A stretch of 59,830 nucleotides of DNA from an uncultured Gammaproteobacteria bacterium (GTDB taxonomy: Bacteria; Pseudomonadota; Gammaproteobacteria; Xanthomonadales; SZUA-38). Under the pieces are notes generated by a model. The model saw only the letters and a program-made list of their open reading frames with translations. It did not search any database and was not told the DNA's origin. The position numbers were made by a program, and so were the translations under genes. The DNA lies in contig CAZLJY010000004.1 of assembly GCA_964559945.1 (NCBI GenBank), forward strand, positions 1 through 59,830. Reading direction: 5' to 3'. This document shows positions 1 through 59,830 of this stretch, one piece after another. Numbering within the stretch: position 1 is the first letter of the stretch; every line of letters starts with the position of its first letter.

Positions 1-1974
1 GCGAGGCGCGCCACGCTGATCGAATTCAGTGCAAAACGCCCGCTCTGCAGCACCCATCGCCGGACTACCAGGTAACGGCACATGGGTCAGAGTATCAATG
101 ACCGGGTTGGCACCGCCGTTGTTTTGTAAAGGGCCAAGGAGGGGATCGCCGGTGACCATATTGGAGGCGCCATCTGCACAACTGCCATCGGAGATCAGGT
201 TGTTGGCATGGCGGTTAAACACCGGATTGTTGCTCGTTGCGCAATCGCCGCCTGCATTGACGCCAACAATAGTATTGGATATGCCCACTGAACCGCCGGA
301 CAAGGAGACGCCTCCGCCACTGCTAGCACTGTTGCCAACCCAGGTGTTATTGACGACAAAAATATAGCCGGAATAGTTTTCGATACCACCGCCGTTAACC
401 GATGCGGTATTGCCCGACAAGGTGACGTTGTAGAGCCCCATCCCCCCCTGGTTGTTTTCGATTCCGCCACCGCCTAGGGCAGTATTGTTAGATAGCGTGA
501 CGTCAAACAAACTCGTCTGGCTAGTGTTGTAAATAGCACCGCCATAGCCCACTGCACTACTATTGGTAATGAGGCTGTTGTACAGCAGCGCTATGCCAGA
601 ATTATGAATAGCGCCACCGTCACGACTGGCGGAGTTTGAAGAAAGCCCACTATCTCGTAGGCGCAAGGTCTCGGTATTGTAAATCGCACCACCGAACGTG
701 GCGCTATTACCACGAAAACGATAGCTGGAAAAAACGCCGTCAATGGATACTTCACCCCCGTTAAATATGGCGCCGCCCTGCTCAGTGGCAGTGTTGGAAG
801 AAACACTAGGGTTACCGCCGACAATGGGATCGAGTATTAAATCGAATTCTCCCAAGTTATAAAGGCCTCCCCCCCTTTGCGCCGTATTGGCGGAAAGCCT
901 TAAGTCCTGCAGGGAGATCGTCGCGTCAACGGCGTTGTAAATACCGCCGCCCATTTGGCCAGCAACGTTAGAAGACAGCGAGGGTCCACCACCAACCGTC
1001 ACGACACTGCCGTTAACGTTAAAAATTCCGCCGCCGTTAATGCTAGCAGTGTTTTCGTCTACACCGCCGTCGAGTCTCAGCTCCTCTTGGAAAGTAACCA
1101 CCCCCCCGTTATTGAAAATACCGCCGCCATTGGCTCCACTTTCGTTAGAGTCAACATTGACCAGGCCAATGGTGACATTGCCTTGCTGATTGTAGATACC
1201 GCCGCCATTACCCATTGCGGTGTTTTCAGAGACTTCTCCCCGCGCCGAGAAGTTGGTCGATTGGGTTTGTAGGATGACAGAACCGTAGTTGTTGAAGATC
1301 CCCCCACCTGCCGTGGCTTGGTTGTCTACTACCTGAGACCTAAGCAGTAATGCCTCGCCATAAAAATTCAGGACCCCGCCACCGTTTCCCCCGCTGGTAT
1401 TGCCGCTGATCAGGCTATCCACAGCGGTCAAGTTTCCGACGTTGTATAGGCCACCGCCACCGGGTACCGAATGGCTTTGCGTGATGGTGACACCCGTCAA
1501 TGTCAACGCATTACTTCGGAAATTGGCGATGGCACCGCCGAAGCCATCGGAATAACCATTGGTCAGCGTTAGGTCATTGAACGACACCGCTTCGGTTGTC
1601 TGAATGTTGGCGATTCGCGAAATATTTTGACCGGAGATCCTTGTCGGTCCTTGGAGAGTTACCTCCGAATTGATGATCAGCTCACCGTTTTCCAACAGAT
1701 GCAGTGAAGTGGGCAAATCAAACTCGATGGTGTCCGCCCCCTGGCCGGAGACACAACCACCGGTAGCGGTATCAGTATTAGCAGCAGTGATTGCGTCGCG
1801 CAGCGTACATACCGCTGAAGATGAGTTGTCTAGGCGGGTTTCTACCACAATCGTTGCTGCGAAAACCGAGGTGTTAATGAGTGCTTGGGCAACCGCCAAC
1901 GCGAGAGCTCGCCGATGAATCGGACCTCTTGCGCTTGCCGTTCCTTTTCTTTTCACTTTGGCCTTCGGTGACAT
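1..1974 (-). CDS. CSLREA-domain secreted/surface protein with GGAI/GGGI repeats and a choice-of-anchor-Q-like region (3' end outside the window)
   Basis: Translated by hand; absent from the ORF track because it runs off the left edge. ATG at 1974 gives MSPKAKVK...RRALALAVAQALINTSVFAATIVVETRLDNSSSAVCTLRDAITAANTD (CSLREA-like). Segments checked are in frame: GGGIFNNYG near 1290, NGGANPVIDTLTHVPLPGSP near 61-120, FDQRGAPR at the edge. Not every codon was checked for stops. Confidence 0.88.
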   Translation of the reverse strand, partial: MSPKAKVKRKGTASARGPIHRRALALAVAQALINTSVFAATIVVETRLDNSSSAVCTLRDAITAANTDTATGGCVSGQGADTIEFDLPTSLHLLENGELIINSEVTLQGPTRISGQNISRIANIQTTEAVSFNDLTLTNGYSDGFGGAIANFRSNALTLTGVTITQSHSVPGGGGLYNVGNLTAVDSLISGNTSGGNGGGVLNFYGEALLLRSQVVDNQATAGGGIFNNYGSVILQTQSTNFSARGEVSENTAMGNGGGIYNQQGNVTIGLVNVDSNESGANGGGIFNNGGVVTFQEELRLDGGVDENTASINGGGIFNVNGSVVTVGGGPSLSSNVAGQMGGGIYNAVDATISLQDLRLSANTAQRGGGLYNLGEFDLILDPIVGGNPSVSSNTATEQGGAIFNGGEVSIDGVFSSYRFRGNSATFGGAIYNTETLRLRDSGLSSNSASRDGGAIHNSGIALLYNSLITNSSAVGYGGAIYNTSQTSLFDVTLSNNTALGGGGIENNQGGMGLYNVTLSGNTASVNGGGIENYSGYIFVVNNTWVGNSASSGGGVSLSGGSVGISNTIVGVNAGGDCATSNNPVFNRHANNLISDGSCADGASNMVTGDPLLGPLQNNGGANPVIDTLTHVPLPGSPAMGAAERAFCTEFDQRGAPR

Positions 1975-2131
1975 CCCATTGCACTCCTATTGATACGGAC
2001 AACTCTGCGAAAGCGCGGCACAATTGTGTTGTGCAACGGATTTGAAACCCGGCGAAAAGGCTCTGGAAAGGTGCCAATTACCGACCCATCAACGCAGACC
2101 TATCGGGACCTAGCGCCCCATATTTTCTGTC

Positions 2132-2170
2132 TTGACCCCACGTACAGAAAAACGGGTGAAATTGGCTCAA
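2132..2170 (-). promoter_or_regulatory. Putative ECF-sigma promoter, copy 1 (TTGAGCC-N10-GTTTTTCTGTACGTGGG), upstream of the CSLREA gene
   Basis: Matches copy 2 at 2693-2731 at 32 of 39 nt with no gaps; same orientation as the downstream gene. Confidence 0.7.
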
Positions 2171-2261
2171 CAAAAAAAATCTTTTGCCCCGTCACCACTG
2201 CAAAACTGTTGCCAGCTCACGCTGCATGGGGCGTTGGCTTGACGGCGACTGTGATCGTGAC

Positions 2262-2290
2262 AAAAAAAGGCGCACCCCTGTGCGCCTTTT
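2262..2290. terminator. Intrinsic terminator after urcA (bidirectional shape)
   Basis: AAAAGGCGCAC-CCCT-GTGCGCCTTTT, 11-bp stem with A/T runs on both sides. Confidence 0.8.
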
Positions 2291-2311
2291 CTCTATCGGA
2301 TCCGTTGATGC

Positions 2312-2665
2312 CTAATGGGCAGTAAAAACCTGATATTCAAGATGGCGCCCTGTATCGGCGTAATGTGTCAGGTGACGGTTATCAATCTGATCAACAAATC
2401 GGGCAAATAACTCGCGATTGCAGGTCTCACGTTCGCTAACGGAGTTAATGACCGAATGCCAACAGAACCGCCGCGTCCTGGTTTTTAGCTTTTTAAACAA
2501 TTTTTCAACACCGGCCGGGCTGTCTAATAACGATTTTTCATACGTCACACGCAGGACGCCCTCTTGAGCCATGGCGGTGGTTAAACCCGTTAAAGCGAAG
2601 AGTAAAAACCCTGCCACTAGGATACTTTTGGTTTGAACTGCTGCGTTCTGATATTGCTTATGCAT
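2312..2665 (-). CDS. UrcA-family secreted small protein
   Basis: Signal peptide, then VTYEKSLLDSPAGVEKLFKKLKTRTRRFC...C...FVDQI, the UrcA-type pattern with two Cys. Confidence 0.75.
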   Translation of the reverse strand: MHKQYQNAAVQTKSILVAGFLLFALTGLTTAMAQEGVLRVTYEKSLLDSPAGVEKLFKKLKTRTRRFCWHSVINSVSERETCNRELFARFVDQIDNRHLTHYADTGRHLEYQVFTAH

Positions 2666-2692
2666 AGAGTGATCTCGCTAATTTTTGTTGCG

Positions 2693-2731
2693 TTGGTCCC
2701 ACATACAGAAAAACCGTTGCAATGGGCTCAA
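2693..2731 (-). promoter_or_regulatory. Putative ECF-sigma promoter, copy 2 (TTGAGCC-N10-GTTTTTCTGTATGTGGG), upstream of urcA
   Basis: Ends 27 nt before the urcA ATG; near-identical to 2132-2170. Confidence 0.72.
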
Positions 2732-2809
2732 TCCCAATGATCTTTTTAGCGATGTCGTGAGAAAACCGATGGTTGTCCAGGGAATACGGTTTGCTGGTAT
2801 TGAAAATAC

Positions 2810-5374
2810 TTAGCGACTTTCCGCGGCCAAATTTGCCGCATCAATGGCGGATTGAATATCCGCAGCATTTTGCGTCTGTCCTAATTGTTGATAGATCGAA
2901 AGCAAGTCAGCGGCTGACTTTTGGGTTTCGATATGTTGATCGCCAAGTCTGTCGAGCTGGGTTTCGTAGGCTGATAGCATGAGCTGCTCAGCTTCCACCG
3001 GGTCAGAATCACGGATACAGTTGGCTAAGTTTCGTTGTCCTTTAGCCACCGAATTATGGGTAGGCAACGCGGCCAGCACTATTTCTAGACCTTCGCGAAG
3101 TTCTGATTGGGCTTTTGAACAACTGCCCTGGCGTATATAAAACGCCCCTAGGCCCAGCTTAGTAATACCAATATTAGGATGGCCGGGCCTTAACAGGTTG
3201 GCAAAAATCTCCAAGCTCCGTAGACGGCGTTTTTCCGATAGATCTATGTCGCCGTTGGCCTCAGCAAGCTGGGCTAAGCCGGACAATGCGAAGCCGACTT
3301 CCCGGTGGTCGGGGCCGAGAATCTCTTCGGCAATCCTCAACGCTCGCTGGTAACTTTCCTCAGCCTCAATGGTATTTCCCATAGCCCTTTGGGTCGCGCC
3401 TAAGTCCTGCAAAACCTGTGAGGTAAAGGCCTCCAACTCGCCATTGATTTTTAGCTGTTGGGTCACAGCTTGCTCAACCAATGCCAGTGATTCATCGTAC
3501 TCACCCCGCTGGCGCAGTACATTGCCTAATCCAATCAGAGACATCGTGTGTTGGTCGGCCGACTCCGGGTGATGGCTAGCAAAAACCGGCAAAACCTGGC
3601 GATAGGTTTCCTCCGCAAGATCCAAGTCGCCAGCGTTGGTTGCCAATCTGGCGATCCGGAAACGGCTGTTGGCCAGGCCAAGGGGGTCATCAATGTGGAG
3701 GCGAATGGCGATGGACTGCTGACCCAATTCAACGGCCTTGTCCTGCTGTCCCTGGGCTGCCGCGATTCGCGATAGATTGATCAGCACATCAGCATAATCT
3801 GCACTTTGGGCACCCGCTAATTGTTCACGCAATAGCAACTCCTTGCCCCATAGTTCTTCCGCCAAGGCGTAGTTTCCTAACACGCTATAGATACTGGCGA
3901 AGGTATCGTTAAGATCCGCTTGCAACTGCGGTTGATCACCTAACTCCTGTTGAGCGCGCTGCGCTCCTGAACTCAATAAGTCCATGGCCGTCAGAGTCTC
4001 ACCCTTTGAATTATTGGGGTGGGCCTGTTGAAACACAGTGACCAAAAAGTCTTTGGTGGCATCTGCCCGTGCCGTTTGTTCCACCAATGCCTGGTTTTGT
4101 TGTTTCTGCTTCCAAGCAAACCAAGCGACCCCCCCGCTCAAAGCAAGCACCAACGCCGCGATGACTGCCGAAAGCGCTACGGGCACTCGATGACGGCGAA
4201 TAAACCGCGAGGCCGAGTAGGTAAAGGTATCGGGGCGCGCCATCACCGGCCGATGGGTCAAGTGACGTTGAATATCTTCAGCAAGGGCGCCTGCGGTTGC
4301 ATAGCGTTCGCCAGTTTGGCGTTTGAGGGACTTGGCTAAGATGTTTTCCAAATCGCCGCTTAATCGGTCAACCAGGCTTTTCGCATTCAACTGGCGTTGG
4401 CGGGCAATCGTCTCCAGGTGGTCATGGGAATCAGCACTGGAGAGCAGCTGGTTTAAGCGGCGACTGGCTAGGGTTGCGTCTTCTTCGCTGAGTACTCGCA
4501 AGTTCTTGGGAATGTTGTCATTGCTTAACTTGTGAGCATCAACTCCTGCCAGCAACCAATAGAGCAACATGCCCAAACCGTACACATCGGTTCTTGTTGA
4601 TACCGGCTGACCCAATAGCTGCTCCGGCGCGGCAAACTTTGGTGTAACTGGAAGGTGTGTGGTCAGCGGCTGAGGATTTTCCTCGTTTGATTCCCCAACG
4701 ATTTTGGCGACGCCAAAATCCAGCAACTTCACTTGCCCAGATTCGGCCACCAGGATGTTTGCTGGCTTAATGTCTCGATGTAAGGTTAGATTCTGGTGAG
4801 CATGTTCAACTGCACTACAGACCTGCAAGAACAATCCCAGCCGCGCCTCAATGGATAAACAATTTTGATCAGCGTATTCATCAATCGGCCGGCCTTCGAT
4901 GTGCTCCATGACAAAGTAAGGCGTGCCATTGTCGCTCATGCCGCCATCGAACAATTGGCAAATGTTCGGGTGGTCAAGCCCAGCGAGGATTTGCCGTTCG
5001 CGCAAGAATAACGCGGCTGACTGGGGTTCTGCTAACGCCGCTGGTAACACTTTGATGGCGACCTCTTGGTCGAATTGGCCATCACTTCGTGAAGCCAGAT
5101 AAACCTCACCCATACCGCCGCGGCCCAGCAATCGGGTGGGTTGGTAATCGCCAATTTTCTCAGGCAACACGGGCTCTTCTTCCTCCAGCAACGTGTTGAA
5201 GCGGTCACCCAAACCTTCAAAGTAACTGCCAGCGGCATTCTGTTGGGACAACAAATTGTCGATCATTCGTCGATCTTCGTCAGCGCCGGCCAGTGCTCCA
5301 TCCAAGTAGCGCTCACGTTCTGGCGAATCTAGCTGCAAGGCCTGCAGATAGATTTCTTCAAGTTCAGGCGTCAC
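2810..5374 (-). CDS. Membrane-anchored Hanks-type Ser/Thr kinase with C-terminal TPR repeats
   Basis: LGRGGMGEVY, VAIK, HRDIKPAN, DFG and APEQ motifs; one hydrophobic segment (VALSAVIAALVLALSGGVAWFAW); helical TPR repeats. GTG start. Confidence 0.93.
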   Translation of the reverse strand: MTPELEEIYLQALQLDSPERERYLDGALAGADEDRRMIDNLLSQQNAAGSYFEGLGDRFNTLLEEEEPVLPEKIGDYQPTRLLGRGGMGEVYLASRSDGQFDQEVAIKVLPAALAEPQSAALFLRERQILAGLDHPNICQLFDGGMSDNGTPYFVMEHIEGRPIDEYADQNCLSIEARLGLFLQVCSAVEHAHQNLTLHRDIKPANILVAESGQVKLLDFGVAKIVGESNEENPQPLTTHLPVTPKFAAPEQLLGQPVSTRTDVYGLGMLLYWLLAGVDAHKLSNDNIPKNLRVLSEEDATLASRRLNQLLSSADSHDHLETIARQRQLNAKSLVDRLSGDLENILAKSLKRQTGERYATAGALAEDIQRHLTHRPVMARPDTFTYSASRFIRRHRVPVALSAVIAALVLALSGGVAWFAWKQKQQNQALVEQTARADATKDFLVTVFQQAHPNNSKGETLTAMDLLSSGAQRAQQELGDQPQLQADLNDTFASIYSVLGNYALAEELWGKELLLREQLAGAQSADYADVLINLSRIAAAQGQQDKAVELGQQSIAIRLHIDDPLGLANSRFRIARLATNAGDLDLAEETYRQVLPVFASHHPESADQHTMSLIGLGNVLRQRGEYDESLALVEQAVTQQLKINGELEAFTSQVLQDLGATQRAMGNTIEAEESYQRALRIAEEILGPDHREVGFALSGLAQLAEANGDIDLSEKRRLRSLEIFANLLRPGHPNIGITKLGLGAFYIRQGSCSKAQSELREGLEIVLAALPTHNSVAKGQRNLANCIRDSDPVEAEQLMLSAYETQLDRLGDQHIETQKSAADLLSIYQQLGQTQNAADIQSAIDAANLAAESR

Positions 5375-5398
5375 GGGCTTAACCTTTCATTCACGTTA

Positions 5399-5965
5399 CT
5401 ACTGCGGCTTGTCATGCTGCTCACCCAGCGTTTGATATAGCGCCGCCAGTGCGAGGGTCCAGTCGCGCTTCACCGTGGCCAGGGAAATTTCTAGTGCCTC
5501 GGCAATTTGCTCGTTGCCCAAACCACCAAAAACGCGGCACTCCACCACTCGACTGCGCCGCGGGTGCTGGACCTCTAGTTTTTCCAACGCCTCGTGCAGT
5601 TCTAATAGTTCCAGCAAGGTTGCACCTTTGCCGGACAGTTCTTTCGGGAGGGTTAGGTTGTCGGCGTTTCCGCCGCGCTTGGCGGCGCCGCTGTGTTCAG
5701 CATAGTTAACCAACACTTGACGCATCGCCTTGGCGGCTGTGGCAAAGAAGTGTTTTTTATTGCGCCAGCTGGGCGGCGACCGGTCGGCCAACTTCAAATA
5801 GGTTTCGTGAATCAGCGCGGTGGTATTGAGGGTATCGTTTCCCCGCCAGCGTCGTCGATGAGCCCGCGCAATGACCTTAAGCTCATCATAAATGGACTGA
5901 AACAAAGCCTGCTGATCTGCGGGATCAATTCCAGCAACCGGCCCATCGTTTGTCTCACTCATCAT
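5399..5965 (-). CDS. ECF sigma factor, TIGR02999-like (kinase-associated)
   Basis: IYDELKVIA...DTLNTTALIHETYLKL...FFATAAKAMRQVLV...AAKRGG...VECRVFGGL...IAEALEISLATVKRDW. ATG at 5965 follows a GGGAGAG SD. Confidence 0.92.
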   Translation of the reverse strand: MMSETNDGPVAGIDPADQQALFQSIYDELKVIARAHRRRWRGNDTLNTTALIHETYLKLADRSPPSWRNKKHFFATAAKAMRQVLVNYAEHSGAAKRGGNADNLTLPKELSGKGATLLELLELHEALEKLEVQHPRRSRVVECRVFGGLGNEQIAEALEISLATVKRDWTLALAALYQTLGEQHDKPQ

Positions 5966-6181
5966 GCGCTCTCCCTGCAAAATAAAACAGCGGTGCTCGC
6001 AGCTTTCTGCCAGGTCAGGGATTTGCTGGCTTAAGCACTGAGCCTTCGAGCTTAGCAGGTCTATCCTGCCTCGCTCTATCAGAACTTATTTAGTAATACA
6101 CAAGTTAACTTACGGGATCTAGGAAAGCGGAGGGATTGGATCGGGTGTGGCGAAAACTGCAGGGATCTGGAGACCGGTGAA

Positions 6182-6210
6182 GTCCGGGCTGCCATTGATG
6201 CAGCCCGGAC
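6182..6210 (-). terminator. GC-rich hairpin after the protease gene
   Basis: GTCCGGGCTGC-N7-GCAGCCCGGAC; weak U tail. Confidence 0.55.
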
Positions 6211-6221
6211 GTTAGCGAATA

Positions 6222-8000
6222 TCAGGGTCTAACTAAGGTGAACGTGTAATTACCACTACCTGAATAGGAATAGACTCGCCAGTAATAAAATCCAGCGGCA
6301 CCGTTATAGGTGATCGATTCATTGGAGCTTGACGACTGGGAGACTCGGACGCGGGTCCAACTGCCAGTCCAGCGATATAGCGCCAAATCAAAGTCAGCGT
6401 TGGAGGGCCCAACCAGGGTACCAATATGCTGACCTGCTCCGCTTTGATAATAGGTTCCGCCAGGCTGTACATCACGATCGTTGCGACCTGACAGGCTGCC
6501 CGTGTAGGTCTCGCCGCCGCCCCCCGGCGGTGTGGTGTCGGGATCCAGCCATTCCTCAACCTGGTCAAAATAACCAGCTAGGGCGCCATCAACCGTTGCG
6601 TTTCGACTGTCACACACGTCAGAAGGGTTGGGGCCGCAAGCACCCGACAACTGCCCGACCACCTGCCCCGATGCGTTTAACACCGGTGAACCGCTAGATC
6701 CCCCTTCGGTGGCTCCAATGGCGTCAGTGGAATAAATCCAGTTGCCTCTGGGCCAGGAACCACAGGTGCCAATACTGGTGCTCACATCGTGGCGGGAATA
6801 GGCCTGGGGAGCGCCTTTAGGATGACTGATTCGAAACAAATCTTGGCCATTGCTGTTAGCAACCGATGAAGCTGTCCAACCCAGAAACGTGGTGCCTGAG
6901 GGCGCATTTTGATTGAGGCGCAGCAGGGTGTAATCACCGGTGGCGCTGGTGCTTAGCAAGGTTGCGCCGTTAGTTCGAGGAACCGCCCCATTCGGGTTAT
7001 AACAACTCCCGCCGCAGCCGGCGCCAAACTGCCAGAAGGCTTCCATACTGTTGGCTTCCGCGTTGCTGCTAATGCAGTGGTTGGCAGTGAGAAAATACGG
7101 CGTTTGGGTGGAACTGTCGGTGTCATTAATTAATCCACCGCTGCAAATAAACGAACTACCACCGCTCACAAATTGAATATGCGCCACACCATCTTTGGTG
7201 TTTTCCATTTGCGCCCAATCAGAATTGTTATAGCAACCGCCATTTTCCACACAGCTGTCGTTGAAGCTGCAAAAGGCCTTTTCTGCCGATGGGCTTAACG
7301 CGCTCGCCACCTGAAAACGAGGTCCGATATGGGCGACCCGGGCAATGGTGAAGTTGAGGAGGTTTGCGCTCTGAGATTTTACGGAATCGTCGAAGGACAA
7401 ACGCACAAAGGCTTCATCACCGGTAATCGTATGAGTCCAAAAATCCCCAGATTTATTCAATCCATCCAAGGTGTAAGGGCCGTACGCCTCGCCGGTTAAA
7501 TTGTAGATGGCCAGGGATGCGCCTTCCGGCAGATGAACATTGGTGAGGTTCAATCGAAGTGCGGTGGCTCCCGGTGATCGAACACCGGCTGTCCAAGCAC
7601 TTTGCGACCCTTCAATTTTCACCACGCCGCCTGAAATAGCTTGTCCGGATTTCAATGCCGTTCGAGATAACGATCCTAGGTCTACCTTATGGCTTAGGTC
7701 GCGAACCTTGCCCGACTCCAACGCCCTGGCTGCGCTACTGCGCTCATCACACGCCACCACACACTGCGCTTCCCCTATGTCGATTTTGTCCTGGTGAGAC
7801 AGAGAGATCTGCAGCATCTCTGTGGCCCCAATATCTGGGTGAGTGGCCAATAGTTGATCAAATAGCTCGGCCTGCAAGGCCTTTTGCTGGTCCTTGTTTT
7901 CCAGCGCGGGTTCAGTGAAGGTTTGTGGCGCCGAAATGTCGACCTGAGCCACGGAAACGCTACTGACTAGTGCAGCGGCAACGAAAAACGATCGTTTCAT
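6222..8000 (-). CDS. Secreted trypsin-like serine protease (lysyl endopeptidase / Achromobacter protease I-like) with C-terminal PPC-like domain
   Basis: Signal peptide MKRSFFVAAALVSSVSVAQ; triad motifs FLTANHC, GDYTLL, TEGGSSGSP; tail ADFDLALYRW...GFYYWRVYSYSGSGNYT. Confidence 0.85.
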   Translation of the reverse strand: MKRSFFVAAALVSSVSVAQVDISAPQTFTEPALENKDQQKALQAELFDQLLATHPDIGATEMLQISLSHQDKIDIGEAQCVVACDERSSAARALESGKVRDLSHKVDLGSLSRTALKSGQAISGGVVKIEGSQSAWTAGVRSPGATALRLNLTNVHLPEGASLAIYNLTGEAYGPYTLDGLNKSGDFWTHTITGDEAFVRLSFDDSVKSQSANLLNFTIARVAHIGPRFQVASALSPSAEKAFCSFNDSCVENGGCYNNSDWAQMENTKDGVAHIQFVSGGSSFICSGGLINDTDSSTQTPYFLTANHCISSNAEANSMEAFWQFGAGCGGSCYNPNGAVPRTNGATLLSTSATGDYTLLRLNQNAPSGTTFLGWTASSVANSNGQDLFRISHPKGAPQAYSRHDVSTSIGTCGSWPRGNWIYSTDAIGATEGGSSGSPVLNASGQVVGQLSGACGPNPSDVCDSRNATVDGALAGYFDQVEEWLDPDTTPPGGGGETYTGSLSGRNDRDVQPGGTYYQSGAGQHIGTLVGPSNADFDLALYRWTGSWTRVRVSQSSSSNESITYNGAAGFYYWRVYSYSGSGNYTFTLVRP

Positions 8001-8244
8001 ACAATTCCCCAATCAAGTGGGGCGGCGCCCGGCAGGACGCAGCACCCGTGAGCGCGTCGTCCTTGAGCTGATGTGTCCTTGAGGGCCAGGCTTTGGACCT
8101 GACTTGACGGAAACTATACGGATTAAATCACGGTAAACAGCAAAATATGTCACATACTTCGGACATTTTATCTGTTAACCGGGTTCGAGGTTCTGACAAA
8201 GCAGACCTCACAATAGCCAATCGGGCACTGCCTTTACCGGCCAA

Positions 8245-10302
8245 TTAACGGTCTGGATGGCGCTCCACCAGGGTCAAGATGTCATACAAGGCAACAGCCT
8301 CGGACTCCTGGTTGGTGACCTCCACGGCCCAGCGCACCACCCCTTGGGGAACGTCATCGGGCTCGCGCTGTTCTTTCTTGATTTTTTGTTTAACGGTGAT
8401 GGTCACCTGGATGGTGTCACCAATGCCTACCGGCTCAATAAAACGCAGGTTATCCAGCCCGTAGTTAGCCAGTACCGGGCCGGGTGCTGGATCCACAAAC
8501 ATCCCCGCCGCCGCGGATATCACAAAATAGCCATGGGCCACTCGCCGTCCAAAAATGGGCGATGCCTTCGCTGCTGCATCGTCGAAATGAGCATAAAAAT
8601 GGTCACCGGACAGACAGCCGAAATTGACAATGTCCGCTTCGGTAATGGTGCGTCGGTGGGTAGTTAAAGATTCACCAATTTCCAGTTCATCAAAATATTT
8701 GCGGAAGGGGTGTACCGGATCATTCTTAACCGCCGCACCGGGTACGTATTCATTGGTGATGTGCATCAAGGTGGTGGGTGACCCCTGCAACGCCGTGCGA
8801 CGCAAATAGTGTTTAACCGCCCGCGCACCTCCTAACTCCTCGCCCCCCCCGGCACGCCCAGGGCCACCATGGACCAGCGATGGCATCGGTGAACCGTGGC
8901 CGGTAGACGCCGCGGCACAGTCTCGATTGATGATCAGCATCCTTCCATGATGGGCTGCGGTGCCCAGAATTAGTTCTCGCGCCTCAGCGTTATCAAAGGT
9001 AAAAACCGAACCCACTAACGACCCTCTTCCCCGGCGGGCAATCTCCACCGCTTCCGCATTGCCCTGGTAGGGCATCAAGGTACTGACCGGACCAAAGGGC
9101 TCGATGGCGTGGGGGCCTGCCATGGTTGCCAATGGGCTTTCACAGGCCAGCAAGGTGGCGGGGAAAAAGGCGCCAGCTTTAGCATCAGCCTCGGTGACTG
9201 AAAACTCTCGGTGGCCGCCATGGACTACCTCACAACCCTCAGCGGTTAACGCTTCCACCGCGGCCCACACGTCAGCACGCTGATCATTACCCACCAGGGG
9301 ACCCATTCTCACGCCCTTCACTGAGGGATCACCCAGCACCGTTTTGTCCAATCGAGCAGCGATCGCCTGCTGCACAGCGTCCTGATACGCCGACGGCACA
9401 ATCGCTCGGCGAATTGCGGTACATTTCTGCCCGGCTTTCACCGTCATTTCTCTGACCACCTCTTTGACGAAGAGATCAAATTCCTGGGTACCCGGCTCCG
9501 CTGACTGACCCAGGATGCAGCAATTAAGGGAGTCGGCTTCCATGTTAAATGGGATAGACCGGGCAAGAATATTGGGGTGTGCGCGCAGTTTCACCCCGGT
9601 ACTGGCCGAACCGGTAAAGGTGACCACATCTTGCTCTTCCAGGTGATCCAACAGGTCGCCGGTACTGCCGCTGATGAGTTGAATCGCCCCTTCCGGGAAC
9701 AGCTTTGACGCAACGATCTCCTGCACCATGGCTTCGGTCAGATAGGAGGTTACGGTGGCCGGCTTCACCACCACTGGCATTCCAGCGGCCAGTGAGGGGG
9801 CAATTTTTTCTAGCATGCCCCAACAAGGAAAATTGAAGGCGTTAATGTGCACTGCCACCCCTTCCCGAGGACTGAGCATATGGCGGCCAACAAAACTCCC
9901 GTCCTGAGAAAGTGGCTCAACCCCACCTTCAACCATCACCGTATCGTTGGGAAATTCTCGGCGCACAATGGAGGAGTAGGCAAACAAGGTACCGATTCCA
10001 CCCTCAATATCCACCCAACCATCGGCTCGCGTTGCGCCTGTCCAGGCCGACACCTCATAGAATTTCTCTTTCTTCTCTAGCAGATGTTTGGCCAATGCTT
10101 TCAGCGCCAATGCTCGGTCGTGAAAGGTCATCTTGCGCAAATTTGCGCCGCCGGTGTCCCGAGCAAAACGCACAACTTCGGCAAAGTCGATGCCGGCTGA
10201 CGATACCTGGGCAACGGCAGCACCGGTCACCGCATTGTGAACAGTAACGCCCTCTTCATCGCTGCGGTGCCAGCCACCGTTAACGTAACTTGCAAGCTTC
10301 AT
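8245..10302 (-). CDS. paaZ: Bifunctional oxepin-CoA hydrolase / aldehyde dehydrogenase
   Basis: ALDH domain ([20 protein letters not shown]) plus C-terminal MaoC domain ([15 protein letters not shown]); lies in a paa cluster. Confidence 0.95.
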
Positions 10303-10314
10303 GGCATAGATTCC

Positions 10315-10908
10315 TTAAGTCGGTTTGAATTGATACCGAGAGATATCCATTCGGGGGCGATCAGGCTCAGCCTCAGATAATGGCTGTACTTCAGCCAGGT
10401 CGGTAAGACACAGCTTCGCCAGTCCCTGGTATTCAGCGGTACCCGCAGATTTCCATTGGCGCTCTTGCGGGGAAACTTCACGTAACACTTTGGCTGGGGT
10501 ACCCACAGCCAAATGCCCAGCAGGCAGCTTGAACTTTGCCGGTACAAAGGCGCAGGCACCGACAAACGCACCAGGACCAATTTCTGCCTCGTCCATCACC
10601 ACCGCATTCATCCCGACCAACGCGTCTTCACCAACCAAGCAACCGTGCAGTACCGCGCCATGGCCAATATGCCCGTCGGTTTCGATGATCACATCTTGAC
10701 CCGGAAACGCGTGCATCACGCAGGTGTCTTGCACATTGCAGCCCGGACCAAGAACCACTCGACCAAAATCGCCGCGCAAACTGGCACAGGGTCCAACGTA
10801 GGCACCTTCAGCTACCAATACATCACCAATCAGCACGGCTGTGGGATGCACAAACGCCGAGGGGTGAACCACCGGCGTTAAGCCATTAAAGCGATAGACC
10901 GGCATCAA
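10315..10908 (-). CDS. paaY: PaaY-like hexapeptide-repeat (gamma carbonic anhydrase fold) protein
   Basis: [37 protein letters not shown]; adjacent to paaZ. Confidence 0.88.
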
Positions 10909-10929
10909 CCACGCACCATCGCTATCGGT

Positions 10930-13668
10930 TTACTGAACATTGCCATCCACATCCATGATTTGAATGTCGCCTAATTCCAACGCTCTAATCTTTTCCTCAA
11001 TTTTCTCCCGGTCACCCACCACTACCCACAACATTTGGTCAGGGGTCAGGGTGCTGCGGGCCGCATCGGTGACCTGCTGATCGGACAAGCCGCGCACTTT
11101 GCTAGCGTAGGTGTCCCAGTAATCATCTGGCAAGCCAAAGCGAACCATCTCTGCCAGTGACCCGGCCACCGCGTTGGCCGTTTCCCAGCGCCCAGCCAGA
11201 GTCAAACTATTTTTGTCTCGGGCCCGAGCAGTCTCTTCGGCCAAGGGTGGGCGTTCTCCTCGAATGGCTGAGACTTCGCTATAAATTTCCGCCATCGACT
11301 CGGCCGTTTTGTCCGTTTGCACCGGCGCAAAAGTTAAGAATGGACGCTGGCCTCGCGCGTCGACCACCGTGCTTCGCACGCCGTAAGACCAGTGTTTATC
11401 CTCGCGCAAATTCATATTCAGACGAGCGTTAAAGCTCCCACCCAAAACCTCATTCATTGCCTCAATGGCGATTTCGTTAGGGTTGTTTTTAGCTGGAGCG
11501 ATGTGTCCGGCGAAAATCATTGACTGCTCTGAATCTGGTCGATCCACCAGGTATACCGTTGAGCGGGCCTTGGGGGTGACAAAATCGATGTTCTTTTGCG
11601 GCACCTCACCGGCTTTCCAACCTTTAAATCGCCGTTCCAACATGGGTTGAATTTCTTCAAAGCTCGTATCGCCAACTACCAGCAGGGTGGCATTGTTTGG
11701 TTTGAACCAGGTGCTATGAAAGTCTCTCAGATTATCCGTGGTCAGAGCACTGACGGTGTCTTCATACCCGCTGCCGGAAAATGGCAGGCCATAGGCATGG
11801 TCACCGCCATAAAGCAGCTTTGGAAATAGCCGAAGGGCCATACTCATGGGCCGCACTTTTTCCTGAGCTATTCCTGCTAACTGGAGCTTGCGCAGGCGCT
11901 CAAGCTCGTTGTCGGGAAAGGCTGGGTTGAGGACCACGTCAGCAAAAATATCGAGGGTGTCACTGAGGTTTTCTTTCAGCGCTGATACCCGCACCGTTGA
12001 GACATCAAGATTGGAACCGCTGGAAAGCGTTGCCCCCAAATCTTTCAACTCATCACTGATCTCCAGCGCTGACCGGTTACGAGTGCCTTCATCGAGCATC
12101 GACATGGCCAAATTTGCGGTACCTGGCGAGGCCAGTTGATCGGCCGCATAGCCCGCATTAACCATAAGCTGCATGTTTACCACTGGCACCGCGCTGCGCT
12201 GCGCCACAATCACCTTTAAGCCGTTGGAAAGTTCGTTGCGAACAAAGTTGTCAAAGTCCACTGGTGGCGGCGACCCTACCTCCGGCAGCTTGCTTCGATC
12301 AACGGTATTTTCGGCGACGGAAAAGTCGGGAAATGGGAGCACGTCGATAACGTACTGACCTCGGCCCATCCAACGATTGGCCGCAAATTTCAACTCGTTT
12401 CGGGTGGCCGAATCCCAACCTGACAAGGTGCGCTTAAATGCCCCCGGATCACCCAGATAAACCTGGTTTCTGGCCAGGATGTCAGACTTTCCACCAAAGC
12501 CACCCACCCGCTCCATGCCTCGTACAAAACGTGCTCGGCGGGTAGTGCGAATTCGGTCTAACTCTTCCTGTGTTGGTCCATCTTTCAAAAATCGGGCGAG
12601 CTCCTCCTCAATGGCGCGATCAATATCCGCCAAATCCTGACCCGGTAAGGCCGTGGCAATCACGCCAAATATTCCGGCAATTTCAAGCGGCAAAGAAAAT
12701 GACGAGACATCGGAAGCGATTTGCTCGTCATACACCAATCGCTTATACAGCCGTGAGGTTTTACCCTCACTTAAGATGCCAGACACCAGGTCAAGGTGGT
12801 TGGCTTCGATGTTGCCGATTTCCGGCATCATCCAGATTTTATAAGTTCGGGCCTGGGGCACTCTATCCTGCATCACCTGCCGGTGAGTGCCTTTCAAATC
12901 AGGGATCCAAGTGTCCTGACGGGTCAGCGGCGGACCGCTGGGGATATAGCCAAAGTAGTGCTCAACCCGTTCTTTAACCTGCAGCGGATCAACATCACCA
13001 GCCACCACTATTGTCGCGTTGGCCGCGCCGTAGTATTGCTTAAACCAGTTGTGTACATCGTCAAGGGAGGCGGCTTCCAGGTCCTCCATATAACCGATCA
13101 CCGACCAAGAATAAGGGTGGCCCTTGGGAAACATATTTTTAAACGCGGTGATAAAAACTTTTCCGTAGGGCTGATTTTCACCCTGACGCTTTTCGTTCTG
13201 CACCACACCGCGTTGCTCGTCCAGACGCGCCTGGTCAATCACTCCAAGCAAATGGCCCATCCGATCCGACTCCATCCACAGAGCCATATCCAACGCATTC
13301 TTCGGTACAACCTGAAAATAGTTCGTCCGATCAAAGTTGGTAGTGCCATTCATTCCGGTGGCGCCGACCCGGTCGTAGGGGCCGAAATACTCATCGTTAT
13401 AGTTTTCGCTACCGTTGAACATTAAATGTTCAAACAGATGGGCAAACCCGGTTTTGCCTTCCAGCTCATTTTTTGAGCCCACGTGATACCAAAGATTCAC
13501 AGCCACTACTGGCGCCTTTCGATCGGTGTGGACAATGAGCGTGAGGCCATTGTCCAAAACGTATTTCTCGAACGGGATATCAAGCTCATTGGCGCTGGTG
13601 ACCAACGGGGTGAGTAGAAGGGTGGCGAGCGTCAGGCTGACAAGCAGCCTTAGAAACCAGGTTGTCAT
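10930..13668 (-). CDS. Secreted M16B zinc peptidase (pitrilysin/PqqL-like, two-domain)
   Basis: GFAHLFEHLMF (HxxEH), NGTTNFDRTNY, ERGVVQNEKR; second half lacks HxxEH. Signal peptide from the ATG at 13668, preceded by GGAGG. Confidence 0.92.
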   Translation of the reverse strand: MTTWFLRLLVSLTLATLLLTPLVTSANELDIPFEKYVLDNGLTLIVHTDRKAPVVAVNLWYHVGSKNELEGKTGFAHLFEHLMFNGSENYNDEYFGPYDRVGATGMNGTTNFDRTNYFQVVPKNALDMALWMESDRMGHLLGVIDQARLDEQRGVVQNEKRQGENQPYGKVFITAFKNMFPKGHPYSWSVIGYMEDLEAASLDDVHNWFKQYYGAANATIVVAGDVDPLQVKERVEHYFGYIPSGPPLTRQDTWIPDLKGTHRQVMQDRVPQARTYKIWMMPEIGNIEANHLDLVSGILSEGKTSRLYKRLVYDEQIASDVSSFSLPLEIAGIFGVIATALPGQDLADIDRAIEEELARFLKDGPTQEELDRIRTTRRARFVRGMERVGGFGGKSDILARNQVYLGDPGAFKRTLSGWDSATRNELKFAANRWMGRGQYVIDVLPFPDFSVAENTVDRSKLPEVGSPPPVDFDNFVRNELSNGLKVIVAQRSAVPVVNMQLMVNAGYAADQLASPGTANLAMSMLDEGTRNRSALEISDELKDLGATLSSGSNLDVSTVRVSALKENLSDTLDIFADVVLNPAFPDNELERLRKLQLAGIAQEKVRPMSMALRLFPKLLYGGDHAYGLPFSGSGYEDTVSALTTDNLRDFHSTWFKPNNATLLVVGDTSFEEIQPMLERRFKGWKAGEVPQKNIDFVTPKARSTVYLVDRPDSEQSMIFAGHIAPAKNNPNEIAIEAMNEVLGGSFNARLNMNLREDKHWSYGVRSTVVDARGQRPFLTFAPVQTDKTAESMAEIYSEVSAIRGERPPLAEETARARDKNSLTLAGRWETANAVAGSLAEMVRFGLPDDYWDTYASKVRGLSDQQVTDAARSTLTPDQMLWVVVGDREKIEEKIRALELGDIQIMDVDGNVQ

Positions 13669-13777
13669 GATGGGAGCCTCCAGTGGTGATGGCGATACGC
13701 TAACAGCAGACACAGTGGGTCCCATGTGGCCTTAGTCAGGCGCTCGCAACCCGTCACTGTAACGCTCACCCACTTAA

Positions 13778-13816
13778 TGATACAGAAAACTTTGATTTTT
13801 GAATTTTTTTGTATCA
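13778..13816. promoter_or_regulatory. PaaX-type operator: TGATAC-N27-GTATCA inverted repeat
   Basis: TGATACA at 13778-13784 and TGTATCA at 13810-13816, in the divergent gap before paaA. Spacing matches the PaaX operator as I recall it (E. coli TGATTC-N27-GAATCA). Confidence 0.75.
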
Positions 13817-13840
13817 TATTAGAGGTGACTAAAGGACGCA

Positions 13841-14806
13841 ATGATCATGAACAGTAATTTTCCGGGCTCCACAGAGCAATTGACCACCGAATTTGATGCG
13901 CGGGTCGCCGACGATGTGAAGATTGAACCCAAGGACTGGATGCCGGCGGCCTATCGCAAGACGCTAATCCGCCAAATCAGTCAGCATGCCCATTCCGAGA
14001 TCATCGGAATGCAGCCCGAAGGAAACTGGATTACCCGCGCTCCCTCCTTAAGGCGCAAGGCGGTGTTGATGGCCAAAGTCCAAGACGAAGCAGGACACGG
14101 TCTTTACCTGTATAGCGCCGCCGAAACCCTAGGCATGAGTCGCGATCAAATGATTGCCGACCTGCAAAGCGGCAAAGCCAAATACTCCAGTATCTTTAAC
14201 TACCCTACCCTGACCTGGGCCGACATTGGCGCCGTTGGTTGGCTGGTTGATGGCGCTGCAATCATTAACCAAGTGCCGATCTGTCGTTGCTCCTATGGCC
14301 CCTATGCCCGAGGCATGGTGCGAATTTGTAAAGAAGAGAGTTTTCATCAGCGCCAGGGATTTGAAATTATGCTGACCCTGGCCCGCGGCAACCAAGCCCA
14401 ACGGGAAATGGCCCAGGATGCATTGAATCGATGGTGGTGGCCCTCCCTAATGATGTTTGGGCCACCGGATGCTGAGTCCGCCAATACCGCTCAGTCCATG
14501 GCTTGGCGAATCAAACGCCATACCAACGATGAACTCAGACAGAAGTTTGTCGACCAGACCGTACCCCAGGCGGACTATCTTGGCCTCAAGGTGCCCGACA
14601 AAGATCTGCGCTGGAATAAGCAAACCGGTGCCTATGAGTTCGGCGAAATCGACTGGGATGAGTTTTGGCGAGTGGTTAAGGGTAATGGCATGTGTAACCG
14701 AGACCGGATTGCGAAACACGTGGCCGCCCATGAGGACGGCGCCTGGGTGCGGGAAGCGGCCAAGGCTCACGCTAAACGACAGGCTACGCGCCAGGAGGCG
14801 GCGTGA
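13841..14806 (+). CDS. paaA: Phenylacetyl-CoA epoxidase subunit A
   Basis: [46 protein letters not shown]. Confidence 0.97.
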
Positions 14807-15093
14807 TGACGGATACCACCCAACCGCTGTTTGAAATTTTTATCCGCTCTCGCCGCGGCCTTGATCATAAACATGTAGGCAGCCTGCACGCTCAGGACCA
14901 CCAAGCCGCCTTAGGCTACGCGCGCGACGTGTATACCCGGCGCAGTGAAGGGGTCAGCATCTGGGTGGTGAAATCCGAAGATATTGTGGCCAGCCAAGAG
15001 GACGAAGCATCCGCGTTCTACGATCCTAGCGACGATAAAGTGTATCGGCACGCCTCCTTCTACGATGTGCCGGACGAAGTGAAACACATGTAA
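14803..15093 (+). CDS. paaB: Phenylacetyl-CoA epoxidase subunit B
   Basis: [21 protein letters not shown]...[17 protein letters not shown]...DKVYRH. Confidence 0.96.
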
Positions 15094-15857
15094 TGGATAA
15101 CCCAATCAATACTGACGTCTTTGAATATGCACTGCGCCTGGGTGATGACGCCCTGACCCTGGGGCACCGGTTATCGGAATGGACCGCCAAAGCGCCCTTT
15201 CTTGAGGAAGACATTGCCCTTGGCAATATTGCCTTAGATTATGTTGGCCGGGCGAGATTGCTGCTGACTTACGCCGGCGAGGTGGAAGGTGAGGGACGAG
15301 ACGAAGATCAGCTGGCCTATTTGCGCGACACTCGCCAATACCGCAACTTGCTAATTTGCGAGCTGCCCATTGGCAACTTCGCTGACACCATGGCGCGGCA
15401 ATTGTTGATTGATGCCTTCGAAGTCCCCTACTTCCATGCTTTGTCAGAAAGTACCGACGCCACGATCGCGGGCATTGCGGGCAAAGCCGTCAAAGAAGCG
15501 AAGTATCATCTGCGCCATTCCGCAGGCTGGGTTGTGCGCCTGGGTGATGGCACGAACGAGTCGCGGGCCAAAATCACCCAAGCCTTTAACGACGTCTGGG
15601 GCTATGCCGCTGAGATGTTTGTGACCGACCCTCTAGAAGCCCGGTTAGTTGACGCAGGTATTGCCATTGAACGCGAACCGTTGCAGGCGCTTTGGCAGGG
15701 CGAGGTCGAATCAGTATTGAGTAAAGCCACACTGGAATTGCCGCAGGCGAGCTGGCAAGTGGACGGCGGTCGCCGGGGCGAACACACCGAACACCTAGGC
15801 CACTTATTGGCCCAACTGCAATTTATGCAACGGGCTTACCCGGGACTGCAATGGTAG
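15093..15857 (+). CDS. paaC: Phenylacetyl-CoA epoxidase subunit C
   Basis: LRLGDDALTLGHRLSEW, EEDIALGNIALD, KEAKYH, QRAYPGLQW. Confidence 0.96.
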   Translation: MDNPINTDVFEYALRLGDDALTLGHRLSEWTAKAPFLEEDIALGNIALDYVGRARLLLTYAGEVEGEGRDEDQLAYLRDTRQYRNLLICELPIGNFADTMARQLLIDAFEVPYFHALSESTDATIAGIAGKAVKEAKYHLRHSAGWVVRLGDGTNESRAKITQAFNDVWGYAAEMFVTDPLEARLVDAGIAIEREPLQALWQGEVESVLSKATLELPQASWQVDGGRRGEHTEHLGHLLAQLQFMQRAYPGLQW

Positions 15858-16348
15858 CGGGCATGGATGAACATTTTTCCGACCTCAAAGCCAAACTCGA
15901 TGCTTTGTGTGACCCGGAAATTCCGGTGTTAACCCTCAATGACCTGGGCGTTATTCGCGATGTTCAACGGTCTGCTGGCCAAGTGGTGGTCACCATGACC
16001 CCTACCTACAGTGGCTGTCCGGCCATGGATGCCATGACCCAGGCTGTACGGGAGGTACTGAATGCCAGCCCCTTTGAGGGCCAGGTGAAAACGGTCTTCA
16101 ATCCACCCTGGACAACCGATTGGCTAACTGACTCGGGCCGCAAAAAGCTCAAGCAATATGGCATTGCACCGCCTGTGGGCAGGGCAGCGGAGGAACCGTC
16201 AAACGGCCATGATGAGCGCCAAGTTGCCTGTCCACGCTGCGATAGCCTAAATACTCGGGTGGTCAGTCAGTTTGGCTCAACCGCGTGTAAAGCGCTGCAT
16301 CAGTGTCAGACCTGCCTCGAACCTTTTGATTACTTTAAATGTCATTAA
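15851..16348 (+). CDS. paaD: Phenylacetyl-CoA epoxidase subunit D
   Basis: DPEIPVLT..DLGVIR, TPTYSGCPAM, WTTDW, CPRC, FGSTACKA, CLEPFDYFKCH. Confidence 0.95.
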   Translation: MVAGMDEHFSDLKAKLDALCDPEIPVLTLNDLGVIRDVQRSAGQVVVTMTPTYSGCPAMDAMTQAVREVLNASPFEGQVKTVFNPPWTTDWLTDSGRKKLKQYGIAPPVGRAAEEPSNGHDERQVACPRCDSLNTRVVSQFGSTACKALHQCQTCLEPFDYFKCH

Positions 16349-17412
16349 ACACACAGTTTTATCCATTAACCGTTGCCGCCGTCACCCCGGACACCGACGA
16401 CTCAGTGTGCGTCACTTTCCGCTTGCCTGACGAACTAAAAACGATCTTTGCGTTTACCCAAGGCCAACACCTAACACTGCGCAAGTCACTGGACGGCGAA
16501 GAGCTGCGCCGCAACTACTCTCTTTGCTCTGCGGTTGGTGGAACACTGACAGTGGCGATTCGCCGAGTGGCTGACGGCCGATTTTCCAGCTGGGCCAACG
16601 AGCAGCTGAAACCCGGCGACATTCTCGACGTCATGCCTCCCCAAGGACGGTTCTTTACCGAGCTCAGCGAGCAGCAACGCAAGACCTACCTGGCTCTGGC
16701 CGCCGGCAGTGGAATCACCCCTATTGCCTCGCTTATCGCCACCACCTTGGCCACCGAGCCTGAAAGCCAATTCACCCTGGTTTACGGCAATCGACGCACT
16801 GACACCATCATGCTGCGCCAGCAATTGGAACATCTGAAAAACCGTTACCCAGACCGCCTTCAGTTAATCCATATACTCAGTCGGGAAGCCCGGGATGTTG
16901 ATTTACTCAATGGGCGTATCGACCAGAAAAAGCTGGCGGAGCTGGCGGAAAAACTGCTGGACCTAAACCACACCGACGAGGTGTTCCTGTGCGGCCCCGA
17001 GGCGATGATTTTAGATCTACGCCAATGGTTACAATCCAACGGTGGGCTGGCCCAAGAACAAATCCACATAGAACTGTTTGGGACGGAAAATGCCAAAACC
17101 CGAACGGAAATACCGCTGGATGCAGGCCCAACTCGACAGGTCAGCATTATTTCTGATCGACGTCGTATTGAGTTAGAAATTCCCTCCCAGGGCCAATCCA
17201 TCCTTGACGCCGCTTTGGCCGCTGGCGCCGACCTGCCCTTCGCCTGCAAAGGCGGGGTTTGCTGTACCTGCCGAGCCAAAGTGATTGAAGGCGAAGTCAG
17301 CATGGACGTCAATTACGCCTTGGAACCTAATGAGATCGAAGCGGGGTTTGTGCTTACCTGCCAAGCGCATCCCATCACCGACAAGGTTGTGGTGGACTTC
17401 GACCATATCTAA
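16339..17412 (+). CDS. paaE: Phenylacetyl-CoA epoxidase reductase subunit (FAD/NAD + 2Fe-2S)
   Basis: RRNYSLCS, AAGSGITP, YGNR, FLCGP, CKGGVCCTC...CQ. Confidence 0.95.
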   Translation: MSLNTQFYPLTVAAVTPDTDDSVCVTFRLPDELKTIFAFTQGQHLTLRKSLDGEELRRNYSLCSAVGGTLTVAIRRVADGRFSSWANEQLKPGDILDVMPPQGRFFTELSEQQRKTYLALAAGSGITPIASLIATTLATEPESQFTLVYGNRRTDTIMLRQQLEHLKNRYPDRLQLIHILSREARDVDLLNGRIDQKKLAELAEKLLDLNHTDEVFLCGPEAMILDLRQWLQSNGGLAQEQIHIELFGTENAKTRTEIPLDAGPTRQVSIISDRRRIELEIPSQGQSILDAALAAGADLPFACKGGVCCTCRAKVIEGEVSMDVNYALEPNEIEAGFVLTCQAHPITDKVVVDFDHI

Positions 17413-17492
17413 GGGGCTCTGGCAATATCCGCTGCAGTTTAGGCGTTCGCTTAATACTCTACTGACGCGGTGGTGGATTTCGACTTCGGGAC

Positions 17493-17577
17493 GGCAATGA
17501 AGGGCATAGCCCCTGTGAAGGAATGGCTCCCTGCGGTCCGCTTTACTTCCGTCACAGGGGCTATGCCCTTCATTGCC
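17493..17577. repeat. Long inverted repeat (REP/MITE-like hairpin) between convergent paaE and DUF4112 genes
   Basis: GGCAATGAAGGGCATAGCCCCTGTGA (17493-17518) and its exact reverse complement (17552-17577): 26-bp perfect arms around a 33-nt loop. Confidence 0.85.
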
Positions 17578-17607
17578 TTCAATCGGGGTTTGTTTGTGTT
17601 TTTGTGT

Positions 17608-18087
17608 TTAGAATATTTTTGCTAGTAGCCAAAATGGCAAGATCATTAGTCCGAGCAAAAGCAAGGCTATGGCTACTATAGTGGCGGCGGCCAGCAGATT
17701 TTGCTGGGCGGACTGTGGGGCTTTTTCTTCCTGCTCGAGGGTATCTAACAGCAATCGGACATTTCTGTGATTGGCCTGAAAACCGATATCTAACAGGTCG
17801 CCGAAAATCGGCACGATTCCGACCAAGGCATCCACCAGAAGATTGGCGAACATCTTCGTGCGTACCGCCAGGGGAAGCTTGAACTGAAATGATTGGGCAA
17901 TGATGGCGCCACCTAGCAGCGCGCTGGCGCCGTCGCCGATGCCGGGAATCAGACCGATCAAACCATCCAAGCCGAATTTGATTTGGGTGCCCGGCACGTT
18001 CATCGAACGATCGAGTAGCCAAGCCAGTTTTCGAATCCGCTTAAGCGCGCGAGTTTGTGCTTGGGAGTATGGTGGCCTCTGGTTCAT
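17608..18087 (-). CDS. DUF4112-family membrane protein
   Basis: LAWLLDRSMNVPGTQIKFGLDGLIGLIPGIGD...GIVPIFGDLLDIGFQANHRNVRLL. Confidence 0.88.
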   Translation of the reverse strand: MNQRPPYSQAQTRALKRIRKLAWLLDRSMNVPGTQIKFGLDGLIGLIPGIGDGASALLGGAIIAQSFQFKLPLAVRTKMFANLLVDALVGIVPIFGDLLDIGFQANHRNVRLLLDTLEQEEKAPQSAQQNLLAAATIVAIALLLLGLMILPFWLLAKIF

Positions 18088-18297
18088 TTACCTAGGCTAC
18101 ACCGACTGGGAGGGTTGCTCTAGACGGGTGTTGAAAAAAACCATCCTTGGCGCTTTCAACTTCGAGAACGAAAAATATCATTTTCCGTTCTCTCACATTT
18201 TCAATGGCTTGCCGTCACTGAAAATGTCGGCCCATCCATGTGCCGAGTTGGGATACGTTGATTTACGATTTTTTGAACAGGGTGCTCGCTCTTTGTT

Positions 18298-19140
18298 TTA
18301 CTCGAAGCCTGAGAAAAAGATCATGCCCGGGGGTTGGCCGAATAGTTCAATACCTGGAATGAAATCAAAAGCATCAACGGGACCTAGGCTAACGGGGCCC
18401 ACGGATTCTAAATCGGCGGCAAAAAAATTCAGCACGACGTTGTTGCTTGAGCCTACGACCATTCCAAACTCGCCGGTTGCTGGGCTACTGAATGCGACGC
18501 TATTTTGGTTACTGAAAATGTAGGCACCATTAATTGATCGCCCATTGCGGATGTCGCGAACGCTGCCTTCCAAATTGGATAAGGCAAAACAAAATCCGAG
18601 TTCGGTGATGACCAATTCAAACCGGTATTCAACCGCTCCTGAGTTACGACAATTTCTTAACCGATAAAATGTGCGAAAGTCGCTTCTGTTGATCTGAGAA
18701 TCGTTCAACAGCTCAATAGTACTGCTACCCCGCGGCGCATTCGCGCAGGACTGCAAAACCACTGGCGCCACCGATGAATCAATCACCGAGGTCCTGGGAA
18801 AACCCAAAACCTCGACCTGAAGGTTTGTCGCTGCATTGCTGCCTACAGGGATAATCCTAAGCTCGCCCCGGACCTGGCAAAAAGGATATTCATCGCCATA
18901 AAAAATCATCCAGTCCAGATCTTGGCTGCCATCAAGCGATCGTCCGGAAATGCGCCAGCCCTCATCGCGCTCAATTAAGTTATCTGAGGGAACCGTGAAA
19001 TCCGGCACCCCACCATTCATTCCTGCGCCGAGGAAGGGTAGAGCGTCATCGGGTTCTATTGGGTCTGTCTGAGCCACCGCATCCGCAACGGAAGCAATGA
19101 CAGATAGACCCAACAACATTGGCATCACGAACCTAAACAT
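18298..19140 (-). CDS. Hypothetical secreted protein ending in IFFSGFE
   Basis: Signal peptide MFRFVMPMLLGLSVIASVADAVAQ (start taken at 19140); no family recognised. Confidence 0.7.
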   Translation of the reverse strand: MFRFVMPMLLGLSVIASVADAVAQTDPIEPDDALPFLGAGMNGGVPDFTVPSDNLIERDEGWRISGRSLDGSQDLDWMIFYGDEYPFCQVRGELRIIPVGSNAATNLQVEVLGFPRTSVIDSSVAPVVLQSCANAPRGSSTIELLNDSQINRSDFRTFYRLRNCRNSGAVEYRFELVITELGFCFALSNLEGSVRDIRNGRSINGAYIFSNQNSVAFSSPATGEFGMVVGSSNNVVLNFFAADLESVGPVSLGPVDAFDFIPGIELFGQPPGMIFFSGFE

Positions 19141-19267
19141 ACTCCAAGCCTCTGTCGACGAAAGTCCTGACTCAAGAAAACTTTCGTTACAGGGCAAAGC
19201 TAGACCCCAGCGCTTTCGACAAACCCGGGGCCGTTCCAGGGGGGCAGATCAAATTTGCTGGCCTCCT

Positions 19268-19594
19268 TTAGCTTGAACCAGCGAGCTGTGCCCCAGACTC
19301 CTGGCCACTGGTGGCCGGCGCAAGTAGCAGATAGAGCAAGGGACCAAACGAGCCAAGAAATAAGGTGATCAAGGCAAAGCCCCAGAAGTTTCGGCCCTTT
19401 ACCTGGGCATCGCGATACATCCAGATGAGAATTAGCAACATGCCGATGACCAGGTCGGCAAATACCTGCCAACCTGCTGGGCTGGGTAGGTGATACTCAA
19501 AAATCCCCACATAACCCACCGTCCAAACGGCGTAGGTGCTCAGCAGCGCAAAGGGGATAAGAAGGATCAGACTCAATCGTTTCATTGGGGTCAT
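19268..19594 (-). CDS. DUF2834-like small membrane protein
   Basis: WQVFADLVIGMLLILIWMYRDA...ITLFLGSFGPLLYLL; start at 19594 or 19585. Confidence 0.72.
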   Translation of the reverse strand: MTPMKRLSLILLIPFALLSTYAVWTVGYVGIFEYHLPSPAGWQVFADLVIGMLLILIWMYRDAQVKGRNFWGFALITLFLGSFGPLLYLLLAPATSGQESGAQLAGSS

Positions 19595-19649
19595 GGGGTT
19601 TTTCTCCAGTGGACACAGCCCTATCATTGGCGAAGCTGGTAACCCCAGC

Positions 19650-19680
19650 AATGACCTCAGAGGTTATTGCCATAGGTCAT
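19650..19680. promoter_or_regulatory. Putative operator of the divergent XRE/MmyB regulator
   Basis: AATGACCT-CAG-AGGTTATT palindrome plus a third half-site AGGTCAT at 19674-19680. Confidence 0.55.
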
Positions 19681-19721
19681 GAAGACACGGAAAATCGGGC
19701 AAAATCTCCGCGGACACAACA

Positions 19722-20552
19722 ATGAAGACCCTTTCACCTCAGCGCCCTGGCCCAGCCCAGTTTGGCGTCAACCTAAAACGCTGGCGAACCTTGCGCCGGC
19801 TGTCCCAGTTGGATTTAAGTTTGTCGGCGAACATCTCTCAGCGCCATTTGAGCTGGCTGGAAACCGGGCGCAGTCAACCCAGCCGAGCGATGGTGCTGCA
19901 GTTGGCCGAAGTGCTGGAGGTGCCACTGCGAAGTCGCAATGAGCTGCTCGACGCTGCCGGTTTCGCGAGCATGTATCCTCAACAAGGCCTTGAAGCCGAT
20001 GCGATGCAGGCCGTTCGCCAGGCGCTGCGACGCATGCTGGATCAACAGCTGCCCTACCCTGGTTTAGTGGTGGACCGAGAGTGGAACGTCATGATGACCA
20101 ATGCCTGCGCGGACGCTTTATTGCAGGCGGCAGGGGCCGATGATCTTTGGCAAGCCAGCGGCAGTGATGAGGGGCAAAGAAACCTCGCTCTGTTGACTTT
20201 GCATCCCGCTGGGCTGCGGCCCATGTTAGCCAATTGGAACCAAGCGGCCCACGCGTTTGTGCAGCGACTTCGAGCCGACCTAAGCCGCTCCCCCGATGAA
20301 TCCCTGCGACAAAAAACCGAAGCGCTAATCGCGTTGGCCGGGGATATTCCTGAGCCGGAACTACCAGGTGCGCCGCTGTTACCCATGTTGACTCTGGATT
20401 TACGCTTGGGCGATCAACTCCTGCGAATGTTCAGCGTGATCTCCACCTTTGGCACGCCCCAGGATGTGACCACCGACGAACTGCGTATCGAGACGTTTTT
20501 CCCCGTGGACGACACCAGCGAGCAGATTTTTCGAAGCTTTTGCCCAGACTAA
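19722..20552 (+). CDS. XRE-family HTH regulator with MmyB-like ligand-binding domain
   Basis: LKRWRTLRRLSQLDLS...SQRHLSWLETGRSQPSR; C-terminal FSVISTFGTPQDVTTDELRIETFFP. Confidence 0.9.
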   Translation: MKTLSPQRPGPAQFGVNLKRWRTLRRLSQLDLSLSANISQRHLSWLETGRSQPSRAMVLQLAEVLEVPLRSRNELLDAAGFASMYPQQGLEADAMQAVRQALRRMLDQQLPYPGLVVDREWNVMMTNACADALLQAAGADDLWQASGSDEGQRNLALLTLHPAGLRPMLANWNQAAHAFVQRLRADLSRSPDESLRQKTEALIALAGDIPEPELPGAPLLPMLTLDLRLGDQLLRMFSVISTFGTPQDVTTDELRIETFFPVDDTSEQIFRSFCPD

Positions 20553-20568
20553 ACGGGCGGCCTAGGGC

Positions 20569-21741
20569 CTAATCCAAGGATGGCGGGCGCCAACCAAACA
20601 GGCGTTTGGTCTGCATGGCCTGATCGTTACTAAAAAGGGATGCACTGGGATTAGGGCTGGCAAACCGAGCCCCCGAGGCGCGGGATTCCAGTAGCACCCA
20701 GTTGGCCCGTTCCACTCGCTTTTTGCTATAGGCAGATAGCGCTTGAGACACCTCTGAGTGCTGATTTAGGGCGTGAATCATCTCGGCCGCATCTTCAAGG
20801 GCCATGGAGGCACCCTGGCCTAAAAAAGGCAACATAGGATGGGCGGCGTCACCCAGCAAAGCCACCCGACCGTCTTGCCAGCGGGACAACGGCTCTCGAT
20901 CGAACAATGCCCATTTGTAGCAGCCATCCTGGGGCAGTGCATCAATCACCGTTTGCACGGTGTCATGAAACCCCTCATAGGCCTGTCGGATTTCGCTAAC
21001 GCTAGCCTTTTGCCGCCAGCCCTCGTCGGTCCAATCGCTATCGCCAGCAAACATCACGCAGTTCAACAAACGACCACTGTCCAGGGGGTAAAAGACAAAA
21101 TTGCGTTCCTGGCCAATCCAGACCTGAGATGTTGGCTCAGCAAAGCTGGCCGCCAATCGTTCCATGGGGATCAACGCCCGCCAAGCGATATAGCGGGTAA
21201 AACGCGCGGCAAGTTGACCATGGATGGTGGCGCGGATATTGGACTTTAGACCATCGGCGCCAATGAGCACCTGAGCTTGCTGTGAGGATTGGTCCTCAAA
21301 CTTAAGGATTACTCTATCAGGGGTTTGTTCAAATGCCAGAACCCGAGAACCGGTGACCAAACAATGGGGATCTAACTGACGAACTTCCTGTGCCAGTAAC
21401 TCGTAAAGAGCCGCTCTTGGGGTCTGAAAATAGTAATCACCGAAGTGTTCTCGTACCGCCTCCCCGTAAGGAATGACTGACAACTGCTCGCCTGTGCGAC
21501 CGTTATAAATGCAGCCTCGCTGCGGCAAGTCAGATATCTGCAAAAGCTGATCACGCAATCCCAGGGCATCAAGGACCGCGGCGGCGTTTGGCGCAATGGA
21601 TAACCCGGCTCCCGATTCCGCGGGGTTTTCCCACTGCTCAAACACCCGTACTTTATGTCCGGCCTTGAGCAAACCCAGCGCCGTCGCCAGGCCGCCGATC
21701 CCGCCACCGGCAATCGCGATGTCGTGGGTTGACCGACTCAG
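20569..21741 (-). CDS. FAD-dependent monooxygenase (salicylate/hydroxybenzoate hydroxylase-like); probable CTG start
   Basis: IAIAGGGIGG Rossmann motif lies upstream of the ORF-track start (21672); also GADG and LLGDAAHPMLPFLGQGASMALEDA. Confidence 0.88.
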   Translation of the reverse strand: MSRSTHDIAIAGGGIGGLATALGLLKAGHKVRVFEQWENPAESGAGLSIAPNAAAVLDALGLRDQLLQISDLPQRGCIYNGRTGEQLSVIPYGEAVREHFGDYYFQTPRAALYELLAQEVRQLDPHCLVTGSRVLAFEQTPDRVILKFEDQSSQQAQVLIGADGLKSNIRATIHGQLAARFTRYIAWRALIPMERLAASFAEPTSQVWIGQERNFVFYPLDSGRLLNCVMFAGDSDWTDEGWRQKASVSEIRQAYEGFHDTVQTVIDALPQDGCYKWALFDREPLSRWQDGRVALLGDAAHPMLPFLGQGASMALEDAAEMIHALNQHSEVSQALSAYSKKRVERANWVLLESRASGARFASPNPSASLFSNDQAMQTKRLFGWRPPSLD

Positions 21742-23324
21742 AGCGCGGGCATCCCTAGCGTGTCCGGGTTAAGCAGGCCCGTTGGGTCTGTGACTTTTCG
21801 AATGGACTGAATCATATTCTGGGTCAGAGGATCCAGGCTGTCCCAGTAGGGATAGGCTTTACCGATTTGGAAATGGCCAGCATTGTGGGCCTGGTAAAGG
21901 GCAATTAACTCTTGGCGCAACTGACCGATGTACTCCCGCGCCTCAAGGTTTTCTGGATAGGTGGGCAGATTTTTAAGGTAATCAGCATCCACCGCTGTGT
22001 TGTGATAAATGCTCCTGGCGTCTTCCCAGTAAATGGCGATCTCGTACAGAAAGCCGGCAGACCCAACGTTTTCGAACATACCGCCAGTCCAGATTCCGTA
22101 TTGAGCGAACTGTTCGGCCCGCTCCTCAACAAAGGCATCAAAGGCAACGTGAAATGGCAGCACGTCTTCATGGGCCAAAATGCCATGCAGCGGCGCCCAA
22201 CGCTCACCCTTAGGGCCAAGGGTGGCGAACAGCGGCGCAAACGGCATACCCTGCACAACCGTAGGCACGGTGTTGGGAATTTCCTGCGCCACTTCAGCCA
22301 TCACCCGTCGCAGCTCCTGAGCTTTTGCTTCGGCATGTTTTTTATCCACCCCATCAATCAGGTAGTGACAGGAGTATTCGGCATCTTTCAACGCGCGGTC
22401 ACCGGCCATGCCCATTTTGGCCAACTGGGCGACGCCACTGGCCATGGAGCGGGCATTTTTTAGGACCGACAGCGCGATAGCGGTTTTACGTCCTGCCCGC
22501 TCTTCCCGGGCAATCTGTCCCTGGGAGAGGGATGCCGACAGGGCAAAGTGTTCATCATCCAGGCCCGCGATGGATGCCGCCGTCATGCCCCCATGCATTG
22601 CGGCAAAATTCTGAAACGAAAACGACAGCGCTTCAAAGGCTGGTCGCAGACTGATGAGGGGCAAGGTGACTGTGACTTTGACACCCAGCGCGCCACAGTC
22701 GCCACAAAACAGCCCCGTGGTATCGGGCCCGTAACTGCGAGAAATTGGCTTGGTACCGGCGGCAGCAGAACCGGTGTGGAACGTCTCACCGCTGCTGGTG
22801 GCTATTTCCATACTCAGCACCGATGCACCAGAAACGCCGTAAGCCCCGGTTCCATGGCTAATGGAATTTTGGCTAATGCTGCCAGCTACTGTGGCCGCAA
22901 TGCCGGAAAAAGGTCCCCAGAATGGGGTTCGCAGTTTCAACGGATCCAGTGCAGCCTTCAATTGCGCCCAGGTAACGCCAGCGTCTACCGTCACGTAACC
23001 GCCGACTTCATTGATATCAATAGAGGTCAGCGCCCGGGTATCGATTAGCAGCGTATTTTCCCGAGTGGCCAGGTAAGCATCGGTGTAGGAGGCACCGCCA
23101 CCGCGAACAATGATGGGTGCAGCAAAATCAAAGGCGACCTTCAAACAGTTAAGCAACGCCTCTCGGTCGGGAGGTTGAACCACCGCCCCGGGAGCCACAC
23201 CAGTGCGGTAAACGTCCGTTGCAAGAAACTCCGCTTCCCGCTCATCGCTGATCAAAACTTTGGGACCAACCCGATCGGCGATGGCTGAGGCAAGGCTTAT
23301 ATCGGCGTTACTGACGGTTTGCAT
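21738..23324 (-). CDS. FAD-linked oxidase (VAO/PCMH-GlcD superfamily), paralog 1
   Basis: VRGGGASYT, TVDAGVTW, ATVAGSISQN, GALGVKV, C-terminal DPTGLLNPD. Confidence 0.88.
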   Translation of the reverse strand: MQTVSNADISLASAIADRVGPKVLISDEREAEFLATDVYRTGVAPGAVVQPPDREALLNCLKVAFDFAAPIIVRGGGASYTDAYLATRENTLLIDTRALTSIDINEVGGYVTVDAGVTWAQLKAALDPLKLRTPFWGPFSGIAATVAGSISQNSISHGTGAYGVSGASVLSMEIATSSGETFHTGSAAAGTKPISRSYGPDTTGLFCGDCGALGVKVTVTLPLISLRPAFEALSFSFQNFAAMHGGMTAASIAGLDDEHFALSASLSQGQIAREERAGRKTAIALSVLKNARSMASGVAQLAKMGMAGDRALKDAEYSCHYLIDGVDKKHAEAKAQELRRVMAEVAQEIPNTVPTVVQGMPFAPLFATLGPKGERWAPLHGILAHEDVLPFHVAFDAFVEERAEQFAQYGIWTGGMFENVGSAGFLYEIAIYWEDARSIYHNTAVDADYLKNLPTYPENLEAREYIGQLRQELIALYQAHNAGHFQIGKAYPYWDSLDPLTQNMIQSIRKVTDPTGLLNPDTLGMPAL

Positions 23325-23489
23325 AGTTTAGATCTCCCTACCTCAACAGCAATTTTACGGCATGGACTCTGCATAGAGCCGCCGATCACGGATTCCTCAG
23401 GGTGCTGAAAAACCCCCAGTTGAAGCGGTCATCTTGACCCTGGTCACCGGCAATCGCAATATCAGTTTGGCAAAGCTGCTATGCCATGA

Positions 23490-24683
23490 CTATTTCAGCA
23501 CCTGGGCTACCGATTGAACAACGTAATCCATGTTGCTAGCGCGAAGACCAGCGACGTTAAAGCGCGTATCACCAATGATGTAAATCGCAAACTCATCGCG
23601 CAGCTGCGCCACCTCTTCTGGGCTGACACCCAGTAGAGAAAACATACCGAACTGTGCATCGATCAATGAAAAATCCCGACTCACACCGGCCTGGGCCAGT
23701 TTGCTCACCAGCGAGCTCCGCTGTCCATTAATTCGGTTTCGCATAGCCGCCAGTTCGTCATGCCATAACGCGGTAAGCTCGTCGGATTCAAGAATAATGT
23801 TCACCATGCCGGGGCCGTGAGTTGGCGGCATCGAGTAGATGCCTCGAGTGGTGGCATTGATGATCGTTTCGGCATCAGACGCTTTTTGCGCATTGGGCAA
23901 CACCATGGACAGTGCACCGCAGCGCTCCCGATATAGTCCAAAATTCTTAGAGCAAGAACTGGTGACAATATATTCATCGGCGTTTTGCGCCAGCAGGCGA
24001 ACCAGAGTGGCATCGGTGTCCAGATCCACACCAAACCCTTGGTAGGCCATATCCACCAGGGGTAAAAATCGCCGCTCAACTGCCAGCTCCACAATTTCAG
24101 ACCACTGGGCCGGGGTTGGATCAATCCCCGTTGGGTTGTGACAACAGGCATGCATCACCACCACATCGTCCGGACCCAACTTCGCTAGGTCTTGCTTCAT
24201 GCCATCAAAATCCAGGCCGCCGCTGGCTTGGTCTCGATAGCGGTAATACTCAACCGAAAAGCCTGCCGCGGTAAACAAGGCATCGTGATTGGCCCAGGTG
24301 GGGCTAGGCACCCAAATTTTGCTGGTGGACTTAACCCGCCGAATGACCTCAGCGGCGACTCGCAATGCGCCGGTGCCACCCGGGGTTTGGACAGTGGCCA
24401 TGCGCCCTGCGGCCAACGCGTCGCTGTCAGCGCCCAACAGCAGCTTGCTGATGGCCTCGTTAAAACCCACCACGCCCCGTGGGCCTAAGTAACATTTGCT
24501 GTTTTCCTGTTTGTGCAGCATTGCTTCAGCACGCTTCACACAATCCAATACCGGCGTCTGGCCAGCGTCGTCTTGGTAAACCCCGACACCTAAATCGACC
24601 TTCTGTGGATTGGTATCCGCTTTGAACGCGGCCATTAGCCCTAGAATGGTGTCCGGTGGTACCCGAGAAATCTGCTCAAACAT
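23490..24683 (-). CDS. Aromatic amino acid / aspartate aminotransferase (TyrB/AspC type)
   Basis: PPDTILGL, DLGVGVY, QTPGGTGALR, HACCHNPTGID, DMAYQGF, SCSKNFGLYRERCGA. Start at MFEQ (24683). Confidence 0.95.
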   Translation of the reverse strand: MFEQISRVPPDTILGLMAAFKADTNPQKVDLGVGVYQDDAGQTPVLDCVKRAEAMLHKQENSKCYLGPRGVVGFNEAISKLLLGADSDALAAGRMATVQTPGGTGALRVAAEVIRRVKSTSKIWVPSPTWANHDALFTAAGFSVEYYRYRDQASGGLDFDGMKQDLAKLGPDDVVVMHACCHNPTGIDPTPAQWSEIVELAVERRFLPLVDMAYQGFGVDLDTDATLVRLLAQNADEYIVTSSCSKNFGLYRERCGALSMVLPNAQKASDAETIINATTRGIYSMPPTHGPGMVNIILESDELTALWHDELAAMRNRINGQRSSLVSKLAQAGVSRDFSLIDAQFGMFSLLGVSPEEVAQLRDEFAIYIIGDTRFNVAGLRASNMDYVVQSVAQVLK

Positions 24684-24941
24684 GATGCGTAAACGCCTTT
24701 TCGTTAAGTGGGTGGTTAGTGATCGAAAGTTTACCGTGATAGCGGCCTCAACGCGGACCAATTTTTCATTTTTTTGATCCATAGCGCTTTGAGCTACCGG
24801 ATCTAGTCTATTGGCACTCCCAAGCAATGCTGAAACGCGGCATTTAGATGCTGGTGTCGAAGGGCTTGTCGAACAAAACGGTTCTTAGAACTTATACTCA
24901 TACCATGAGCTCAAGTCTTGGGCGCTGACAACGGATACAGC

Positions 24942-26225
24942 ATGCAAATGAACCCTTTCCTAGCCACCGTTCTGCTAGTACTGACATTACCCGTCTTTGC
25001 AAAAGATGCCCCAGCTGGTGACCGGTCGAATTCTGCAGCCAGCCAAGTTGGCATATCCGTCGATGCCCTAAACCAACTGAGCTCGGTGTTGCAAAGCTAC
25101 GTCGACGATGAACGACTGGCCGGCGCAGTGGTGTTAGTGGCGCGCAAAGGTCAGCGGGTTTACCTGGAGTCCTTTGGTCACCGGGACCGAGAGCTTGATG
25201 AGAAGATGGAGACTGACAACATCTTTCGCATCGCCTCTCAAACCAAGGCGTTGATTAGCGTTGGGATCATGATGCTCCAGGAACAGGGCCAACTGCTGAT
25301 TTCCGACCCCCTGTCTCACTATCTGCCGGCGTTCCAGAACACAACGGTGGCGGTGCCGTCCACTGATGGAGAATACCTGGTCCTGCCTGCCGAAAGGCCG
25401 ATCACTTTGCGTGACCTGCTGACCCATACCGCGGGCATTGGTTATGGAGCGGGCCCCGCCGAAGTAAAGTGGCAACAGGCCAACATCACCGGCTGGTATT
25501 TTGCTGATCGCGATGAGCCTATTGGCGATACCGTCAATCGCATGGCAGCGCTTCCCTTCGATGCCCAACCGGGCGAACGCATGGTCTACGGCTACTCCAC
25601 CGATATTCTGGGCGCTGTGATCGAACAGGTCAGCGGCCAATCTCTTGCTCAATTTTTGCGGACTCAAATCCTAGACCCGCTGCAAATGAACGACACCCAT
25701 TTTTATCTACCGCCAACTAAACGACATCGACTGGCCGCTGTGTATTCGTTGACCGAAGATCAATCCCTCATTCGGGCACCAGACCCCGGCGGCATGATTG
25801 GCCAGGGCGCCTACCTTGATGGCCCACGCATGAGTTACTCCGGTGGCGCTGGATTGCTTTCAACAGCCAATGACTATGGCCGATTTTTACAAATGATGCT
25901 CAATGGCGGTGAGTTAGATGGGGTAAAGCTGTTAAGTCGAAAATCCGTTGAACTGATGACAACCGATCACGTTGGAGACATTGCCAATGCCTTTCTCGGT
26001 AACGGCGTGGGCTTTGGTTTGGGTTTTTATGTTGTCACGGACCTGGGCGCTCGAGGTCAGCCGGGATCGGTGGGCGAGTATGGCTGGGGCGGCGCTTATC
26101 ATTCCAGCTATTGGGTCGACCCGGAAGAAGAATTGGTGGTGGTGTACTTATCTCAGCTAATCCCTGGGCCGGATCGAACCGACCAAGACAAACTGCGGGC
26201 ACTGGTCTACAGCGCCCTGGAGTAA
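24942..26225 (+). CDS. Secreted serine hydrolase (class C beta-lactamase/esterase family)
   Basis: FRIASQTK (SxxK), LLTHTAG, YGYSTD, WGGAY; signal peptide. Confidence 0.9.
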   Translation: MQMNPFLATVLLVLTLPVFAKDAPAGDRSNSAASQVGISVDALNQLSSVLQSYVDDERLAGAVVLVARKGQRVYLESFGHRDRELDEKMETDNIFRIASQTKALISVGIMMLQEQGQLLISDPLSHYLPAFQNTTVAVPSTDGEYLVLPAERPITLRDLLTHTAGIGYGAGPAEVKWQQANITGWYFADRDEPIGDTVNRMAALPFDAQPGERMVYGYSTDILGAVIEQVSGQSLAQFLRTQILDPLQMNDTHFYLPPTKRHRLAAVYSLTEDQSLIRAPDPGGMIGQGAYLDGPRMSYSGGAGLLSTANDYGRFLQMMLNGGELDGVKLLSRKSVELMTTDHVGDIANAFLGNGVGFGLGFYVVTDLGARGQPGSVGEYGWGGAYHSSYWVDPEEELVVVYLSQLIPGPDRTDQDKLRALVYSALE

Positions 26226-26282
26226 ATGGTCTGAGGAACACCGGCAAGACCCAGCTCCCATCCGGCGACAACAGCCGGGGTC

Positions 26283-28487
26283 TTAACTAAAGGACTGCCC
26301 AGCGGGCAGGCGCACAGGCAAACGACGTATTCGAACCCCGGAGGCCGCATAGATCGCATTAGCTAAGGCCGGTGCAACCACCGGGGTGCCCGGTTCGCCA
26401 GCGCCGCCGGGTGGATTGTCGCTACTAACGATGTGCGTCTCAATCACCGGGGTCTCGTTTAAGCGCAGCATCTTGTAGTCATGGAAATTGCTTTGGGCGA
26501 CGGCCCCATCCTCGATGCCAATATCGCCATAGAGCGCTGCCGTAAGACCAAAGATAATGCCCGACTCCATTTGCGCCGTAAGTCCATCGGGGTTGACGGC
26601 GAAACCAGGGTCAATGACGCAAACCACTCGTTCAACGCTGACGTTGCCACTGTCCACCAACACCTCAACCACCAATGCCACATGACTACCAAAAGACGCT
26701 TGAACGGCAATGCCCCGTCCACGCCCTGGGGTCATTGGTGCGGACCATCCCGCCTTCTGAGCAGCCAGCTCTAAAACGTTGCGCTGGCGCGGAGCGTTGA
26801 CTAACAGGTCGCGACGAAATTCAAAGGGATCGCGTTTGCCCGCCGCCGCCAATTCATCGATAAAGGATTCGGTGAAAAAACTCTGTTGAGAATGATCCAC
26901 ACTACGCCAGGGCCCAAATGGCACATGGGTAGAACTTTCCAGACTGTAAATGGACTGATTGGCAATGGCGTAGGGTATATGGGCCGCTCCCGGCGGATGC
27001 ATTTTGTGCACGTAGTAATTGGTCCACGCTACCGGATTTCCCTGCCCGTCCAGTGCACCCTCAAACCGACTGATCGCTGCGGGCCGATATCGATCCTGAC
27101 GGATATCTTCTTCCCGAGACCAAATGAGTTTGACCGGTCGCGCTACGGCTTTTGACAGCTGTGCGGCTTGGATAGCCACCCCTGCGTCTGTACGCCGGCC
27201 AAATCCTCCACCCATATAAAAGTTGTGAACTTCGACATCTTCATCGTCGATATCCAAGGCTTTGGCGACCTCGCCGCGATACCCCAACGGGTTCTGGGTA
27301 CCGGTCCAGACGTCCACCTTACCCTCACTGTAACGGGCAGTGGCATTCAGCGGCTCCATTGTCGCGTGAGCCAGGAACGGCACGCGATAGTTCGCTGCGA
27401 TCCGAGTCTCCGCCGACGCCAATGCGCCGGCCGCATCTCCCTCAACAAAGTCCTTTTTACCCTCATCATCGGCAATTGCGGTATCAATATCGCCCTCAAA
27501 CTGAGCAAAAATATCATCGCTGTTAAGGGTGTGGGTGCCGGTCTGTGTCCACTGGACGTCGACCTTCGCCAGAGCCTGTTTTGCGGTCCAGTAACCATCG
27601 GCTACTACCGCGACCGCATTGCCCAGATTCACCACGTCGTAAACGCCAGCCATGTTCTTGGCCTTGGCATCGTCAACTTTTACCACTTCGCTGCCAAACA
27701 CCGGGCTTTGTAAAATCGTTGCGTAAGCCAGCCCATCCACTTGGGCATCGATACCAAACTGGGCGCTGCCGTCGGTTTTTTCCGGAATGTCGAAGCGCTT
27801 CACCGACTGACCAACGAGGGTAAACTCATCCGGGGTTTTCAAACGCGGCGACACCGGCGGGGTAATTTGCGCCGCAGCGGCGGCAAATTCCGCATAAGGC
27901 GCTCGCCGATCACCGTGGATGACATGGCCAGCCTGGGTTTTCAGAGACTCTACCGGCTCACCCCAAGCTTCGGAGGCCGCCTCTAGCAACATTTCTCGCG
28001 CTGCAGCGCCAGCTACCCGCAAGCCGAATTGACCAGTGGCCCGGATACTGGAACTGCCACCGGTGACTTGCACATTCAATAGCTGGGTCAGTTCCAATAG
28101 CGCGCCATCCACCGTTGGGATCAACAATTTAGGAAATTCCGCCTCGGGCAGAAAAACGCCTCGTACGATTGAATGGTTGGCATACTCCTTATGGGCAGGA
28201 GCCTCTTCTACTCGAATTTGGGACCAATCCGCATCCAGCTCATCGCCCACCATTTGCGCCAATGCCGTCTGCGCACCCTGGCCCATCTCTGAATGGGGAA
28301 CAATCGCGGTAATCGTGTTATCTGGCGCAATCTTGACCCAGAGGTTTAACAACGACTCGCCATCCTCGGTCATTAACGAGGCCATTTCCGGCGCCCGATG
28401 GCCGGGACGCACAGCAACACCCAGCACCAAGGTGCCACCTGCCGCTAGGCCTGCGCCGATAAATGCTCTGCGAGACCACTTGTTCAT
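26283..28487 (-). CDS. Molybdopterin-binding subunit, xanthine oxidase family (isoquinoline 1-oxidoreductase beta-like), Tat signal
   Basis: SRRAFIG twin-arginine motif, [28 protein letters not shown]. Confidence 0.92.
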
Positions 28488-28969
28488 GCGCTACCCTCCT
28501 CGCTGGAATCCACAATGGACTTGGCGGCTCGATGGACAGCGCGGCGAATTCTCGGATAAGTTCCGCACCGACAAATATTGCCGCTCATGGCGGCATCAAT
28601 GGCGTCGTCGTCGGGTAGTGGGTTGTTGTTCAGCAGCGCCAGCGCCGACATAATTTGACCTGACTGACAATACCCACATTGCGGAACCTGCTCTTCTATC
28701 CAAGCCTGTTGCAGCGGATGTTGTCCGCCGTCGTCGTCGGCAACCGATTCGATGGTGTGAATGGTATTACCCACCGCCGCCGATACCGGCACGCTGCAGG
28801 AGCGCACTGGCGCTCCACCCAAGTGCACCGTGCAGGCGCCACACTGGGCAATGCCACAACCAAATTTAGTCCCCGTTAAACCCACTTTTTCCCGCAACAC
28901 CCACAGGATAGGCGTGGACGGATCCACATCCACTTGATGATCCTGACCGTTGACGTTGATGGTTAACAT
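28484..28969 (-). CDS. 2x(2Fe-2S) small subunit (IorA-like)
   Basis: [34 protein letters not shown]; start at MLTINVNG. Confidence 0.95.
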
Positions 28970-29064
28970 GGGTTTCTCCAGCGGTATTGAATTTGGTTCG
29001 CTTAACAATACCAGCTGTCTACTGAAAGGTCTGTGAAAACGCTCCCCGCAGCTTAGCAGCCTGT

Positions 29065-29088
29065 AAAAAAGCCAAGGATGGCTTTTTT
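29065..29088. terminator. Intrinsic terminator after the RCC1-repeat gene
   Basis: AAAAAAGCC-AAGGAT-GGCTTTTTT. Confidence 0.7.
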
Positions 29089-29098
29089 CAACACCCTA

Positions 29099-31360
29099 CT
29101 AGGGAGAGGTCAGCGATTCAAAACCGGACCGAAACAACGCCGGGTCAATCAATACGGGCCCTGGAATGCGGTTATCTCGCCGGTTCAATCCCAGTTGATC
29201 ACTGGCATTGCTGCCCCAACAGCTGACCGCACCGGCGCTGCTCAGGGCACAGGTATGGGCGGCACCGGCGCTGATTTGCACAACCCCGCCAGCTAAGCCT
29301 AAAACCGCCACCGGTCCCAGCCGAGAATCGGTGGAATCGTCGCCTAATTGCCCATTGCTGTTTTCACCCCAACACAGTGCACTGCCGTTTTGAAGCGCGC
29401 AGCTGTGAGAGTCGCCGGCGCTGATGCTGGTGACCCCGCTAGCGAGCCCCTGGACCCGCTGGGGCAACAATTGAATTAAGGTGTTGAAGCCAAGACCGAG
29501 CTGACCATCCTCGTTTTCTCCCCAACACAACGCCTCCCCGCCGCTAACCACCGCGCAGCTATGCTCGGTGCCCGCACTGACCACACTGGTCCCTCTTACG
29601 GGAAAATCTAGAGCCACCGCTGTGAACGCCGTGTCCGTTGCATTGTTGCCAATCTGGCCGGCACTATTTAAACCCCAGCAAAAAGCGCTACCGTCGTTGG
29701 TGCTAGCACAAGAGTGAAAGCCCCCTGCGGTAACGCTAGTGACGCCGCTGCGAAGGTCAATAACCTGCACCGGCGCCGTTTGATTGGACAGGCTAGCATC
29801 ACCCAATTGACTTTCGATGTTGCGTCCCCAGCATTGAGCAGCGCCGCTGGCGGTACTGGCGCAGGTATGAAAGTCGCCCGCTTCAATCATGGCGGCTCCA
29901 CTGACCAAGCCGCTTACGACCGTGGGCGTTAGCTGATCTGGCAACGCTTCCACGCCAATCTGACCAAACTCATTGCTACCCCAGCACAGTGCCTGGGACC
30001 CTTGGGTCACCGCACAACTGTGGGATCGGCCGGCGGATATTTGGCTGACGTTGCTGAGGCCCGCCACGTTCACCGGGATCGGTTGGCGCTCAGTGTCGCC
30101 GACCCCCACTTGGCCCCGGGAATTGCTACCCCAACATCGAACACTGCCATTGCTCAATAAGGCACAACTGTGTGAGGCGCCGGTAGCGATGGACTGAACG
30201 CCGCTTTGTAGTCCGGGTACCGGTGTTGGGGAAAGTCTAAACCAGGGCTCGTTGTCTCCCAGCTGGCCGGCAGCGTTGCTACCCCAGCACTGCACCGTTG
30301 CATCTTGGGTCAGTGCACATGTGCTGGTTCGACCGGCATGAACTTCAACCGCGTTGTTAAGGTTCGCTGTAGTCGCCGGCGGGTAACGATCTTCCCTAGA
30401 GCCATCACCCAGCTGACCAAAGGCATTGTCAGACCAGCAACGCACCGTTCCGTCATTCAATGTGGCACAGGCGTGGTCGTAACCGGCGCTCACCTGACTG
30501 ACCCCCGAGGCCAGGCCTTCAATATCAAACAGTTCAAGGGGGTCCGGGTCGAAGGTGTCAAACACACCTAGCTGACGGTCGTAATTGTCGCCCCAGCATT
30601 TAACCCCGCCACTGTCGGTGACTGCGCAGTTAAAATATTCCCCAGCGCTCACTGACCTGACACCACTTTGCAAACCCGCCACTGCGGTTGGTCTACCGAC
30701 GGACTGAAAGCCGCAGCCGAAGGTATTGCAAATACGATCAACCACCCCCCAACAGTCCACGGCGCCGTTGATATCCAGGGAGCAGGTGTTGGCTCGGCCT
30801 GCACTAATGGCCGTGATATTTTGTCGGGTACCCACTGGGGTGGCCTGTTGTCGATTATCCGTATCGCCAGTACCTAGCTGCGCATCACCGTTAAAACCCC
30901 AGCAGCTAACCCCACCATTGCTGCGCAGGGCGCAGGCGTGAACACCGCCAACACTGACCGACTGCGCATCGTCAATGGCCCCTACCATCACCGGCTCGTT
31001 GCTAGAGCGGGTATCGCCATTTCCCAGTTGTCCAAGAAAATTGTCACCCCAGCACTGTACATTGCCATTGCTCATCGCCGCGCAGGTATGGCGTTCACCG
31101 GCACTGACCGAGACCACGCCACTGGAAAGACCGATGACGTCAGCCGGCGTAAAACGGGATTGATTGTCACCGGTGCCCAGTTGGCCGTTGAAATTGTTGC
31201 CCCAACATTTCACCCCGCCGGCCTCAGTGAGCACGCAGGCATGGGACCGACCCTTAGCGAGCTCAACGACCCCCGATAGGGGCGCCAGATCCTGTGCTGC
31301 CGCTAAGCCAGTCACCGCGGTTAGCAACACCGCGAATGTCAAAAACCCTAATCTGTGCAT
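29099..31360 (-). CDS. Secreted RCC1-repeat protein (14 repeats) ending in LFRSGFESLTSP
   Basis: Signal peptide; 14 copies of H[ST]CA...CW[GS]xNxxGQ[LVI]G, one of them degenerate. Confidence 0.92.
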   Translation of the reverse strand: MHRLGFLTFAVLLTAVTGLAAAQDLAPLSGVVELAKGRSHACVLTEAGGVKCWGNNFNGQLGTGDNQSRFTPADVIGLSSGVVSVSAGERHTCAAMSNGNVQCWGDNFLGQLGNGDTRSSNEPVMVGAIDDAQSVSVGGVHACALRSNGGVSCWGFNGDAQLGTGDTDNRQQATPVGTRQNITAISAGRANTCSLDINGAVDCWGVVDRICNTFGCGFQSVGRPTAVAGLQSGVRSVSAGEYFNCAVTDSGGVKCWGDNYDRQLGVFDTFDPDPLELFDIEGLASGVSQVSAGYDHACATLNDGTVRCWSDNAFGQLGDGSREDRYPPATTANLNNAVEVHAGRTSTCALTQDATVQCWGSNAAGQLGDNEPWFRLSPTPVPGLQSGVQSIATGASHSCALLSNGSVRCWGSNSRGQVGVGDTERQPIPVNVAGLSNVSQISAGRSHSCAVTQGSQALCWGSNEFGQIGVEALPDQLTPTVVSGLVSGAAMIEAGDFHTCASTASGAAQCWGRNIESQLGDASLSNQTAPVQVIDLRSGVTSVTAGGFHSCASTNDGSAFCWGLNSAGQIGNNATDTAFTAVALDFPVRGTSVVSAGTEHSCAVVSGGEALCWGENEDGQLGLGFNTLIQLLPQRVQGLASGVTSISAGDSHSCALQNGSALCWGENSNGQLGDDSTDSRLGPVAVLGLAGGVVQISAGAAHTCALSSAGAVSCWGSNASDQLGLNRRDNRIPGPVLIDPALFRSGFESLTSP

Positions 31361-31503
31361 CGTTCCGGCACCGTATAAATTGACCTCTACATTAGCAACA
31401 AGCGCAGATCAGCGCGCAAACGGATCAAACGCCCATCAATTTGGCGGCCAAAAATTCTCCCCAACAGACATCCAGTTAATTCAGCAACTCACATCGCCAA
31501 GGC

Positions 31504-32763
31504 TTAAGCTAACAGGAACAAAGAAATTTGCGGGATGAAGGTCACCAACACCAGTCCAAGCAACATGATCAACAAGAACGGCACCACCGCTTTACAAATT
31601 GTCCAGAAATCTTCTCGGAATGCGCCCATGGCTACAATCAGATTCAATCCGAACGGCGGCGTTAAATAGCCAATTTCTAAGTTAACGATCATCATTATGC
31701 CGAAGTGAACCGGGTTAATGCCCTGAGCGTCGGCTACCGGTGCCAGCATTGGTGCGAGGATCAGCACCGCTGAGCCAATGTCCATCACGGTACCCACCAT
31801 CAGAAGGAATAGATTGCTGGTCAGCAAAAATTCTGTTGGGCTGGAAAACTGTTCCATGAACCAGGCCACCACCTGTTCCGGCACACGTTCATAGGTTAGG
31901 AACACATTCAAACTGACCGCTAGCATTAACACCGGGAACAAGGAACCCAGGAGACGCGAGGTTTCACCGACGACATCGTAAACGCCTTTGGCTCCAAGCT
32001 CTCGATGAACCAGCATCTCAACCAACAGGGCGTACACCACGGCAACCGCAGCAGACTCCGTTGCCGTAAAGTGACCGGAGTAAATGCCACCCAGAATAAT
32101 CACCGGCATCAACAGTGACCAAATACCTTCTTTCAGCGAAACCGCAATTTCGCCAACGTCCCAGTGACCGCCGCGCTGATCCCAATTGCGAAATACCGCA
32201 TACAGACTCAGCAAAACCGTCAACACCAGCGCCGGCCCAATGCCGGCAACAAACAAGTCGGTAATCGACACCCGGGTCATCACGCCATACAAAATCAGCG
32301 GAATACTGGGAGGCACAATGATGCCCAAGGTGCCAGCCGCACACAGCGCGCCTAAAGAAAATGCCCGGGAGTACCCTGCGTTAAGCAACGCCGGGTACAT
32401 CACGCTGCCAACCGCTAGCAAGGTCACCGTTGACGAGCCCGAGATCGCTGCAAAGAGCGCGCAAGCCAACACCGTCGCCATCGCCATCCCACCAGGGATT
32501 GGCCCGGTGAGCGCTGCGATAAATCGCACCAGCCGTTTGGCCATTGCACCCCGAGACATAATTTGTCCGGATAAGATAAACAGCGGTATGGAGAGCAAGA
32601 CGTCCCGGTTCAGCGCGTGCCAGGCATCCAACAAAATAAAGCTTGGATGATCTGGACTTTGGCTCAGATAGACCCAAACCAAGGCGACGCCCAGCACCAC
32701 AACCAATGGCTGGCGTAACACCAGTAGAGCCAGCAAAACCGCCGTAATGAGGAGTACCGTCAC
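31504..32763 (-). CDS. TRAP transporter large permease (DctM type)
   Basis: LLSIPLFIL, FAAISGSS, GTLGIIVPPSIPLILYG, VNLEIGYLTPPFGLNL. Confidence 0.93.
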   Translation of the reverse strand: MTVLLITAVLLALLVLRQPLVVVLGVALVWVYLSQSPDHPSFILLDAWHALNRDVLLSIPLFILSGQIMSRGAMAKRLVRFIAALTGPIPGGMAMATVLACALFAAISGSSTVTLLAVGSVMYPALLNAGYSRAFSLGALCAAGTLGIIVPPSIPLILYGVMTRVSITDLFVAGIGPALVLTVLLSLYAVFRNWDQRGGHWDVGEIAVSLKEGIWSLLMPVIILGGIYSGHFTATESAAVAVVYALLVEMLVHRELGAKGVYDVVGETSRLLGSLFPVLMLAVSLNVFLTYERVPEQVVAWFMEQFSSPTEFLLTSNLFLLMVGTVMDIGSAVLILAPMLAPVADAQGINPVHFGIMMIVNLEIGYLTPPFGLNLIVAMGAFREDFWTICKAVVPFLLIMLLGLVLVTFIPQISLFLLA

Positions 32764-33284
32764 GAGGATGTTTCAGTCTTGTCAGGCCCGTGAATGGGAT
32801 CTGCAGGACACCAATCCGGATTGACGGCAAAGGCGCCATGGCGGATCGCAGCGATGAAAAATGCCAGCGGTATGACCGCCATCATGGGCCACACCAGCAC
32901 CCCAATGAGCACCGAACGTTCCTCCAGCAATAACGCGCTGTAGGTGATCTTGGCGCCGAAAAAAGCGAACACGGCAAAAAATGCGGCGGTTAACAATTCA
33001 GCCAGCCGTTGGATTTGGCGGTCCCAGCGGGCCGGCAGCCAACTGTCAGCAAACCGTGGGCGAAGGTGCGTACCGGCACTGGAGGCCAGACCCAAACCCA
33101 GCATCACAACAACAATGTTGGCGTAAACACCGGCTTGCCGCGCCCAGTGTAGGCCAACACCGGTGGTCTCCCGCCACAGCACATCAGCAAAGATGGCCAG
33201 CACCATAAAGGTGAAGGCGGCAAAGGTTGCGACACGTTCGAAATGGCTAAGCGTTTGCAGCCAACCTGGGGAAGAGTTGTCCAT
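32760..33284 (-). CDS. TRAP transporter small permease (DctQ type)
   Basis: Four TM segments; ADVLWRE...HLR motif; overlaps dctM by 4 nt. Confidence 0.85.
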   Translation of the reverse strand: MDNSSPGWLQTLSHFERVATFAAFTFMVLAIFADVLWRETTGVGLHWARQAGVYANIVVVMLGLGLASSAGTHLRPRFADSWLPARWDRQIQRLAELLTAAFFAVFAFFGAKITYSALLLEERSVLIGVLVWPMMAVIPLAFFIAAIRHGAFAVNPDWCPADPIHGPDKTETSS

Positions 33285-33318
33285 TAGAAAAAAGTGGTGG
33301 TGTCCTTGTCGGCGTTAT

Positions 33319-34902
33319 TCACGTTCCGTTTCTCATTGTTTCACCAAGCCCTTCGAGGGTTACCGGGGTAAGCCACGGTGCATCGGGAAAGGCCCGACGG
33401 GCTGCACAACCCAATGGGTCATCAAGCAGACTGATCCAGCGCCCCATTGATCGATCGGGCTCGGGAAGTTCAGTCAGTTGTGAAATCGTGCCAGCAATAT
33501 CATCGCAAGCCAACACCGCATTAAGTTGACCGGTCAAACTGTTCCCGTCCAGCCGGGGAAGTCCTTCCAACGCGTTGGCCGGCTGCGGGTCATCCCAGGG
33601 TGCAAACATCTGCCGCATACGCAGCCAATGCCATGCTTCAACCCAATGGCTGCCGCTGGTTCGTGGGGTAAGGTCCGGCAGTACCATGTCAGCGGGACGA
33701 GGGTTGAGCAGAGCAAGATCACAATCAAATTGTTGTGCCAGCATCATGCCCAACCCAGCGCTTTCGCCGATAGCCAGCACCTCAGGAGGGGCTTGCAGTG
33801 TTTCGGACAGCTGCCGATACACCTCCGCGACATCCTGCAGAAAACTACTCGACGGCATGCTTGCGCCATGCCCGGGAAGATCCGGCACGATGCAGCGTCG
33901 ATGCTGACTCAAGGCAGTAGTCACCGTACCGATTGCCGCCGCGTTAAATCCGGGTTGGTGAAGGATTAACAGAGGTTTGCCGGATCCGACCACGTAAAGA
34001 TGTATACGCCCCAGGTAGGTTCTGGGTTCATCGACCTGGGGTAAATTCGTTGGCGGCTCAACCATGGAGGCGCAATTCTGACGGTCCACCTCCTCAACCA
34101 GCGCCGTCGCCCGCTGTTCCATGGTCGGCCCACATTTCACCATCCGAAAGTTATCGCCAAAGGGGTAATTGTCAAACAGATCGGTATAGGGTTTTACGAT
34201 GCTTCCCTCCCAGCGTATGACGCTAGTGGGCACCGTGACCTCCTGTAACAGAGCAACATTTTCGCAAATAAAGGCCTCGCGATACGCCCAGGCGTAGTTG
34301 GGGCCTGCAGCCAAAACCTGGTTGGCAAAACTATTTGTAACTGCCGGACTCAGACCGCCCTGGGGTAAACGGGCACCATGATCTGGCCAGGGGAAAAATA
34401 GCAATTGATCCCTGGCCAGGGACCAGGTTCGCGTGAGATGCCCGCCTAGGTCATCAATAGGAATTTCAGGAAAGTAGCCATCAATCAGTCGATCGCGCTC
34501 TTCGTCGCTGAAATGCGCCGCGTTGTCAGCGATAAGGTATAAGCATCGCGATGGGTAGCTGCGAGCATAGGCCACGCCAATTTGCGCGCCCGTGGCGGTT
34601 CCGTAAACGCCCATTTTTTCAAAACCCATGGCAATGCGAAACTGCTCCAGTGCCTCTGCGTATTGAGTCAAACCCTCTCCAGTGGGGTTTGTTGGCAGCG
34701 GATCTGATAAGCCGTAGCCGGGTGTATCTAATGCCAGCACCATGGCCTTTTGGGACAAAGGCTCAGCCAGGGGCATCAACATCTTTGACGACAACGGAGA
34801 GGCATGCAGCATCACTAACGGCGGCCCGGAACCCGCCGTTCGATAGTGAATCAACCGAGGTTGATTTGCTGTCCCAATATTGACATATGCACAGCGCATC
34901 AT
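33319..34902 (-). CDS. Tandem alpha/beta-hydrolase-fold protein
   Basis: Domain 1: MLHASP, LDTPGYGLSD, elbow YGTATGA. Domain 2: ILHQPG, PDLPGHGAS, IGESAG. Confidence 0.8.
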   Translation of the reverse strand: MMRCAYVNIGTANQPRLIHYRTAGSGPPLVMLHASPLSSKMLMPLAEPLSQKAMVLALDTPGYGLSDPLPTNPTGEGLTQYAEALEQFRIAMGFEKMGVYGTATGAQIGVAYARSYPSRCLYLIADNAAHFSDEERDRLIDGYFPEIPIDDLGGHLTRTWSLARDQLLFFPWPDHGARLPQGGLSPAVTNSFANQVLAAGPNYAWAYREAFICENVALLQEVTVPTSVIRWEGSIVKPYTDLFDNYPFGDNFRMVKCGPTMEQRATALVEEVDRQNCASMVEPPTNLPQVDEPRTYLGRIHLYVVGSGKPLLILHQPGFNAAAIGTVTTALSQHRRCIVPDLPGHGASMPSSSFLQDVAEVYRQLSETLQAPPEVLAIGESAGLGMMLAQQFDCDLALLNPRPADMVLPDLTPRTSGSHWVEAWHWLRMRQMFAPWDDPQPANALEGLPRLDGNSLTGQLNAVLACDDIAGTISQLTELPEPDRSMGRWISLLDDPLGCAARRAFPDAPWLTPVTLEGLGETMRNGT

Positions 34903-34918
34903 TGGGTCCGGTTGACGA

Positions 34919-36517
34919 TCAGGCGTTTGGGTTTTCGTTACCCAGCCCCAGACTTCCCGGATTCATTCGATGAGCGGGGTCCAAAGCATCTTTGATGTCC
35001 ACTAGTGCTTTCCAAGTCCGAGGGTTCACTGCACTTAAGGGATAGGTTTTTCCCACCTGAAAGTGGACGGCACCTACCGCTGCAAAGATGTCGACCATCG
35101 CCGAGCGCAGACGATCCACTTCTGCTCGCGCCTCAAGGTTTTCATCAAAACCCGTCATCCGTTTACGCACCGAGGGTTCCACGGTTAAATCGTGGAGCTC
35201 AGCCATGGCATCAGGCCAGAAAAAAACCGGCTCTAAAAGAAAGCAGCTGGTGGATACGGTGGCAAATAGATAACCCACCTCAATGTTGTGTTTTTCGATG
35301 GTGGCTGCCTCGCGCTTCTCCAGGTCCTGGATCTGGCCTGTCACCAGCGCGGCCTTGGAGTGAGGCACCAGCGCGTGAATAGGCGCCCATCGCTCGCCAT
35401 TGGGTCCCACCACGTTATTGAGTGGAGTGAATGGATTGGCCCGCAAAATCCTCGGGATAGAATCGTCCAAGGCCTTGCCATTGCGCTGCGCACAGATATC
35501 TGCGATGTCATTGGCACAGGCGGCGGCGGCGGCTTCCACTCTCTCTTCCACCATAAAATGGGTAGAGAAGATTGCATCATCCATGAACTTTCGCCCGGCC
35601 AAAGCGACCTTCAGGCCACTTTTCAACGCGCCGCCCACAGAACCGCTGGCTTTCATCACCCCGGCCAGGGATTTCACATCTTTGGCCAAACTCTCGCGCT
35701 TCAAACGCATGCCCGTTAAGCAAGGGTCAAAGGCAAAACACTCCATCGCCAATCCCTGTCGGCTAACCTCGCTCATGGCGCTGATCATGTCTTTGTAGTC
35801 ATCAAAGGCGAATGACAAATACCGTCGCGCATCCATCTGTTGAATGAGCTGGAGGGTGACGGTGGCCTTCATGCCTAGGGCGCCGGTGTCGCCGGTGAAT
35901 AAGCCGGTCAGGTCTGGCCCAAAATGACGGAAAAAGGGATTGCCGTTTGGCTGCGCGCCCGAGCCGGTAACCACCACCTCGCCGTCAGCCAAAACCACCT
36001 CCATCCCGATGACGGAATCGGCGCTCACGCCGTATCGTCCCGAGCCCCAGAACATGGCGTTTTGAGACATGCCCCCGCCCACTGTGGCGGTAATACCTGA
36101 CAAGGTGCCCCAAAACGGCGTGCGCAATCCGGTGTCTTTTAGCGCATTGTGTAAATCCAACCAAGTGCAACCGCTTTGCACTTTGACGTACATGTCTTCC
36201 TGGTTGATTTCCAGCACCTGGTTCATGGCCGACATATCTACCAATACGGTTCCCGCTTGAGTCGCCAAATATCCAGCGGTATAGGACATACCGCCGCCGC
36301 GAGCGACCACCGCCTGACCCGCCTCAGCGCATATCGTCACTACCTGACTCAGTTGCTCTGTTGTGGTTGGAGATACCACCACGCAGACCGGCTCGCCTCG
36401 GCAATAGACATCCTGGGACATTAACGCAATCGTTGCCTCATCCACCGCAACCTGGGATGGATCCAAGAGGTGTTGCAGCTGTTCAATCAGCGTGTCGGTT
36501 GATCGTGCTTGAGCCAT
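34919..36517 (-). CDS. FAD-linked oxidase (VAO/PCMH-GlcD superfamily), paralog 2
   Basis: ARGGGMSYT, LRTPFWG, ATVGGGMSQN, GPDLTGLF, HFQVGKTYP, DPAHRMNPG. Confidence 0.88.
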   Translation of the reverse strand: MAQARSTDTLIEQLQHLLDPSQVAVDEATIALMSQDVYCRGEPVCVVVSPTTTEQLSQVVTICAEAGQAVVARGGGMSYTAGYLATQAGTVLVDMSAMNQVLEINQEDMYVKVQSGCTWLDLHNALKDTGLRTPFWGTLSGITATVGGGMSQNAMFWGSGRYGVSADSVIGMEVVLADGEVVVTGSGAQPNGNPFFRHFGPDLTGLFTGDTGALGMKATVTLQLIQQMDARRYLSFAFDDYKDMISAMSEVSRQGLAMECFAFDPCLTGMRLKRESLAKDVKSLAGVMKASGSVGGALKSGLKVALAGRKFMDDAIFSTHFMVEERVEAAAAACANDIADICAQRNGKALDDSIPRILRANPFTPLNNVVGPNGERWAPIHALVPHSKAALVTGQIQDLEKREAATIEKHNIEVGYLFATVSTSCFLLEPVFFWPDAMAELHDLTVEPSVRKRMTGFDENLEARAEVDRLRSAMVDIFAAVGAVHFQVGKTYPLSAVNPRTWKALVDIKDALDPAHRMNPGSLGLGNENPNA

Positions 36518-36546
36518 GACTGTTGCCGTTTGTCTGCGCGGAAGTT

Positions 36547-36570
36547 AAATGTACTATATCTATAACATTT
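36547..36570. promoter_or_regulatory. Candidate operator AAATGT-N12-ACATTT in a divergent promoter
   Basis: AT-rich imperfect palindrome 30 nt upstream of the FAD oxidase start. Confidence 0.4.
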
Positions 36571-36695
36571 AACCACAGGTGACCTAAAAATGGATAACCG
36601 GCAAATCGTGCTGAAGCCTCGAAGCCAAGAGGTGCCCTTTACCAAGGACAAGGCCCTGCCCTTATCCCCATTTTGGGTCCAAGCCTAAACTTGCC

Positions 36696-37556
36696 ATGAG
36701 TCGACGACTAGGGCTGCTGGAACTCCACGTGGCAGTGCTGCTGTTTGGCCTGGCGGGGGTTGTGGGTAAAGCCATCAGCGCCGGCGCACTGGCCATAGTA
36801 CTGGGTCGATCGGCCATTGCCGCAGTGATCCTGGGCGCGGGTTTGGCCTTATGGGGCGGCGGCTTAAAACTCCCTAAGGGTGATCGAGCCGGCCTGCTGG
36901 GGACAGGCTTTTTGCTGGCCGCCCATTGGCTAGCGTTTTTCCATGCCATCGCCCTGTCTAGCGTTGCCATTGGGGTTGTTGGCTTTGCGACCTTTCCCCT
37001 GTTCGTAAGCTTGATGTCGCCAATGCTTGGCGGACCTCGCCCGCGCTGGATCGACGGGCTGACCGCGCTGGCTGTACTCCTAGGGCTCACCTTGGTCGCC
37101 TCACCAAGCAATACCGCCAGCCATGGAGGGGCACTGGCCCTCGCGGTATTTTCCGGATGGCTTTTTGCTGGCCTCACCCTGCTCAATCGGCGATTGGTGT
37201 TGCGCCAACCGTTTTTGCTGGTGTCGTTTTATCAGCATGCCGGCGCAGCAGTGGTTCTTGTTCCCGTTGCGGTGATCGCGGGGGCAACGGTGCAAGGGCA
37301 AGACTATTGGCTAATTGCGGTGCTAGGTATTGTATGCACCGCGTTCGCACAAACTCTGTTTGTGAAGTCCTTAGCGAAGATTGAAGCCCCACTGGCCAGC
37401 GTGGTGACGGGTCTTGAACCGATTTACGCCATCGCCCTGGCAGCTTGGCTGATCAATGAAATACCGTCAACGCTGACACTACTGGGCGCAGCCTTGGTTG
37501 TGGCCGCGGTATTTATCGCAAGCCTGGCGAGGCCTGCGTCACCGGCTCGGCGTTAG
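36696..37556 (+). CDS. DMT/EamA-family transporter
   Basis: About 10 TM segments in two repeats; GFATFPLFV, LEPIYAIALAAWLINE. Confidence 0.88.
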   Translation: MSRRLGLLELHVAVLLFGLAGVVGKAISAGALAIVLGRSAIAAVILGAGLALWGGGLKLPKGDRAGLLGTGFLLAAHWLAFFHAIALSSVAIGVVGFATFPLFVSLMSPMLGGPRPRWIDGLTALAVLLGLTLVASPSNTASHGGALALAVFSGWLFAGLTLLNRRLVLRQPFLLVSFYQHAGAAVVLVPVAVIAGATVQGQDYWLIAVLGIVCTAFAQTLFVKSLAKIEAPLASVVTGLEPIYAIALAAWLINEIPSTLTLLGAALVVAAVFIASLARPASPARR

Positions 37557-37573
37557 ACTTTGGCCTTGAGAAA

Positions 37574-38230
37574 TCAGAACGAAGGCTTGTCAATTCCAAG
37601 CCACGCGGCAATCAGAACCAGAGCGTAGATTGTTAACACCACCCAATATACTGGCCCGATAGCTTTGCTGTAGGCCGCATTTTTCTGATCGTCGGCGCCC
37701 TCCATTGCAATGCTCATAAAGACATCCACGGCCGGCTTGAATAGGACATCAAGAATCACACCGGCAACAAAAATCAGACCCACACTTAATACCTTCAGCG
37801 CCAGCCAGGTGGGCACCGAATCACCCAACAACAGACCAATAGCAATGCCCGAAACTGCGAGCGCCAACACCCCATTGGCAAAGAAATTGAAGGTCATCAC
37901 GCGTTTTTCCAGCGGCGTCTCTGGATTGAGAAAACCCACCCAAAGGATTGTCGCCCAGGCAAGACCCGCAGCCCATACAGCGCCCAGAACGGTGTTAGAA
38001 ACATCTACCAAATTTAATAACACCGCCAAACTCAGGCCCGAGGGAAGAATCAAGGTCAGCGCGGTCCGCGGCATCCGGTCCAGCACCAAGGCAACTTTTA
38101 GTACGGTAACCCGGGTTTCCACACTCAAATCGGAGCGTTCGGTGGCCTTCGCCCCTAATAGAACCCCAAGATCAGTGCCCAGCCAAAATACCAACAGCAG
38201 GATGTGGAAGAAGATGAGTAAGCTATACAT
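37574..38230 (-). CDS. Hypothetical integral membrane protein (about 6 TM)
   Basis: FHILLLVFWLGTDLG...; its ATG overlaps the upstream stop (TAATG). Confidence 0.8.
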   Translation of the reverse strand: MYSLLIFFHILLLVFWLGTDLGVLLGAKATERSDLSVETRVTVLKVALVLDRMPRTALTLILPSGLSLAVLLNLVDVSNTVLGAVWAAGLAWATILWVGFLNPETPLEKRVMTFNFFANGVLALAVSGIAIGLLLGDSVPTWLALKVLSVGLIFVAGVILDVLFKPAVDVFMSIAMEGADDQKNAAYSKAIGPVYWVVLTIYALVLIAAWLGIDKPSF

Positions 38231-38511
38231 TAGTTATCAATGTTCCTGGCGGCGCCCATGACGTCGCGTATGAGTTTTCCGGCGGCGGCATCTAGCGAGC
38301 CACTGTCCTGCTCGCTGAATTCGCTGTTTTCCATCTCTTCTGCACTCACCAGCCCTTTATCGGCGAGCAACTTTTCTAACATGGCGTGACGCTCCCTTAG
38401 CGCCCAGTGCTCTTCCAACAGACGGGTGACAATAGCCAGCAGCCGATCCACATCTGGGTCATCAAAAAAGGCCGTGCGTCCCCCTTTTACCTCGCGGCTC
38501 ATTTCATCCAT
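38230..38511 (-). CDS. Small hypothetical helical protein (93 aa)
   Basis: GGRTAFFDDPDVDRLLAIVTRLLEEHWALRERHAMLEKLLADKGLV; ATG at 38511 overlaps the methyltransferase stop (TGATG). Confidence 0.8.
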   Translation of the reverse strand: MDEMSREVKGGRTAFFDDPDVDRLLAIVTRLLEEHWALRERHAMLEKLLADKGLVSAEEMENSEFSEQDSGSLDAAAGKLIRDVMGAARNIDN

Positions 38512-39695
38512 CAGGCTTTCACCGCGCCGAAGCCATACCATTTGATTTGATCTGTCAAACGCCCAGTATCTTCGTCAAATTCCGCAGAACCTGTGACCGC
38601 CTGGGAGAATTCCTCATCGCTCACGTAAGTCTTGCGAGGCATAACCGCCTCAAAAAATCCGTCCGCCGGGAAACCCGCCTTGACGGTGAGTTCGGGAAAA
38701 CTCTGATCACGAAATGGTTTATAGAACGGCTCGTTATTGTAGTAACTGTCCCAGTCTAGGTAGAAGCCCTCGTAGGGACCCATCGCTGAATTGGGTGGCA
38801 ATTCCATATTCAGCAGTACGCCGCCAGGGCGCAGGACTCGATGGGCTTCAGCCATAAACGCATCAATCATTTTCAACGGCAGCTCATGGAGAAACATTGA
38901 CGTGAAGACAACATCAACGCTGTTATCGGCAAACGGCAGACAATCACCGGAGGCCTGCTGAAAGTGCGCCTCAATATTCATGCCCTCAGCCCGGGCATGG
39001 GCGTATCGAAGGCAAGCTTCGGACAGATCAAGCCCGGTCACCTTGGCATCGGGGAAGGTCTGCTTCCACGGCAAGGTGTTGTGACCGATGGTACACCCCA
39101 CATCCACCACCTGTTGTGGATCGATGTGCGGAAATTTGAGTTTGAAAAATGATGCCATGGACCAGCCAATATCGTTGAGCTGTTTGCCCATGGCACCGAA
39201 GGCAAATACATTAAGACCGTTATCGTAGACCGCGCCGGGTTCCACCGTTGCCTCCTGCGAGCCTCGGTAGTTGGAGGGCATGAGGTGTACGTCCACCGCA
39301 TTGGCATAGCGAGGTGGGTCCAACTGCGGATCAACGGTCAAACTACCCTTGGGGTTTTGGGTCAGTGACTGTACGGTTTCGTTCAATCCATCCCGGTTAC
39401 TTTGGACCGAGTCCATCACGCTGTCCCATACCAGCTCTTGGGCGGTGCAACGAAGGCTAGAGTAAAAATTAAAGCTAGGGGTGTTTTTTAAAATGTCATG
39501 AACCTGATTGCCAGTGACCGGCTCCTGTCCCCCGCTCTTAAGGTGTGCTGGCAATAGCTGAGTTTCGAAATCCGCCTGCATCTCCCCGGCTAAGTCCATT
39601 AACACGTAGCCGCGCAGGCCCGACACAAATCGTTCACGTGATCGCTCGTCCCGCGTCTTCTTGAGGTCCAGCGGGTGATTTAACTGGGTATCCAT
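38511..39695 (-). CDS. Class I SAM-dependent methyltransferase-fold protein with long N-terminal extension
   Basis: VVDVGCTIG, GLDLS, LPFADNSVDVVFTSMFLHE, RVLRPGG. Confidence 0.88.
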   Translation of the reverse strand: MDTQLNHPLDLKKTRDERSRERFVSGLRGYVLMDLAGEMQADFETQLLPAHLKSGGQEPVTGNQVHDILKNTPSFNFYSSLRCTAQELVWDSVMDSVQSNRDGLNETVQSLTQNPKGSLTVDPQLDPPRYANAVDVHLMPSNYRGSQEATVEPGAVYDNGLNVFAFGAMGKQLNDIGWSMASFFKLKFPHIDPQQVVDVGCTIGHNTLPWKQTFPDAKVTGLDLSEACLRYAHARAEGMNIEAHFQQASGDCLPFADNSVDVVFTSMFLHELPLKMIDAFMAEAHRVLRPGGVLLNMELPPNSAMGPYEGFYLDWDSYYNNEPFYKPFRDQSFPELTVKAGFPADGFFEAVMPRKTYVSDEEFSQAVTGSAEFDEDTGRLTDQIKWYGFGAVKA

Positions 39696-39811
39696 GGGCC
39701 AATCCTAATGTCCGTACAGGCCCTTAGTGTGCCGCGTTTGCCGTTAATTGTCGAAACTAGCGAGGCGATTTATTTCTTTCTGGCCCTAACACAATGCCAC
39801 CCGCAGTGATT

Positions 39812-39994
39812 TTAATCATCACCGTCACTGCCTTCCTGCTCTGCCATCTCCTCCCACTGATCCAAGGCATCATCCCGTAAGGATTTTGCCCCGGGTCGGA
39901 CGGATTTTGCCGGCGGCTTATGGGCGCCCCCTTTTTTCAGAAATGGGTTGCGAGCTACCGGGTTTCGCTTTTTTACATTGAGTTTTTTTCCCAT
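39812..39994 (-). CDS. Small basic hypothetical protein (RNPVA...KKGGAH)
   Basis: MGKKLNVKKRNPVARNPFLKKGGAHK..., acidic tail; same strand as its neighbours. Confidence 0.6.
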   Translation of the reverse strand: MGKKLNVKKRNPVARNPFLKKGGAHKPPAKSVRPGAKSLRDDALDQWEEMAEQEGSDGDD

Positions 39995-40028
39995 GGAACA
40001 TTCCAATGGCGTCTCGACGACCCCTCAA

Positions 40029-40985
40029 TCAGTTTGGATTTTCTAATCCCTCAATCACCTGAACCAGTGTCTGATTAAAAATCTCCGGCTGTTCAAGCTG
40101 GAGGAAGTGACCTACCCCTTCCATAATGACGGCATCAAAATCGGCAAACTCCCGATTGGCCGCGACTTGGGTTTCAGCGATTATTGTTGTAGCGGCGGCG
40201 TTGATCACTCGAACCGGCACCGCGGCATTGCGAAGCAGGTCAGGCGTATTTAGTCGAGCGAAATCGCCCAGTAGCGCCGTTGCCACCTGCGGATTGGCCT
40301 TGCGCCCTTCCGCCACTATCCATTCCTGCAGCACCAGCGACACCGTTGGCCCTGCCAGGCCTTCGAAAAATCGTTTCATGCTGAGATCAAAGTCAGCCTC
40401 AAAAGCAGCCATCATCTGCCCAACCTGCTGGGGTTCAAATTTCACTCGAGCATCGTGCAGAGTATCCACTCCAATCACCGCCTTTGTGATTCCGGGCAGG
40501 CGTTGAGCTGCAGAAAGTGCCACCGGTCCGCCCATGGAGTGACCAATCAAGATCACGTTGTCCAGCTTGAGCTTTTTCGCCACCACGGCAACATCGTCGC
40601 CAAAACCGGCCACACGCCAGACTTCACGATCCACTCCCGACTGTCCATGCCCACCCAGATCCAACGCCACCACCCGGTGGGTTTGGGAAAAAACCTCCAG
40701 TTGGTCACGCCAGAAACTGATGCTGCAAGACCATCCGTGGATAAAAATCAGCGTAGGGTCACCGGGGGAGCGCTTCTGACCTAACACCTGGTAATGAATT
40801 TCTACCCCATCAGGCGCATAGGCCATACCAAGCTCCGGCCCATCGTTTGGCGAACTATCTTCCACCATTAATTGGGTATTCGACCCGTCAACGAGTGCTG
40901 AGCCCCCAGCCGGTTCGCCATTGTCACAGCCGGCCAGCAACATAGCCATGAATACTATTAGGCACCGATTGAAACCCATCATCAT
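40029..40985 (-). CDS. Alpha/beta hydrolase lipoprotein
   Basis: Lipobox LLAGC; HGWSC, DLGGHG, GHSMGG, GVGHF. Confidence 0.88.
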   Translation of the reverse strand: MMMGFNRCLIVFMAMLLAGCDNGEPAGGSALVDGSNTQLMVEDSSPNDGPELGMAYAPDGVEIHYQVLGQKRSPGDPTLIFIHGWSCSISFWRDQLEVFSQTHRVVALDLGGHGQSGVDREVWRVAGFGDDVAVVAKKLKLDNVILIGHSMGGPVALSAAQRLPGITKAVIGVDTLHDARVKFEPQQVGQMMAAFEADFDLSMKRFFEGLAGPTVSLVLQEWIVAEGRKANPQVATALLGDFARLNTPDLLRNAAVPVRVINAAATTIIAETQVAANREFADFDAVIMEGVGHFLQLEQPEIFNQTLVQVIEGLENPN

Positions 40986-41120
40986 TTCTCCCGTTCATGG
41001 CGATCAGACTACCAGTTTCACACTGGGAAAACGCCTGATGGATGGATGCTCTGTCGGCCACCGACTCGACGGATCAAGACGCACCCTGCATCATAGCGTT
41101 TTTCTGACTGGAAGAGCTTT

Positions 41121-42458
41121 ATGGCCGGTTTGAGCAGAGTATTGCCCAGGTTCGTCATCATCCTTTGGATTTCTATGGCCCCTGGCGCTGCGCTAGCCCT
41201 GGATGCCACCGAGCAAAAAATCGTGGAATCCATTGAGCGCTCCTCATCCCAGGCTCGACAATTGCTACGCCAGGTTGTGGATATTAATAGTGGCACCCAG
41301 AATTTTGCGGGCGTGCGCGAAGTGGGTCAGACGTTCCAACAACACTTCCAAAACATGGGATTTACCACTCGATGGGACGAGGGAGAAGAGTTTGGTCGCA
41401 GTGGTCATCTTTGGGCCAGCTATGGCAATACCGGCACCCGGTTTTTGTTAATTGGCCATCTGGACACGGTGTTTGCCTCTGACAGCCCGTTTCAACGGGT
41501 GGAAGAACTTCCCGGAAACCGCTGGCGGGGACCGGGGATCACCGATATGAAGGGCGGTGACGTCATCATCATTTTTCTGCTTAAGGCACTAAAAGATGCC
41601 GGGGTGCTGGACCAAATTTCCGTTCAAGTAGTCATGACAGGCGATGAAGAGTCTCGTGGAAAACCTCACAGCCTGGCCAACAAAACCCTATTGGATGCCG
41701 CCCTATGGGCAGACGTGGCGCTAGGCTTTGAGGACGGCGACGGCGACCCAGAAACCGCCGTCATTTCTCGTCGTGGGTCCGTCGGCTGGTCTTTGTCTGT
41801 GACAGGGAAGCCAGCGCATTCATCACAAATTTTCCGCCCCGACGTGGGTTATGGAGCGGTCTTTGAGGCCGCAAGAATTCTCAATGAATTCCGCCTGAGA
41901 TTGGCCGACGAACCACTGCTGACCTTTAACCCCGGAGTGATTGTTGGGGGGACCGATGTTGCCCTTGATACCACCAGCTCTCGCGGCAGCGCATTTGGCA
42001 AAAACAATGTGATTGCCCGATCGGTTGAGGTAACGGGCGGTATTCGCGCGGTATCTCCAGCACAATTGGCAAAAGCTCAACAAATCATGCAGGACATCAC
42101 CGACGCCAATTTAGCCCAGACCAAGGCCACACTCACCTTTAGTGACGGATACCCGCCGATGGCCGCAACCGAAGGCAACCGACATCTATTGGCGTTGTAC
42201 ACCCAGGCCAGCCAGGACCTGGGCCACGGCAAAGTTTCCGCGGTGGACCCGCGCCGAGCGGGTGCTGCCGATATTTCTTTTGCCGCAGAACACGTCTTGA
42301 TGGCCCTGGATGGACTGGGCTTGATGGGCTACGGTGGCCACACAGAAGGGGAAACGGCGCTAATGAATACGCTGAGCCAGCAAACCCAAAGAGCGGCTTT
42401 GGTGATGTACCGATTGCTGGACTGCCCCAGTTGTGAATCTGCGAATACTGCCCGGTGA
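41121..42458 (+). CDS. Secreted M20 metallopeptidase (glutamate carboxypeptidase-like)
   Basis: GHLDTV, GITDMKGG, GDEE, GKPAHS, GAADIS, GGHT. Confidence 0.9.
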   Translation: MAGLSRVLPRFVIILWISMAPGAALALDATEQKIVESIERSSSQARQLLRQVVDINSGTQNFAGVREVGQTFQQHFQNMGFTTRWDEGEEFGRSGHLWASYGNTGTRFLLIGHLDTVFASDSPFQRVEELPGNRWRGPGITDMKGGDVIIIFLLKALKDAGVLDQISVQVVMTGDEESRGKPHSLANKTLLDAALWADVALGFEDGDGDPETAVISRRGSVGWSLSVTGKPAHSSQIFRPDVGYGAVFEAARILNEFRLRLADEPLLTFNPGVIVGGTDVALDTTSSRGSAFGKNNVIARSVEVTGGIRAVSPAQLAKAQQIMQDITDANLAQTKATLTFSDGYPPMAATEGNRHLLALYTQASQDLGHGKVSAVDPRRAGAADISFAAEHVLMALDGLGLMGYGGHTEGETALMNTLSQQTQRAALVMYRLLDCPSCESANTAR

Positions 42459-42549
42459 GGCAGCTCAATGGCGGGTTTTTAACCGGATACGGGGCCGTTC
42501 CGCCAGTCGCCTTATCATCAACGATCCCTCTTACCGCTAGGACCCATCA

Positions 42550-43545
42550 ATGGCAATGAAAATTCTTGAAATCCTCACCGGTGAGGGCCAGTTCGAGACC
42601 ATTCAGGCCGTTGCTGAGCAGTTTTCTCTGATGACAGTGTCGGCCGATCGAACGGAACAGGAGGATCAATGCCGGGCCAGATTGTTGGTCGACGACGATC
42701 AATTACAACAGGTCACAGACACTTTGCTTAAGGCGCTCACTGCCGATGCTAACAGCCGGATAATCGTGGAGCCCGTGGATTCCGTTCTCGTTCCCGGTGG
42801 CGAGGCAATGGAAAAGCCAGCGCCGAAGAAAACGACGCGAGAACAGCTGTTTAGCGAAGTCAGGGGCGGCGCCCAATTGGACTCCAATTATATTCTCTTG
42901 GTGGCGCTCTCAACCCTGGTTGCTGCCATCGGGTTAATTCAGGACAACGTGGCAGTGATTGTCGGTGCCATGGTCATAGCGCCGTTACTGGGTCCCAATC
43001 TCGCCCTTTCTTTAGGCACAGTTTTAGGTGACCGGCGACTGATTCGCGAAGCACTGATAAGCGGTAACGTTGGGGTGGCGATTGCGCTGTTATTGAGCCT
43101 GGCAATCGGCGCGCTTTGGCCGGGGGAAATTTTGAGCAACGAGGTTTTGGATCGCACCCATATCGGTTTAGATGGCATGACCCTGGCCCTTGCTGCCGGT
43201 GCGGCAGGGGTCCTATCACTTACCACCGGCCTGCCCTCTGTATTAGTCGGGGTGATGGTGGCGGTTGCGTTGTTGCCACCCACGGTGGTGGTCGGCATGA
43301 CCTTGGGCAAAGGCTTAATGGTCCACGCCACCGGCGCGTCACTGTTTCTTATTGCTAACGTGGTCTGCGTCAATCTGGCCGCCAATGTGGTGTTCTTAGC
43401 CCGAGGGCTTCGCCCAAGAACGTGGATTGAACGACGCAAGGCTCGGCAGTCCCGAGTGTTGTCCCTGGTGTTTTGGTTGGTATCGCTTACCGTGCTGATT
43501 GTCATCATTGCCCTTCGCGGCGACGCACTGTTGCCGCTGTCATGA
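42550..43545 (+). CDS. TIGR00341/DUF389-family membrane protein
   Basis: AVIVGAMVIAPLLGP, GVMVAVALLPP. Confidence 0.88.
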   Translation: MAMKILEILTGEGQFETIQAVAEQFSLMTVSADRTEQEDQCRARLLVDDDQLQQVTDTLLKALTADANSRIIVEPVDSVLVPGGEAMEKPAPKKTTREQLFSEVRGGAQLDSNYILLVALSTLVAAIGLIQDNVAVIVGAMVIAPLLGPNLALSLGTVLGDRRLIREALISGNVGVAIALLLSLAIGALWPGEILSNEVLDRTHIGLDGMTLALAAGAAGVLSLTTGLPSVLVGVMVAVALLPPTVVVGMTLGKGLMVHATGASLFLIANVVCVNLAANVVFLARGLRPRTWIERRKARQSRVLSLVFWLVSLTVLIVIIALRGDALLPLS

Positions 43546-43949
43546 GTACCGCCCAACAGGGCTACTCGGGAAAACCCCTTTATCAGAAATTAGGGCTGAA
43601 ACCGGGCATGCGCTGCCTTGTGATCGGTGCGCCAGATCATTACGGGGAGCTGATCGATGGGGTCGAAAACCTTAGAGTGATGAAGCGCGCAAAATCCGCT
43701 GACGTGGTGCACCTGTTTTGTCGGCGCAAGGCCGATCTTCTGAACCGGCTCGCCAGCGCGCTGGAAAAACCGGTGGAAGGCGGAATGGTCTGGATTTCCT
43801 GGCCCAAAAAATCATCTCCGATGTATCTGGACCTGGCGGAGAATGACATCCGTCGCGAAGTTCTCAAGACCCAATGGGTGGACGTCAAGGTTTGTGCGGT
43901 GGATGCAGATTGGTCGGGCTTAAAATTTCTGCGGCGGCGAAAAAAATAG
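43542..43949 (+). CDS. DUF3052-family protein
   Basis: GYSGKPLYQKLGLK, WISWPKKSS, VDVKVCAVDADWSGLKF; ATGA overlap at 43542. Confidence 0.85.
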   Translation: MSTAQQGYSGKPLYQKLGLKPGMRCLVIGAPDHYGELIDGVENLRVMKRAKSADVVHLFCRRKADLLNRLASALEKPVEGGMVWISWPKKSSPMYLDLAENDIRREVLKTQWVDVKVCAVDADWSGLKFLRRRKK

Positions 43950-43952
43950 CCC

Positions 43953-44774
43953 TCAAACAGTCTTGCTGTGGACGAATTGCGCAACAAACTGGGACCACGC
44001 TTCGGGTTGCTCATCCACAATGTCATGGGTTCCACCACGAAGCTCTTGGTAGGAAAAATCCGGCCTTAGTGAGCGGGCTTTTTGAGCCAGGTAATAAATG
44101 TCATCACCGCTATTGGTCAGAATCATCGAGGGCACGGAAAGAGCGAGAAAATCGGGCTCCATCAGGTAGTTGAATGCCGCATGGTGACCGTACCAAACCG
44201 TCGCTCCGGCCCAAAGCTGATCCACCAGACGTCGATGCATCGCTTCGTTGTCAGTCCATCCTGGCGTGTATTTGATCCGCGTGTCCCAGCGCTCACGGAG
44301 ATGGGAGCCATCAATCGATAGTTCTGGCGGCTGGTGTTTAATGTCTTTAAACGGCTCCAGGTCTGCGGCACTGAGCAGCGGTGGCCCGTTAAGTATTAAC
44401 GATTTCACAAGGCCCGGGTGGGACACCGCAAAACGGGTCAGGATTGCGGCACCGGTATGGTGGCCAAGAAAATGGGCGCTATCCAGATTAAGACCCTTAA
44501 GCACCGCAGGAAAAATGGACGCGTAGTCCGAGATCGTTGGCGGTTTTGCGGGTACGTCAGAATTGCCGTATCCCGGCGTATCAATGGCTATGGCACGAAG
44601 ACCCAAACCTGCTAATAGGGGCAAGGCCTTTTCAAACTGGCGGGCGCAGACTGGCGATTGATGGGTGAGTATTAATTCCGGGCCGCGGCCAACATCATAA
44701 TAATGTATCTGCCCAAAAGGGCCGTCTAGATAGCCTTTTCTGACGCCCCTAGCGCCCACATCAGACTCAAGCAT
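43953..44774 (-). CDS. Alpha/beta hydrolase with GHHTG elbow
   Basis: GQIHY, THQSP, IDTPGYGNSD, LGHHTGA, GGTHD; start taken at 44774. Confidence 0.82.
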   Translation of the reverse strand: MLESDVGARGVRKGYLDGPFGQIHYYDVGRGPELILTHQSPVCARQFEKALPLLAGLGLRAIAIDTPGYGNSDVPAKPPTISDYASIFPAVLKGLNLDSAHFLGHHTGAAILTRFAVSHPGLVKSLILNGPPLLSAADLEPFKDIKHQPPELSIDGSHLRERWDTRIKYTPGWTDNEAMHRRLVDQLWAGATVWYGHHAAFNYLMEPDFLALSVPSMILTNSGDDIYYLAQKARSLRPDFSYQELRGGTHDIVDEQPEAWSQFVAQFVHSKTV

Positions 44775-45033
44775 CAGGAAGGCCGGGGACAACTCCCCAA
44801 TAAGATCTTTGGTAACGGAAAGGTCGCCAGCCACCAGGAGCGGCCATGTCATAGTATGTCATCATCCAACCGTCCAGAAAGTGGCCCAGAAGATCAACAA
44901 GGCGCCATCGGTTTCAAGGATGCACCCCCGCTGCCATGGCAATCACGCAGTCAATGCCATAATGCCACACTCCTTGATGCACACGACCCCAACCGCAATG
45001 ACCGAATCGGAAATACCAGCCAGTCCGGCCAAG

Positions 45034-45870
45034 ATGCCATTGACTGATGGGTCTTTTGTGAACCGCACCTCACTAAATACCGCCACCGTGCGCGAACAAT
45101 GGACCTTAAGCCAGGCCATTGAAGGCTGTCAGCGTCATGGCATTGGCGCCATCACTCCATGGAGGCACCAAATCGCTGAGTTAGGCCTTGGGCAAACGGC
45201 CAGGCGGCTCAGTGATGCCCAGCTGCATGTCACTGGGTTATGCAGCGGGGGCCTGTTCACCGTTGCTGAGGAACAAAGCTGGACCGCCATGATCGATGAT
45301 AATCGGCGCGCTATAGAACAGGCGGAAACCCTGGGCGCTGACTGCCTGGTGCTGATCGTCGGTGGCCTAGTCCAGGGATCGAAGAATTTGGCTCATGCTC
45401 GTTGTCTGGTGGAAGATGCCCTGCAGGAGCTGACCCCCTTCGCCAGACAAGCTGGCGTTCCGCTGGCCATCGAACCACTGCACCCTATGTATGCTGCTGA
45501 TCGAGCCTGTATCAACACCATAGGTCAGGCTAACGACCTATGTGAGCGCATCGGCCAAGGCCTGGGTGTGGTGATTGATGTCTACCACCTTTGGTGGGAT
45601 CCAAACCTGGAATCTGAAATCGCCCGGGCGGGAAAAGATCGATTGCTGGCTTACCACTTAAGCGATTGGCTGGTTCCCACAACCCACCTGGCCTTAGATC
45701 GCGGAATGATGGGGGACGGGGTGATTGACCTCGCCGGCATTTCCCGCTGGATGGTGGCTCACGGCTACCAGGGGTATTTTGATGTTGAACTGTTTTCCAA
45801 CCAATGGTGGCAACGCGATCCAGACCAGGTCCTGACCACAATACTTTCCCGGATGGATAACATCATCTGA
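45034..45870 (+). CDS. Sugar phosphate isomerase/epimerase (xylose-isomerase-like TIM barrel)
   Basis: SLNTAT, AIEPLHPMY, DVYHLWWD, YHLSDW, DRGMMGDGVID, DVELFS. Start may be 44998 instead. Confidence 0.87.
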   Translation: MPLTDGSFVNRTSLNTATVREQWTLSQAIEGCQRHGIGAITPWRHQIAELGLGQTARRLSDAQLHVTGLCSGGLFTVAEEQSWTAMIDDNRRAIEQAETLGADCLVLIVGGLVQGSKNLAHARCLVEDALQELTPFARQAGVPLAIEPLHPMYAADRACINTIGQANDLCERIGQGLGVVIDVYHLWWDPNLESEIARAGKDRLLAYHLSDWLVPTTHLALDRGMMGDGVIDLAGISRWMVAHGYQGYFDVELFSNQWWQRDPDQVLTTILSRMDNII

Positions 45871-46001
45871 TATCCTAAGCGCCTGCCCGAAGCATCCGCT
45901 TAATCTCGGGTTTGGCCTGCGAATCTAGCGATACACCTGAAAGCATCTGTGCATTCGCCGGTCTCTTGCAATGACTTGAATAAAAGCCCGGGGAGAGAAC
46001 A

Positions 46002-46775
46002 ATGGACTTCAAACGGTATTGGCAAACCACTGCTTTGACGTTGGCAAGCATCGCCTTTTGCTGCCAGACCTTACATGCCCAAACCTCAGAGAAAAACCCG
46101 CAAACACGGGTCCTGGGCAAACTGAGCATGATTGAGCAGCCGGCAAAAGATATGGAACCACCGGAAGACACTATCGGCACCGGTGCCCAGAGCATTCGTC
46201 CGCTACTACCTGGCAGTCCAGCGCCAACATTTATCGTTTCAGGTATGTCGGGAAGCCGCTTCGCGTTTAACCCGCAACACCTGAAAAAACCGGTGGTGAT
46301 CACGTTTTTTCGCGGTGGCTGGTGCCCCTATTGCGTGACCCAGTTTTCCGGACTGCGAGAAATAGAAAACGAGTTGGTGGACTTGGGTTATGAGATCTGG
46401 TTTATCAGTCCCGACAAGCCCGAGATCCTTTCTTTCGGCGACCCGGGCCCTGATGGAAACCACAAAATTTTTTCCGACTCTGATTTAAGTGCCGCTCGTT
46501 CCTTTGGCATCGCCTATCAGTTGGAACAGGACACCCTCGACCGCTACTTTGGCGGCGGTCGTTTGTTGGCCAGCTACAGTGGGCTGGACACCGGGCGCCT
46601 GCCAGTGCCTTCCAGTTTCATCGTATCTAAGATGGGAGAGGTGATCTTTCAATACTCCAATCCTGACCACACCCGCCGCATCGATCCAGAACTCCTGTTG
46701 ACCGCGGCACGGCTAAACGCAAAGAACATGGCGTCCCGGTCACTGACCGATTTTGTTGACGACAAGACCCACTAA
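46002..46775 (+). CDS. Secreted peroxiredoxin-like (AhpC/TSA) protein
   Basis: FFRGGWCPYC (CxxC), ISPD, LPVPS; signal peptide. Confidence 0.85.
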   Translation: MDFKRYWQTTALTLASIAFCCQTLHAQTSEKNPQTRVLGKLSMIEQPAKDMEPPEDTIGTGAQSIRPLLPGSPAPTFIVSGMSGSRFAFNPQHLKKPVVITFFRGGWCPYCVTQFSGLREIENELVDLGYEIWFISPDKPEILSFGDPGPDGNHKIFSDSDLSAARSFGIAYQLEQDTLDRYFGGGRLLASYSGLDTGRLPVPSSFIVSKMGEVIFQYSNPDHTRRIDPELLLTAARLNAKNMASRSLTDFVDDKTH

Positions 46776-46870
46776 GGGAGCACTAACGGCGGCGGCTTGG
46801 CGCTGATCAATCGCCACCTGAATTGGCAAACAGGGCCCGCTTCTTTGTCCGATGAACCGCAACCGGACGG

Positions 46871-48439
46871 TTAGATAAAATCGCGGATAGCTGAGACAAA
46901 TTCGTTGGATGATGGCTCACGGCCCAGCAACAGATGATTGTCACTTTCCAGACCTAGAAATTGGGCATTAGGAATTGCCGATGCCAATTCGATCCCGGTT
47001 TGCACCGGGATACGCTGATCGCGCAGGGAATGGATCACCAGTGTTGGTACTTGTAACTCCGGCAGCAAGTGACGAACGTCAATGTCCCCAAATGCCGACA
47101 AAAACCTCACCGCATTTTGCGGCGAGGTTGTTGAGCGCTGAAATTCGTTGAACCACTCCAACTCCTGCGCTGTGGCTGTTGGCATAAAGGTAGATGAAAA
47201 AATTTGTCGGTAGGCGGGATTATCCTGCCCCCAACCGGTTGCGGTCAGCGTCAAGATGGCTTCGCGCTCACGAATGGTTTGTGGGCTTGCCTCGATACGC
47301 CAGCCTGCCGGATACCCACCAAACAAAATCAGCTTGGAGACACGATGTGGATGTTTCACCGCATAGGCGATTGATACAGCTGCCCCCTGAGAAATCCCCA
47401 ACAGTGCGAAGCGCTCGACCCCCGACGCATCCACCACCGACTCAAGATCAGCGACGAAGGCATCAAAACTCAAATCGTCCACCTCCCAGTCTGACAATCC
47501 GTTGCCACGTTCATCGTAGCGAATCAGTCGGTAGTCCATGGCCAATTGCCGAAACAGCGGACTCCAGATGGGTGAGCCCCAGTCCAATTCCAAGTGACTG
47601 AGCCAATTGGCCGCTTTCACCAGCGGCAGCCCCTGACCGACCGTGGCGTAAGCAATATTGACGCTATCTTCGGCTTTACAAAATTGGATTTTTTGTCGAT
47701 GTAAAAATTGCCGAGCATCTTTAGGTGCTGTCTCATTTCTGACGCTGTCACCTGCCGTGTCCGGCGCGATCCAATCAACGGCGGCTTTTTGGAATCGCTG
47801 GGTAAACTCCTGGTTACATTCTTGAGCCTCTTGGGCTAACCCAAACTGCTGCAAGCGCTGGATGAGGTTGCTAGCGGCGCTGCGGCTAAAAGGTTCTGCT
47901 TCACTCCAAGCTCTTGCCAGAGGCAGCTGCTTTTTTGGGGATATATCTGGGTGTGTGGCCAACCGCGCCATGATGCGCTCCCGTAGGTGCTGAATTTCCT
48001 GACGCTGGGCACAAAGCCAGCCATCAAACGCCGGCTGGTCGGATAGGTCACAGCCGTCCAGCAAGGTCTCGCTCAGCAGTGTTGAGATTTCCTCCAGTCT
48101 GTCGACGCTGATTTTCTCGCTGTCGATTTCTGCTGCCAGCAGACGCCGGTCTATTTCAATGTTAGTAGTCTGGATCCCCACTCGCTCGCGATCGGCAAGC
48201 AAGTAGTCTTCGCCGTTCAACTTCACCAGTGGTCGAATTTTGCTCAAAGACCAGCGCAACGCCCCCCGGGGGTCATCGGGTTTCCACCATAATAATTCGC
48301 ATAGACTCTCCCGGCGGTGGGTGCGTCCCGTGAGCAACAAATACCCCAGCAATGAACGTGTGCGCCTGGACGCCGGCAGCGCCAGCGGCTCGCCGTCGCG
48401 GAAAACCGTGAGTTCACCCAGTGTCTTGACCGTTAGCAT
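46871..48439 (-). CDS. SARP-like regulator (wHTH + BTAD-like) fused to an alpha/beta hydrolase
   Basis: LGELTV...RESLCELLW...ALRWSLSKIR; C-terminal ANWLSHLELDW, YDERGNGLSD, GISQG, SDNH. Confidence 0.85.
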   Translation of the reverse strand: MLTVKTLGELTVFRDGEPLALPASRRTRSLLGYLLLTGRTHRRESLCELLWWKPDDPRGALRWSLSKIRPLVKLNGEDYLLADRERVGIQTTNIEIDRRLLAAEIDSEKISVDRLEEISTLLSETLLDGCDLSDQPAFDGWLCAQRQEIQHLRERIMARLATHPDISPKKQLPLARAWSEAEPFSRSAASNLIQRLQQFGLAQEAQECNQEFTQRFQKAAVDWIAPDTAGDSVRNETAPKDARQFLHRQKIQFCKAEDSVNIAYATVGQGLPLVKAANWLSHLELDWGSPIWSPLFRQLAMDYRLIRYDERGNGLSDWEVDDLSFDAFVADLESVVDASGVERFALLGISQGAAVSIAYAVKHPHRVSKLILFGGYPAGWRIEASPQTIREREAILTLTATGWGQDNPAYRQIFSSTFMPTATAQELEWFNEFQRSTTSPQNAVRFLSAFGDIDVRHLLPELQVPTLVIHSLRDQRIPVQTGIELASAIPNAQFLGLESDNHLLLGREPSSNEFVSAIRDFI

Positions 48440-48655
48440 CGGCACAAAAAAACGATAGCAGTCGAAATTTCGTTCGGAAAATCGTTAATTGAAGAAGGTT
48501 CAGATCTTTGGGTTTTGAACCCATTGAGGTGTCTTTTCAGCAACTGAAGCAGAGCTCCTGAGCGAATAAAAAGCGTCTACCGGCAATTATGCCTCAATTG
48601 CCCCAAAGGCCAGATTATTACTTTGCATAGGTTGCTCCTGGATCGATAGTGAAAA

Positions 48656-48698
48656 TTCCACGCTGACTTCCACGGGCTGACAACGCATACTTCCACGC
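48656..48698 (+). promoter_or_regulatory. Phased TTCCACG direct repeats (putative SARP/wHTH operator)
   Basis: TTCCACG at 48656, 48668 and 48691, with a degenerate GACAACG at 48679; spacings 12, 11, 12 nt. Confidence 0.6.
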
Positions 48699-48869
48699 TA
48701 CTACGGTATCAATCGGCCACAGCGGCCGAACTAATGGGTCTGGCCGATACGCAAATCGTTGGCAGAGACCCCAATAATCACAAAATGATCAAGTTTCCGT
48801 CATTTCTTTAGATCCGGTTGGCCCTACATTTGACCCTTATTCGAAACCTCTTCAGCGAGACCTGAGTTC

Positions 48870-50054
48870 ATGATCCTAAAAAGCCTCACTACCATCGCAG
48901 CACTCATTACTTTGCTATCAACCCAGCAAGTCGCGGCCCAGGGCGCCCCGGCCGACGCCCTGGATGCAAGCTGGATTCGGGTTTGCGCAGGCGCTCAACC
49001 CAACAGCACGTTTTTCGATCGCTGTCAGGAAATTATCAATGCAGGCCCAGGCTCTGCCGGCAGGCGCTCCGCCGCCGCAGTCGGGAATAATTTAGGGGTA
49101 GTGGGGGCGCAAGGTCGGCGCGCCACCCGAGATGACAGCACAGCGGACTCTGCGAGAGTGCGCCAGGACTTTGGTGCCTGGTCCATACTGACCAACGCCA
49201 GGCTAGGGAATCGGGATAGAGATCCCAGTGATTTTGAAAATGGCTATTCCGAAGACGTTACAGCATTCGATATCGGCCTGGATTACCGACTCAACAATCA
49301 GTGGGTGATTGGCGGCCTGGCCACTTTTGAAAACGCTGACGCAGATTTCGATGGGCAGGCAGGCGAACTGGATTCTGACAGCCAGTCCCTCACAGCAATG
49401 ATCAACGGCGCGTTTGCCAACGGTTGGTGGGCCCAGGGCTACGTGGGTTATCGAAATCTTGAGTACGATGGGATCCGAAATATTGCTTATCAGCTGGTCG
49501 TTAATGCTGGCACTCCCCAGGAAGCTGAATTCGACGTCGCAGATCTTGCCAGCAGCTCCACCGATGGGGACCAACTCATCGCCGGCATTGGCTTCGGGAA
49601 AACCTTGGCTAGGGGTGGGTGGTCATTCACGCCTCAGATCGCCCTCGACTTCGCAGACACCGATATCGATGCTTATGCGGAGCAAAGCGGCAACGGACTG
49701 GCCCAGAGATTTTCCGGTCAGTCCGTCAAATCCTTGAACCTATCGGCAGGAATGCAGATTTCGCGAGCGATCAGCACCGGTTTTGGCGTCCTGCAGCCCT
49801 ATGGTCGGTTGGCATGGCAGCATGAGTTTGACAATGATGCCCGAGAATTAACATCGAGCTTTGTTGGCGACAGCTCCGGTGCAACGATCTCCTACGCCAC
49901 CCAATCACCGGACCGAAATTTCGGCGACCTGTCCTTTGGACTGGCGATGGTTTTCGCCAATGGCAAGAGCGCTTACATTGGCTATCGTCATTTGCTTGAG
50001 CATCGGTTCTTAGACGATGGTCAATTGCAGATCGGCGGTCGATTCGAGTTCTAA
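48870..50054 (+). CDS. Autotransporter-type beta-barrel outer-membrane protein with a very short passenger
   Basis: Signal peptide; IGLDYR, QPYGRLAWQHEF; ends in GGRFEF (BAM-type C-terminal Phe). Confidence 0.85.
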   Translation: MILKSLTTIAALITLLSTQQVAAQGAPADALDASWIRVCAGAQPNSTFFDRCQEIINAGPGSAGRRSAAAVGNNLGVVGAQGRRATRDDSTADSARVRQDFGAWSILTNARLGNRDRDPSDFENGYSEDVTAFDIGLDYRLNNQWVIGGLATFENADADFDGQAGELDSDSQSLTAMINGAFANGWWAQGYVGYRNLEYDGIRNIAYQLVVNAGTPQEAEFDVADLASSSTDGDQLIAGIGFGKTLARGGWSFTPQIALDFADTDIDAYAEQSGNGLAQRFSGQSVKSLNLSAGMQISRAISTGFGVLQPYGRLAWQHEFDNDARELTSSFVGDSSGATISYATQSPDRNFGDLSFGLAMVFANGKSAYIGYRHLLEHRFLDDGQLQIGGRFEF

Positions 50055-50090
50055 TCCCCCAATCATGGTGACCTCTTTTTCGATTTTTGG

Positions 50091-50121
50091 ATAAAAAAAG
50101 GCCGCGCTGAGCGCGGCCTTT
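50091..50121 (-). terminator. Intrinsic terminator, strongest on the minus strand
   Basis: AAAGGCCGCGC-TGA-GCGCGGCCTTT with a 7-A run on the left, i.e. a U tail on the minus strand. Confidence 0.8.
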
Positions 50122-50163
50122 CGTGAGTCGGGCAGAACCTACCCTCGTGTTTTCACTGAACCA

Positions 50164-50229
50164 TCAAACCGCGATGGCTCCCGGTGCACACGACTGCAGA
50201 CTCCAAACCATTCGATACTCACCAGACAT
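50164..50229 (-). CDS. Putative 21-aa small ORF MSGEYRMVWSLQSCAPGAIAV
   Basis: Preceded by AAGGAGGTGATC-AC-ATG (12-nt complement of the 16S 3' end) and followed by the terminator above. Confidence 0.5.
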   Translation of the reverse strand: MSGEYRMVWSLQSCAPGAIAV

Positions 50230-50496
50230 GTGATCACCTCCTTCAGTTCACTCTTGGGACTTTGATCATGCCCCATTATTCAATCTCAAACCACCCGCAA
50301 GAAGGGCCTTTGACCCCTTGCCCACCACCCACCGAGTTACCCCGCAATAGGCCTGAGACCAGAACCTAATGATGATTTGATCCGATCAAATCGATTCTGC
50401 AATCGGCGACGTCGGCCTAGAATGAACCATAGCGGCGGGTGAACGGACAAAAATTAGACAAATTTCATTCTTAAAATCAATTACCATTTCGTTTTC

Positions 50497-50541
50497 TATT
50501 GATAGCTTCTATATATTTGAACCATAGATACAACTCAATAG
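50497..50541. promoter_or_regulatory. Possible OxyR/LysR-type site upstream of katG
   Basis: ATAG at 50502 and 50524 (22 nt apart), each starting a T-N11-A; only a partial match to ATAG-N7-CTAT. Confidence 0.4.
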
Positions 50542-50548
50542 ACGCTGA

Positions 50549-52759
<2,211 letters not shown>

Positions 52760-52773
52760 TCATTAGCGAGTGT

Positions 52774-52800
52774 GACGGCGGGCTTGCCCGCCGTCCTTTT
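52774..52800 (+). terminator. katG terminator
   Basis: GACGGCGGG-CTTG-CCCGCCGTC followed by CTTTT. Confidence 0.8.
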
Positions 52801-52993
52801 GCAAAGAAACAACATCCCCCATCAATCGTGGGCCATGCCCCACTCAGCGTAGCCCTTACACTGCCGAGGGATAACCGTTGCGACCCTAATTAACGATAAA
52901 CCCCTCACGGGAGCCACAATCTAACGCTGAAAACACGCTAGTCAAAAGCGTATTCAAGACACCTGCTTTTGAACTGTGCAGTACTGTAAGAGC

Positions 52994-53024
52994 AAAAAAA
53001 AGCCCGGCAAAATGCCGGGCTTTT
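52994..53024. terminator. Terminator of the S8 protease gene (bidirectional shape)
   Basis: AAAAGCCCGGCA-AAA-TGCCGGGCTTTT. Confidence 0.82.
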
Positions 53025-53046
53025 GGTTTCACATAAAACGGTTAGA

Positions 53047-56000
53047 TCAGGGCGTTGCAGACTCCTCAAAGCTATCCCTGAACAACACATCACCCAGAAT
53101 CTCCACCGTGACTTCAGCCTCCGCACATTCTTGCGGCTGACCATCGTCACACACCTCATAGGAGAAGCTATCGGTACCGGCGTCCATCCCTGTGCTGGTG
53201 TAGCTAAAGGTGCCATCTTCGTTGAGAGTTACATCGCCCATCGTAGGCATGACTGTGGGTGTCACCGTCACGGTGAGACCGTTGCCTTCGGGGTCAGTGT
53301 CGTTCGCCAGCAGTGAAGTTTCGCCAGCGTCGGTTTCTGTCACCGTGCCGCCTACTGCCACTCTCAACGCATCAGCCATGGCGTTCGGGCCAGCATTGAC
53401 GTCGGTGATGGCCACGCTAACCGTTGCCGTTGAGCACGCGCCAAGGTCATCACAAACCTCGTAGTCAAAGCTATCGGTGGTGGTTTCAGAACCATCGTGT
53501 ACATACTCAAAGGTTCCGTCAGCGTTTAGCGTCACCGTGCCGTTTGCAGGCTCCACCGCCGGCGTTGGGCTGACAGAAATAGGGTCTGACTCCGGATCGC
53601 TATCGTTGGCCAACAGTGAGTCGGCGCCGCCGTCAACCGTGCTGACCGCGCCATTTTCTGCCACCGTCAAGGCATCCGCCATAGCAATAGGCGGATCATT
53701 TGCTGCCACGATCGTGACCGCCACTGTGCCGGTGACACAGCCTTGATCTGGGGCGTTGTCACACACCTCATAATCAAAGCTATCAGTAGTGGTTTCAGAA
53801 CCGTCATGGGTGTAGCTAAAGGTCCCGTCCTCGTTCAACACCAGCTCTCCGTTGGCAGGCGCCGTTGCGGCCATCATGCTGACGGTCAGCGGATCGCTAT
53901 CGAAATCCGTGTCATTGGCCAGCAGGCTAGCCTCGTCACCGTCCACCATGGTTGCCGTCGCCGCTTCAACCACTGATAGGGTTTCACCGGTCACCGCTGG
54001 CGGGGTGTTGTTGACGATCATTGAGACCGGTACAACCGCCGCAGGCTGGGACATATCGTTAGATTCAATGCACTCAAACGCGCCAAAAGTTCCTCGCGTG
54101 AAACCCGTTGAATCGATTGTGACAGAGACAGTGCTGCTGGAACCGCTAGCAACAGTGCCCGTGGTTGGGTCTTCCGACAACCAGTTTGCCCCGCATTCCA
54201 CATCCGCGGTTACACGAAGGTTCAGACTTTGCTCAGCGATTCCGAGAGTAGTAAAAGCGGTCCAGTCAGGCACCCCGAAATCCGCGCCAATTAGCGACGC
54301 ATTGGCGGTACCGGTCGCTTGCGGGCCATAAAACCATCCCCACGACGCAGTTGTCGTGGGCACAATGCTGACCCAGTAACTACCCGCATCCAAGGACAAG
54401 GTGCTGCCCAGCGCCTGCAAATCGAAAGAGATGGTGTCACCAGCAAGGGAAAGCCCCACAGAGGGCACTGGCACTATCAGTTCCAGCAGCGCATTGACAT
54501 CAGCGTCGAAAGGAGACCCTGCCGGGGCACCATTGGCATCGGCCCAGATATATAAAGCAACTTGTGTTGCTGTATTCACTAGATCAGTGCCATTTTGGAA
54601 TCCCTCAGCGGTAACCGAAGTAATGTTAGTGGTGCCGGAAAGCACGATGTCGTCTGCAGATGCGATGGCGTTGGTGCCCGGAATAACCCGCGATAGGATT
54701 CCGCCACCTGATGCGGTGGGCTGATCGACAGGGACAATGGTGCCCTGAGCATTGGGATTAACATCGAAAATCAAATCAGAGCCACCGGAACTCGCGATAG
54801 TAATGTCTGCCGCTGTCGTCGTGTCCGGGTCCAGCTGAGCCGCAATGCTATCAGGCGTTACGGTAATTTCTGCTCCCAGGGGAAACACGGTTACCGGCAT
54901 ACCCAACGGGTCTGTCGCGCCGTATTCCAATTCAACGCGAGCAAACTTCCACTCATCCCGGGTCACAGCGCCGCTGGTGTCTGCCTCGATGGTAATTTGC
55001 TGAGACAGGCCAGGCAGAATGGTGAACGTTGCAGGGGTTACTGTACCGGTCACCTCGCCATCTCCCACGAAGGTCGCCGTGAAGGCAACAGGGGCATCCG
55101 ATACGCTGCGCAGAGTGCGTGTCCAACTGCAGGTGGTGCCGCAGGATTCGTCTGACATGCTGGCCAGGTTCAGTGTTCGAGCATCTCCACCTGTATCCGG
55201 ATCAGCCAGTAGGTAGCGAGTTGCCACCTCGTCCAGCACCACTGGCGTCAATGCCGCATTGGTAAGATCAATGCGGCCAGCGCCCATGTCAAAGGCTGTG
55301 GCGGTGCCGATGGTGCCATCGCCGTTATCATCCATCATGTTCGGATTGGCGGTCAGCATAATGGCCGATTTCACTTCAGACGGCGTCCAATCTGGATGCA
55401 GGTCGCGAACCAGAGTGGCTGATCCCGCATTGTGAGGGCTGGACATTGAGGTACCGGAAAGCAGTTGAAACTCCGGTGCGCCGCTGGCGCCTGAATCGTC
55501 CGCAAAGGCCGCCAACACCGAAACACCCGGGCCGGCTATATCTGGCTTAACGATGTTTTCATCGTTGGGTCCCCTGGAACTGAAGTTGGCAACGATATCA
55601 GCGGAGTCCGAATCCACCGCCGACATGGCAGGATCTTGCGCCGTGAGGGTCGCCGTTATGGTACCGACTCCCGCGTTCTCAACAATTTCGTCCCGTACCT
55701 GTTCTCCGTCTGCTTGGGAAATCATCACGCTAGGAATCGTCGTGGCTTCCAGTGCACCCATGGAAAACGGCGTGCCGGGACGGTTGGTAAATACCACCAC
55801 GGCGCGAGCGCCGGCGGCCGTTGCGTTATCCACTTTCTCAGCAAATCCGCAGCTACCGCGAGAAATTAACGCAATGGTGCCGTCACCGCCGTCAGCGTAA
55901 GTGTCGGCGGGAATTCCTCCACCAGCATTACAACCCTCCGGGTTGCCATCAAAGTAGCGAATTTCATCGGTGATAGGTGCGGTCAACACTACTGGGCTGG

Positions 56001-57270
56001 TTCCCTCAACGGCGTTCAGACCGGTGAAAGTGCCAGAATCCACCATTGCGTCGGCGAAGAAGCGACCATGGGAGGCTGCCGCAACTGAGGCAACCCAAGG
56101 CTCCTGGTGGCCCAGCGTGTCCGGCCCTGGACCGGAGTTTCCTGCACTGGCCGAGACAAAGATTCCCGCCTCCACCGCGTTCAAAAATGCCAGCGAGTTT
56201 GCCTCGTCCCAGGGATTGGCACCGCCACTGATTGAATAGTTGATTACGTCAACAATGCCATCAGCCACCGCTTGGTTGATGCCGGCAAGCGTCGACGCAT
56301 TTGGGCACAGCCCCTGTCCAGTAGCAATTGAGGTGTAACACACGTCATAGGCAATCACATTGGCCCTCGGCGCAACGCCAGAAACCTCAGGGTCTGCCCC
56401 TTGGAAATTAGCCGTTGTTGCGTTGCCGATTGCGGTGCTGGCGACATGGCTCCCATGACCATTTTCGTCATCGGGTACTTCGTCTTCGAAGGCATCAGGA
56501 TCACCAGACACTACTGGAAACGTGAATTCATAGGCACCAATTAGCTTGTCGTTACATACGAATTCCGTACTTGCTGGGTTCTCCGCACAAAACCCTATGA
56601 AATTGCCGGTACCTAGGGGGTTGGTGTGAGTGAATTCGTTCAGAGTTCCGGCTTGGGATACTGCGGCAAATGATGGATGGTCGTGGTTGATACCTGAGTC
56701 GATAATACCAACGATCATACCTTCGCCGCGGGTCCCTGGCGCACCGTCGGTGTTGGTGCCATCCCAGATTCCCGGCGCATTAATCAGCGTCGGACCCACG
56801 TCAGTATCTAGCTGATAATTGCGCTGAGGCTCAATAAGGCGCACTTGGGGCATGGCCTTCAACGCTTCTGATTCCGCGTGGGTCATTCTCATCACTACAG
56901 CGTTAATGGCATGCTGCATGCGCATGGTGGTTTCCAGATTTCGGCCAACCACCTCACTGGCGCCCTCAAGAAACTCTACTTGCTGCTGCTGGAGATAGCG
57001 CACGTATTGCTGAGTCGCATTGCCGTTGACGTCCAATCGGCCGTCGGTTCGTTCTGGAGTCGGCAGATCTTCGGTTCCCTCAAACGCTGCGGTTGCGGTA
57101 TCGCTAAGGACGACAATGTAAGTGCTTTGGACGGGTATCACCGTGCCGTCAGCGGCCAATTGTGGCGTAGGGATGGCGGTTTCAACCCCCTCTGTCGCCA
57201 TGGCCCCACCAGTCATCGCGCCGGTAGCCAGAGCAGCCCCAATCAGGGATGCAGTGATGGATCTACGCAT
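53047..57270 (-). CDS. Large secreted S8 subtilase: I9 propeptide, PA domain, 3 cadherin/Ig-like repeats, C-terminal LFRDSFEESATP
   Basis: IIDSG, GHGSHVAST, SGTSMSSPH; RGSCGFAEK (PA); three LLANDxD...NxDGTFxY...DSFxYEVCD repeats. Confidence 0.93.
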   Translation of the reverse strand: MRRSITASLIGAALATGAMTGGAMATEGVETAIPTPQLAADGTVIPVQSTYIVVLSDTATAAFEGTEDLPTPERTDGRLDVNGNATQQYVRYLQQQQVEFLEGASEVVGRNLETTMRMQHAINAVVMRMTHAESEALKAMPQVRLIEPQRNYQLDTDVGPTLINAPGIWDGTNTDGAPGTRGEGMIVGIIDSGINHDHPSFAAVSQAGTLNEFTHTNPLGTGNFIGFCAENPASTEFVCNDKLIGAYEFTFPVVSGDPDAFEDEVPDDENGHGSHVASTAIGNATTANFQGADPEVSGVAPRANVIAYDVCYTSIATGQGLCPNASTLAGINQAVADGIVDVINYSISGGANPWDEANSLAFLNAVEAGIFVSASAGNSGPGPDTLGHQEPWVASVAAASHGRFFADAMVDSGTFTGLNAVEGTSPVVLTAPITDEIRYFDGNPEGCNAGGGIPADTYADGGDGTIALISRGSCGFAEKVDNATAAGARAVVVFTNRPGTPFSMGALEATTIPSVMISQADGEQVRDEIVENAGVGTITATLTAQDPAMSAVDSDSADIVANFSSRGPNDENIVKPDIAGPGVSVLAAFADDSGASGAPEFQLLSGTSMSSPHNAGSATLVRDLHPDWTPSEVKSAIMLTANPNMMDDNGDGTIGTATAFDMGAGRIDLTNAALTPVVLDEVATRYLLADPDTGGDARTLNLASMSDESCGTTCSWTRTLRSVSDAPVAFTATFVGDGEVTGTVTPATFTILPGLSQQITIEADTSGAVTRDEWKFARVELEYGATDPLGMPVTVFPLGAEITVTPDSIAAQLDPDTTTAADITIASSGGSDLIFDVNPNAQGTIVPVDQPTASGGGILSRVIPGTNAIASADDIVLSGTTNITSVTAEGFQNGTDLVNTATQVALYIWADANGAPAGSPFDADVNALLELIVPVPSVGLSLAGDTISFDLQALGSTLSLDAGSYWVSIVPTTTASWGWFYGPQATGTANASLIGADFGVPDWTAFTTLGIAEQSLNLRVTADVECGANWLSEDPTTGTVASGSSSTVSVTIDSTGFTRGTFGAFECIESNDMSQPAAVVPVSMIVNNTPPAVTGETLSVVEAATATMVDGDEASLLANDTDFDSDPLTVSMMAATAPANGELVLNEDGTFSYTHDGSETTTDSFDYEVCDNAPDQGCVTGTVAVTIVAANDPPIAMADALTVAENGAVSTVDGGADSLLANDSDPESDPISVSPTPAVEPANGTVTLNADGTFEYVHDGSETTTDSFDYEVCDDLGACSTATVSVAITDVNAGPNAMADALRVAVGGTVTETDAGETSLLANDTDPEGNGLTVTVTPTVMPTMGDVTLNEDGTFSYTSTGMDAGTDSFSYEVCDDGQPQECAEAEVTVEILGDVLFRDSFEESATP

Positions 57271-57535
57271 AAGCAAACCTCCGAAATGTGTCTAAATGTT
57301 ACGGGAATGAGTTGGGTATCCTAGTGAATTCGCTCACAGTTACAACTAATATCGCAACAAGTCCCGCGGATTCTCGAAACTGCGGCCTTCTATGGGAATT
57401 TTTATCCCATCGGAGGCGCCCTTTTATCGAAAATTTAAGGCCGCGATGACACCGCGAACTTATCCGCGGTAACGTAGCTTGGCGCCCAACTAGCAACCCA
57501 CAACATGGCGGTTCGTCTATGATCTATGCACAAAT

Positions 57536-57555
57536 TACTGTATATTCAAACAGTA
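57536..57555. promoter_or_regulatory. LexA (SOS) box
   Basis: TACTGTATATTCAAACAGTA against the consensus TACTGTATATATATACAGTA; ends 44 nt before the VOC start codon. Confidence 0.78.
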
Positions 57556-57599
57556 TTTTGCAACAACGTTTCAACAATCTGACTTAAGGGAGATCATCA

Positions 57600-57974
57600 A
57601 TGATTGGCTATGTAACACTGGGCACCAATGACCTTGAGCGCTCCGCTGCGTTTTACGACGCTCTCGTAGGAGAAATGGGCGGAAAACGCTTCATGGAACA
57701 TGAAGACACATTTATCGCTTGGTGTGTTGATCCCGGCAAGCCGAGCATCGCCCTCACCAAACCCTATGACGAAAAACCCGCAACCATCGGCAATGGTGTG
57801 ATGGTGGCTATGATGGTGGACTCCACCGATACCGTTGATGCGCTTTACCAAAAAGCCATTGAGTTAGGCGGTACGGACGAGGGCGCACCAGGGCCTCGTG
57901 GGGAAGGCTTTTACGCCGGATACTTTCGCGACCTAGACGGTCACAAGCTGAATTTTTTCTACGCGCCCCAATAG
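57600..57974 (+). CDS. VOC/glyoxalase-family protein
   Basis: YVTLGTNDLERSAAFYD, GNGVMVA, GGTDEGAPGPRG..FYAGYFRDLDGHKL. Confidence 0.9.
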   Translation: MIGYVTLGTNDLERSAAFYDALVGEMGGKRFMEHEDTFIAWCVDPGKPSIALTKPYDEKPATIGNGVMVAMMVDSTDTVDALYQKAIELGGTDEGAPGPRGEGFYAGYFRDLDGHKLNFFYAPQ

Positions 57975-57990
57975 ATAGCCCTGTGGAATT

Positions 57991-58014
57991 CGGCTGGCCG
58001 TTTTATGCCAGCCG
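57991..58014. terminator. Hairpin between convergent VOC and TBDR genes
   Basis: CGGCTGGC-N8-GCCAGCCG. Confidence 0.5.
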
Positions 58015-58108
58015 GTTATCCCTCGTTGCGCCCGGGTTTCAAAACCAGCTTTGGGGCCAAGGTCAATGTTAGACCAGAGAGGTAAATGTACGACCCACAA
58101 TCGGCCAA

Positions 58109-59830
58109 TCATAAATTTCCTTCCACCGTAATCGCCGCAAATGCCCCTCGACCGCGATCGATGGTCTGGGAACCGGTGGCAGCGCCTCCTCGGTTAGGAC
58201 CAAAAAACTGGCGCTCTCGAAAAAAGGCTTCATTGCCAATCCCAGAAAATCTAATCGTCGTTCTCAGACCGGCGAAACGGCTGGTTTCAAAAAATGCCCC
58301 AAATGATCGGCTATCCCGATTGAGACTCACCTCATCAACGAAAAAAAACGGTCCTTCAAGAGGGGCTTTATAAGACAGGCCCCAAGAAAAGCCTGACAAA
58401 GGAAGGTCCTGTCTAAATTCCACTAGCAAATCGATTTGATCGATGCTTGATAACGATCTTTCCTGTTCAATGATCCCGTCGAAAAACGACGAATCCCGAT
58501 ACTCAGCCTGAATATCGATGAGGCTGCCAGGTATCATGCGGCCAAGGGGGAGGTTGGCAGACAGCGTGCTGCCCCAAACCCGCCCACGCCCTGCGTTGCC
58601 GAGTCCTGCGACACCGCTGGCTAAAATCGTCTGTTCCAGCACATCGTCTATCCATTCATGGAAAACCTCCACATTGATAGCACCACGTGTTTCGGAACGA
58701 TAGTCTATCGATGCGCCAACTCGCGTGACCTGATCGGGCCCCAGGGTTGGATTACCCCCAAGCAGACGATCATCAGCAACGGAAACTGAGGCGGCGAAAT
58801 CAGCGAAATCCAGTTGTCCGACTTCCCGTTCTGCTGCCAATCGGAACTGCAGCCCGTCGCCCATGGCGTAAAGAGCGGCGATGGAGGGTTTTAGAAAGAT
58901 GAAGCGACGAGAATTGTCCACATCACCGCCAACGGAAATTCGCGACAGCTCCAAAGCTGCGCCCGCTTCAGTGGACAGCTTAGGGCTATGGCGCCAGATC
59001 ACATTGGAAAACAGCTCGGCTCGCAGTTCATCGGCCAGCACGTCGGTTCCGGGTAGATTGGTCAGTTGCGCCTCGTCACCCTCAAGGACTGATGACGACA
59101 GCAAGCTGGACAGTTGATTGTAGGCGATCTCGGTTCCCCACTCAGCAGTAATTCCCTGTGAGTATTGCTTAGTGGATGTGGCGCGGAGCACGGACTCAAT
59201 ACTGTCTTGTTGTAATACGAAGTTTGTCCCAGACAGCAAACTCTCATTGGGTCGCTGCAAACGCGAGACTGTTTCACTATCAAAGCGTTCGTAGGACGAC
59301 AACCAAACCAACCTCACGGTTTGGGTTTCATGAATTTTTCGAGTCCACTCCAGGCCAAGTTCCCCGTTGTCGGTCGTTCTATCCAGGTCAATACTCAAGC
59401 CTTGGTCCGGTCCAAGCGCACTCATATGACCGTGATCAAATCCCATCCGGAGGGTATGGGTTGAGCGAGGCTGATGACTCAATCGGCCGTTCACAACGAA
59501 CCTGCCAGCGGCTGCATCTCGCGTAGCTCGGGAGGACAGTGCAAAGTTGCGAGTCACACTAGGACTGGTTTCTCGCTCGGAAAGGGTGACGTTGTCCTGA
59601 ACATCGCGAGTAATTCGCCAGCCATCAAGCGGGCTTCGCTGATGGCTGACGTTAAGCTGATTGGCAATCAACCAGCCGCCCACTTTCTGGGTCCAAGCCA
59701 ATTCACCAGCGATGTTGATCTTACCGTCGGGCGCCCGGGCAAGTTCAACCTTATAGCGGGCGGCCGGTTCTAAGATACGAGTAATGACATTGGCGACCAA
59801 TGACTGCCCAGATGCCTCGCTGGAGCCAGC
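58109..59830 (-). CDS. TonB-dependent receptor-like beta-barrel (5' end outside the window)
   Basis: Frame stays open from 59800 to the right edge; alternating beta-strand pattern; GGNPTLGPDQ (GNPxLxP motif). Confidence 0.8.
   Translation of the reverse strand, partial: AGSSEASGQSLVANVITRILEPAARYKVELARAPDGKINIAGELAWTQKVGGWLIANQLNVSHQRSPLDGWRITRDVQDNVTLSERETSPSVTRNFALSSRATRDAAAGRFVVNGRLSHQPRSTHTLRMGFDHGHMSALGPDQGLSIDLDRTTDNGELGLEWTRKIHETQTVRLVWLSSYERFDSETVSRLQRPNESLLSGTNFVLQQDSIESVLRATSTKQYSQGITAEWGTEIAYNQLSSLLSSSVLEGDEAQLTNLPGTDVLADELRAELFSNVIWRHSPKLSTEAGAALELSRISVGGDVDNSRRFIFLKPSIAALYAMGDGLQFRLAAEREVGQLDFADFAASVSVADDRLLGGNPTLGPDQVTRVGASIDYRSETRGAINVEVFHEWIDDVLEQTILASGVAGLGNAGRGRVWGSTLSANLPLGRMIPGSLIDIQAEYRDSSFFDGIIEQERSLSSIDQIDLLVEFRQDLPLSGFSWGLSYKAPLEGPFFFVDEVSLNRDSRSFGAFFETSRFAGLRTTIRFSGIGNEAFFRERQFFGPNRGGAATGSQTIDRGRGAFAAITVEGNL

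Follow-up and report, generated by a model that had tools for sequence, protein, structure and literature searches.

How is an ECF sigma factor controlled when its neighbour is a receptor kinase gene with no anti-sigma gene alongside, and which genes would such a pair switch on? The window (the whole 59,830-nucleotide stretch of DNA that was analysed) raises this question at its beginning, where the ORF map placed four genes, all on the minus strand, which encode an ECF sigma factor, a Hanks-type kinase, a member of the UrcA family and a protein with PMP repeats. Taken together, the findings discussed below make it probable, in our judgement, that the locus encodes a phosphorylation-activated ECF43-type sigma factor and its cognate receptor Hanks kinase, with the promoters of the urcA and PMP-repeat genes as targets. 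By its sequence the pair is a member of the published ECF43 class, which includes EcfP/PknT and EcfK/PknS, and not a new type of system. Since phosphorylation of ECF43 sigma factors by Hanks kinases is already established, the locus adds a member rather than a principle. What is new here is a predicted promoter that would tie the sigma-kinase pair to two neighbouring secreted-protein genes.

Gene layout and the receptor kinase

The sigma gene (5399..5965, minus strand) encodes a protein of 187-188 residues, of which the database copy has 187. Its reading frame is open over 5399-5980 from a TTG at 5980; the start is likely the ATG at 5965 or 5962, which is preceded by the Shine-Dalgarno sequence GGGAGAG. 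The protein matched TIGR02999 (169.7 bits, cutoff 126.15, NCBIfam), PF07638 (8.5e-38, Pfam) and Sigma70_r4_2 (4.9e-07), giving the two-domain sigma2 plus sigma4 arrangement of an ECF, and retrieved 1824 homologues at E<=1e-10. Shared ECF43 features, rather than a classifier run, point to TIGR02999 as the equivalent of ECF43.

Only 24 nt (5375..5398, minus strand) separate the sigma stop at 5399 from the GTG start of the kinase at 5374, with a GAAAGG ribosome binding site in this spacer, and the two genes are likely co-transcribed. The ORF coordinates thus bear out the gap reported in the first-pass annotation, as well as its observation that no anti-sigma gene lies next to the pair: the ORF map and the Pfam and NCBIfam searches revealed just spurious overlapping ORFs between and beside the sigma and kinase genes. 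A scan for consensus sigma-70 promoters gave no candidate for the sigma-kinase operon, and no PP2C phosphatase was found among ten mid-sized ORFs scanned elsewhere in the window.

The kinase gene (2810..5374, minus strand) encodes 854 residues that matched Pkinase (1.7e-42) and TPR_12 (5.5e-40) in Pfam. A helical N-terminal extension (residues 1-75) is followed by the kinase domain (77-361), a transmembrane helix (397-421) and a TPR region (~470-854), and the Hanks motifs are all present (GRGGMG at 84, VAIK at 105, HRDIKPAN at 199, DFG at 219 and APE at 249-251). The transmembrane helix is the single hydrophobic segment of the protein, and the sequence RFIRRHR flanks its N-terminal, inner side. 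This topology supports the extracytoplasmic location that had been proposed for the TPRs, which we predict to be periplasmic.

ECF43 sigma factors with Hanks kinases form a published class of ~1000 members, whose kinases carry many different extracytoplasmic domains in the survey and include the TPR kinase PknS. The latter possesses an 83-aa N-terminal extension, a transmembrane helix and periplasmic TPRs (PMC13147305), a plan which the window kinase shares in its ~80-aa helical extension, kinase domain, one transmembrane helix and TPRs. The X. citri EcfK/PknS locus likewise has adjacent sigma and kinase genes without an anti-sigma gene; identity between the two systems is modest, marking them as family relatives and not orthologues. 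The best PDB match of the kinase was 9eed_A, a 364-aa chain aligned to query residues 4-372, including the N-terminal extension (E 2.1e-48). We take this chain to be PknS residues 1-364, because three things fit the crystal structure described in PMC13147305: the length of the chain, the position of the match ahead of M. tuberculosis PknB and the inclusion of the extension in the alignment.

The N-terminal extension is conserved among 12 partner kinases, and the AlphaFold model of it consists of three helices; pLDDT is 83-88 in residues 1-40. Residues 1-75 had no Pfam or NCBIfam match, and a Foldseek comparison of the fold with the PDB gave nothing better than E 0.12, the matches listed being all protein kinases. 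A role as a class I anti-sigma-like docking domain was considered and found unsupported, given neither an anti-sigma profile match nor a significant PDB fold.

Threonines in region 2.2 and the linker

The peptide DTLNTTALIHE, in which the first-pass annotation had placed the kinase target, is confirmed in the sigma translation. Region 2.2 reads NTTALIHE, and the N-T-T-A codons (5816..5827, minus strand) provide an uncharged replacement of the DAED motif, whose positions are left without any acidic residue. Published ECF43 members have the consensus QTTA in place of the acidic DAED, with Thr in 88% of members. Among 120 homologues of the window sigma factor, T47 is present in 117 and T48 in 119.

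EcfP of V. parahaemolyticus is reported to be intrinsically inactive until the neighbouring PknT phosphorylates the second Thr of STTA, which enables binding of core RNA polymerase (Iyer et al. 2020, summarised in PMC8999054 and PMC8103513). The fully uncharged NTTA of the window sigma factor resembles this STTA, which also replaces DAED. Since the published STTA/QTTA register places the target on the second Thr, the predicted phospho-acceptor in the window is T48 in the 187-aa numbering (T54 when counted from the TTG). Phosphorylation of the window sigma factor itself we infer by analogy; homology supports both the earlier proposal of an EcfP/PknT-type, kinase-activated sigma factor and the choice of a Thr within DTLNTTALIHE as the target.

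Comparison with EcfK gives a similar picture, with one difference. The TT of region 2.2 aligned to ...QATTELVHE of EcfK, whose phosphopeptide is AGLQATTELVHE (PMC13147305), and both proteins possess a conserved linker Thr. EcfK, however, has an acidic residue directly after the Thr pair (ATTE), in contrast to NTTA in the window. The linker Thr is T104 in the 187-aa numbering (codon at 5651..5653, minus strand, within KRGGNADNLTLP), a putative second phosphosite. Its column is the sole Thr-rich one of the linker, with Thr in 84 of 120 homologues, and is possibly equivalent to that of EcfK T106 in a register that is tentative rather than proven; the T106 column has 43% Thr across ECF43 (PMC13147305).

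These linker sites bear on a different view of the locus, namely that the sigma factor is controlled mainly by transcription, proteolysis or a distant anti-sigma factor, while the kinase has other substrates or just modulates. Although EcfK is phosphorylated on T51, the T51A variant is still functional in X. citri, where extra linker phosphosites matter (PMC13147305), and the Thr of region 2.2 is thus not necessarily the sole or essential switch. Even so, we regard control by such other means as quite improbable, since the acidic residues of the DAED positions are all missing and the Thr pair is near invariant, a kinase gene directly follows that of the sigma factor in 48 of the 56 related loci with room for one, and two family members were shown to be directly phosphorylated by their partner kinases. 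The sigma-kinase pair was also present in 11 distinct loci examined earlier.

A candidate promoter common to the two secreted-protein genes

Two genes follow the kinase on the same strand, as had been noted before, and both encode proteins with N-terminal hydrophobic, signal-like segments: the UrcA-family small secreted protein (2312..2665, minus strand, 117 aa) and the PMP-repeat surface protein (1..1974, minus strand), whose gene is cut by the contig end. Their upstream regions have a 34-nt block in common, where 0 matches were expected by chance. The candidate ECF43-dependent promoter of urcA (2702..2730, minus strand) reads TGAGCC-N17-TGTATG, with the -35 element at 2725-2730 and the -10 element at 2702-2707, and ends 36 nt before the ATG. 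That of the PMP-repeat gene (2141..2169, minus strand) reads TGAGCC-N17-TGTACG and implies a 5' UTR of ~160 nt, in which an Rfam scan and folding found nothing significant (fold z-score -1.05).

The core of this element recurs around homologous sigma genes. Among 80 independent loci, exact matches to TGAGCC-Nx-TGTA numbered 12 on the (+) and 8 on the (-) strand at x=17, compared to 0-4 at the other spacings in the range 10-25; when one mismatch was tolerated, the respective numbers at N17 were 48 and 28, versus ~8. The first 12 loci displayed the same preference for 17 nt. The extended form TGAGCC-N17-(T/G)GTATG had 42 matches (38 non-redundant) in 92 homologous sigma loci, against ~0.3 expected by our own calculation. 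Sites cluster just 5' of kinase genes, just 5' of ECF genes and just 3' of kinase genes, at 3-126 nt from the next ORF. Positions that played no part in selecting the sites are conserved as well (G7 in 27/40, T9 in 32/40, T21 in 26/40 and C23 in 34/40), and T9, T21 and C23 are present in both window sites. The 32-nt long form of the window motif had 0 matches in the metagenome contigs scanned; the flanks are organism-specific and the core alone is shared. Words sampled from the window were absent from the metatranscriptomes of the same study.

Because the core promoter recurs around homologous sigma loci and peaks at the 17-nt spacing, urcA and the PMP-repeat gene very probably form a local regulon. 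This recurrence supports their earlier designation as outputs of the pair.

Whether the window sigma factor is the reader of the element is a separate matter. The TGAGCC-N17-GTATG element could instead be read by another factor, either a paralogous ECF43 or a transcription factor, in which case urcA and the PMP-repeat gene would not be outputs of this sigma factor. A paralogue could read the motif because ECF-kinase pairs occur in several paralogous copies in related genomes (L015, L006), where related contigs have a second ECF43-kinase pair or an additional TPR kinase. It also favours another reader that the window has no good site before its own sigma or kinase gene, where relatives typically have feedback sites; a two-mismatch remnant, TGAGCA-N17-AGTA, at the 3' end of the sigma gene is all that was found. 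Likewise, two Woeseiaceae relatives (L001, L002) have no site at <=1 mismatch. Against this, the motif tracks homologues of the window sigma factor in dozens of independent contigs, and the sites keep a fixed placement with respect to both the sigma and the kinase gene and strongly favour the strand of the former. A transcription factor is further disfavoured by the form of the element, whose two blocks and strict 17-nt spacer resemble the -35 and -10 regions of an ECF promoter and not a dimeric operator. We therefore judge another reader to be rather unlikely, and infer that the window sigma factor recognizes the motif.

With the window sigma factor as reader, the following sequence of events would account for the locus. 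An envelope or periplasmic cue would act on the periplasmic TPR domain of the kinase, whose cytoplasmic domain would then autophosphorylate and go on to phosphorylate the sigma factor on the second Thr of N-T-T-A, and possibly also on the conserved linker Thr. The phospho-Thr would restore the negative charge of the DAED motif, allowing the sigma factor to bind core RNA polymerase. The resulting holoenzyme would read TGAGCC-N17-(T/G)GTA(T/C)G promoters, and the two of these in the window would drive expression of a UrcA-family periplasmic protein and a large PMP-repeat surface protein.

The consensus TGAGCC-N17-(T/G)GTATG is well supported as the promoter of an ECF43 clade from marine and sediment settings, the named members of which are mostly gammaproteobacterial. 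It affords a first picture of the regulon of this clade, comprising the gene of the kinase or sigma factor itself, Gcw_chp and EamA-like envelope proteins and large surface lipoproteins, to which the window would add its UrcA-like and PMP-repeat proteins. The outputs differ from those of the characterized systems: EcfK directs a type VI secretion cluster, while the EcfP regulon is reported to confer polymyxin resistance, and nothing like that function was seen in the window. The promoter also offers a concrete reporter for finding the signals to which TPR receptor kinases respond.

The two predicted outputs and their counterparts in relatives

The PMP-repeat protein, of which the N-terminal 658 residues are present and the rest lies off the contig, matched PF02415 (1.2e-13) and TIGR01376. 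Residues 610-658 matched the choice-of-anchor Q domain NF041518 (5.9e-11), and the N-terminus gave a weak match to TIGR04214 (CSLREA; 19.5 bits, below the cutoff of 25). The anchor domain suggests an anchoring unlike that of an autotransporter beta-barrel, for a protein whose C-terminus is off the contig. The label 'adhesin' given to it previously is a guess from the type of repeat.

The UrcA-like protein matched TIGR04433 (31.7 bits, cutoff 25). Its N-terminus is hydrophobic over residues 14-33, with a predicted signal peptide, and the cysteines C68 and C82 are invariant in the homologue alignment. A full HMMER search of 1.84 billion representatives returned 12 matches at E<=1e-3, and a word search recovered the window's own protein alone. 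By sequence, then, it is a distant, rare branch of the UrcA family. An intrinsic terminator follows the gene (2259..2297, minus strand; stem GGCGCAC/GTGCGCC plus U7, -22.8 kcal/mol, z-score -4.0), and urcA is accordingly predicted to be transcribed alone, as a monocistronic unit.

The particular outputs of the window are not a conserved part of the system. In the synteny survey that the first-pass annotation had suggested, homologues of urcA, the PMP-repeat gene or a protease lay beside 0 of 80 related sigma-kinase pairs and in none of 92 related loci, and their association with the pair as a conserved module was rejected. UrcA-family genes in the two loci with enough flanking DNA (L017, L018) occupy unrelated contexts without an ECF-kinase pair. 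The closest available UrcA relative (L016), whose 1.4-kb contig leaves too little flanking DNA for its neighbours to be judged, has no core site at <=1 mismatch. In relatives, the same promoter instead precedes genes for Gcw_chp and EamA-like proteins and for lipoproteins with Ig, cadherin, NHL or RCC1 domains.

This survey also bears on the further proposal that UrcA, once secreted, would act back on the kinase by binding to the TPR domain in the periplasm. The case for it is circumstantial: the UrcA-like protein has a predicted periplasmic location and would be induced by the system, and TPRs usually bind proteins or peptides. Nevertheless, none of the 92 related ECF-kinase loci has a urcA-like gene nearby, the UrcA-family genes of L017 and L018 lie in contexts of their own, and the same promoter serves unrelated proteins in relatives. 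Nothing was found to support such feedback, which we consider very improbable. The TPR sensor is conserved without UrcA, since the outputs of relatives are unrelated and no urcA lies nearby. It is just as doubtful that the UrcA-family protein serves as a ligand or titrating inhibitor of the TPR sensor, in a loop that would replace the transcriptional feedback on the kinase or sigma gene which most relatives have and the window lacks.

As a predicted output of the phosphorylated sigma factor, the UrcA-like protein may be compared to UrcA of Caulobacter crescentus, which is small and secreted as well, has a signal peptide and likewise conserves a pair of cysteines. In contrast to Caulobacter urcA, the founding member of the family, which responds to metals or uranium and whose induction runs through the two-component system UzcRS and an m_5/UzcR site, the window gene is preceded by an ECF-type promoter element, providing a first regulatory lead on a UrcA-family protein outside Caulobacter.

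Gene order and assignment to the ECF43 class

The sigma, kinase, urcA and PMP genes all lie on the minus strand. The ECF sigma ORF (5399-5980) is open from a TTG, and translation likely starts at the paired ATGs (5965/5962) that follow GGGAGAG; the protein in the database copy has 187 aa. Exactly 24 nt separate the sigma stop from the kinase gene (2810-5374), which has a GTG start behind GAAAGG. A 144-nt gap leads to the UrcA-family ORF (2312-2665; 117 aa), and a further 337 nt to the PMP-repeat ORF (1-1974; 658 aa, cut by the contig end). No credible extra ORF was found between or beside sigma and kinase, and there is therefore no adjacent anti-sigma gene. In domain scans, sigma matched PF07638 and TIGR02999, the kinase matched Pkinase and four TPR_12 stretches, the 117-aa protein matched UrcA family TIGR04433 (31.7 bits; cutoff 25), and the 658-aa protein matched PMP repeats and a choice-of-anchor Q domain, its CSLREA N-terminal match being weak and below cutoff. 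These scans bear out the gene labels of the first-pass annotation, and the ORFs confirm its 24-nt gap, lack of an adjacent anti-sigma gene and same-strand downstream genes.

In the literature, the hallmark of ECF43 is a Hanks-type kinase encoded next to sigma. ECF43 sigmas are without the acidic DAED motif in region 2.2 and have a conserved Thr there (consensus QTTA), with Thr at this site in 88% of members. Direct phosphorylation activates ECF43 sigmas, as with EcfK/PknS of X. citri (PMC13147305); for EcfP/PknT of V. parahaemolyticus, PMC8999054 and PMC8103513 describe sigma activation by direct phosphorylation and give the second Thr of STTA as the phosphorylated residue in EcfP. Region 2.2 of the window sigma reads N-T-T-A-L-I-H-E; its two Thr are kept in 117/120 and 119/120 of the best 120 homologues, and the EcfK phosphopeptide AGLQATTELVHEAWMR aligns to the region without gaps. 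By the EcfP register, the predicted phospho-acceptor is T48 (187-aa numbering; T54 from the TTG). The sigma2-sigma4 linker (KRGGNADNLTLP) contains a second conserved Thr, T104 (Thr in 84 of the 120). Its probable counterpart in EcfK is T106, the second functional phosphosite there, since no other linker column in ECF43 is rich in Thr (this one has 43%), although the exact register in the loop is one that we infer. The earlier proposal of a kinase-phosphorylated ECF is thus well supported by homology to the ECF43 class (DAED lost, Thr pair near-invariant, kinase adjacent). The sigma-kinase arrangement is that of an already published class, in which PknS, a TPR kinase built like that of the window, has been characterised both biochemically and structurally.

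Sigma homologues numbered 1824 at E<=1e-10. The closest, 74-75% identical, came from marine and sediment metagenomes, and those with names were mostly from Woeseiaceae, Lysobacterales/Xanthomonadales and Steroidobacteraceae. JGI metagenomes supplied 80 further loci; of the 56 with room for a kinase gene directly downstream of sigma, 48 had one there. The urcA-like, PMP-like and protease genes of the window had homologues in 0/92 related loci, which argues that the conserved module is the sigma-kinase pair only, with neighbouring genes that vary. One related contig carries two ECF43-kinase pairs (L015, 7353-10630 and 14797-17887) and another a second TPR kinase (L006, 1-536); such contigs point to several paralogous systems per genome in this group and raise the question of cross-talk. 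An MmyB-like regulator gene (HTH_31 and MLTR_LBD) lies 4-14 kb from the ECF-kinase pair in the window (19722-20552, plus strand) and in two related loci (L010, 10057-10869; L011, 19159-19959), a proximity that may be residual synteny or coincidence. Secreted peptidase genes sit just upstream of sigma in the window (6222-8012, minus strand; trypsin-like) and in related locus L014 (2121-3683 and 6609-8180; two S8 peptidases).

Architecture of the partner kinase

Every Hanks catalytic motif is present in the window kinase. Its single TM helix (residues 397-421), with RFIRRHR just before it, would place the N-terminal 395 residues in the cytoplasm and the TPR region in the periplasm, consistent with the extracytoplasmic TPRs proposed earlier. 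The best solved relative was 9eed_A (E 2.1e-48), a 364-aa 'Kinase domain protein' that outscored M. tuberculosis PknB and whose alignment spans the kinase's 75-aa N-terminal extension. We presume that 9eed_A is the crystal structure of PknS 1-364 reported in PMC13147305. PknS of X. citri has the same layout as the window kinase: an 83-aa N-extension, kinase domain, TM helix and periplasmic TPRs. The extension is kept in twelve partner kinases (consensus AExIFLxALEL...R..FLD.AC.G...LR.EV..LL) and was modelled as three helices. It was also compared with anti-sigma-like domains, and no support for a resemblance was found.

A putative two-block promoter element and the predicted regulon

Both urcA and the PMP gene are preceded by a 34-nt block, TTGAGCCnATTnCAnCnGTTTTTCTGTAnGTGGG (2 copies in the window versus 0 expected), whose core, TGAGCC-N17-TGTA, is found again near homologous sigma genes. 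Over the first 12 loci, the exact core occurred 4 times at N17 on sigma's strand versus once over 31 other spacing/strand combinations, and 12 times versus 2.6 +/- 2.0 with one mismatch allowed. In 80 independent loci, the exact core gave 12 (plus) and 8 (minus) matches at N=17 and 0-4 at each other spacing from 10 to 25, while the one-mismatch core gave 48 and 28 versus about 8. The refined pattern TGAGCC-N17-[TG]GTA[TC]G had 42 matches (38 non-redundant), compared to ~0.3 expected by chance according to our own calculation. Positions outside site selection (G7, T9, T21 and C23) were also conserved, and T9, T21 and C23 are present in both window sites. A smaller, secondary excess appeared at N=21 in L019-L098 (55 TGAGCC-N21-TGTA near-matches, one mismatch allowed); 19 of the 55 are an echo of the GGTATGT -10 region, which accounts for the excess only partly.

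Sites fell ahead of the kinase gene, either in the sigma-kinase spacer or at the 3' end of sigma; about 100-150 nt ahead of the sigma gene; or immediately past the kinase gene, before the next gene. Opposite-strand sites were also seen, ahead of divergent genes, and the next ORF began 3-126 nt downstream of a site. Besides kinase and sigma, genes downstream of sites in relatives encode Gcw_chp outer-membrane-type proteins, EamA-like membrane proteins and large lipoproteins with Big_5, cadherin/Big_9, NHL, RCC1 or Ig domains. Since this element, two blocks at a strictly fixed distance, tracks one sigma clade, we read it as the clade's putative promoter (cognate -35/-10 pair), and urcA and the PMP gene as the predicted local regulon of the window sigma. 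The earlier assignment of the two secreted genes as outputs thereby gains support from the shared core, and the comparative promoter analysis behind it is new. The gene urcA forms a self-standing unit: its predicted promoter ends 36 nt ahead of the ATG, and a strong terminator (-22.8 kcal/mol, z-score -4.0) follows the gene. The predicted leader of the PMP gene, ~160 nt long, showed no significant fold and matched nothing in Rfam.

Most relatives have a good core site ahead of the sigma or kinase gene; the window has none, which suggests that positive feedback through transcription is weak or absent here. At the 3' end of sigma (5397-5423, minus strand), exactly where many relatives have a good site ahead of the kinase gene, the window has a degenerate core with 2 mismatches, TGAGCA-N17-AGTA, perhaps the remains of a feedback promoter. 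No core site with <=2 mismatches was found upstream of the window protease gene (6222-8012). EamA-like genes are recurrent motif targets in relatives L035, L066 and L079, in contrast to the window's EamA-like gene (36696-37556, plus strand), which has no core site nearby.

The UrcA-family protein

The window UrcA-like protein passes the family model and keeps the family Cys pair. A search of 1.84 billion representatives found only 12 relatives at E<=1e-3, of which the best were 42-45% identical, and by this measure it is a rare, divergent branch of the family. The founding Caulobacter UrcA is a periplasmic protein under control of the UzcRS two-component system. No ECF-kinase pair was seen near UrcA relatives in the tandem-pair contig (1.4 kb, too short to judge) or the Parvularculaceae locus. 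The suggestion that UrcA feeds back on the TPRs is not supported: nothing favoured binding of UrcA to the TPR sensor, and the sensor is kept in dozens of loci without urcA. The closest retrievable relative (L016, 1-1370) comprises two urcA-like genes in tandem, whose upstream regions have another element in common, TTTGGCCGGTTTA...CGTTTnTAT. After the first of these genes comes a terminator whose stem, GGCGCAC/GTGCGCC, is identical to that of the window urcA terminator.

Follow-up and report, generated by a model that had tools for sequence, protein, structure and literature searches.

The window examined here, a stretch of 59,830 nucleotides, carries two closely similar DNA elements, one in front of a urcA-family gene and one in front of a gene for a large surface protein. 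Both genes lie 3' of a sigma factor gene and a kinase gene, raising the question of what the two elements are and which protein might read them. The initial annotation had proposed that they are recognized by the kinase-associated ECF sigma factor encoded nearby. The genes and the terminator that define the locus are as follows.

8012-6222, minus strand: trypsin-like peptidase gene
5399-5980, minus strand: ECF sigma factor gene (TIGR02999, 169.7 bits; PF07638; PF08281)
2810-5374, minus strand: Hanks-type Ser/Thr kinase gene, 854 aa (Pkinase, 146 bits)
2312-2665, minus strand: urcA-family gene, 117 aa, with a signal-peptide-like N-terminus (TIGR04433); first predicted target
2262-2290, minus strand: intrinsic terminator 3' of urcA (sequence and folding)
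1-1974, minus strand: large secreted repeat-protein gene running off the window edge (signal peptide, CTLRDAITAANTD motif); second predicted target

The kinase carries GRGGMG, HRDIKPAN, DFG and APE in its N-terminal catalytic domain and has a single membrane segment and, at its C-terminus, TPR repeats. The urcA product passes the TIGR04433 model (31.7 bits against a cut-off of 25) and has no match in Pfam. A shared-word search of 5.8 billion protein clusters recovered the protein itself alone, and it is therefore a very divergent member of the UrcA family. The repeat protein scores above the cut-offs of the choice-of-anchor Q (42.4 vs 25), POMP repeat (35 vs 15) and Chlam_PMP (50.2 vs 20.6) models, and its gene is called from the same ATG in an independent contig. 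The earlier labels of the ECF sigma factor, kinase and urcA genes thus stood, but the CSLREA label of the repeat protein did so only in part: the motif CTLRDAITAANTD is visible, while the CSLREA N-terminal model TIGR04214 reaches 19.5 bits, below its cut-off of 25. Four public contigs, essentially from one organism, carry urcA, and all of them end inside the PMP-repeat gene. The contigs L005 and L006, independent assemblies of the same organism, break off within it just as the window does; in this gene, many repeat families of 16-38 nt, located at 200-1600 of the window, likely break assemblies.

The two elements, with the parts assigned to them as candidate promoters, and the longer repeat in which each is embedded are located as follows.

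2693-2731, minus strand: predicted promoter copy 1, upstream of urcA (sequence and family-matrix score); -35 TGAGCC at 2730-2725, -10 TCTGTA at 2709-2704, then TG at 2703-2702
2132-2170, minus strand: predicted promoter copy 2, upstream of the PMP-repeat/CSLREA-like gene (sequence and family-matrix score); -35 TGAGCC at 2169-2164, -10 TCTGTA at 2148-2143
2681-2746, minus strand: extended repeat around copy 1, 66 nt, 73% identity to 2120-2185
2120-2185, minus strand: extended repeat around copy 2, 66 nt, 73% identity to 2681-2746

On the minus strand, copy 1 (2731-2693) reads TTGAGCCCATTGCAACGGTTTTTCTGTATGTGGGACCAA and copy 2 (2170-2132) reads TTGAGCCAATTTCACCCGTTTTTCTGTACGTGGGGTCAA. The two 39-mers are identical at 32/39 positions without a gap, exactly as first described, and this similarity lies beyond anything seen when both intergenic regions were resampled 1000 times with a first-order Markov model, the best 39-nt match averaging 20.9 positions and reaching at most 26. 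The longest identical runs are TTGAGCC, GTTTTTCTGTA and GTGGG. The description of TGAGCC and TCTGTA blocks 15 nt apart was equally accurate: both hexamers are invariant, the spacer is 15 nt in each copy, and the exact pattern TGAGCC-N15-TCTGTA occurs in the window in these two copies only. The 39-bp extent, however, was an underestimate, as the repeat finder stretches the similarity of the copies to 66 nt with 73% identity.

Copy 1 is placed between the kinase gene and urcA, with the urcA ATG 38 nt beyond the end of the -10 hexamer, whereas copy 2 follows urcA and precedes the repeat-protein gene, whose ATG (1974) is 168 nt beyond the end of its -10 hexamer. The initial annotation had also placed a terminator (2262-2290) between the two genes. 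It was recovered as a hairpin with a GC-rich 7-bp stem (GGCGCAC/GTGCGCC) and a 4-nt loop (AGGG), followed by seven T, which together occupy 2262-2286. A 66-nt segment that includes the hairpin has a folding energy of -26.3 kcal/mol (z = -5.4), with 0/200 shuffles as stable. The argument built on it is sound: since transcription would end after urcA, the second gene needs a promoter of its own. The 168-nt 5' leader that follows copy 2 is not unusually structured (z = -0.96), and a scan of 1800-2900 against Rfam gave no family at gathering score, the sub-threshold matches falling mainly on the terminator hairpin.

The candidate reader of the elements is encoded by the gene at 5399-5980. The predicted sigma factor comprises 193 aa (187 aa if it starts at the ATG at 5962 chosen by the gene caller) and contains regions 2 and 4 only, and the kinase gene starts 25 nt past its stop codon. 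Region 2.2 reads NTTALIHETYL, in which NTTA replaces the acidic DAED motif. T54 and A55 do not vary in an alignment of 24 sequences, and conservation of N52 and T53 is at least 90%. The DNA-contacting stretches ATVKR(D/E)W and HFFATAxKAMRQVLVNYA are nearly invariant among the 24 relatives as well, so that a shared promoter specificity is expected across the family. No anti-sigma factor was found among the adjacent genes, as the neighbouring trypsin-like peptidase and UrcA match no anti-sigma family. A sequence search of the PDB returned no relative of the sigma factor at E <= 0.01; several ECF sigma structures exist, and the family is quite divergent from the structurally studied ECFs.

These features recall the ECF43 group. 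According to reviews and the EcfK paper, its hallmark is xTTA instead of DAED in region 2.2, and the threonine is phosphorylated by the partner kinase, providing the negative charge required for binding to the core polymerase. The window protein has NTTA at this position, as compared to STTA in EcfP and the ECF43 consensus QTTA. As in EcfP-PknT of Vibrio parahaemolyticus and EcfK-PknS of Xanthomonas citri, the sigma gene is located directly upstream of the gene for a membrane Hanks-type kinase, and the restriction to regions 2 and 4 and adjacent genes free of an anti-sigma factor are shared with ECF43. Many relatives of the window sigma factor belong to the Lysobacterales/Xanthomonadales, matching what has been reported for ECF43. 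By motif and gene arrangement, the protein is a candidate ECF43-type, kinase-linked sigma factor. Its predicted targets are an UrcA-family protein and a PMP-repeat surface protein, whereas polymyxin-resistance genes or a type VI secretion system are the targets of EcfP and EcfK.

If the sigma family shares a promoter specificity, the element should recur beside related sigma genes. Strict orthologous footprinting was impossible, because urcA has no relatives in the protein-cluster collection, the public contigs represent one organism, and the closest sigma-kinase pairs are followed by unrelated genes. The survey instead covered 84 non-redundant loci from other species (1.06 Mb), with sigma relatives at 45-75% identity. 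The 86 family loci fetched include one exact duplicate and two near-duplicates; 85 are distinct, and 74 of these 85 have a kinase match, mostly directly downstream of the sigma gene. The sigma factor and the kinase are the only genes that the family loci have in common.

The window hexamers, with up to one mismatch, gave 29 matches (9 exact) in the 84 loci at a spacer of 15, and 1-8 matches (0-1 exact) at each other spacer from 8 to 23. A dyad search for hexamer pairs, performed with no prior from the window and with the sigma and kinase genes masked, ranked the same architecture at the top: TGAGCC-N15-CCGGTA in 19 loci, TGAGCC-N14-TCCGGT in 17 and TGAGCC-N14-TTCTGT in 13. Without masking, the search was overwhelmed by conserved sigma coding sequence and GC-rich coding bias. 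The pattern TGAGCC-N15-YCKGTA identifies 41 sites in 29/84 loci, as compared to 0-2 at other spacers from 10 to 20. These sites define a family consensus of TGAGCC, 15 nt and (T/C)C(G/T)GTA, followed by T (32/41) and G (25/41), with T/C preferred immediately 5' of the -10 and a run rich in purines 7-10 nt past it. TCTGTA, the block singled out in the window at the outset, does recur in the family, but as a minority variant, CCGGTA being the commoner -10. A position matrix finds 76 sites at 16 bits or more in 46/84 loci and 0 in shuffles; as it was trained on the fixed-pattern sites, its core columns are circular, and the spacer control and the de novo dyads alone are independent of the window. 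Applied to the window, the family matrix gives copy 1 23.7 bits and copy 2 25.0 bits, and both values fall among those of the training sites; the runner-up in the 59.8 kb reaches 13.8 bits.

The location of the family sites bears on which protein reads them. Of the 41, 30 are found either at the junction of the sigma and kinase genes or no more than 350 nt upstream of the sigma gene, in a region that makes up 3.4% of the searched positions (binomial P = 1.6e-35). It is very unlikely that the elements are promoters of another alternative sigma factor, such as the envelope-stress factor sigma E, with the nearby sigma gene there by coincidence. The sigma E consensus, GGAACTT-N16-TCTGA, is loosely like TGAGCC-N15-TCTGTA; its -10 TCTGA resembles TCTGTA, and the predicted targets in the window are envelope or secreted proteins. 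Nevertheless, the motif clusters beside the genes of this very sigma family in dozens of species, including autoregulatory positions, and its -35 lacks the AAC typical of ECF -35 elements. A sigma E-type GGAACTT was found neither in the window copies nor in the family: both copies and all 41 family sites read TGAGCC at -35. The recurrence of the motif throughout the family instead supports, on the strength of sequence comparison, the initial proposal that the neighbouring, kinase-associated ECF sigma factor recognizes the element.

The genes that the family sites face are consistent with a promoter function. The sites are oriented toward start codons at distances of 6-240 nt, which are 32-39 nt in several loci, so that the 38 nt between copy 1 and its ATG are typical. 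They face the sigma gene itself, the kinase gene in eight loci, and genes for large lipoproteins or secreted proteins with Calx-beta, Lcl_C, Big_5 or Ig-like domains, as well as Gcw_chp outer-membrane proteins, OsmC-like proteins and a cytochrome c. In six Gemmatimonadota loci, a family site faces a SAM-dependent methyltransferase gene. Three sites (in L039, L042 and L079) resemble the window copies in lying 3' of the kinase gene and on its strand. The secreted UrcA-family protein and the PMP-repeat surface protein fit this envelope and secreted theme of the family.

Several individual loci deserve description. In the Gemmatimonadota loci L091, L097, L102, L106, L109 and L115, the methyltransferase gene is divergent from the sigma gene and the site lies at an almost constant distance of 43-79 nt from the sigma start, an arrangement that looks like a conserved divergent regulatory unit. 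L082 carries two strong tandem copies of the motif, 83 nt apart (5651-5760), upstream of the gene for a 665-aa secreted Peptidase_S74 (endosialidase chaperone) protein. In L096, three one-mismatch matches spaced exactly 327 nt apart (14995-15675) fall in a repetitive coding-like stretch and look like false positives from a repeat-protein gene.

Related loci resemble autoregulated ECF operons, with the motif upstream of the sigma gene (for example in L050, L057, L062 and L074) or at the sigma-kinase junction (L007, L009, L039, L049, L058, L088 and L114). The window differs from such operons in having no good site before either the sigma or the kinase gene; here the motif would serve the two downstream genes only. 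Its sigma-kinase junction contains TGAGCA-N15-GTAGTA (5397-5423, minus strand), overlapping the stop codon of the sigma gene. This sequence resembles the kinase-gene promoter of the family in a decayed or very weak form. Further upstream, an 18-nt inverted repeat at 6175-6217 (83% complementary, 7-nt loop) just past the stop codon of the trypsin-like peptidase gene suggests a terminator. Given this putative terminator, the sigma-kinase operon is probably transcribed from a separate promoter within 5981-6170, a region without any match to the ECF motif. On the plus strand, TGAGCCTTCGAGCTTAGCAGGTCTATC at 6039-6065 has two -10 mismatches and a score of less than 8 bits. Like many family sites it diverges from the sigma gene, but it is directed into the peptidase gene in antisense, and matches of this kind are as frequent in the window as chance predicts.

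The 3' part of the element offers a different explanation, namely that a dimeric transcription factor binds each copy as its operator. Each copy includes TTGAGCCCA ... TGGGACCAA, an imperfect inverted repeat with 7/9 positions complementary in both, and GTGGGnnCAA past the -10 is kept in both copies, though an ECF promoter has no need of it. The family comparison makes such an operator extremely unlikely: the 3' arm is not conserved across the 41 sites, in which TG alone follows the -10, and on this ground the inverted-repeat reading was rejected. Compensatory changes between the window copies are also absent, and the sigma factor is the only DNA-binding protein common to the family loci. The strict 15-nt spacer, the fixed orientation to genes and the typical distance to the start codon are, by contrast, those of a promoter.

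While the motif is widespread, its association with these two target genes is not. The genes downstream of the closest sigma relatives (75%, 74%, 66%, 60% and 51% identity) are unrelated to those in the window; neither urcA nor a PMP-repeat gene follows the kinase gene in the three closest (75%, 74% and 66%), and tblastn detected no homologues of the urcA, PMP-repeat or trypsin-like proteins in the 86 fetched family loci. The use of urcA and the PMP-repeat gene as targets is not conserved among the closest sigma relatives. The initial annotation had looked to orthologous loci for conservation of the motif, and this expectation held across the family, in the 46/84 loci detected by the matrix, but not in the form of a conserved urcA or surface-protein gene in the closest relatives.

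Database-wide pattern searches were dominated by chance. The strict 28-nt pattern TTGAGCC-N10-GTTTTTCTGTA gave 26 matches in 596 Gb, all in unrelated taxa, when about 17 are expected by chance according to our own estimate. In the reverse direction, TGAGCC-N13-TTTCTGTATG, a pattern of 16 specified bases for which chance matches dominate, led to the sigma factor in 3/118 loci sampled among the matches listed, all three of them already known.

The similarity of the two copies exceeds what promoter function would explain. Outside the core, copies 1 and 2 agree at 20/27 positions, as compared to 7-12/27 in 13 other same-locus pairs and a mean of 8.8/27 for pairs of sites from different loci; the only different-locus pairs that reach 20/27 are orthologous sites in three related Gemmatimonadales genomes. 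Judged against the other same-locus pairs, the extra similarity is therefore not required by function, and it points to a recent duplication of a promoter cassette of about 66 nt. Common descent explaining part of the similarity would also suit a neutral remnant of a local duplication, or a small dispersed repeat, that plays no part in regulation. We regard such a neutral origin as highly improbable, because the perfectly conserved blocks are those of the independently derived family consensus and only two copies are present in the 59.8 kb. A REP- or MITE-like dispersed repeat is at odds with these two copies and with the strict pattern, which occurs elsewhere at about chance level and in unrelated taxa only.

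The two copies are very probably paralogous promoters of the adjacent, putatively kinase-activated ECF sigma factor, one having arisen from the other by duplication. The repeat, the terminator, the gene identities and the recurrence of the motif beside related sigma genes are established here; from them, we infer that the window sigma factor recognizes the promoters. RNA polymerase carrying this factor, encoded 0.7-3.8 kb upstream at 5399-5980, would read both elements, with region 4 contacting TGAGCC at -35 and region 2 contacting TCTGTA(TG) at -10, 15 nt downstream. By analogy with EcfP and EcfK, the factor is probably inactive until the adjacent membrane kinase phosphorylates T54, the threonine of NTTA. 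A signal sensed by the periplasmic TPR domain may activate the kinase, and phosphorylated T54 would then permit binding to the core polymerase, so that the holoenzyme could initiate at the two TGAGCC-N15-TCTGTA promoters. Start sites would be expected about 7-10 nt past the -10, near 2697 and 2136. Kinase signalling may thereby induce both target genes, the large PMP-repeat surface protein being expressed from a transcript of its own, as the first would end at the terminator 3' of urcA. Most likely, one promoter originated as a copy of about 66 nt around the other.

As a predicted pair of ECF-sigma promoters, the element is supported as an ordinary type of regulation, and the logic of the locus is one that a specialist would expect. 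The Bacillus subtilis sigma W promoter is TGAAAC-N16-CGTA, and AAC is usual in the -35 of ECF promoters. The element shares with the sigma W promoter a bipartite structure, a rigid spacer, a -10 ending in GTA and T-rich stretches in the spacer. The -35 hexamer and GTA are also similarly spaced, by 18 nt in the element and by 17 nt in the sigma W promoter. It departs from classical ECF promoters in its -35, TGAGCC without AAC, and in its -10, extended to YCKGTATG. No ECF43 promoter consensus was found in the literature searched, whose scope did not include the primary studies of EcfP and EcfK targets. We tentatively propose, with a little more doubt than confidence, that TGAGCC-N15-YCKGTATG could be an undescribed consensus of kinase-phosphorylated ECF43-type sigma factors in Gammaproteobacteria, Gemmatimonadota and Acidobacteriota.

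To our knowledge, signalling through kinase-activated ECF sigma factors has been established only recently, and just two such factors have been studied in any depth. A consensus with a rigid spacer is easily searched and would allow regulons to be predicted in hundreds of uncultured genomes. If the proposal is true, such regulons would include the sigma factor and kinase genes themselves, genes for secreted proteins with Calx-beta, Lcl_C or Ig-like domains, and genes for Gcw_chp proteins, OsmC and methyltransferases. The consensus would also supply reporter constructs for probing the signals sensed by the membrane kinases. In this locus, Ser/Thr kinase signalling is predicted to control an UrcA-family protein and a large surface protein with PMP repeats, and the window would show the growth of a regulon through a 66-nt promoter cassette copied in front of a neighbouring gene.

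Follow-up and report, generated by a model that had tools for sequence, protein, structure and literature searches.

Why do three unrelated proteins encoded in one stretch of DNA end in nearly the same peptide? The window, which is the whole stretch of 59,830 nucleotides that we analysed, comes from an uncultured gammaproteobacterium of the Xanthomonadales. A sequence-only reading had proposed that three secreted proteins in it share a C-terminal motif, and all three tails are present on the minus strand:

18298-18321, minus strand: tail 1, I-F-F-S-G-F-E (codons 18301-18321), with the stop codon (18298-18300) directly after
18298-19140, minus strand: carrier 1, a 280-aa exported protein of unknown family, with its likely start at the ATG at 19140
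29099-29137, minus strand: tail 2, L-F-R-S-G-F-E (29117-29137), then SLTSP, then the stop codon
29099-31360, minus strand: carrier 2, a 753-aa exported RCC1-repeat beta-propeller protein (Pfam RCC1, RCC1_2, and WD40_RLD)
53047-53085, minus strand: tail 3, L-F-R-D-S-F-E (53065-53085), then ESATP, then the stop codon
53047-57276, minus strand: carrier 3, an exported subtilase of ~1409 aa (Pfam/NCBIfam)

Up to their stop codons, the tails read ...MIFFSGFE, ...LFRSGFESLTSP, and ...LFRDSFEESATP, and the nine-residue peptide common to them has the consensus D-L-I-F-x-D/N-G-F-E. The cores are unrelated, as had been claimed. The 280-aa protein (mechanical open reading frame 18298-19197, ending ...GQPPGMIFFSGFE) has no match in Pfam or NCBIfam, and its exact product is on record (P0001). 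The second carrier, which ends ...DPALFRSGFESLTSP, has RCC1 repeats. The third, which ends ...LGDVLFRDSFEESATP, has an I9 propeptide, a Peptidase_S8 (S8) domain, PA and fn3_6 domains, and three Big_9/cadherin-like repeats. The reading had also given all three proteins N-terminal signal peptides, and a crude hydrophobicity heuristic agrees that their N-termini (MFRFVMPMLLGLSVIASVADAVAQ, MHRLGFLTFAVLLTAVTGLAAAQ, and MRRSITASLIGAALATGAMTGGAMA) are signal-peptide-like.

We considered whether three proteins might end alike by accident or because of composition, given that the motif is short. However, in a six-frame translation of the whole window, the regular expression [ILVMF]F.{1,2}[GSDN]FE matches only these three places, and each match lies in a long open reading frame, 0-5 residues ahead of the stop. 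By our arithmetic, the chance that three random positions would all fall in the last 12 residues of open reading frames of 280, 753, and 1409 aa is ~6e-6. The ending is also conserved: 8 orthologues of the 280-aa protein (37-77% identity) all keep F-SGFE unchanged while the preceding 40 residues vary, and the subtilase orthologues P0009-P0013 keep D-[DE]-V-I-[FLV]-x-[DN]-[GS]-F-E plus 5-8 residues. Along with a massive C-terminal bias in independent genomes, described below, these results refute accident, to which we give almost no weight. Rather, the sequences support the view that the tail is a modular element common to unrelated exported proteins.

We then scanned the DNA of species genomes, without regard to position, for D[LF]IFx[DN]GFE, which samples one narrow variant of the motif. 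Among the matches listed, 65 of the 75 that lie within open reading frames of Gammaproteobacteria or other Proteobacteria are no more than 15 residues from the stop (binomial p = 2e-68 against an expectation of 6%). The commonest form, in 34 of these 65 listed tails, ends exactly at ...GFE; another 25 have 1-4 further residues, often with a terminal proline. The claim that the tail adds exactly five residues ending in [ST]P thus holds for two window proteins but not in general: that ending is local to these proteins and is not part of the motif. More broadly, the motif lies 0-15 residues from the C-terminus, and the proteins can end in E, P, N, Q, L, or other residues, although E and P are the usual ones. 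The 8-kb flanks of the listed loci contain twenty-odd further tails outside the seed pattern, besides the three in the window. Judging from these sequences, the consensus appears to be D-[LVI]-[IVL]-F-x-[DNS]-[GS]-F-E, with 0-5 residues after it and frequently a proline as the last of these. The motif is encoded by at least 121 distinct 27-mers, with synonymous codons free to vary, so selection seems to act on the peptide and not on a DNA element.

In Marinicella, Dokdonella, and their relatives, the peptide also ends dozens more exported proteins that are unrelated to one another. Among the matches listed, 70 carriers match 70 different Pfam families, and nearly all carriers are beta-rich (beta-helix, propeller, Ig-like, and Calx-beta domains). 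The sequence-only reading had suggested looking for enrichment on signal-peptide proteins, and there is such enrichment: among the matches listed, 54 of 63 carriers (86%) have a signal-peptide-like N-terminus versus 120 of 291 neighbouring open reading frames (41%), which were scored by the same crude heuristic (Fisher p = 7e-11). It had also placed similar tails in Xanthomonadales or Wenzhouxiangella-like genomes, and this was right, as they occur in Marinicella and other Marinicellaceae, Wenzhouxiangellaceae, Dokdonella, Pseudofulvimonas, and Lysobacterales MAGs. Cultivable strains with the tail include Marinicella litoralis KMM 3900, M. pacifica CGMCC 1.12181, M. marina S1101, Marinicella sp. 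W31, Dokdonella immobilis CGMCC 1.7659, and Pseudofulvimonas gallinarii DSM 21944.

The window may hold a fourth carrier:

1-1986, minus strand: CSLREA-like (CTLRDA) gene, encoding a Chlam_PMP-repeat / choice-of-anchor Q type beta-helix protein whose C-terminus is off the contig

This gene has the CTLRDA motif at 1792-1809 as well as Chlam_PMP repeats, and all contigs on record break inside it. The part of the protein within the window ends ...FDQRGAPR, and a similar region in the homologue P0286 lies ~37 residues before the end, ...CDIGAFELDGEVVPDAIFRDGFE. The top homologue ends in CDIGAxE...[IV]FxxGFE, as do at least three others (29-40% identity). The CSLREA-like protein itself is a predicted candidate carrier.

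Next, we asked what takes the place of the tail in homologous proteins. The tail is present in 28 of 120 homologues of the S8 carrier; Xanthomonadaceae homologues end in ...LTVTP without it, and four homologues end in transmembrane-type C-terminal domains. Similarly, the RCC1 representatives P0187, P0196, and P0259 end with the tail, P0249 has an IPTL-like transmembrane C-terminal domain, and P0140, P0147, and P0257 have similar hydrophobic-plus-basic ends. At the same point, the S8, RCC1, and CSLREA homologues have either the tail or a transmembrane-type C-terminal domain, or they have neither, and the same alternation with transmembrane-type sorting domains or nothing is found in the S8, RCC1, M36, and choice-of-anchor Q families. 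A choice-of-anchor Q domain (NF041518) directly precedes 16 of 92 tails, among the matches listed, and the M36 carriers match the models for rhombosortase- and myxosortase-dependent M36 proteins. These alignments support the view that, in homologous families, the tail fills the slot of IPTL-CTERM-like and other C-terminal sorting domains.

The tail resembles LPXTG/sortase, PEP-CTERM/exosortase, GlyGly-CTERM/rhombosortase, IPTL-CTERM, and MYXO-CTERM signals in that a short signature sits at the extreme C-terminus of unrelated signal-peptide proteins. Like the tail, these tripartite domains are lineage-restricted and expanded within genomes, and they sit in the same position behind choice-of-anchor Q, M36, S8, and RCC1 modules. 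However, the tail has only 9-15 residues, and a membrane-embedded processing enzyme is neither implied nor found: the 8-kb flanks of the tail loci contain no sortase, exosortase, or rhombosortase gene. The window tails have no hydrophobic helix and no basic cluster, which bears out the claim that they lack a transmembrane helix or basic tail. We rejected the LPXTG, PEP-CTERM, GlyGly-CTERM, and IPTL-CTERM types because the tails end 0-5 residues past ...GFE with no hydrophobic stretch or Arg/Lys cluster, and because the corresponding HMMs (TIGR/NCBIfam, Pfam PF07589, PF18203, and others) do not match. In one locus (L120), an IPTL-CTERM-like domain lies ~90 residues after the motif (a weak Pfam match, E ~0.1), which counts against simple equivalence with IPTL-CTERM-like signals. 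When we compared 92 C-terminal 40-mers to NCBIfam and Pfam at E<=10, no sorting-domain model matched, and no model in either database covers the tail in the three full window proteins. As for whether an existing HMM already assigns the tail a role, which had been raised as grounds for doubt, none in Pfam or NCBIfam does.

These results fit a tag that is read by a partner protein. We give a probability of roughly 45% to the reading that the tail is an autonomous C-terminal tag, free of a membrane anchor, that a partner recognizes once Sec has exported the protein, and that serves secretion or docking at the surface. The tag would be appended, after a linker of a few residues, to unrelated Sec-exported proteins (proteases and beta-helix, beta-propeller, and Ig-like adhesin-type proteins) in Marinicellaceae, Wenzhouxiangellaceae, Rhodanobacteraceae-like and other Lysobacterales, and the window's uncultured organism. 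Once its protein has been exported and has folded in the periplasm, the tail would stay exposed and flexible. The partner would then read it; the likeliest way is that the tail joins one of the partner's own beta-sheets as an additional strand, which its alternating hydrophobic residues and tight x-[DN]-G turn suggest. The cargo might then be sent to outer-membrane translocation (by type II secretion or another route) or be retained non-covalently at the cell surface. The partner, the cellular destination, and cleavage or not of the tail are all conjectural, and the 8-kb flanks yielded no receptor, protease, or transporter dedicated to the tail, which counts against this reading. The earlier proposal of a signal for secretion, attachment, or docking therefore stands as to a modular, conserved, C-terminally biased element on signal-peptide-like carriers; its sorting role is something that we infer.

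Alternatively, the tail might be a structural cap: a small beta-hairpin that folds back on the protein's own last domain, covers an exposed edge strand or a beta-helix end, and guards beta-rich exported proteins against aggregation or proteolysis, with no partner. The linkers ahead of the tail are just 3-6 residues, which could permit packing on the preceding domain. A cap would suit the beta-rich carriers and these short linkers, and the frequent terminal proline would shield against carboxypeptidases; also, in Chloroflexota (see below) the same residues are integral to a folded domain. But one nine-residue sequence would have to fit RCC1 propellers, Big_9 repeats, BACON-like Ig domains, beta-helices, and unknown folds, and the close Xanthomonadaceae homologues do without it. 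AlphaFold, with 8-sequence alignments, leaves the tail unpacked in both carriers that we modelled. In the 280-aa protein, residues 232-280 have pLDDT below 50 and no secondary structure; in the S8 protein, the tail has pLDDT ~50 and no structure, while the preceding Big_9 repeat is at ~90-95. Overall, the tail's pLDDT was about 25-50 in these two different carriers, as modelled from shallow alignments. Tandem double tails (in L058, L062, and L068) are also awkward for a cap, and are as expected of a ligand motif. We consider a cap unlikely.

The motif is not intrinsically a C-terminal signal, because it also starts a domain in Chloroflexota, follows signal peptides, and separates domains. In Chloroflexota, none of the 21 matches listed is C-terminal; instead, the nine residues open an uncharacterised domain of ~207 aa (A4). 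The tail is identical, residue for residue, to the start of this domain (DLIFADGFESGNLSAWS...), which continues with SGxLSxWS... and ~190 further conserved residues and ends FFDAFESRRQSYIGP. In several phyla the motif lies just after signal peptides and between domains, as it does in some Gammaproteobacteria (10 of the 75 matches listed), and it is internal in Wenzhouxiangella-type S8 proteases. The tail could thus be the detached first beta-strand of this jelly-roll-like Chloroflexota domain, donated to a partner whose copy lacks that strand, which would be a variant of docking. In its favour, Acidobacteriota and Thermoanaerobaculia have intermediate C-terminal tails with eight more residues, DLIFxDGFExGxxxxW and then the stop (L075, L077, L094, L105, L114, L115, and L121). 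However, no strand-less acceptor was found: a profile of A4 matched only the motif itself in the proteobacterial loci. Nor does A4 have a match in Pfam, NCBIfam, or PDB sequences that would give its fold. We regard a donated strand as improbable, somewhat more so than a cap. The window tails are not themselves A4 domains or the first strand of a jelly-roll (LamG/CBM-like) domain: the opening, DLIFADGFESG....W in A4, is the same, but a stop codon follows 0-5 residues after the motif, and the rest of the domain is absent from the window and its relatives.

The tail could also be a recognition site for a periplasmic or extracellular protease that matures proteins at domain boundaries, which internal copies of the motif mark in P0014 and P0017-P0026, or that senses the load of exported proteins, much as DegS reads the C-termini of outer-membrane proteins. 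The C-terminal copies would then be sensors or leftovers instead of address labels. The only recurrent neighbours of tail genes are consistent with surveillance: an ECF sigma factor and Ser/Thr kinase pair lies beside them in 7 loci, and in the window, a trypsin-like peptidase (6222-8012) is upstream of this pair. But these regulators are of cytoplasmic types. The commonest form among the matches listed (34 of 65) has nothing after the site, so cleavage would have no obvious use. Also, with 0-15 residues between the motif and the free carboxylate and a variable last residue, the tail does not behave like a ligand of a PDZ domain or a tail-specific protease, and we rejected that class. We judge the protease-site explanation to be improbable, the least likely of those considered apart from accident.

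Other systems were compared to the tail as well. Type I secretion uses an uncleaved C-terminal signal, with acidic and hydrophobic residues at the end of serralysin-type proteases, and shares with the tail an aspartate followed by three hydrophobic residues. Its substrates have RTX repeats and no N-terminal signal peptides. We rejected it, since 54 of 63 carriers among the matches listed are signal-peptide-like and RTX is not among the most frequent Pfam matches. The beta-signal of outer-membrane proteins, a C-terminal aromatic residue on a beta-barrel, was rejected as well, since the tails mostly end in E or P and sit on soluble multi-domain proteins. The type IX secretion domain (Por_Secre_tail) is similar in lacking a membrane anchor and in tagging the C-termini of Sec-exported cargo, chiefly beta-rich enzymes and adhesins like the tail's carriers, and it directs outer-membrane translocation and surface attachment. 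However, it is a folded beta-sandwich of ~70-100 residues from Bacteroidota, whereas the tail is an unstructured nine-residue peptide mainly from Gammaproteobacteria; at 9-15 aa, with no structure in AlphaFold and no Pfam match, it is not such a domain.

We know of no linear signal for type II secretion. Its substrates resemble the carriers in being folded periplasmic cargo with Sec signal peptides, large subtilases included. In Vibrio cholerae, type II secretion of VesB depends on the PDZ domain of EpsC, and a transferable C-terminal Ig-fold carries secretion information (PMC12369372). Any link of the tail to this system would be pure conjecture. A bolder version of the tag reading is possible but doubtful: the tail may be a linear export or retention signal for the folded periplasmic proteins of a diderm, read by a type II component or by a novel outer-membrane or surface receptor. 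In Marinicellaceae, Wenzhouxiangellaceae, and part of the Lysobacterales, each genome would then encode dozens of its substrates.

How folded periplasmic proteins are selected for transport across the outer membrane or for display on it is a long-standing open question. If the bolder version is true, the tail would be without precedent as a short address label that is defined by its sequence, has no membrane anchor, and serves for crossing the outer membrane or decorating it. One could then also transfer it to reporters. The tag lends itself to direct testing: it is nine residues long, sequence-defined, and present on proteases, adhesin-like beta-helices, and propellers in cultivable strains. 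If transferable, it could be used for secretion or display. Should the tail prove to be no more than a structural cap, a nine-residue module of such unusual portability would still deserve a family model. For annotation, the tag flags a subset of the exoproteome in many uncultured Lysobacterales.

Three proteins of the window, all encoded on the minus strand, end in a shared motif, as the sequence-only reading had proposed; the motif is part of a nine-residue tail (consensus D-L-I-F-x-D/N-G-F-E):

18298-19197, minus strand: ORF of a 280-aa protein of unknown family, ending in GQPPGMIFFSGFE before the stop
29099-31360, minus strand: ORF of an RCC1-repeat protein, ending in DPALFRSGFESLTSP before the stop
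53047-57276, minus strand: ORF of an S8 subtilase, ending in LGDVLFRDSFEESATP before the stop

A regular expression for the motif, [ILVMF]F.{1,2}[GSDN]FE, matched only these sites in the six-frame translation of the entire 59,830-base window, each in a long ORF and 0-5 residues ahead of the stop. The cores are indeed unrelated: scans against Pfam and NCBIfam gave no match for the 280-aa protein, an RCC1-repeat propeller for the second carrier, and a subtilase with PA, fn3_6, and three Big_9/cadherin-like repeats for the third. The N-terminal signal peptides that had been claimed were found as signal-peptide-like segments on all three (by a home-made hydrophobicity rule, which is crude), and none of the three has a hydrophobic helix or a cluster of basic residues at the C terminus, again as reported. 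Because other signal-peptide-like proteins of the window do not carry the tail, it labels a subset of exported proteins. The window is a complete metagenomic contig, and its genes are also present on Logan and ENA contigs. The 280-aa protein adjoins a phenylacetate-CoA oxygenase cluster (PaaA/B/C/D/E-like; 13841-17412, plus strand), which, along with a PaaZ-like Aldedh-MaoC gene (8245-10302, minus strand), is syntenic with the MAG GCA_045106555.1.

A degenerate DNA pattern encoding D[LF]IFx[DN]GFE, in which stop codons were not specified, was then searched for in a collection that represents each GTDB species by one genome. The scan yielded at least 120 loci, with about 26 matches expected by chance in the whole collection (our own bit count); it sampled a single narrow variant of the motif, so tail counts per genome are lower bounds. 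Read in frame, the matches listed fall into two classes, proteobacterial and Chloroflexota. The proteobacterial loci (taxon names as written in the source records) come from Marinicella, Marinicellaceae, Wenzhouxiangellaceae, Dokdonella, Pseudofulvimonas, Rhodanobacteraceae, Lysobacterales, and "Alcanivoracaceae" MAGs, which agrees with the Xanthomonadales/Wenzhouxiangella-like genomes that the sequence-only reading had named for such tails; they include the isolates M. litoralis KMM 3900, M. pacifica, M. marina S1101, and Marinicella strain W31. Among the proteobacterial in-ORF matches listed, the motif lies within 15 residues of the stop in 65 of 75 (6% expected; binomial p = 2e-68), and 34 end exactly at ...GFE. 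In the other 10 of the 75 listed, it is not terminal. It directly follows the signal peptide at some loci (L032 and L093), and further domains lie downstream at others (L018, L035, and L104). In Wenzhouxiangella-type subtilases, D-x-[LV]-F-x-D-R-F-E sits between domains. Three loci have a tandem double motif at the C terminus (L058:4912-4968, ending in DLIFKNGFESDIIFKDGFE before the stop; L062:1438-1497; and L068:6859-6924).

In this set of Gammaproteobacteria, the tail is overwhelmingly the last element of exported proteins, most of which are beta-rich. The 8-kb loci listed and the window together contain at least 92 tail-bearing ORFs, including about 20 from the flanks of the loci, with tails that the seed pattern misses, and the three of the window. 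Carriers can be clustered: one locus of Marinicella sp. W31 (L024) has three tandem tail-bearing paralogues, this strain has at least 8 carriers within 40 kb, and another locus (L047) has three extra carriers. The 70 complete carriers match 70 different Pfam families, among them Beta_helix/NosD, Calx-beta, SBBP and other propellers, FG-GAP, Peptidase_S8, Peptidase_M36, reprolysin-like M12B, GSDH, LTD, Big_5, Kelch, and RCC1. By the same crude hydrophobicity rule, a signal-peptide-like N terminus was called in 54 of 63 carriers versus 120 of 291 other ORFs (Fisher p = 7e-11), an enrichment of the kind that the sequence-only reading asked about.

The tail is a portable nine-residue module under selection at the protein level. 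The motif is encoded by 121 distinct 27-mers, synonymous codons vary freely at every degenerate position, and the three window tails differ from one another in their DNA. Because of this variation, selection acts on the peptide, and a DNA element that happens to encode it (a repeat, a terminator, or a recombination site) is ruled out. The tail is also conserved within families. In seven orthologues of the 280-aa protein (37-77% identity; from Lysobacterales/Xanthomonadales MAGs), the terminal F-x-S-G-F-E is invariant and the preceding ~40 residues are variable. The subtilase orthologues P0009-P0013 (69-87% identity) retain D-[DE]-V-I-[FLV]-x-[DN]-[GS]-F-E, with 5-8 residues after it.

In homologous proteins, the tail occupies a slot that other lineages use for recognized sorting domains, and such alternation occurs in the subtilase, RCC1, and CSLREA/choice-of-anchor Q families. 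First, 28 of the best 120 subtilase homologues end with the tail, including a Marinicella-type group with another domain order (ending in TMTVEGLSDLIFANGFE, DLIFKDGFEGTP, or DLIFENGFEPLAP before the stop). Homologues from Stenotrophomonas, Luteimonas, Lysobacter, and Arenimonas stop after ...LTVTP, precisely where the tail is attached in others, and four homologues have a transmembrane-type C-terminal domain in its place. Second, three RCC1 proteins have the tail (P0187, P0196, and P0259), one ends in an IPTL-like domain (P0249), and three have hydrophobic-plus-basic ends that resemble it (P0140, P0147, and P0257); this HMMER search returned mainly giant multirepeat proteins instead of orthologues, and it was used for the tally of C termini alone. 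Third, four CSLREA/choice-of-anchor Q proteins (P0279, P0285, P0286, and P0391) end in CDIGAxE...[IV]FxxGFE. In 16 of 92 C-terminal 40-mers, the tail comes directly after the final part of a choice-of-anchor Q domain (NF041518), and M36 carriers match the NCBIfam models for rhombosortase- and myxosortase-dependent M36 proteases. In the NCBI scheme, these choice-of-anchor Q and M36 families are defined by the interchangeable sorting signals that come after them.

The tail resembles C-terminal sorting tags in its distribution, but each family tested is defined by features that it lacks. With neither a transmembrane helix nor a basic tail, it falls outside the LPXTG, PEP-CTERM, GlyGly-CTERM, and IPTL-CTERM types. 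T9SS C-terminal domains are folded, and the tail is not; a T1SS signal is excluded by the signal peptides of the carriers, and an outer-membrane-protein beta-signal by the fact that the tail does not end a barrel. A PDZ or Prc ligand is excluded because the tail lies at varying distances from the carboxylate. That it is a protease or surveillance motif strikes us as quite improbable. Neither Pfam nor NCBIfam has a model for the tail (searched with the three full proteins and with 92 C-terminal 40-mers at E ≤ 10). A full-text search of the literature found no description of it; motif strings matched noise only. Another anchor-free C-terminal tail, [IVLF][YF]LP[LIV][IVL]x[RK] plus 0-5 residues, ends about 38 of the homologues retrieved, which belong to three unrelated families: S8 (P0033, P0042, P0079, and P0093), RCC1 (P0208 and P0233), and CSLREA/choice-of-anchor Q (P0280, P0282, P0288, P0295, P0309, P0311, P0334, P0348, P0354, P0356, and others). 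The few source names to go by point to Chloroflexota/Anaerolineae, and this looks like another uncatalogued tag in the same C-terminal slot.

In AlphaFold2 models, the tail region had no secondary structure: residues 232-280 of the 280-aa protein, modeled with its orthologues, had pLDDT <50, and the subtilase tail (residues 111-125 of a model of the last Big_9 repeat plus tail) had pLDDT of ~50 versus ~90-95 for the repeat. Both alignments were shallow (8 sequences each), so the models are modest evidence that the tail is not built into its carrier as a strand. That the tail is a self-capping hairpin seems unlikely to us. The motif does have a structural role in Chloroflexota, where 0 of the 21 matches listed are C-terminal. 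There, a Pro/Thr linker is followed by the motif, which opens a conserved domain of ~207 aa (DLIFADGFESGNLSAWS...FFDAFESRRQSYIGP) in exported proteins, sometimes in tandem (L066:4231-4863, L081:913-1533, L023:4544-5164, L118:5606-6229, and others); this domain has no match in Pfam, NCBIfam, or PDB sequences. Seven Acidobacteriota/Thermoanaerobaculia loci (L075, L077, L094, L105, L114, L115, and L121) have a C-terminal DLIFxDGFExGxxxxW plus 0-5 residues; with eight extra residues, these tails fall between the bare tail and the complete domain of Chloroflexota. The tail might then be a first strand donated to a partner, whose jelly-roll-like domain it would complete, a special case of docking. 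However, a profile search of the proteobacterial loci found no strand-less acceptor domain, and we consider this less likely than the hairpin.

Genes next to the tail genes offer a candidate regulator:

2810-5374 and 5399-5980, minus strand: gene pair that encodes an ECF sigma factor (PF07638) and a Ser/Thr protein kinase (~850 aa, with TPR repeats)

When we clustered the ORFs from all tail loci listed, these were the only recurrent noncarrier families, and no sorting enzyme was found. Both are regulators and were set aside as sorting enzymes. The pair adjoins tail genes at 7 loci, which come from different genomes (the window, L019, L024, L040, L103, L109, and L129), and probably serves as a dedicated regulator of tail-bearing exported proteins. 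In the window, it lies between a trypsin-like peptidase (6222-8012) and a gene that is cut by the contig edge:

1-1986, minus strand: CSLREA-like gene with a CTLRDA motif and Chlam_PMP repeats, whose in-window part ends in ...FDQRGAPR

This protein was predicted to be a fourth carrier, which is plausible by homology: in P0286, the equivalent of FDQRGAPR lies ~37 residues ahead of a terminal CDIGAFELDGEVVPDAIFRDGFE. All the other assemblies we compared break within this gene, and the protein database has no close orthologue (the best match is 36% identical). An ENA contig with the same genes (L132:15350-15401) diverges from the window inside this repeat-rich gene and ends in PVSYTHLTLPTTPYV, which looks like adapter read-through.

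A Lysobacterales MAG protein with one of the nonterminal copies (L120:5827-6120) has an IPTL-CTERM-like hydrophobic and basic end ~90 residues after the motif (weak Pfam match, E ~0.1), and therefore both can coexist in one protein. Our preferred reading is that the tail is a tag: after Sec export of the carrier, a partner protein would recognize the tail, and recognition would lead to outer-membrane translocation or surface docking. We give this a probability of roughly 0.45, and we hold it tentatively because no machinery was found at these loci, and because of the structural role in Chloroflexota, the nonterminal copies, and the co-occurrence with an IPTL-like domain in L120. If the sorting role is true, then the tail would join the short C-terminal tags on exported proteins.

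Follow-up and report, generated by a model that had tools for sequence, protein, structure and literature searches.

The window, 59,830 nt of contig CAZLJY010000004.1 from an uncultured gammaproteobacterium, carries on its minus strand a real and conserved three-gene set encoding a methyltransferase (denoted as MT), a 93-aa protein (SM), and a membrane protein (MEM), all from uncharacterized families. The MT and SM genes are strictly linked across genomes, and MEM joins them in some lineages. We propose that MT and SM form the core of a module for an imported organic compound, to which MEM is a facultative addition, and we assign this reading a probability of about 0.45. The features considered here are as follows.

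39696..39811, minus strand: upstream intergenic region of 116 nt, presumed from its position to be the promoter or leader of the three-gene unit
38511..39695, minus strand: MT, open reading frame of 394 aa, ATG at 39695, stop codon TGA at 38513-38511
38230..38511, minus strand: SM, open reading frame of 93 aa, ATG at 38511-38509, stop codon TAA at 38232-38230
37574..38230, minus strand: MEM, open reading frame of 218 aa, ATG at 38230-38228, stop codon ending at 37574
34919..36517, minus strand: FAD_binding_4 oxidase of 532 aa, a Pfam match, one gene beyond MEM
33319..34902, minus strand: double α/β-hydrolase of 527 aa, a Pfam match, after the oxidase

Each of the two junctions is a 1-nt overlap between a stop and a start codon. 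The SM start codon overlaps the last base of the MT stop codon (TGATG, 38511), and the MEM start codon does the same with the SM stop codon (TAATG, 38230); these consecutive overlaps, already reported in the first-pass annotation, were confirmed on the DNA. Short overlaps, including those of 1 nt, are common in bacterial operons, and by themselves they mean little. What goes beyond chance is the tight MT–SM junction, which is kept across 18 clades. SM can also be read as 103 aa from the ATG at 38541; homologues favor the 93-aa start. The apparent long SM reading frames in GC-rich genomes are out-of-frame upstream extensions. No match to the sigma-70 consensus was detected in 39696..39811, and a terminator consensus scan yielded fewer terminator-like matches than shuffled sequence. 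A search of the whole window against Rfam found no RNA family and thus no riboswitch leader. No RNA run with this sequence was found, the matches being limited to four DNA metagenome runs.

To place the set in a wider context, 80 genome loci out of 424 GTDB matches were compared, comprising 18 MT clades that were defined at 70% MT identity and span about 50–100% MT identity. SM lies directly after MT in 77 of the 80 loci, and the remaining three stop at a contig edge. The gap between the two genes is at most 13 nt in 69 of the 80 loci, with an overlap in 39 of those 69. The first-pass annotation had staked its proposal on the co-occurrence of the genes in other genomes; for MT and SM, this was borne out in every clade sampled (18/18). 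The position of SM after MT is never displaced, whereas all other neighbors reshuffle. SM was seen only beside MT in all fetched sequence, and it was not found in the eleven loci that carry MEM alone (L084–L094). Fusions of MT and SM were absent from the best 120 MT homologues and from the 80 loci. This strict co-occurrence and adjacency across lineages, the pattern of an obligate heteromeric enzyme, combined with the tight junction, is expected of two subunits, and on these genomic grounds we infer that MT and SM form a two-subunit methyltransferase. A role of SM as a substrate or regulator of MT would give the same strict adjacency. The earlier proposal of a multi-subunit system is supported in part: it agrees with the strict co-occurrence of MT and SM, but not with MEM as an obligate third subunit, since MEM is absent in roughly a third of the clades.

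The genes could instead share no more than an operon, with MT active alone, SM serving as a small regulator or chaperone-like protein, MEM acting independently, and no complex being formed. MEM is clearly separable from MT–SM, the short overlaps are of a common kind, and most class I small-molecule methyltransferases among the nearest structures need no partner, all of which would agree with such an arrangement. The invariable placement of SM directly after MT and never without it, across clades whose other neighbors reshuffle, argues against it, and we regard it as unlikely, although deserving of weight.

The profile searches and the structural model define the kind of enzyme that MT represents. 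Its Pfam matches fall only within residues ~190–300, with scores of 79.9 bits for Methyltransf_25 (cut-off 27), 74.8 for Methyltransf_11 (cut-off 21.2), and 53.4 for Methyltransf_31 (cut-off 27); Methyltransf_12 likewise exceeds its cut-off, and nothing beyond this generic SAM domain was found in Pfam or NCBIfam. Since the matches start only at ~190, the N-terminal extension of roughly 190 aa described previously is real. The protein comprises a helical N-domain (~1–190), the SAM core, and a C-domain (~300–394), and the N- and C-domains are family-specific. More than 2000 homologues were detected, of which the best 120 are full-length with 55–89% identity, and the carriers are marine Gammaproteobacteria, including Luminiphilus/Halieaceae (OM60), Woeseiaceae, and Candidatus Foliamicus. 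An alignment of the family contains 106 invariant columns. Motif I reads D198-V-G-C-T-I-G204, in which every residue except T202 is invariant among 20 aligned members; T202 is conserved in at least 90% of them and is replaced by Ser in one. The DVGCTIG sequence that had been singled out as unusual is thus kept family-wide, with Thr in place of the middle Gly of the canonical (D/E)xGxGxG motif.

The AF2 model of MT forms a confident single body (pLDDT 85, pTM 0.87), with strands at residues 195–199, 218–223, 244–247, 260–266, and 288–298 and helices between them. A Foldseek search with this model retrieved over 1000 methyltransferase chains from the PDB at E ≤ 1e-3 with a probability of 1.00, mostly generic small-molecule enzymes with a TM score of about 0.4. 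The closest structures are Rv2258c, RedM, DsyB, CouO, NovO, MitM, RebM, and PMT, which include O-, C-, and N-methyltransferases. Both the curated profiles and the Rossmann β-α core assign MT to class I; judging from sequence and model, it is a class I SAM-dependent methyltransferase of a distinct family, with predicted SAM binding. MT has the same Rossmann-type core as the small-molecule methyltransferases of the Methyltransf_11/25 type (phosphoethanolamine N-methyltransferase, RebM, MitM, CouO/NovO, and LahSB), and it has a motif I segment, the acidic residue after strand 2, and the segment following strand 4. As in the two-domain O-methyltransferases Rv2258c, RedM, and DsyB, a helical N-terminal domain precedes the core. 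In contrast to the small-molecule enzymes, MT possesses an N-domain of ~190 aa and a C-domain of ~95 aa that match no family or structure, carries G-C-T-I-G instead of G-x-G-x-G, and is always followed by a dedicated small partner gene. In both Foldseek and a profile search against the PDB, the SAM core alone aligned, and no structure was aligned to the N-domain.

Several specific identities were considered for MT and rejected. UbiE/MenG (TIGR01934) is its best NCBIfam match, but MT scores 56.1 bits against a cut-off of 158.35 and lies far below the cut-offs of all UbiE equivalog models in NCBIfam. The thiol methyltransferase MddH is a UbiE-like, marine, gammaproteobacterial enzyme described as a single-domain protein of 24.24 kDa with 37% identity to E. 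coli UbiE (PMC11445057). Set against this description, MT, with 394 aa and two extra domains, is excluded by its architecture. In a PADLOC search, the generic SAM domain of MT matched mad2, while SM and MEM matched nothing; since only this generic domain was matched, the set is not a known anti-phage defense system.

SM is a helical protein whose N-terminus, (K/R)GGR-xFF, is basic and whose central part is acidic and variable. The FFDDPxxDxL start and the LEKLLADKGLV helix attributed to it by the first reading were both found in the translation, the former as FFDDPDVDRLL. R12, D22, and E46 are invariant across the clades, R41 is nearly so, and the protein is conserved at both ends, with variation limited to the acidic middle stretch. 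The dN/dS ratio is about 0.1 relative to an orthologue with 69% identity, and purifying selection acts on SM. A word-index search, which reaches close relatives only, returned nine clusters. SM belongs to no family in Pfam or NCBIfam and MEM to none above threshold, in agreement with the earlier remark that neither protein has a recognized function.

As a subunit of MT, SM would be obligate and made in step with the methyltransferase from the overlapping start codon. It may pack onto the N- or C-domain of MT, thereby stabilizing the enzyme or completing its substrate site. Trm112, a zinc-knuckle β-protein, is a small activator of Trm9, Trm11, Mtq2, and Bud23, which methylate tRNA, rRNA, and release factors. 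The likeness to MT–SM is functional, in that a class I methyltransferase is paired with a protein of ~100–135 aa that would stabilize or activate it; SM, in contrast, is all-helical and shares no homology with Trm112.

The invariant residues of SM are charged rather than hydrophobic, and its N-terminus contains an RGG-like motif, which we take to resemble arginine-methylation sites. These features, together with the plausibility of a strict adjacency between an enzyme and its substrate, would suit a protein methylation switch, in which SM is a signaling or regulatory protein modified by MT, for example at the Arg of (K/R)GGR or at Glu46. We consider this improbable, because the nearest structures are mostly small-molecule methyltransferases, protein lysine methyltransferases gave only weak matches in the structure and profile searches against the PDB, and the other operon genes encode enzymes of metabolism and transport proteins. 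Furthermore, it would be uncommon for an enzyme to be translationally coupled with its substrate in a one-to-one manner.

Regarding MEM, its first transmembrane helix (TM1) reads H9-ILLLV-FWLGTD20. The His and Asp noted there previously (HxxxxxFWLGxD) are present, and H9, W16, G18, and D20 do not vary, even among relatives with 24–34% identity. The complete set of invariant columns consists of these four together with R40, D51, G65, W92, and K146. The AF2 model (pLDDT 94.5) contains seven helices, six of which are membrane-spanning and one amphipathic, and H9, D20, R40, D51, and K146 fall within the predicted membrane helices or at their ends, a modeled placement of charged residues as in secondary transporters. 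The best Foldseek match of this model in the PDB has an E-value of 0.14, and the matches were GPCRs, rhodopsins, and designed bundles, none of them real. The family is large, a search at E ≤ 1e-3 having given at least 728 cluster representatives, and it extends far beyond the neighborhood of the MT family.

MEM follows MT–SM in about 11 of the 18 clades, and when present, it separates SM from the following gene of the operon. Locus L074, for instance, has the order MT-SM-MEM-OYE, and loci L064, L076, and L079 have the order MT-SM-OYE. In Lentisalinibacter, including the cultured carriers L. orientalis YNA5901 and L. salinarum X77 (loci L032 and L073), no MEM adjoins MT–SM, and the same holds for several members of the Woeseiaceae and for the majority of the clade at 50% identity; thus, MT works without an adjacent MEM. 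MEM relatives that lack MT and SM adjoin genes for an FAD oxidase, a hydrolase, an ADH, a GST, an enoyl-CoA hydratase (ECH), and a deaminase, and also occur between two TonB receptors. In locus L088, which has neither MT nor SM, an oxidase with 43% identity over 416 aa (E 1e-120) to that of the window lies directly downstream of P0365, a distant MEM relative, and the FAD_binding_4 oxidase is possibly a functional partner of MEM rather than of MT–SM. In L085, a related α/β-hydrolase fragment comes immediately after a distant MEM relative, and we tentatively regard the double α/β-hydrolase of the window as context only. The breadth of MEM partners speaks more for a general transport or hand-over function than for one bound to a single type of chemistry. 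By genomic context, MEM would be a facultative component for uptake or hand-over at the inner membrane.

A cofactor-binding role for MEM was also considered. In this view, MEM would carry haem b or a metal, as a protein of the HemJ/CopD/DUF2269 type, and would join MT–SM in a membrane-bound enzyme complex whose substrate is soluble in lipid, for instance a quinone or a compound resembling a tetrapyrrole. HemJ binds haem, and the sub-threshold likeness of MEM to it is the reason for retaining this alternative. MEM has the TM1 H-x6-W-x-G pattern with the invariant His in common with DUF2269, DUF4149, SirB, UPF0093 (HemJ), DUF2214, and CopD, which we assume to be one related group with a conserved TM1 His. 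Downstream of one distant MEM relative lies a lipoprotein whose C-terminal part bears a CxxCH motif of cytochrome c, and UbiE/MenG is the best, though far sub-threshold, NCBIfam match of the MT domain. However, the Pfam matches are all below threshold and confined to 1–4 of 30–36 members: DUF2269 in 3/30 and 4/36 (best E 8e-4), SirB in 2/36 (1e-3), DUF4149 in 3/36, UPF0093 in 2/36, and DUF2214 in 1/36, with no match of MEM family members to CopD. MEM also differs from these families in its six transmembrane helices with a cytoplasmic helical hairpin, for which no solved structure is alike. Many MEM partners are non-redox proteins (MT, GST, ECH, deaminase, and hydrolases), no genes for quinone or tetrapyrrole biosynthesis lie nearby, and MT–SM occurs without an adjacent MEM. 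On balance, we give this role little credence.

The loose resemblance of SM to the N-terminus of the nitrile hydratase α chain, raised in the first-pass annotation, is at chance level. SM residues about 39–64 recall the helix-turn R-x-x-A-L-E-x-L-L-x-E-x-G-(I/V/L) of that chain, and the SM profile matched 26 residues of a cobalt nitrile hydratase α chain in the PDB with per-stretch E-values of 6–7. Weak NHase_beta_N matches appeared in 4 of 25 SM homologues (best E 0.012). The nitrile hydratase α and NHLP models in Pfam and NCBIfam gave no match to SM at E ≤ 1, metal-binding motifs are lacking in SM, and nitrile hydratase genes are absent from the neighborhood; homology was rejected. A RiPP-like system, with SM as a precursor peptide bearing a nitrile-hydratase-like leader, MT as its modifying enzyme, and MEM as an exporter or immunity protein, is very improbable and largely refuted: LahSB, a RiPP C-terminal methyltransferase, is among the best PDB sequence matches of MT, but the alignment covers the generic SAM domain alone, the nitrile hydratase match that would supply the leader has an E-value of about 6, no other RiPP family was found in Pfam or NCBIfam, SM is conserved along its whole length with neither a hypervariable core nor a Gly-Gly site, and the neighborhoods in the 80 loci show no conserved protease, cyclase, or ABC exporter.

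The gene neighborhoods bear on the compound that the MT–SM core may handle. TonB receptors, SDR, and FadH/OYE-type Fe-S flavoenzymes recur across the MT clades, as do HapK-like, SnoaL/DUF4440, and KstD-like flavoprotein genes; these neighbors suggest the processing of an imported hydrophobic compound. In the lineage of the window, the neighbors are α/β-hydrolases, an M20 peptidase, an EamA transporter, and the FAD oxidase, without SDR, OYE, or TonB genes, indicating that the wider pathway is not uniform. Since the flavoenzyme, SDR, flavoprotein, and CoA-transferase neighbors score far below every NCBIfam equivalog cut-off, no pathway can be named. In the portions of the literature that were consulted, nothing combining methyltransferase, Luminiphilus, and TonB was judged relevant.

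These observations are consistent with a mechanism in which MT acts as a cytoplasmic class I SAM-dependent small-molecule methyltransferase together with SM. MEM, drawn from a large six-helix inner-membrane family attached to varied catabolic-type enzymes and TonB-dependent receptors, would most likely bring the compound methylated by MT–SM across the inner membrane or hand it over there. The module would operate within gene clusters that process an organic compound taken up from outside, one that is probably hydrophobic or cyclic. A more far-reaching picture, which we consider doubtful as a whole, combines three proposals. MT–SM would represent a new kind of two-subunit small-molecule methyltransferase, with the 93-aa SM supplying part of the substrate site. 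MEM would belong to a new and widespread family of small permeases of the inner membrane; in marine Gammaproteobacteria, these would take many organics other than sugars and siderophores over the cytoplasmic membrane as a step of TonB-dependent uptake. Together, they would provide an unrecognized route of uptake and methylation in Luminiphilus/OM60, Woeseiaceae, Candidatus Foliamicus, and their relatives for a cyclic or hydrophobic compound, possibly a steroid-like one because of the SDR, SnoaL, KstD-like, and OYE neighbors.

Heterotrophs common in coastal water and marine sediment include Luminiphilus/Halieaceae and Woeseiaceae. The MT family has hundreds of members in such marine groups, none with an assigned substrate. 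A strictly coupled small subunit, if real, would set MT apart from the usual design of small-molecule methyltransferases and would explain a possible failure of MT expressed alone. The present value of the module lies in offering a well-defined, conserved target for experiment, with three uncharacterized families in one set. The MEM family is large and unnamed, has a confidently predicted fold without a solved relative, and recurs beside TonB receptors. If MEM provides the missing inner-membrane step in the TonB-dependent uptake of small organic compounds, it would help in interpreting many of the 'utilisation loci' of marine bacteria.

On the minus strand, three ORFs follow one another head to tail; they encode a methyltransferase (MT), a small helical protein (SM) and a membrane protein (MEM):

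39695-38514, stop TGA 38513-38511, minus strand: MT, ORF of 394 aa
38511-38233, stop TAA 38232-38230, minus strand: SM, ORF of 93 aa
38230-37577, stop ending at 37574, minus strand: MEM, ORF of 218 aa

Re-reading of the ORFs showed the coordinates and motifs of the first-pass annotation to be correct. One base is common to the MT stop and the SM start codon (TGATG), and one to the SM stop and the MEM start (TAATG). SM could alternatively be read as 103 aa from an upstream ATG at 38541; the 93-aa start is favored because all homologs begin approximately 4 residues before a conserved SREV(K/R)GGR. The intergenic region upstream of MT (116 nt) contains no sigma-70 consensus match, and no Rfam match was found across the whole window. 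Just upstream of MT lies a 64-aa candidate ORF (39812-40006, minus strand) with a very basic N-terminal half (KKLNVKKRNPVARNPFLKKGGAHKPP), an acidic tail and no Pfam family.

Pfam assigns a class I SAM-dependent methyltransferase domain to residues ~190-300 of MT only (Methyltransf_25, 79.9 bits vs. a cut-off of 27) and matches neither the first ~190 nor the last ~95 residues; the N-terminal extension of ~190 aa recognized earlier is thus real. NCBIfam yielded far-sub-threshold matches only, such as UbiE/MenG at 56 bits vs. a cut-off of 158. Database matches to MT exceed 2000, the best 120 of which are full-length with 55-89% identity; where the best homologs are named, the names are 'class I SAM-dependent methyltransferase' or 'UbiE'. 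In an alignment of 20 members, 106 columns distributed over the full MT length are invariant, and the conserved N-domain blocks include YSSxRC, DVHLMP and NVFAFG. The unusual motif I (DVGCTIG) that had been pointed out is kept across these members, D-V-G-C-T-I-G-H-N-T-L-P-W being invariant except for Thr202, which is at least 90% conserved. The MT family is large and very well conserved. The AlphaFold2 model forms one compact body (pLDDT 85, pTM 0.87), in which a helical N-domain precedes the Rossmann core. Foldseek against the PDB retrieved generic small-molecule methyltransferases only (TM about 0.4), the nearest being Rv2258c, RedM, DsyB, CouO/NovO, MitM, RebM and phosphoethanolamine MTs, and neither Foldseek nor a profile search of the PDB found a solved counterpart of the extra domains. 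MT is a new family inside a well-known superfamily. Its identification with MddH, a recently described marine thiol methyltransferase, was rejected, as MddH is UbiE-like and only 24 kDa (PMC11445057).

SM and MEM are unnamed families: neither has a Pfam or NCBIfam family, in agreement with their initial description as proteins without known function. A word-index search with SM returned nine clusters only. One-per-species bacterial genomes were searched with the MT alignment, giving 80 loci that span Halieaceae/Luminiphilus, Woeseiaceae, Candidatus Foliamicus, Lentisalinibacter, Steroidobacteraceae, Chromatiales and others. In 77 of these, an iterated local profile identifies the gene right behind MT as SM, which bears out the co-occurrence of the two genes in other genomes; the other three contigs stop at MT. 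Every one of the 18 clades (grouped at 70% MT identity) has SM. Measured from the MT stop, the nearest plausible start of SM lies within 13 nt in 69 of the 80 loci, and the two genes overlap by 1, 4 or 8 nt in 39 of these 69. Two of the loci, L015 (labeled Nitrosopumilus sp.) and L023 (labeled Rhodobiaceae), carry a gammaproteobacterial MT-SM module with 61% and 58% MT identity to the window, respectively; L015 also retains TonB receptor and MEM neighbors, and both contigs are probably mis-binned.

Between clades, SM diverges faster than MT (25-50% vs. 50-60% identity). A basic N-terminus, (K/R)G(G/x)R-x-x-F-F, is kept, as is a long helix in which D22 and E46 are invariant; the acidic middle is variable, and the tail (S/A)G(A/R)N(I/V) is retained in most clades nearer the window's MT. 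SM is a real protein under selection; its dN/dS is about 0.1 relative to a 69%-identical ortholog, with synonymous sites saturated. The suggested likeness to nitrile hydratase stands as a resemblance over a single 26-residue helix-turn match, and weak NHase_beta_N matches occur in 4 of 25 SM homologs; homology was rejected, since that one match has a per-stretch E of about 6.

Because the MT-SM linkage is strict, tight and lineage-independent, we infer that the two proteins, produced together, would assemble as a heteromeric methyltransferase for small molecules, where the role of SM would be to stabilize or complete the family-specific domains of MT. One-base overlaps are common in bacterial operons and are weak proof when alone; nevertheless, given the linkage across all clades, it is unlikely that MT, SM and MEM form no complex at all. 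SM could also be the methyl acceptor, a strictly coupled partner that MT modifies; with small-molecule methyltransferases as the nearest solved structures of MT, we regard this as improbable.

The proposed heteromer of MT and SM does not extend to MEM as a fixed member. In the first-pass annotation, the three proteins formed one multi-subunit system; this proposal is supported in part, as MT and SM look like a pair, whereas MEM is a facultative add-on: about 58 of the 80 loci, and about 11 of the 18 clades, have it after SM. Lentisalinibacter, several Woeseiaceae and most members of the clade at 50% MT identity have no MEM within 6 kb of MT-SM. Where present, MEM separates SM from the following operon gene, as in MT-SM-MEM-OYE (L074) compared with MT-SM-OYE (L064, L076 and L079). 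The Luminiphilus/Halieaceae loci L041-L063 carry two MEM copies each, the second (about 216 aa) lying ~5 kb upstream of MT; behind it come an MFS transporter and an SDR, and ahead of it, depending on the locus, an unnamed protein of 220 aa, another of 242 aa or, nearby, an isochorismatase-like protein.

The AlphaFold2 model of MEM is of very high confidence (pLDDT 94.5) and contains seven helices, read as six membrane-spanning and one amphipathic, which agrees with the six-TM assignment. The Lys/Arg count in the odd-numbered loops leads us to read the conserved loops as cytoplasmic, along with a helical hairpin (~165-193). No PDB structure resembles MEM (best Foldseek E 0.14). When 1.84 billion cluster representatives were scanned in full with HMMER, 728 relatives passed E ≤ 1e-3, of which 460 passed E ≤ 1e-10, so the family is much larger than the 155 matches of a word-index search suggested; the 150 relatives listed are mostly stand-alone proteins of ~220 aa, but include some shorter fragments and a few longer sequences. 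Relatives of 24-34% identity share invariant H9, W16, G18, D20, R40, D51, G65, W92 and K146, and the His, Asp, Arg and Lys residues among these are located within membrane helices or at their ends. A few members give sub-threshold Pfam matches to DUF2269 (best E 8e-4), SirB, DUF4149, UPF0093 (HemJ) and DUF2214, which are related families of small membrane proteins that share a conserved histidine in TM1; this tie is a lead and no membership. MEM may bind heme or metal. That it is a HemJ-like cofactor protein in a membrane enzyme complex is improbable; the sub-threshold UPF0093 matches favor a HemJ-like role, and the variety of its gene partners points to transport.

Ten members from the representative search led to eleven further MEM-family loci, none of which has MT or SM near MEM:

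L084: MEM, then a predicted 681-aa lipoprotein (6669-8714) with a C-terminal CxxCH (cytochrome c) motif; TonB receptor and alpha/beta hydrolase near
L085: MEM, then alpha/beta hydrolase
L086, L087: zinc-type dehydrogenase, then fused double MEM of 456 aa (one protein, P0290, at two places; 5001-6371 in L086)
L088: MEM, then FAD_binding_4 oxidase (867-2111)
L089: MEM beside a divergently oriented gene fragment, 1.6-kb contig
L090: MEM between two TonB receptors
L091: GntR regulator, MEM, then relative of a Luminiphilus neighbor protein
L092: MEM in tandem with a second MEM (332-1837, 4 nt apart)
L093: MEM, then enoyl-CoA hydratase
L094: MEM between GST and deaminase

Since MEM is partnered with chemically different cytoplasmic enzymes and repeatedly with TonB receptors, the simplest reading is that it serves in transport or hand-over, and its invariant His and charged residues in or at the ends of helices agree with this. 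The fused and tandem pairs hint that MEM may function as a dimer with about 12 helices. The L088 oxidase shares 43% identity over 416 aa (E 1e-120) with the window oxidase at 34919-36517, and by sequence the two are related at the ortholog level. Its position directly after a distant MEM relative, without MT or SM, suggests a MEM-oxidase link independent of the methyltransferase. The neighbor protein in L091 (4702-5196) and Luminiphilus g22 (e.g., L063 1130-1858) form an unnamed family (33% identity, no Pfam match). On contigs that are unrelated, its members adjoin MEM paralogs, and genes for isochorismatase-like proteins and alpha/beta hydrolases lie close by.

Recurrent neighbors of MT-SM comprise SDR (about 11 of the 18 clades), a HapK-like small protein (about 9), TonB-dependent receptors (about 8), a ~660-aa FadH/OYE-type Fe-S flavoenzyme (about 7), a SnoaL/DUF4440 protein, an ADH_N_2 reductase and an MFS transporter; some clades add GST, class III CoA-transferase, enoyl-CoA hydratase and a KstD/flavocytochrome-c-like flavoprotein. 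The closest models for the flavoenzyme (mycofactocin-type OYE, BaiCD and bilirubin reductase) are all far below cut-off, and no model reached its equivalog threshold. The neighborhood looks like a locus processing an imported hydrophobic or cyclic compound. Its SDR, NTF2-like protein, KstD-like flavoprotein and OYE-type reductase recall steroid ring-modifying sets, a likeness that we take to be an analogy. A RiPP system is highly improbable. The surroundings differ in the window lineage, with genes for alpha/beta hydrolases, an M20 peptidase, an EamA transporter, the FAD oxidase noted above and a TRAP transporter. In L025-L037 (Candidatus Foliamicus and relatives), MEM is followed by GST, enoyl-CoA hydratase, a second, unrelated methyltransferase-domain protein (~348 aa) and then SDR, with class III CoA-transferase and a DUF4437/ChrR-type cupin on the upstream side. 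Elsewhere in the window, a 753-aa protein (29099-31360, minus strand) consists almost entirely of RCC1 repeats (13 RCC1_2 stretches; RCC1-like domain 687 bits), adjoined by a second long ORF (734 aa, 26283-28487).

Given its promiscuous enzyme and TonB associations, MEM, where present, would deliver substrate to the MT-SM heteromer at the inner membrane. We hold this reading as a whole tentatively, at a probability of about 0.45. Nothing in the mechanism is surprising so far; what was unexpected is how strictly the small subunit is coupled and how large the MEM family is.

Follow-up and report, generated by a model that had tools for sequence, protein, structure and literature searches.

The closest described relatives of the unit analysed here are small translated RNAs of Alphaproteobacteria. 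rreB from Bradyrhizobium is a 165-nt mRNA for a peptide of 14 amino acids, and its complementarity to 16S rRNA spans 17 nt, including the G of its GTG start codon (PMC5711450). The RNA is found in the ribosomal pellet and co-sediments with the 30S subunit, a behavior that depends on the 5' extension of its Shine-Dalgarno (SD) sequence; a 14-nt truncation loses most of the ribosome association (PMC5711450). rreB is translated weakly, its extended SD suppresses translation, and rreB-EGFP fusions are translated, while a change of the GUG start codon to UAG lengthens the half-life of the RNA from 10 to 37 min (PMC5711450). Growth is unaffected when derivatives of the rreB RNA are overproduced, including a truncation that can still be translated, and the synthetic RreB and RreR peptides are unstructured (PMC5711450). 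The authors called the function of rreB and rreR elusive (PMC5711450), and a literature search found no later functional work on either RNA. CC2171, a Caulobacter sRNA, was confirmed by Northern blot in Methylorubrum, with no function given (bioRxiv 10.1101/2022.01.24.477521).

A unit of similar design lies on the minus strand of the window, a stretch of 59,830 nucleotides (contig CAZLJY010000004.1) from a marine metagenome-assembled genome (MAG). Like rreB, it has its own terminator and an SD extended to both sides of GGAGG, and with its putative promoter it would form a stand-alone RNA of about 165 nt. Both RNAs have a 7-nt spacing, UCU as the second codon, a start region held in a conserved helix, and a tiny sORF, of 14 codons in rreB and 21 in the window. 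In both, the genomic context is not kept beyond close relatives. The two differ in their pairing with 16S rRNA: the complement of rreB takes in the start codon's G, whereas that of the window unit spans 12 nt plus a G-U pair and its ATG lies beyond an AC. The peptides show no similarity, and the hosts are an alphaproteobacterium and a gammaproteobacterium. Binding to 30S, weak translation and start-dependent decay are known for rreB only; for the window unit, the sequence shows the anatomy and its conservation. rreR, from the Rhodobacter/Roseobacter clade, also combines an extended SD with an sORF (18 codons), whose length is fixed while its peptide varies. It is unlike the window unit in its GTG start, which falls inside a complement of 16-17 nt, and in an internal CCUCCU able to pair with the SD.

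Two traits that serve as criteria for rre RNAs are altered here: in place of a perfect 16S complement of at least 16 nt there is one of 12 nt, and the complement does not end in the G of a GTG, the start being ATG. Such ATG starts occur in Sphingomonadales, Azospirillum and the gammaproteobacterial relatives. Two further traits, a tiny sORF at 7-nt spacing and a helix reaching from the start to the terminator, are both present. Judged by this layout and by the Rfam alignment given below, the unit is a gammaproteobacterial variant, and a new one, of the known rreB/rreR (CC2171) class.

Architecture of the Unit

The whole conserved unit occupies 50093..50301 on the minus strand, a 210-nt block that is common to the window and to L124, the contig carrying its nearest relative, and that ends at the U-tail. 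At the unit, the minus strand of the window reads CUGAAGGAGGUGAUCACAUGUCUGGUGAGU..., and the unit is made up of an upstream block, an extended SD, an sORF, a structured core and a terminator. The extended SD (50243-50232, minus strand; DNA AAGGAGGTGATC, RNA AAGGAGGUGAUC) matches the 16S tail over 12 nt. The sequence TGATCAC lies between GGAGG and ATG, which gives a spacing of 7 nt, and AC separates the ATG (50229-50227, minus strand) from the SD duplex. The sORF, MSGEYRMVWSLQSCAPGAIAV, comprises 21 codons plus TGA (50229-50164, minus strand; TGA at 50166-50164), with UCU as its second codon. Directly after codon 2 begins the 5' strand of the closing helix P1, GGUGAGU (50217..50223, minus strand), which RNAfold pairs with the 3' strand ACUCAC (50123..50128, minus strand). 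Between them lies the variable structured core, a long hairpin (50129..50216, minus strand) with the sORF stop at its apical loop.

The 3' strand of P1 abuts an intrinsic terminator (50121-50093, minus strand) that RNAfold folds into a 12-bp GC hairpin followed by U7. Its hairpin, AAAGGCCGCGC-TCA-GCGCGGCCTTT, covers 50121-50097 and is followed by seven T at 50099-50093; as RNA it reads AAAGGCCGCGC-UCA-GCGCGGCCUUU, with seven U in total. A simple terminator scan raised no flag at 50093-50121 on the minus strand, despite the 12-bp stem and U7 found by RNAfold, a case in which such a scan overlooked a clear hairpin. The 12-nt SD, its 7-nt spacing, the 21-codon ORF and the GC hairpin with U7 had all been described in the original prediction, and each was confirmed on the minus strand. 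The 180-nt stretch of the unit folds at -71 kcal/mol, below all 200 of 200 shuffles (z = -3.56, RNAfold).

Upstream of the SD, the alignment of the window with L124 defines a conserved block (50244..50301, minus strand) in which the promoter and a short 5' leader presumably lie. It extends for about 58 nt ahead of the SD, and the transcript is presumed to start about 15-20 nt upstream of the SD and to be about 165 nt long. A candidate -10 element, CATGAT (CATTAT in L124), lies at -27 to -22 from the SD. Its distance is that of TACACT in G1, a deep-sea group of related units from metagenomes, where TACACT has a -35 partner, TTGCCA, at 17 nt. In the window, a sigma-70 scan upstream of the SD found no promoter and the block holds no convincing -35 element; when GTGGTTTG...CATGAT was read by eye as a sigma-54, sigma-32 or ECF-like promoter, no reading was convincing or kept in L124. 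The leader, GAACUG-AAGGAGG, resembles the family's CAACUGAAAGGAGG, and its GAACUG resembles CAACUGA in the family. An overlapping 45-codon ORF (50276-50139) was rejected: no SD precedes it, and in L124 a change of TAG to CAG removes its stop, so that the frame continues there through the terminator.

Predicted Pairing with the 16S Tail

The free 3' tail of 16S rRNA, GAUCACCUCCUU, is a near-universal target, and 12 nt span nearly the whole of it. AAGGAGGUGAUC pairs with this tail through 12 Watson-Crick pairs and one possible G-U pair upstream, beyond which mismatches follow, with ACA in place of CAG. The duplex is predicted at -22 to -23 kcal/mol with the near-universal tail. The ribosome-binding site of the nearby katG gene gives a predicted -9 to -10 kcal/mol, and rreB-like RNAs give predicted duplexes of -26 to -33 kcal/mol. 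In the predicted fold the SD has a mean unpaired probability of 0.57; that is, it is about half open. By analogy with rreB, 30S binding by the window RNA may be weaker than rreB's, since most ribosome association was already gone in the 14-nt truncation of rreB; the single-stranded seed was missing from that construct as well, so the binding strength of the window RNA cannot be read from its sequence.

The exact SD 12-mer occurs once in the window, where about 0.007 exact matches are expected by arithmetic; with one mismatch allowed, shuffles average 0.23 matches. One near-match, AAGGAGGGGATC at 136-147 on the plus strand, is one base off the 12-mer. It lies within a minus-strand ORF (1-1974) for a Chlamydia-PMP-repeat protein and looks like a chance occurrence. 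A relic of an rRNA operon was rejected as the origin of the unit: the 12-mer is the sole match to the 16S end, and there is no SSU match.

Toward the end of the sORF, many members of the family repeat the 16S tail internally (ACCUCCU, even GGGAUCACCUCC), as seen in G1 (for example L132:435-620), in L077 and in the Rhodobacterales units L006, L013 and L102. In these members the copy might base-pair in cis with the SD, which a ribosome translating across the copy would release. An internal CCUCC or GAUCACCUCC mimic of this kind, present in many members, is absent from the window RNA.

Genomic Context and Conservation

The unit is convergent with an autotransporter gene (48870-50054, plus strand) and divergent from katG (50597-52759, plus strand); gene coordinates bear out this arrangement, which had been predicted. 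The next gene 3' of the unit is convergent, so the unit has no downstream cistron. The same terminator probably serves the autotransporter transcript arriving from the other side, for which the hairpin is followed by only three U on the plus strand. A leader peptide or attenuator was rejected on the ground that the terminator adjoins the 3' end of that convergent gene. The nearest named homologues of the autotransporter (78% identical) and of PaaA (92%) are both from Lysobacterales MAGs, and by these proteins the host looks like a Lysobacterales-type gammaproteobacterium. KatG homologues are uninformative on the host. The closest are from unnamed Pseudomonadota MAGs, and the next-closest named ones are alphaproteobacterial (Roseobacter group and Hyphomicrobiales, 75-78% identity); judging by these homologues, katG may have been acquired horizontally.

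L124, the contig with the 78%-identical autotransporter, has the unit in the corresponding position and orientation, and is the only relative found with the window's own sequence type. The persistence of the SD-ATG-terminator layout had been named as a check of the prediction, and L124 keeps it. The presumed transcribed part is 91% identical between the two, the autotransporter coding sequence 73%, and the 150 nt further upstream 43%, which is roughly chance level. Pairing survives three substitutions in the stems (G-U to G-C, or U-G to U-A), the apical part of the core is re-registered, and the terminator stem is identical, its loop alone differing. Three further relatives of the autotransporter (73-74%) lack the unit at the syntenic place.

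In L124 a gene other than katG adjoins the unit, and none of three katG relatives (83-84% identical) has the unit upstream. A unit present without katG, and katG relatives without the unit, mark the unit as an independent gene that conservation does not tie to katG. The link to katG and oxidative stress, implied by the suggestion of following the response to H2O2, was therefore rejected, the katG neighborhood of the unit not being conserved. Public RNA runs included none that contained the window stretch, and the three metatranscriptomes of the source study held only short katG pieces, 90-95% identical, from other organisms.

A Wider Family

In a permissive Rfam scan, 50253-50098 on the minus strand aligns full-length to RF01867 (CC2171), model positions 1-159, and the SD, start, closing helix and terminator all fall at their places in the model. 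The match scores 24.4 bits (E = 0.0095 against all 4227 families), yet the gathering score is 75, and because it lies below that threshold the window unit is called a variant rather than a CC2171 member. CC2171 is the best match among 'Gene; sRNA' families and the second-best overall; no match at gathering level occurs anywhere in the window. On the same model, a Rickettsiales MAG scores 45 bits and a Gemmatimonadales MAG (L004) 26 bits, and six other divergent units have no CC2171 match at E up to 1.

The motif AAGGAGGTGATCNNNTGTCT, common to the model consensus and the window, was scanned over 185,579 genomes, one per prokaryotic species, and gave at least 120 loci. Among the matches listed, nearly all are from Alphaproteobacteria, with six from Gemmatimonadota and three labelled Gammaproteobacteria. 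A few ordinary protein genes aside, nearly all listed loci share one layout: a (C)AACAAC-type leader, the extended SD, a start followed by UCU, P1, a variable core, P1' and a terminator. Their sORFs have 14-26 codons, and the median distance from the SD to the terminator end is 163 nt. The 14-aa RreB peptide (VS..KRCHLAGIAR) is found among the listed loci. When metagenomes were scanned with the 20-mer of the window itself, AAGGAGGTGATCACATGTCT, 30 loci emerged (L131-L160), which comprise the well-sampled G1 group (24 codons), a 14-codon group and a 16-codon unit, all with a terminator and a helix after UCU. Across both scans the layout recurs in at least about 140 loci. In a Pseudohongiella locus (L017) the 5' module is shared, and no terminator was found.

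These marine AAGGAGGTGATCACATGTCT units, together with L085, a Gammaproteobacteria MAG, resemble the window unit in their 12-nt SD, AC spacer, ATG and UCU, in a P1 (RGUGAN/NUCACG) that abuts the terminator, and in ORFs of 14-26 codons. They differ from it in their cores and peptides, G1 in addition by an internal ACCUCCU that mimics the anti-SD and L085 by its 16 nt of complementarity. The pattern AUGUCU-RGUGAN ... NUCACG-RAA-terminator is common to the window, L124, L085, two Pseudomonadota MAGs (L035 and L105), L049, L145 and G1. The 17 positions of the SD and NTGTCT were prescribed by the retrieval pattern and so do not count independently towards kinship. The RGUGAN ... NUCACG-RAA-terminator part was not demanded by that pattern. 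With the SD-start module prescribed by the retrieval patterns, the case for kinship is made by the sequence beyond that module and by the independent Rfam model.

The Gemmatimonadota units (L004, L010, L016, L027, L050 and L091) start with TTG, followed by UCU, behind an extended SD; their frames run to 15-20 codons and their 3' parts are structured. The class thus seems, by the features of these units, to exist outside Pseudomonadota, which was unreported in the 2016 paper. In two Azospirillum loci (L071:3847-4100 and L106:1323-1580) the same extended SD, ATG and UCU precede an ORF of 59-60 codons, whose N-terminus (MSHGA.PVVAA.FGLA.LLTAGIA.A.C) resembles a signal peptide or lipoprotein signal; there the extended SD may front a real small secreted protein.

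The sequence of P1 differs between clades while its pairing is kept, as read from a curated table of clades; MAFFT misaligned the 3' halves across subfamilies. P1 is GUGAGU/ACUCAC in both the window and L124. At the same position, other clades have GUGAU/AUCAC, GUGAA/UUCAC or GUGAGAU/AUCUCAC, and alphaproteobacterial P1 helices differ (CAUUGUC/GACAAUG, CAUGGUUCAGC/GCUGACCAUG). The fifth pair is G-C, U-A or A-U, depending on the group. The G1 consensus fold has the architecture of the window unit, with a P1 that closes a long structured core and abuts the terminator, and it contains three compensatory pairs along with many one-sided changes that keep pairing. An alignment-free test of P1 pairing gave a mean best helix of 5.7 bp for self against 4.6 bp for non-self; the difference goes in the expected direction but is noisy, since automatic detection of the terminator broke down at several loci.

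Peptide or RNA

Taken together with what is known of rreB, the evidence makes it probable that the unit encodes an independent small mRNA/sRNA of the rre type, about 165 nt long, whose docking and translation follow a mechanism like that of rreB. Of the roles first proposed, an RNA that holds 30S subunits is the one closest to the evidence, and by analogy it would match the 30S co-sedimentation of rreB.

The unit had also been proposed to encode a highly translated micropeptide. As an ordinary micropeptide gene it would make a 21-aa effector, with the strong SD merely driving translation of a structured mRNA. The start, the length of the frame and the TGA are kept in L124, and the position of the stop is conserved family-wide, all of which would suit such a gene, as would the optimal spacing of GGAGG to ATG and a start codon that is better than the GTG of rreB. 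The substitutions argue the other way. Codons 1-15 are identical in nucleotides between the window and L124, and all three codons that do change are non-synonymous (P16T, A18V and A20P). In five clades pooled pN/pS is 0.8-1.3, no better than in out-of-frame controls, and variable sites fall equally on all codon positions, the third showing no excess. Every change in the Bradyrhizobiaceae rreB set is non-synonymous. This pN/pS comparison, which corresponds to the dN/dS check proposed at the outset, gives no purifying selection on the peptide in the five clades. Between clades, the peptides share nothing beyond the MS imposed by the pattern. High translation, too, sits poorly with rreB, whose extended SD lowers it, and both the lack of structure in the synthetic RreB and RreR peptides and the absence of a growth phenotype for the translatable rreB truncation (PMC5711450) speak against an effector. 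An ordinary micropeptide gene is therefore unlikely, and the peptide is probably dispensable and not the effector.

If the peptide matters little, the ORF itself might be incidental and the unit a purely non-coding base-pairing sRNA, with its SD-like end serving as a seed for CCUCC targets or as a protein site. Conservation at the nucleotide level, the covarying helices, the strong fold and the classification of the family as sRNA in Rfam would all agree with this. The reading frame, however, bears marks of use. The start keeps its fixed 7 nt, and in Sphingomonadales (for example L009, L014 and L022) the stop falls at codon 19 in 25 of 29 distinct sequences with variable flanks, usually just after the 5' arm of a hairpin, while its type rotates (12 TAA, 12 TGA and 5 TAG). 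Frames +1 and +2 have no conserved stop and are often open for more than 40 codons, and other clades are alike in this. For rreB, moreover, EGFP fusions are translated and the start codon alters the half-life of the RNA (PMC5711450). An untranslated sRNA is accordingly quite improbable. From these patterns, selection is inferred to maintain the RNA helices, the start and the number of codons translated, with the amino-acid sequence left free. A pN/pS near 1, a fixed stop of rotating type and a covarying P1 suggest that docking and translation of the frame matter, and that the peptide does not.

Chance deserves still less credit. An ORF and an SD might have arisen fortuitously beside a terminator of the autotransporter, which the hairpin could serve, and three autotransporter relatives lack the unit; a given 12-mer is expected by arithmetic about once per few-Mb genome. 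Against this stand the conservation in L124 of the whole 210-nt block, above that of the flanking gene, and the recurrence of the layout in the loci of both scans. The same low probability covers a plus-strand RNA with a mimic of the 16S tail, which had been offered as an anti-SD sRNA. On the plus strand the hairpin precedes the mimic, so that the shared hairpin would stop autotransporter transcripts before 50232 and make such an RNA unlikely; the conserved start, stop, helix and U-tail are all read on the minus strand, and there is no rRNA-like match. Chance and a plus-strand RNA are both very unlikely, and by its conservation the unit is real. A type I toxin-antitoxin-like pair, in which an antisense RNA would repress a small toxic membrane peptide, also figured in the original prediction and would explain why a tiny ORF has a strong SD and lies in a structured mRNA that ends at a terminator of its own, but is hardly credible given a short, mildly hydrophobic peptide (21 aa, GRAVY 0.47) with no hydrophobic run of transmembrane length, related units' peptides that are hydrophilic (for example MSSEQKYKAFERGVIT and MSEDCMCEASGVTR), no evident antisense promoter or partner, and rreB overexpression that had no effect on growth.

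Proposed Mechanism

In the favored reading, that of an rre-type RNA, the largely single-stranded 5' end would dock the 30S subunit through an SD:anti-SD helix of 12-13 bp, far tighter than at an ordinary ribosome-binding site. The AUG would then lie at the canonical 7 nt from GGAGG, and initiation would require P1 to melt. Because P1 starts right after codon 2, an initiating ribosome would have to open both P1 and the long central hairpin. Translation would run for 21 codons and stop at the tip of that hairpin. The working part of the device would be the docking, the slow or weak translation, and the remodelling or decay of the RNA that depends on translation.

Significance

The rre/CC2171 RNAs are conserved in many Alphaproteobacteria and have no assigned function in the literature found. 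The same design is also present in marine Gammaproteobacteria and Gemmatimonadota, with 16S complements that range from 12 to 17 nt. Because such units lie below ORF cut-offs and the Rfam threshold, they are routinely missed in annotation. The comparison moves the question away from what the peptide does and supplies natural variants in affinity.

A broader and more speculative proposal, considered improbable, is that rre/CC2171 is an old RNA that crosses phyla (Alphaproteobacteria, Gammaproteobacteria and Gemmatimonadota), in which the conserved property is the pairing with the 16S tail and the peptide is irrelevant. If this is true, selection would act on docking and on translation over a set number of codons. 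Such an RNA could sense or regulate the pool of free 30S subunits or the state of the 16S 3' end, in maturation, quality control or hibernation, and in its gammaproteobacterial form, with 12 nt, the same device would be tuned to a lower affinity.
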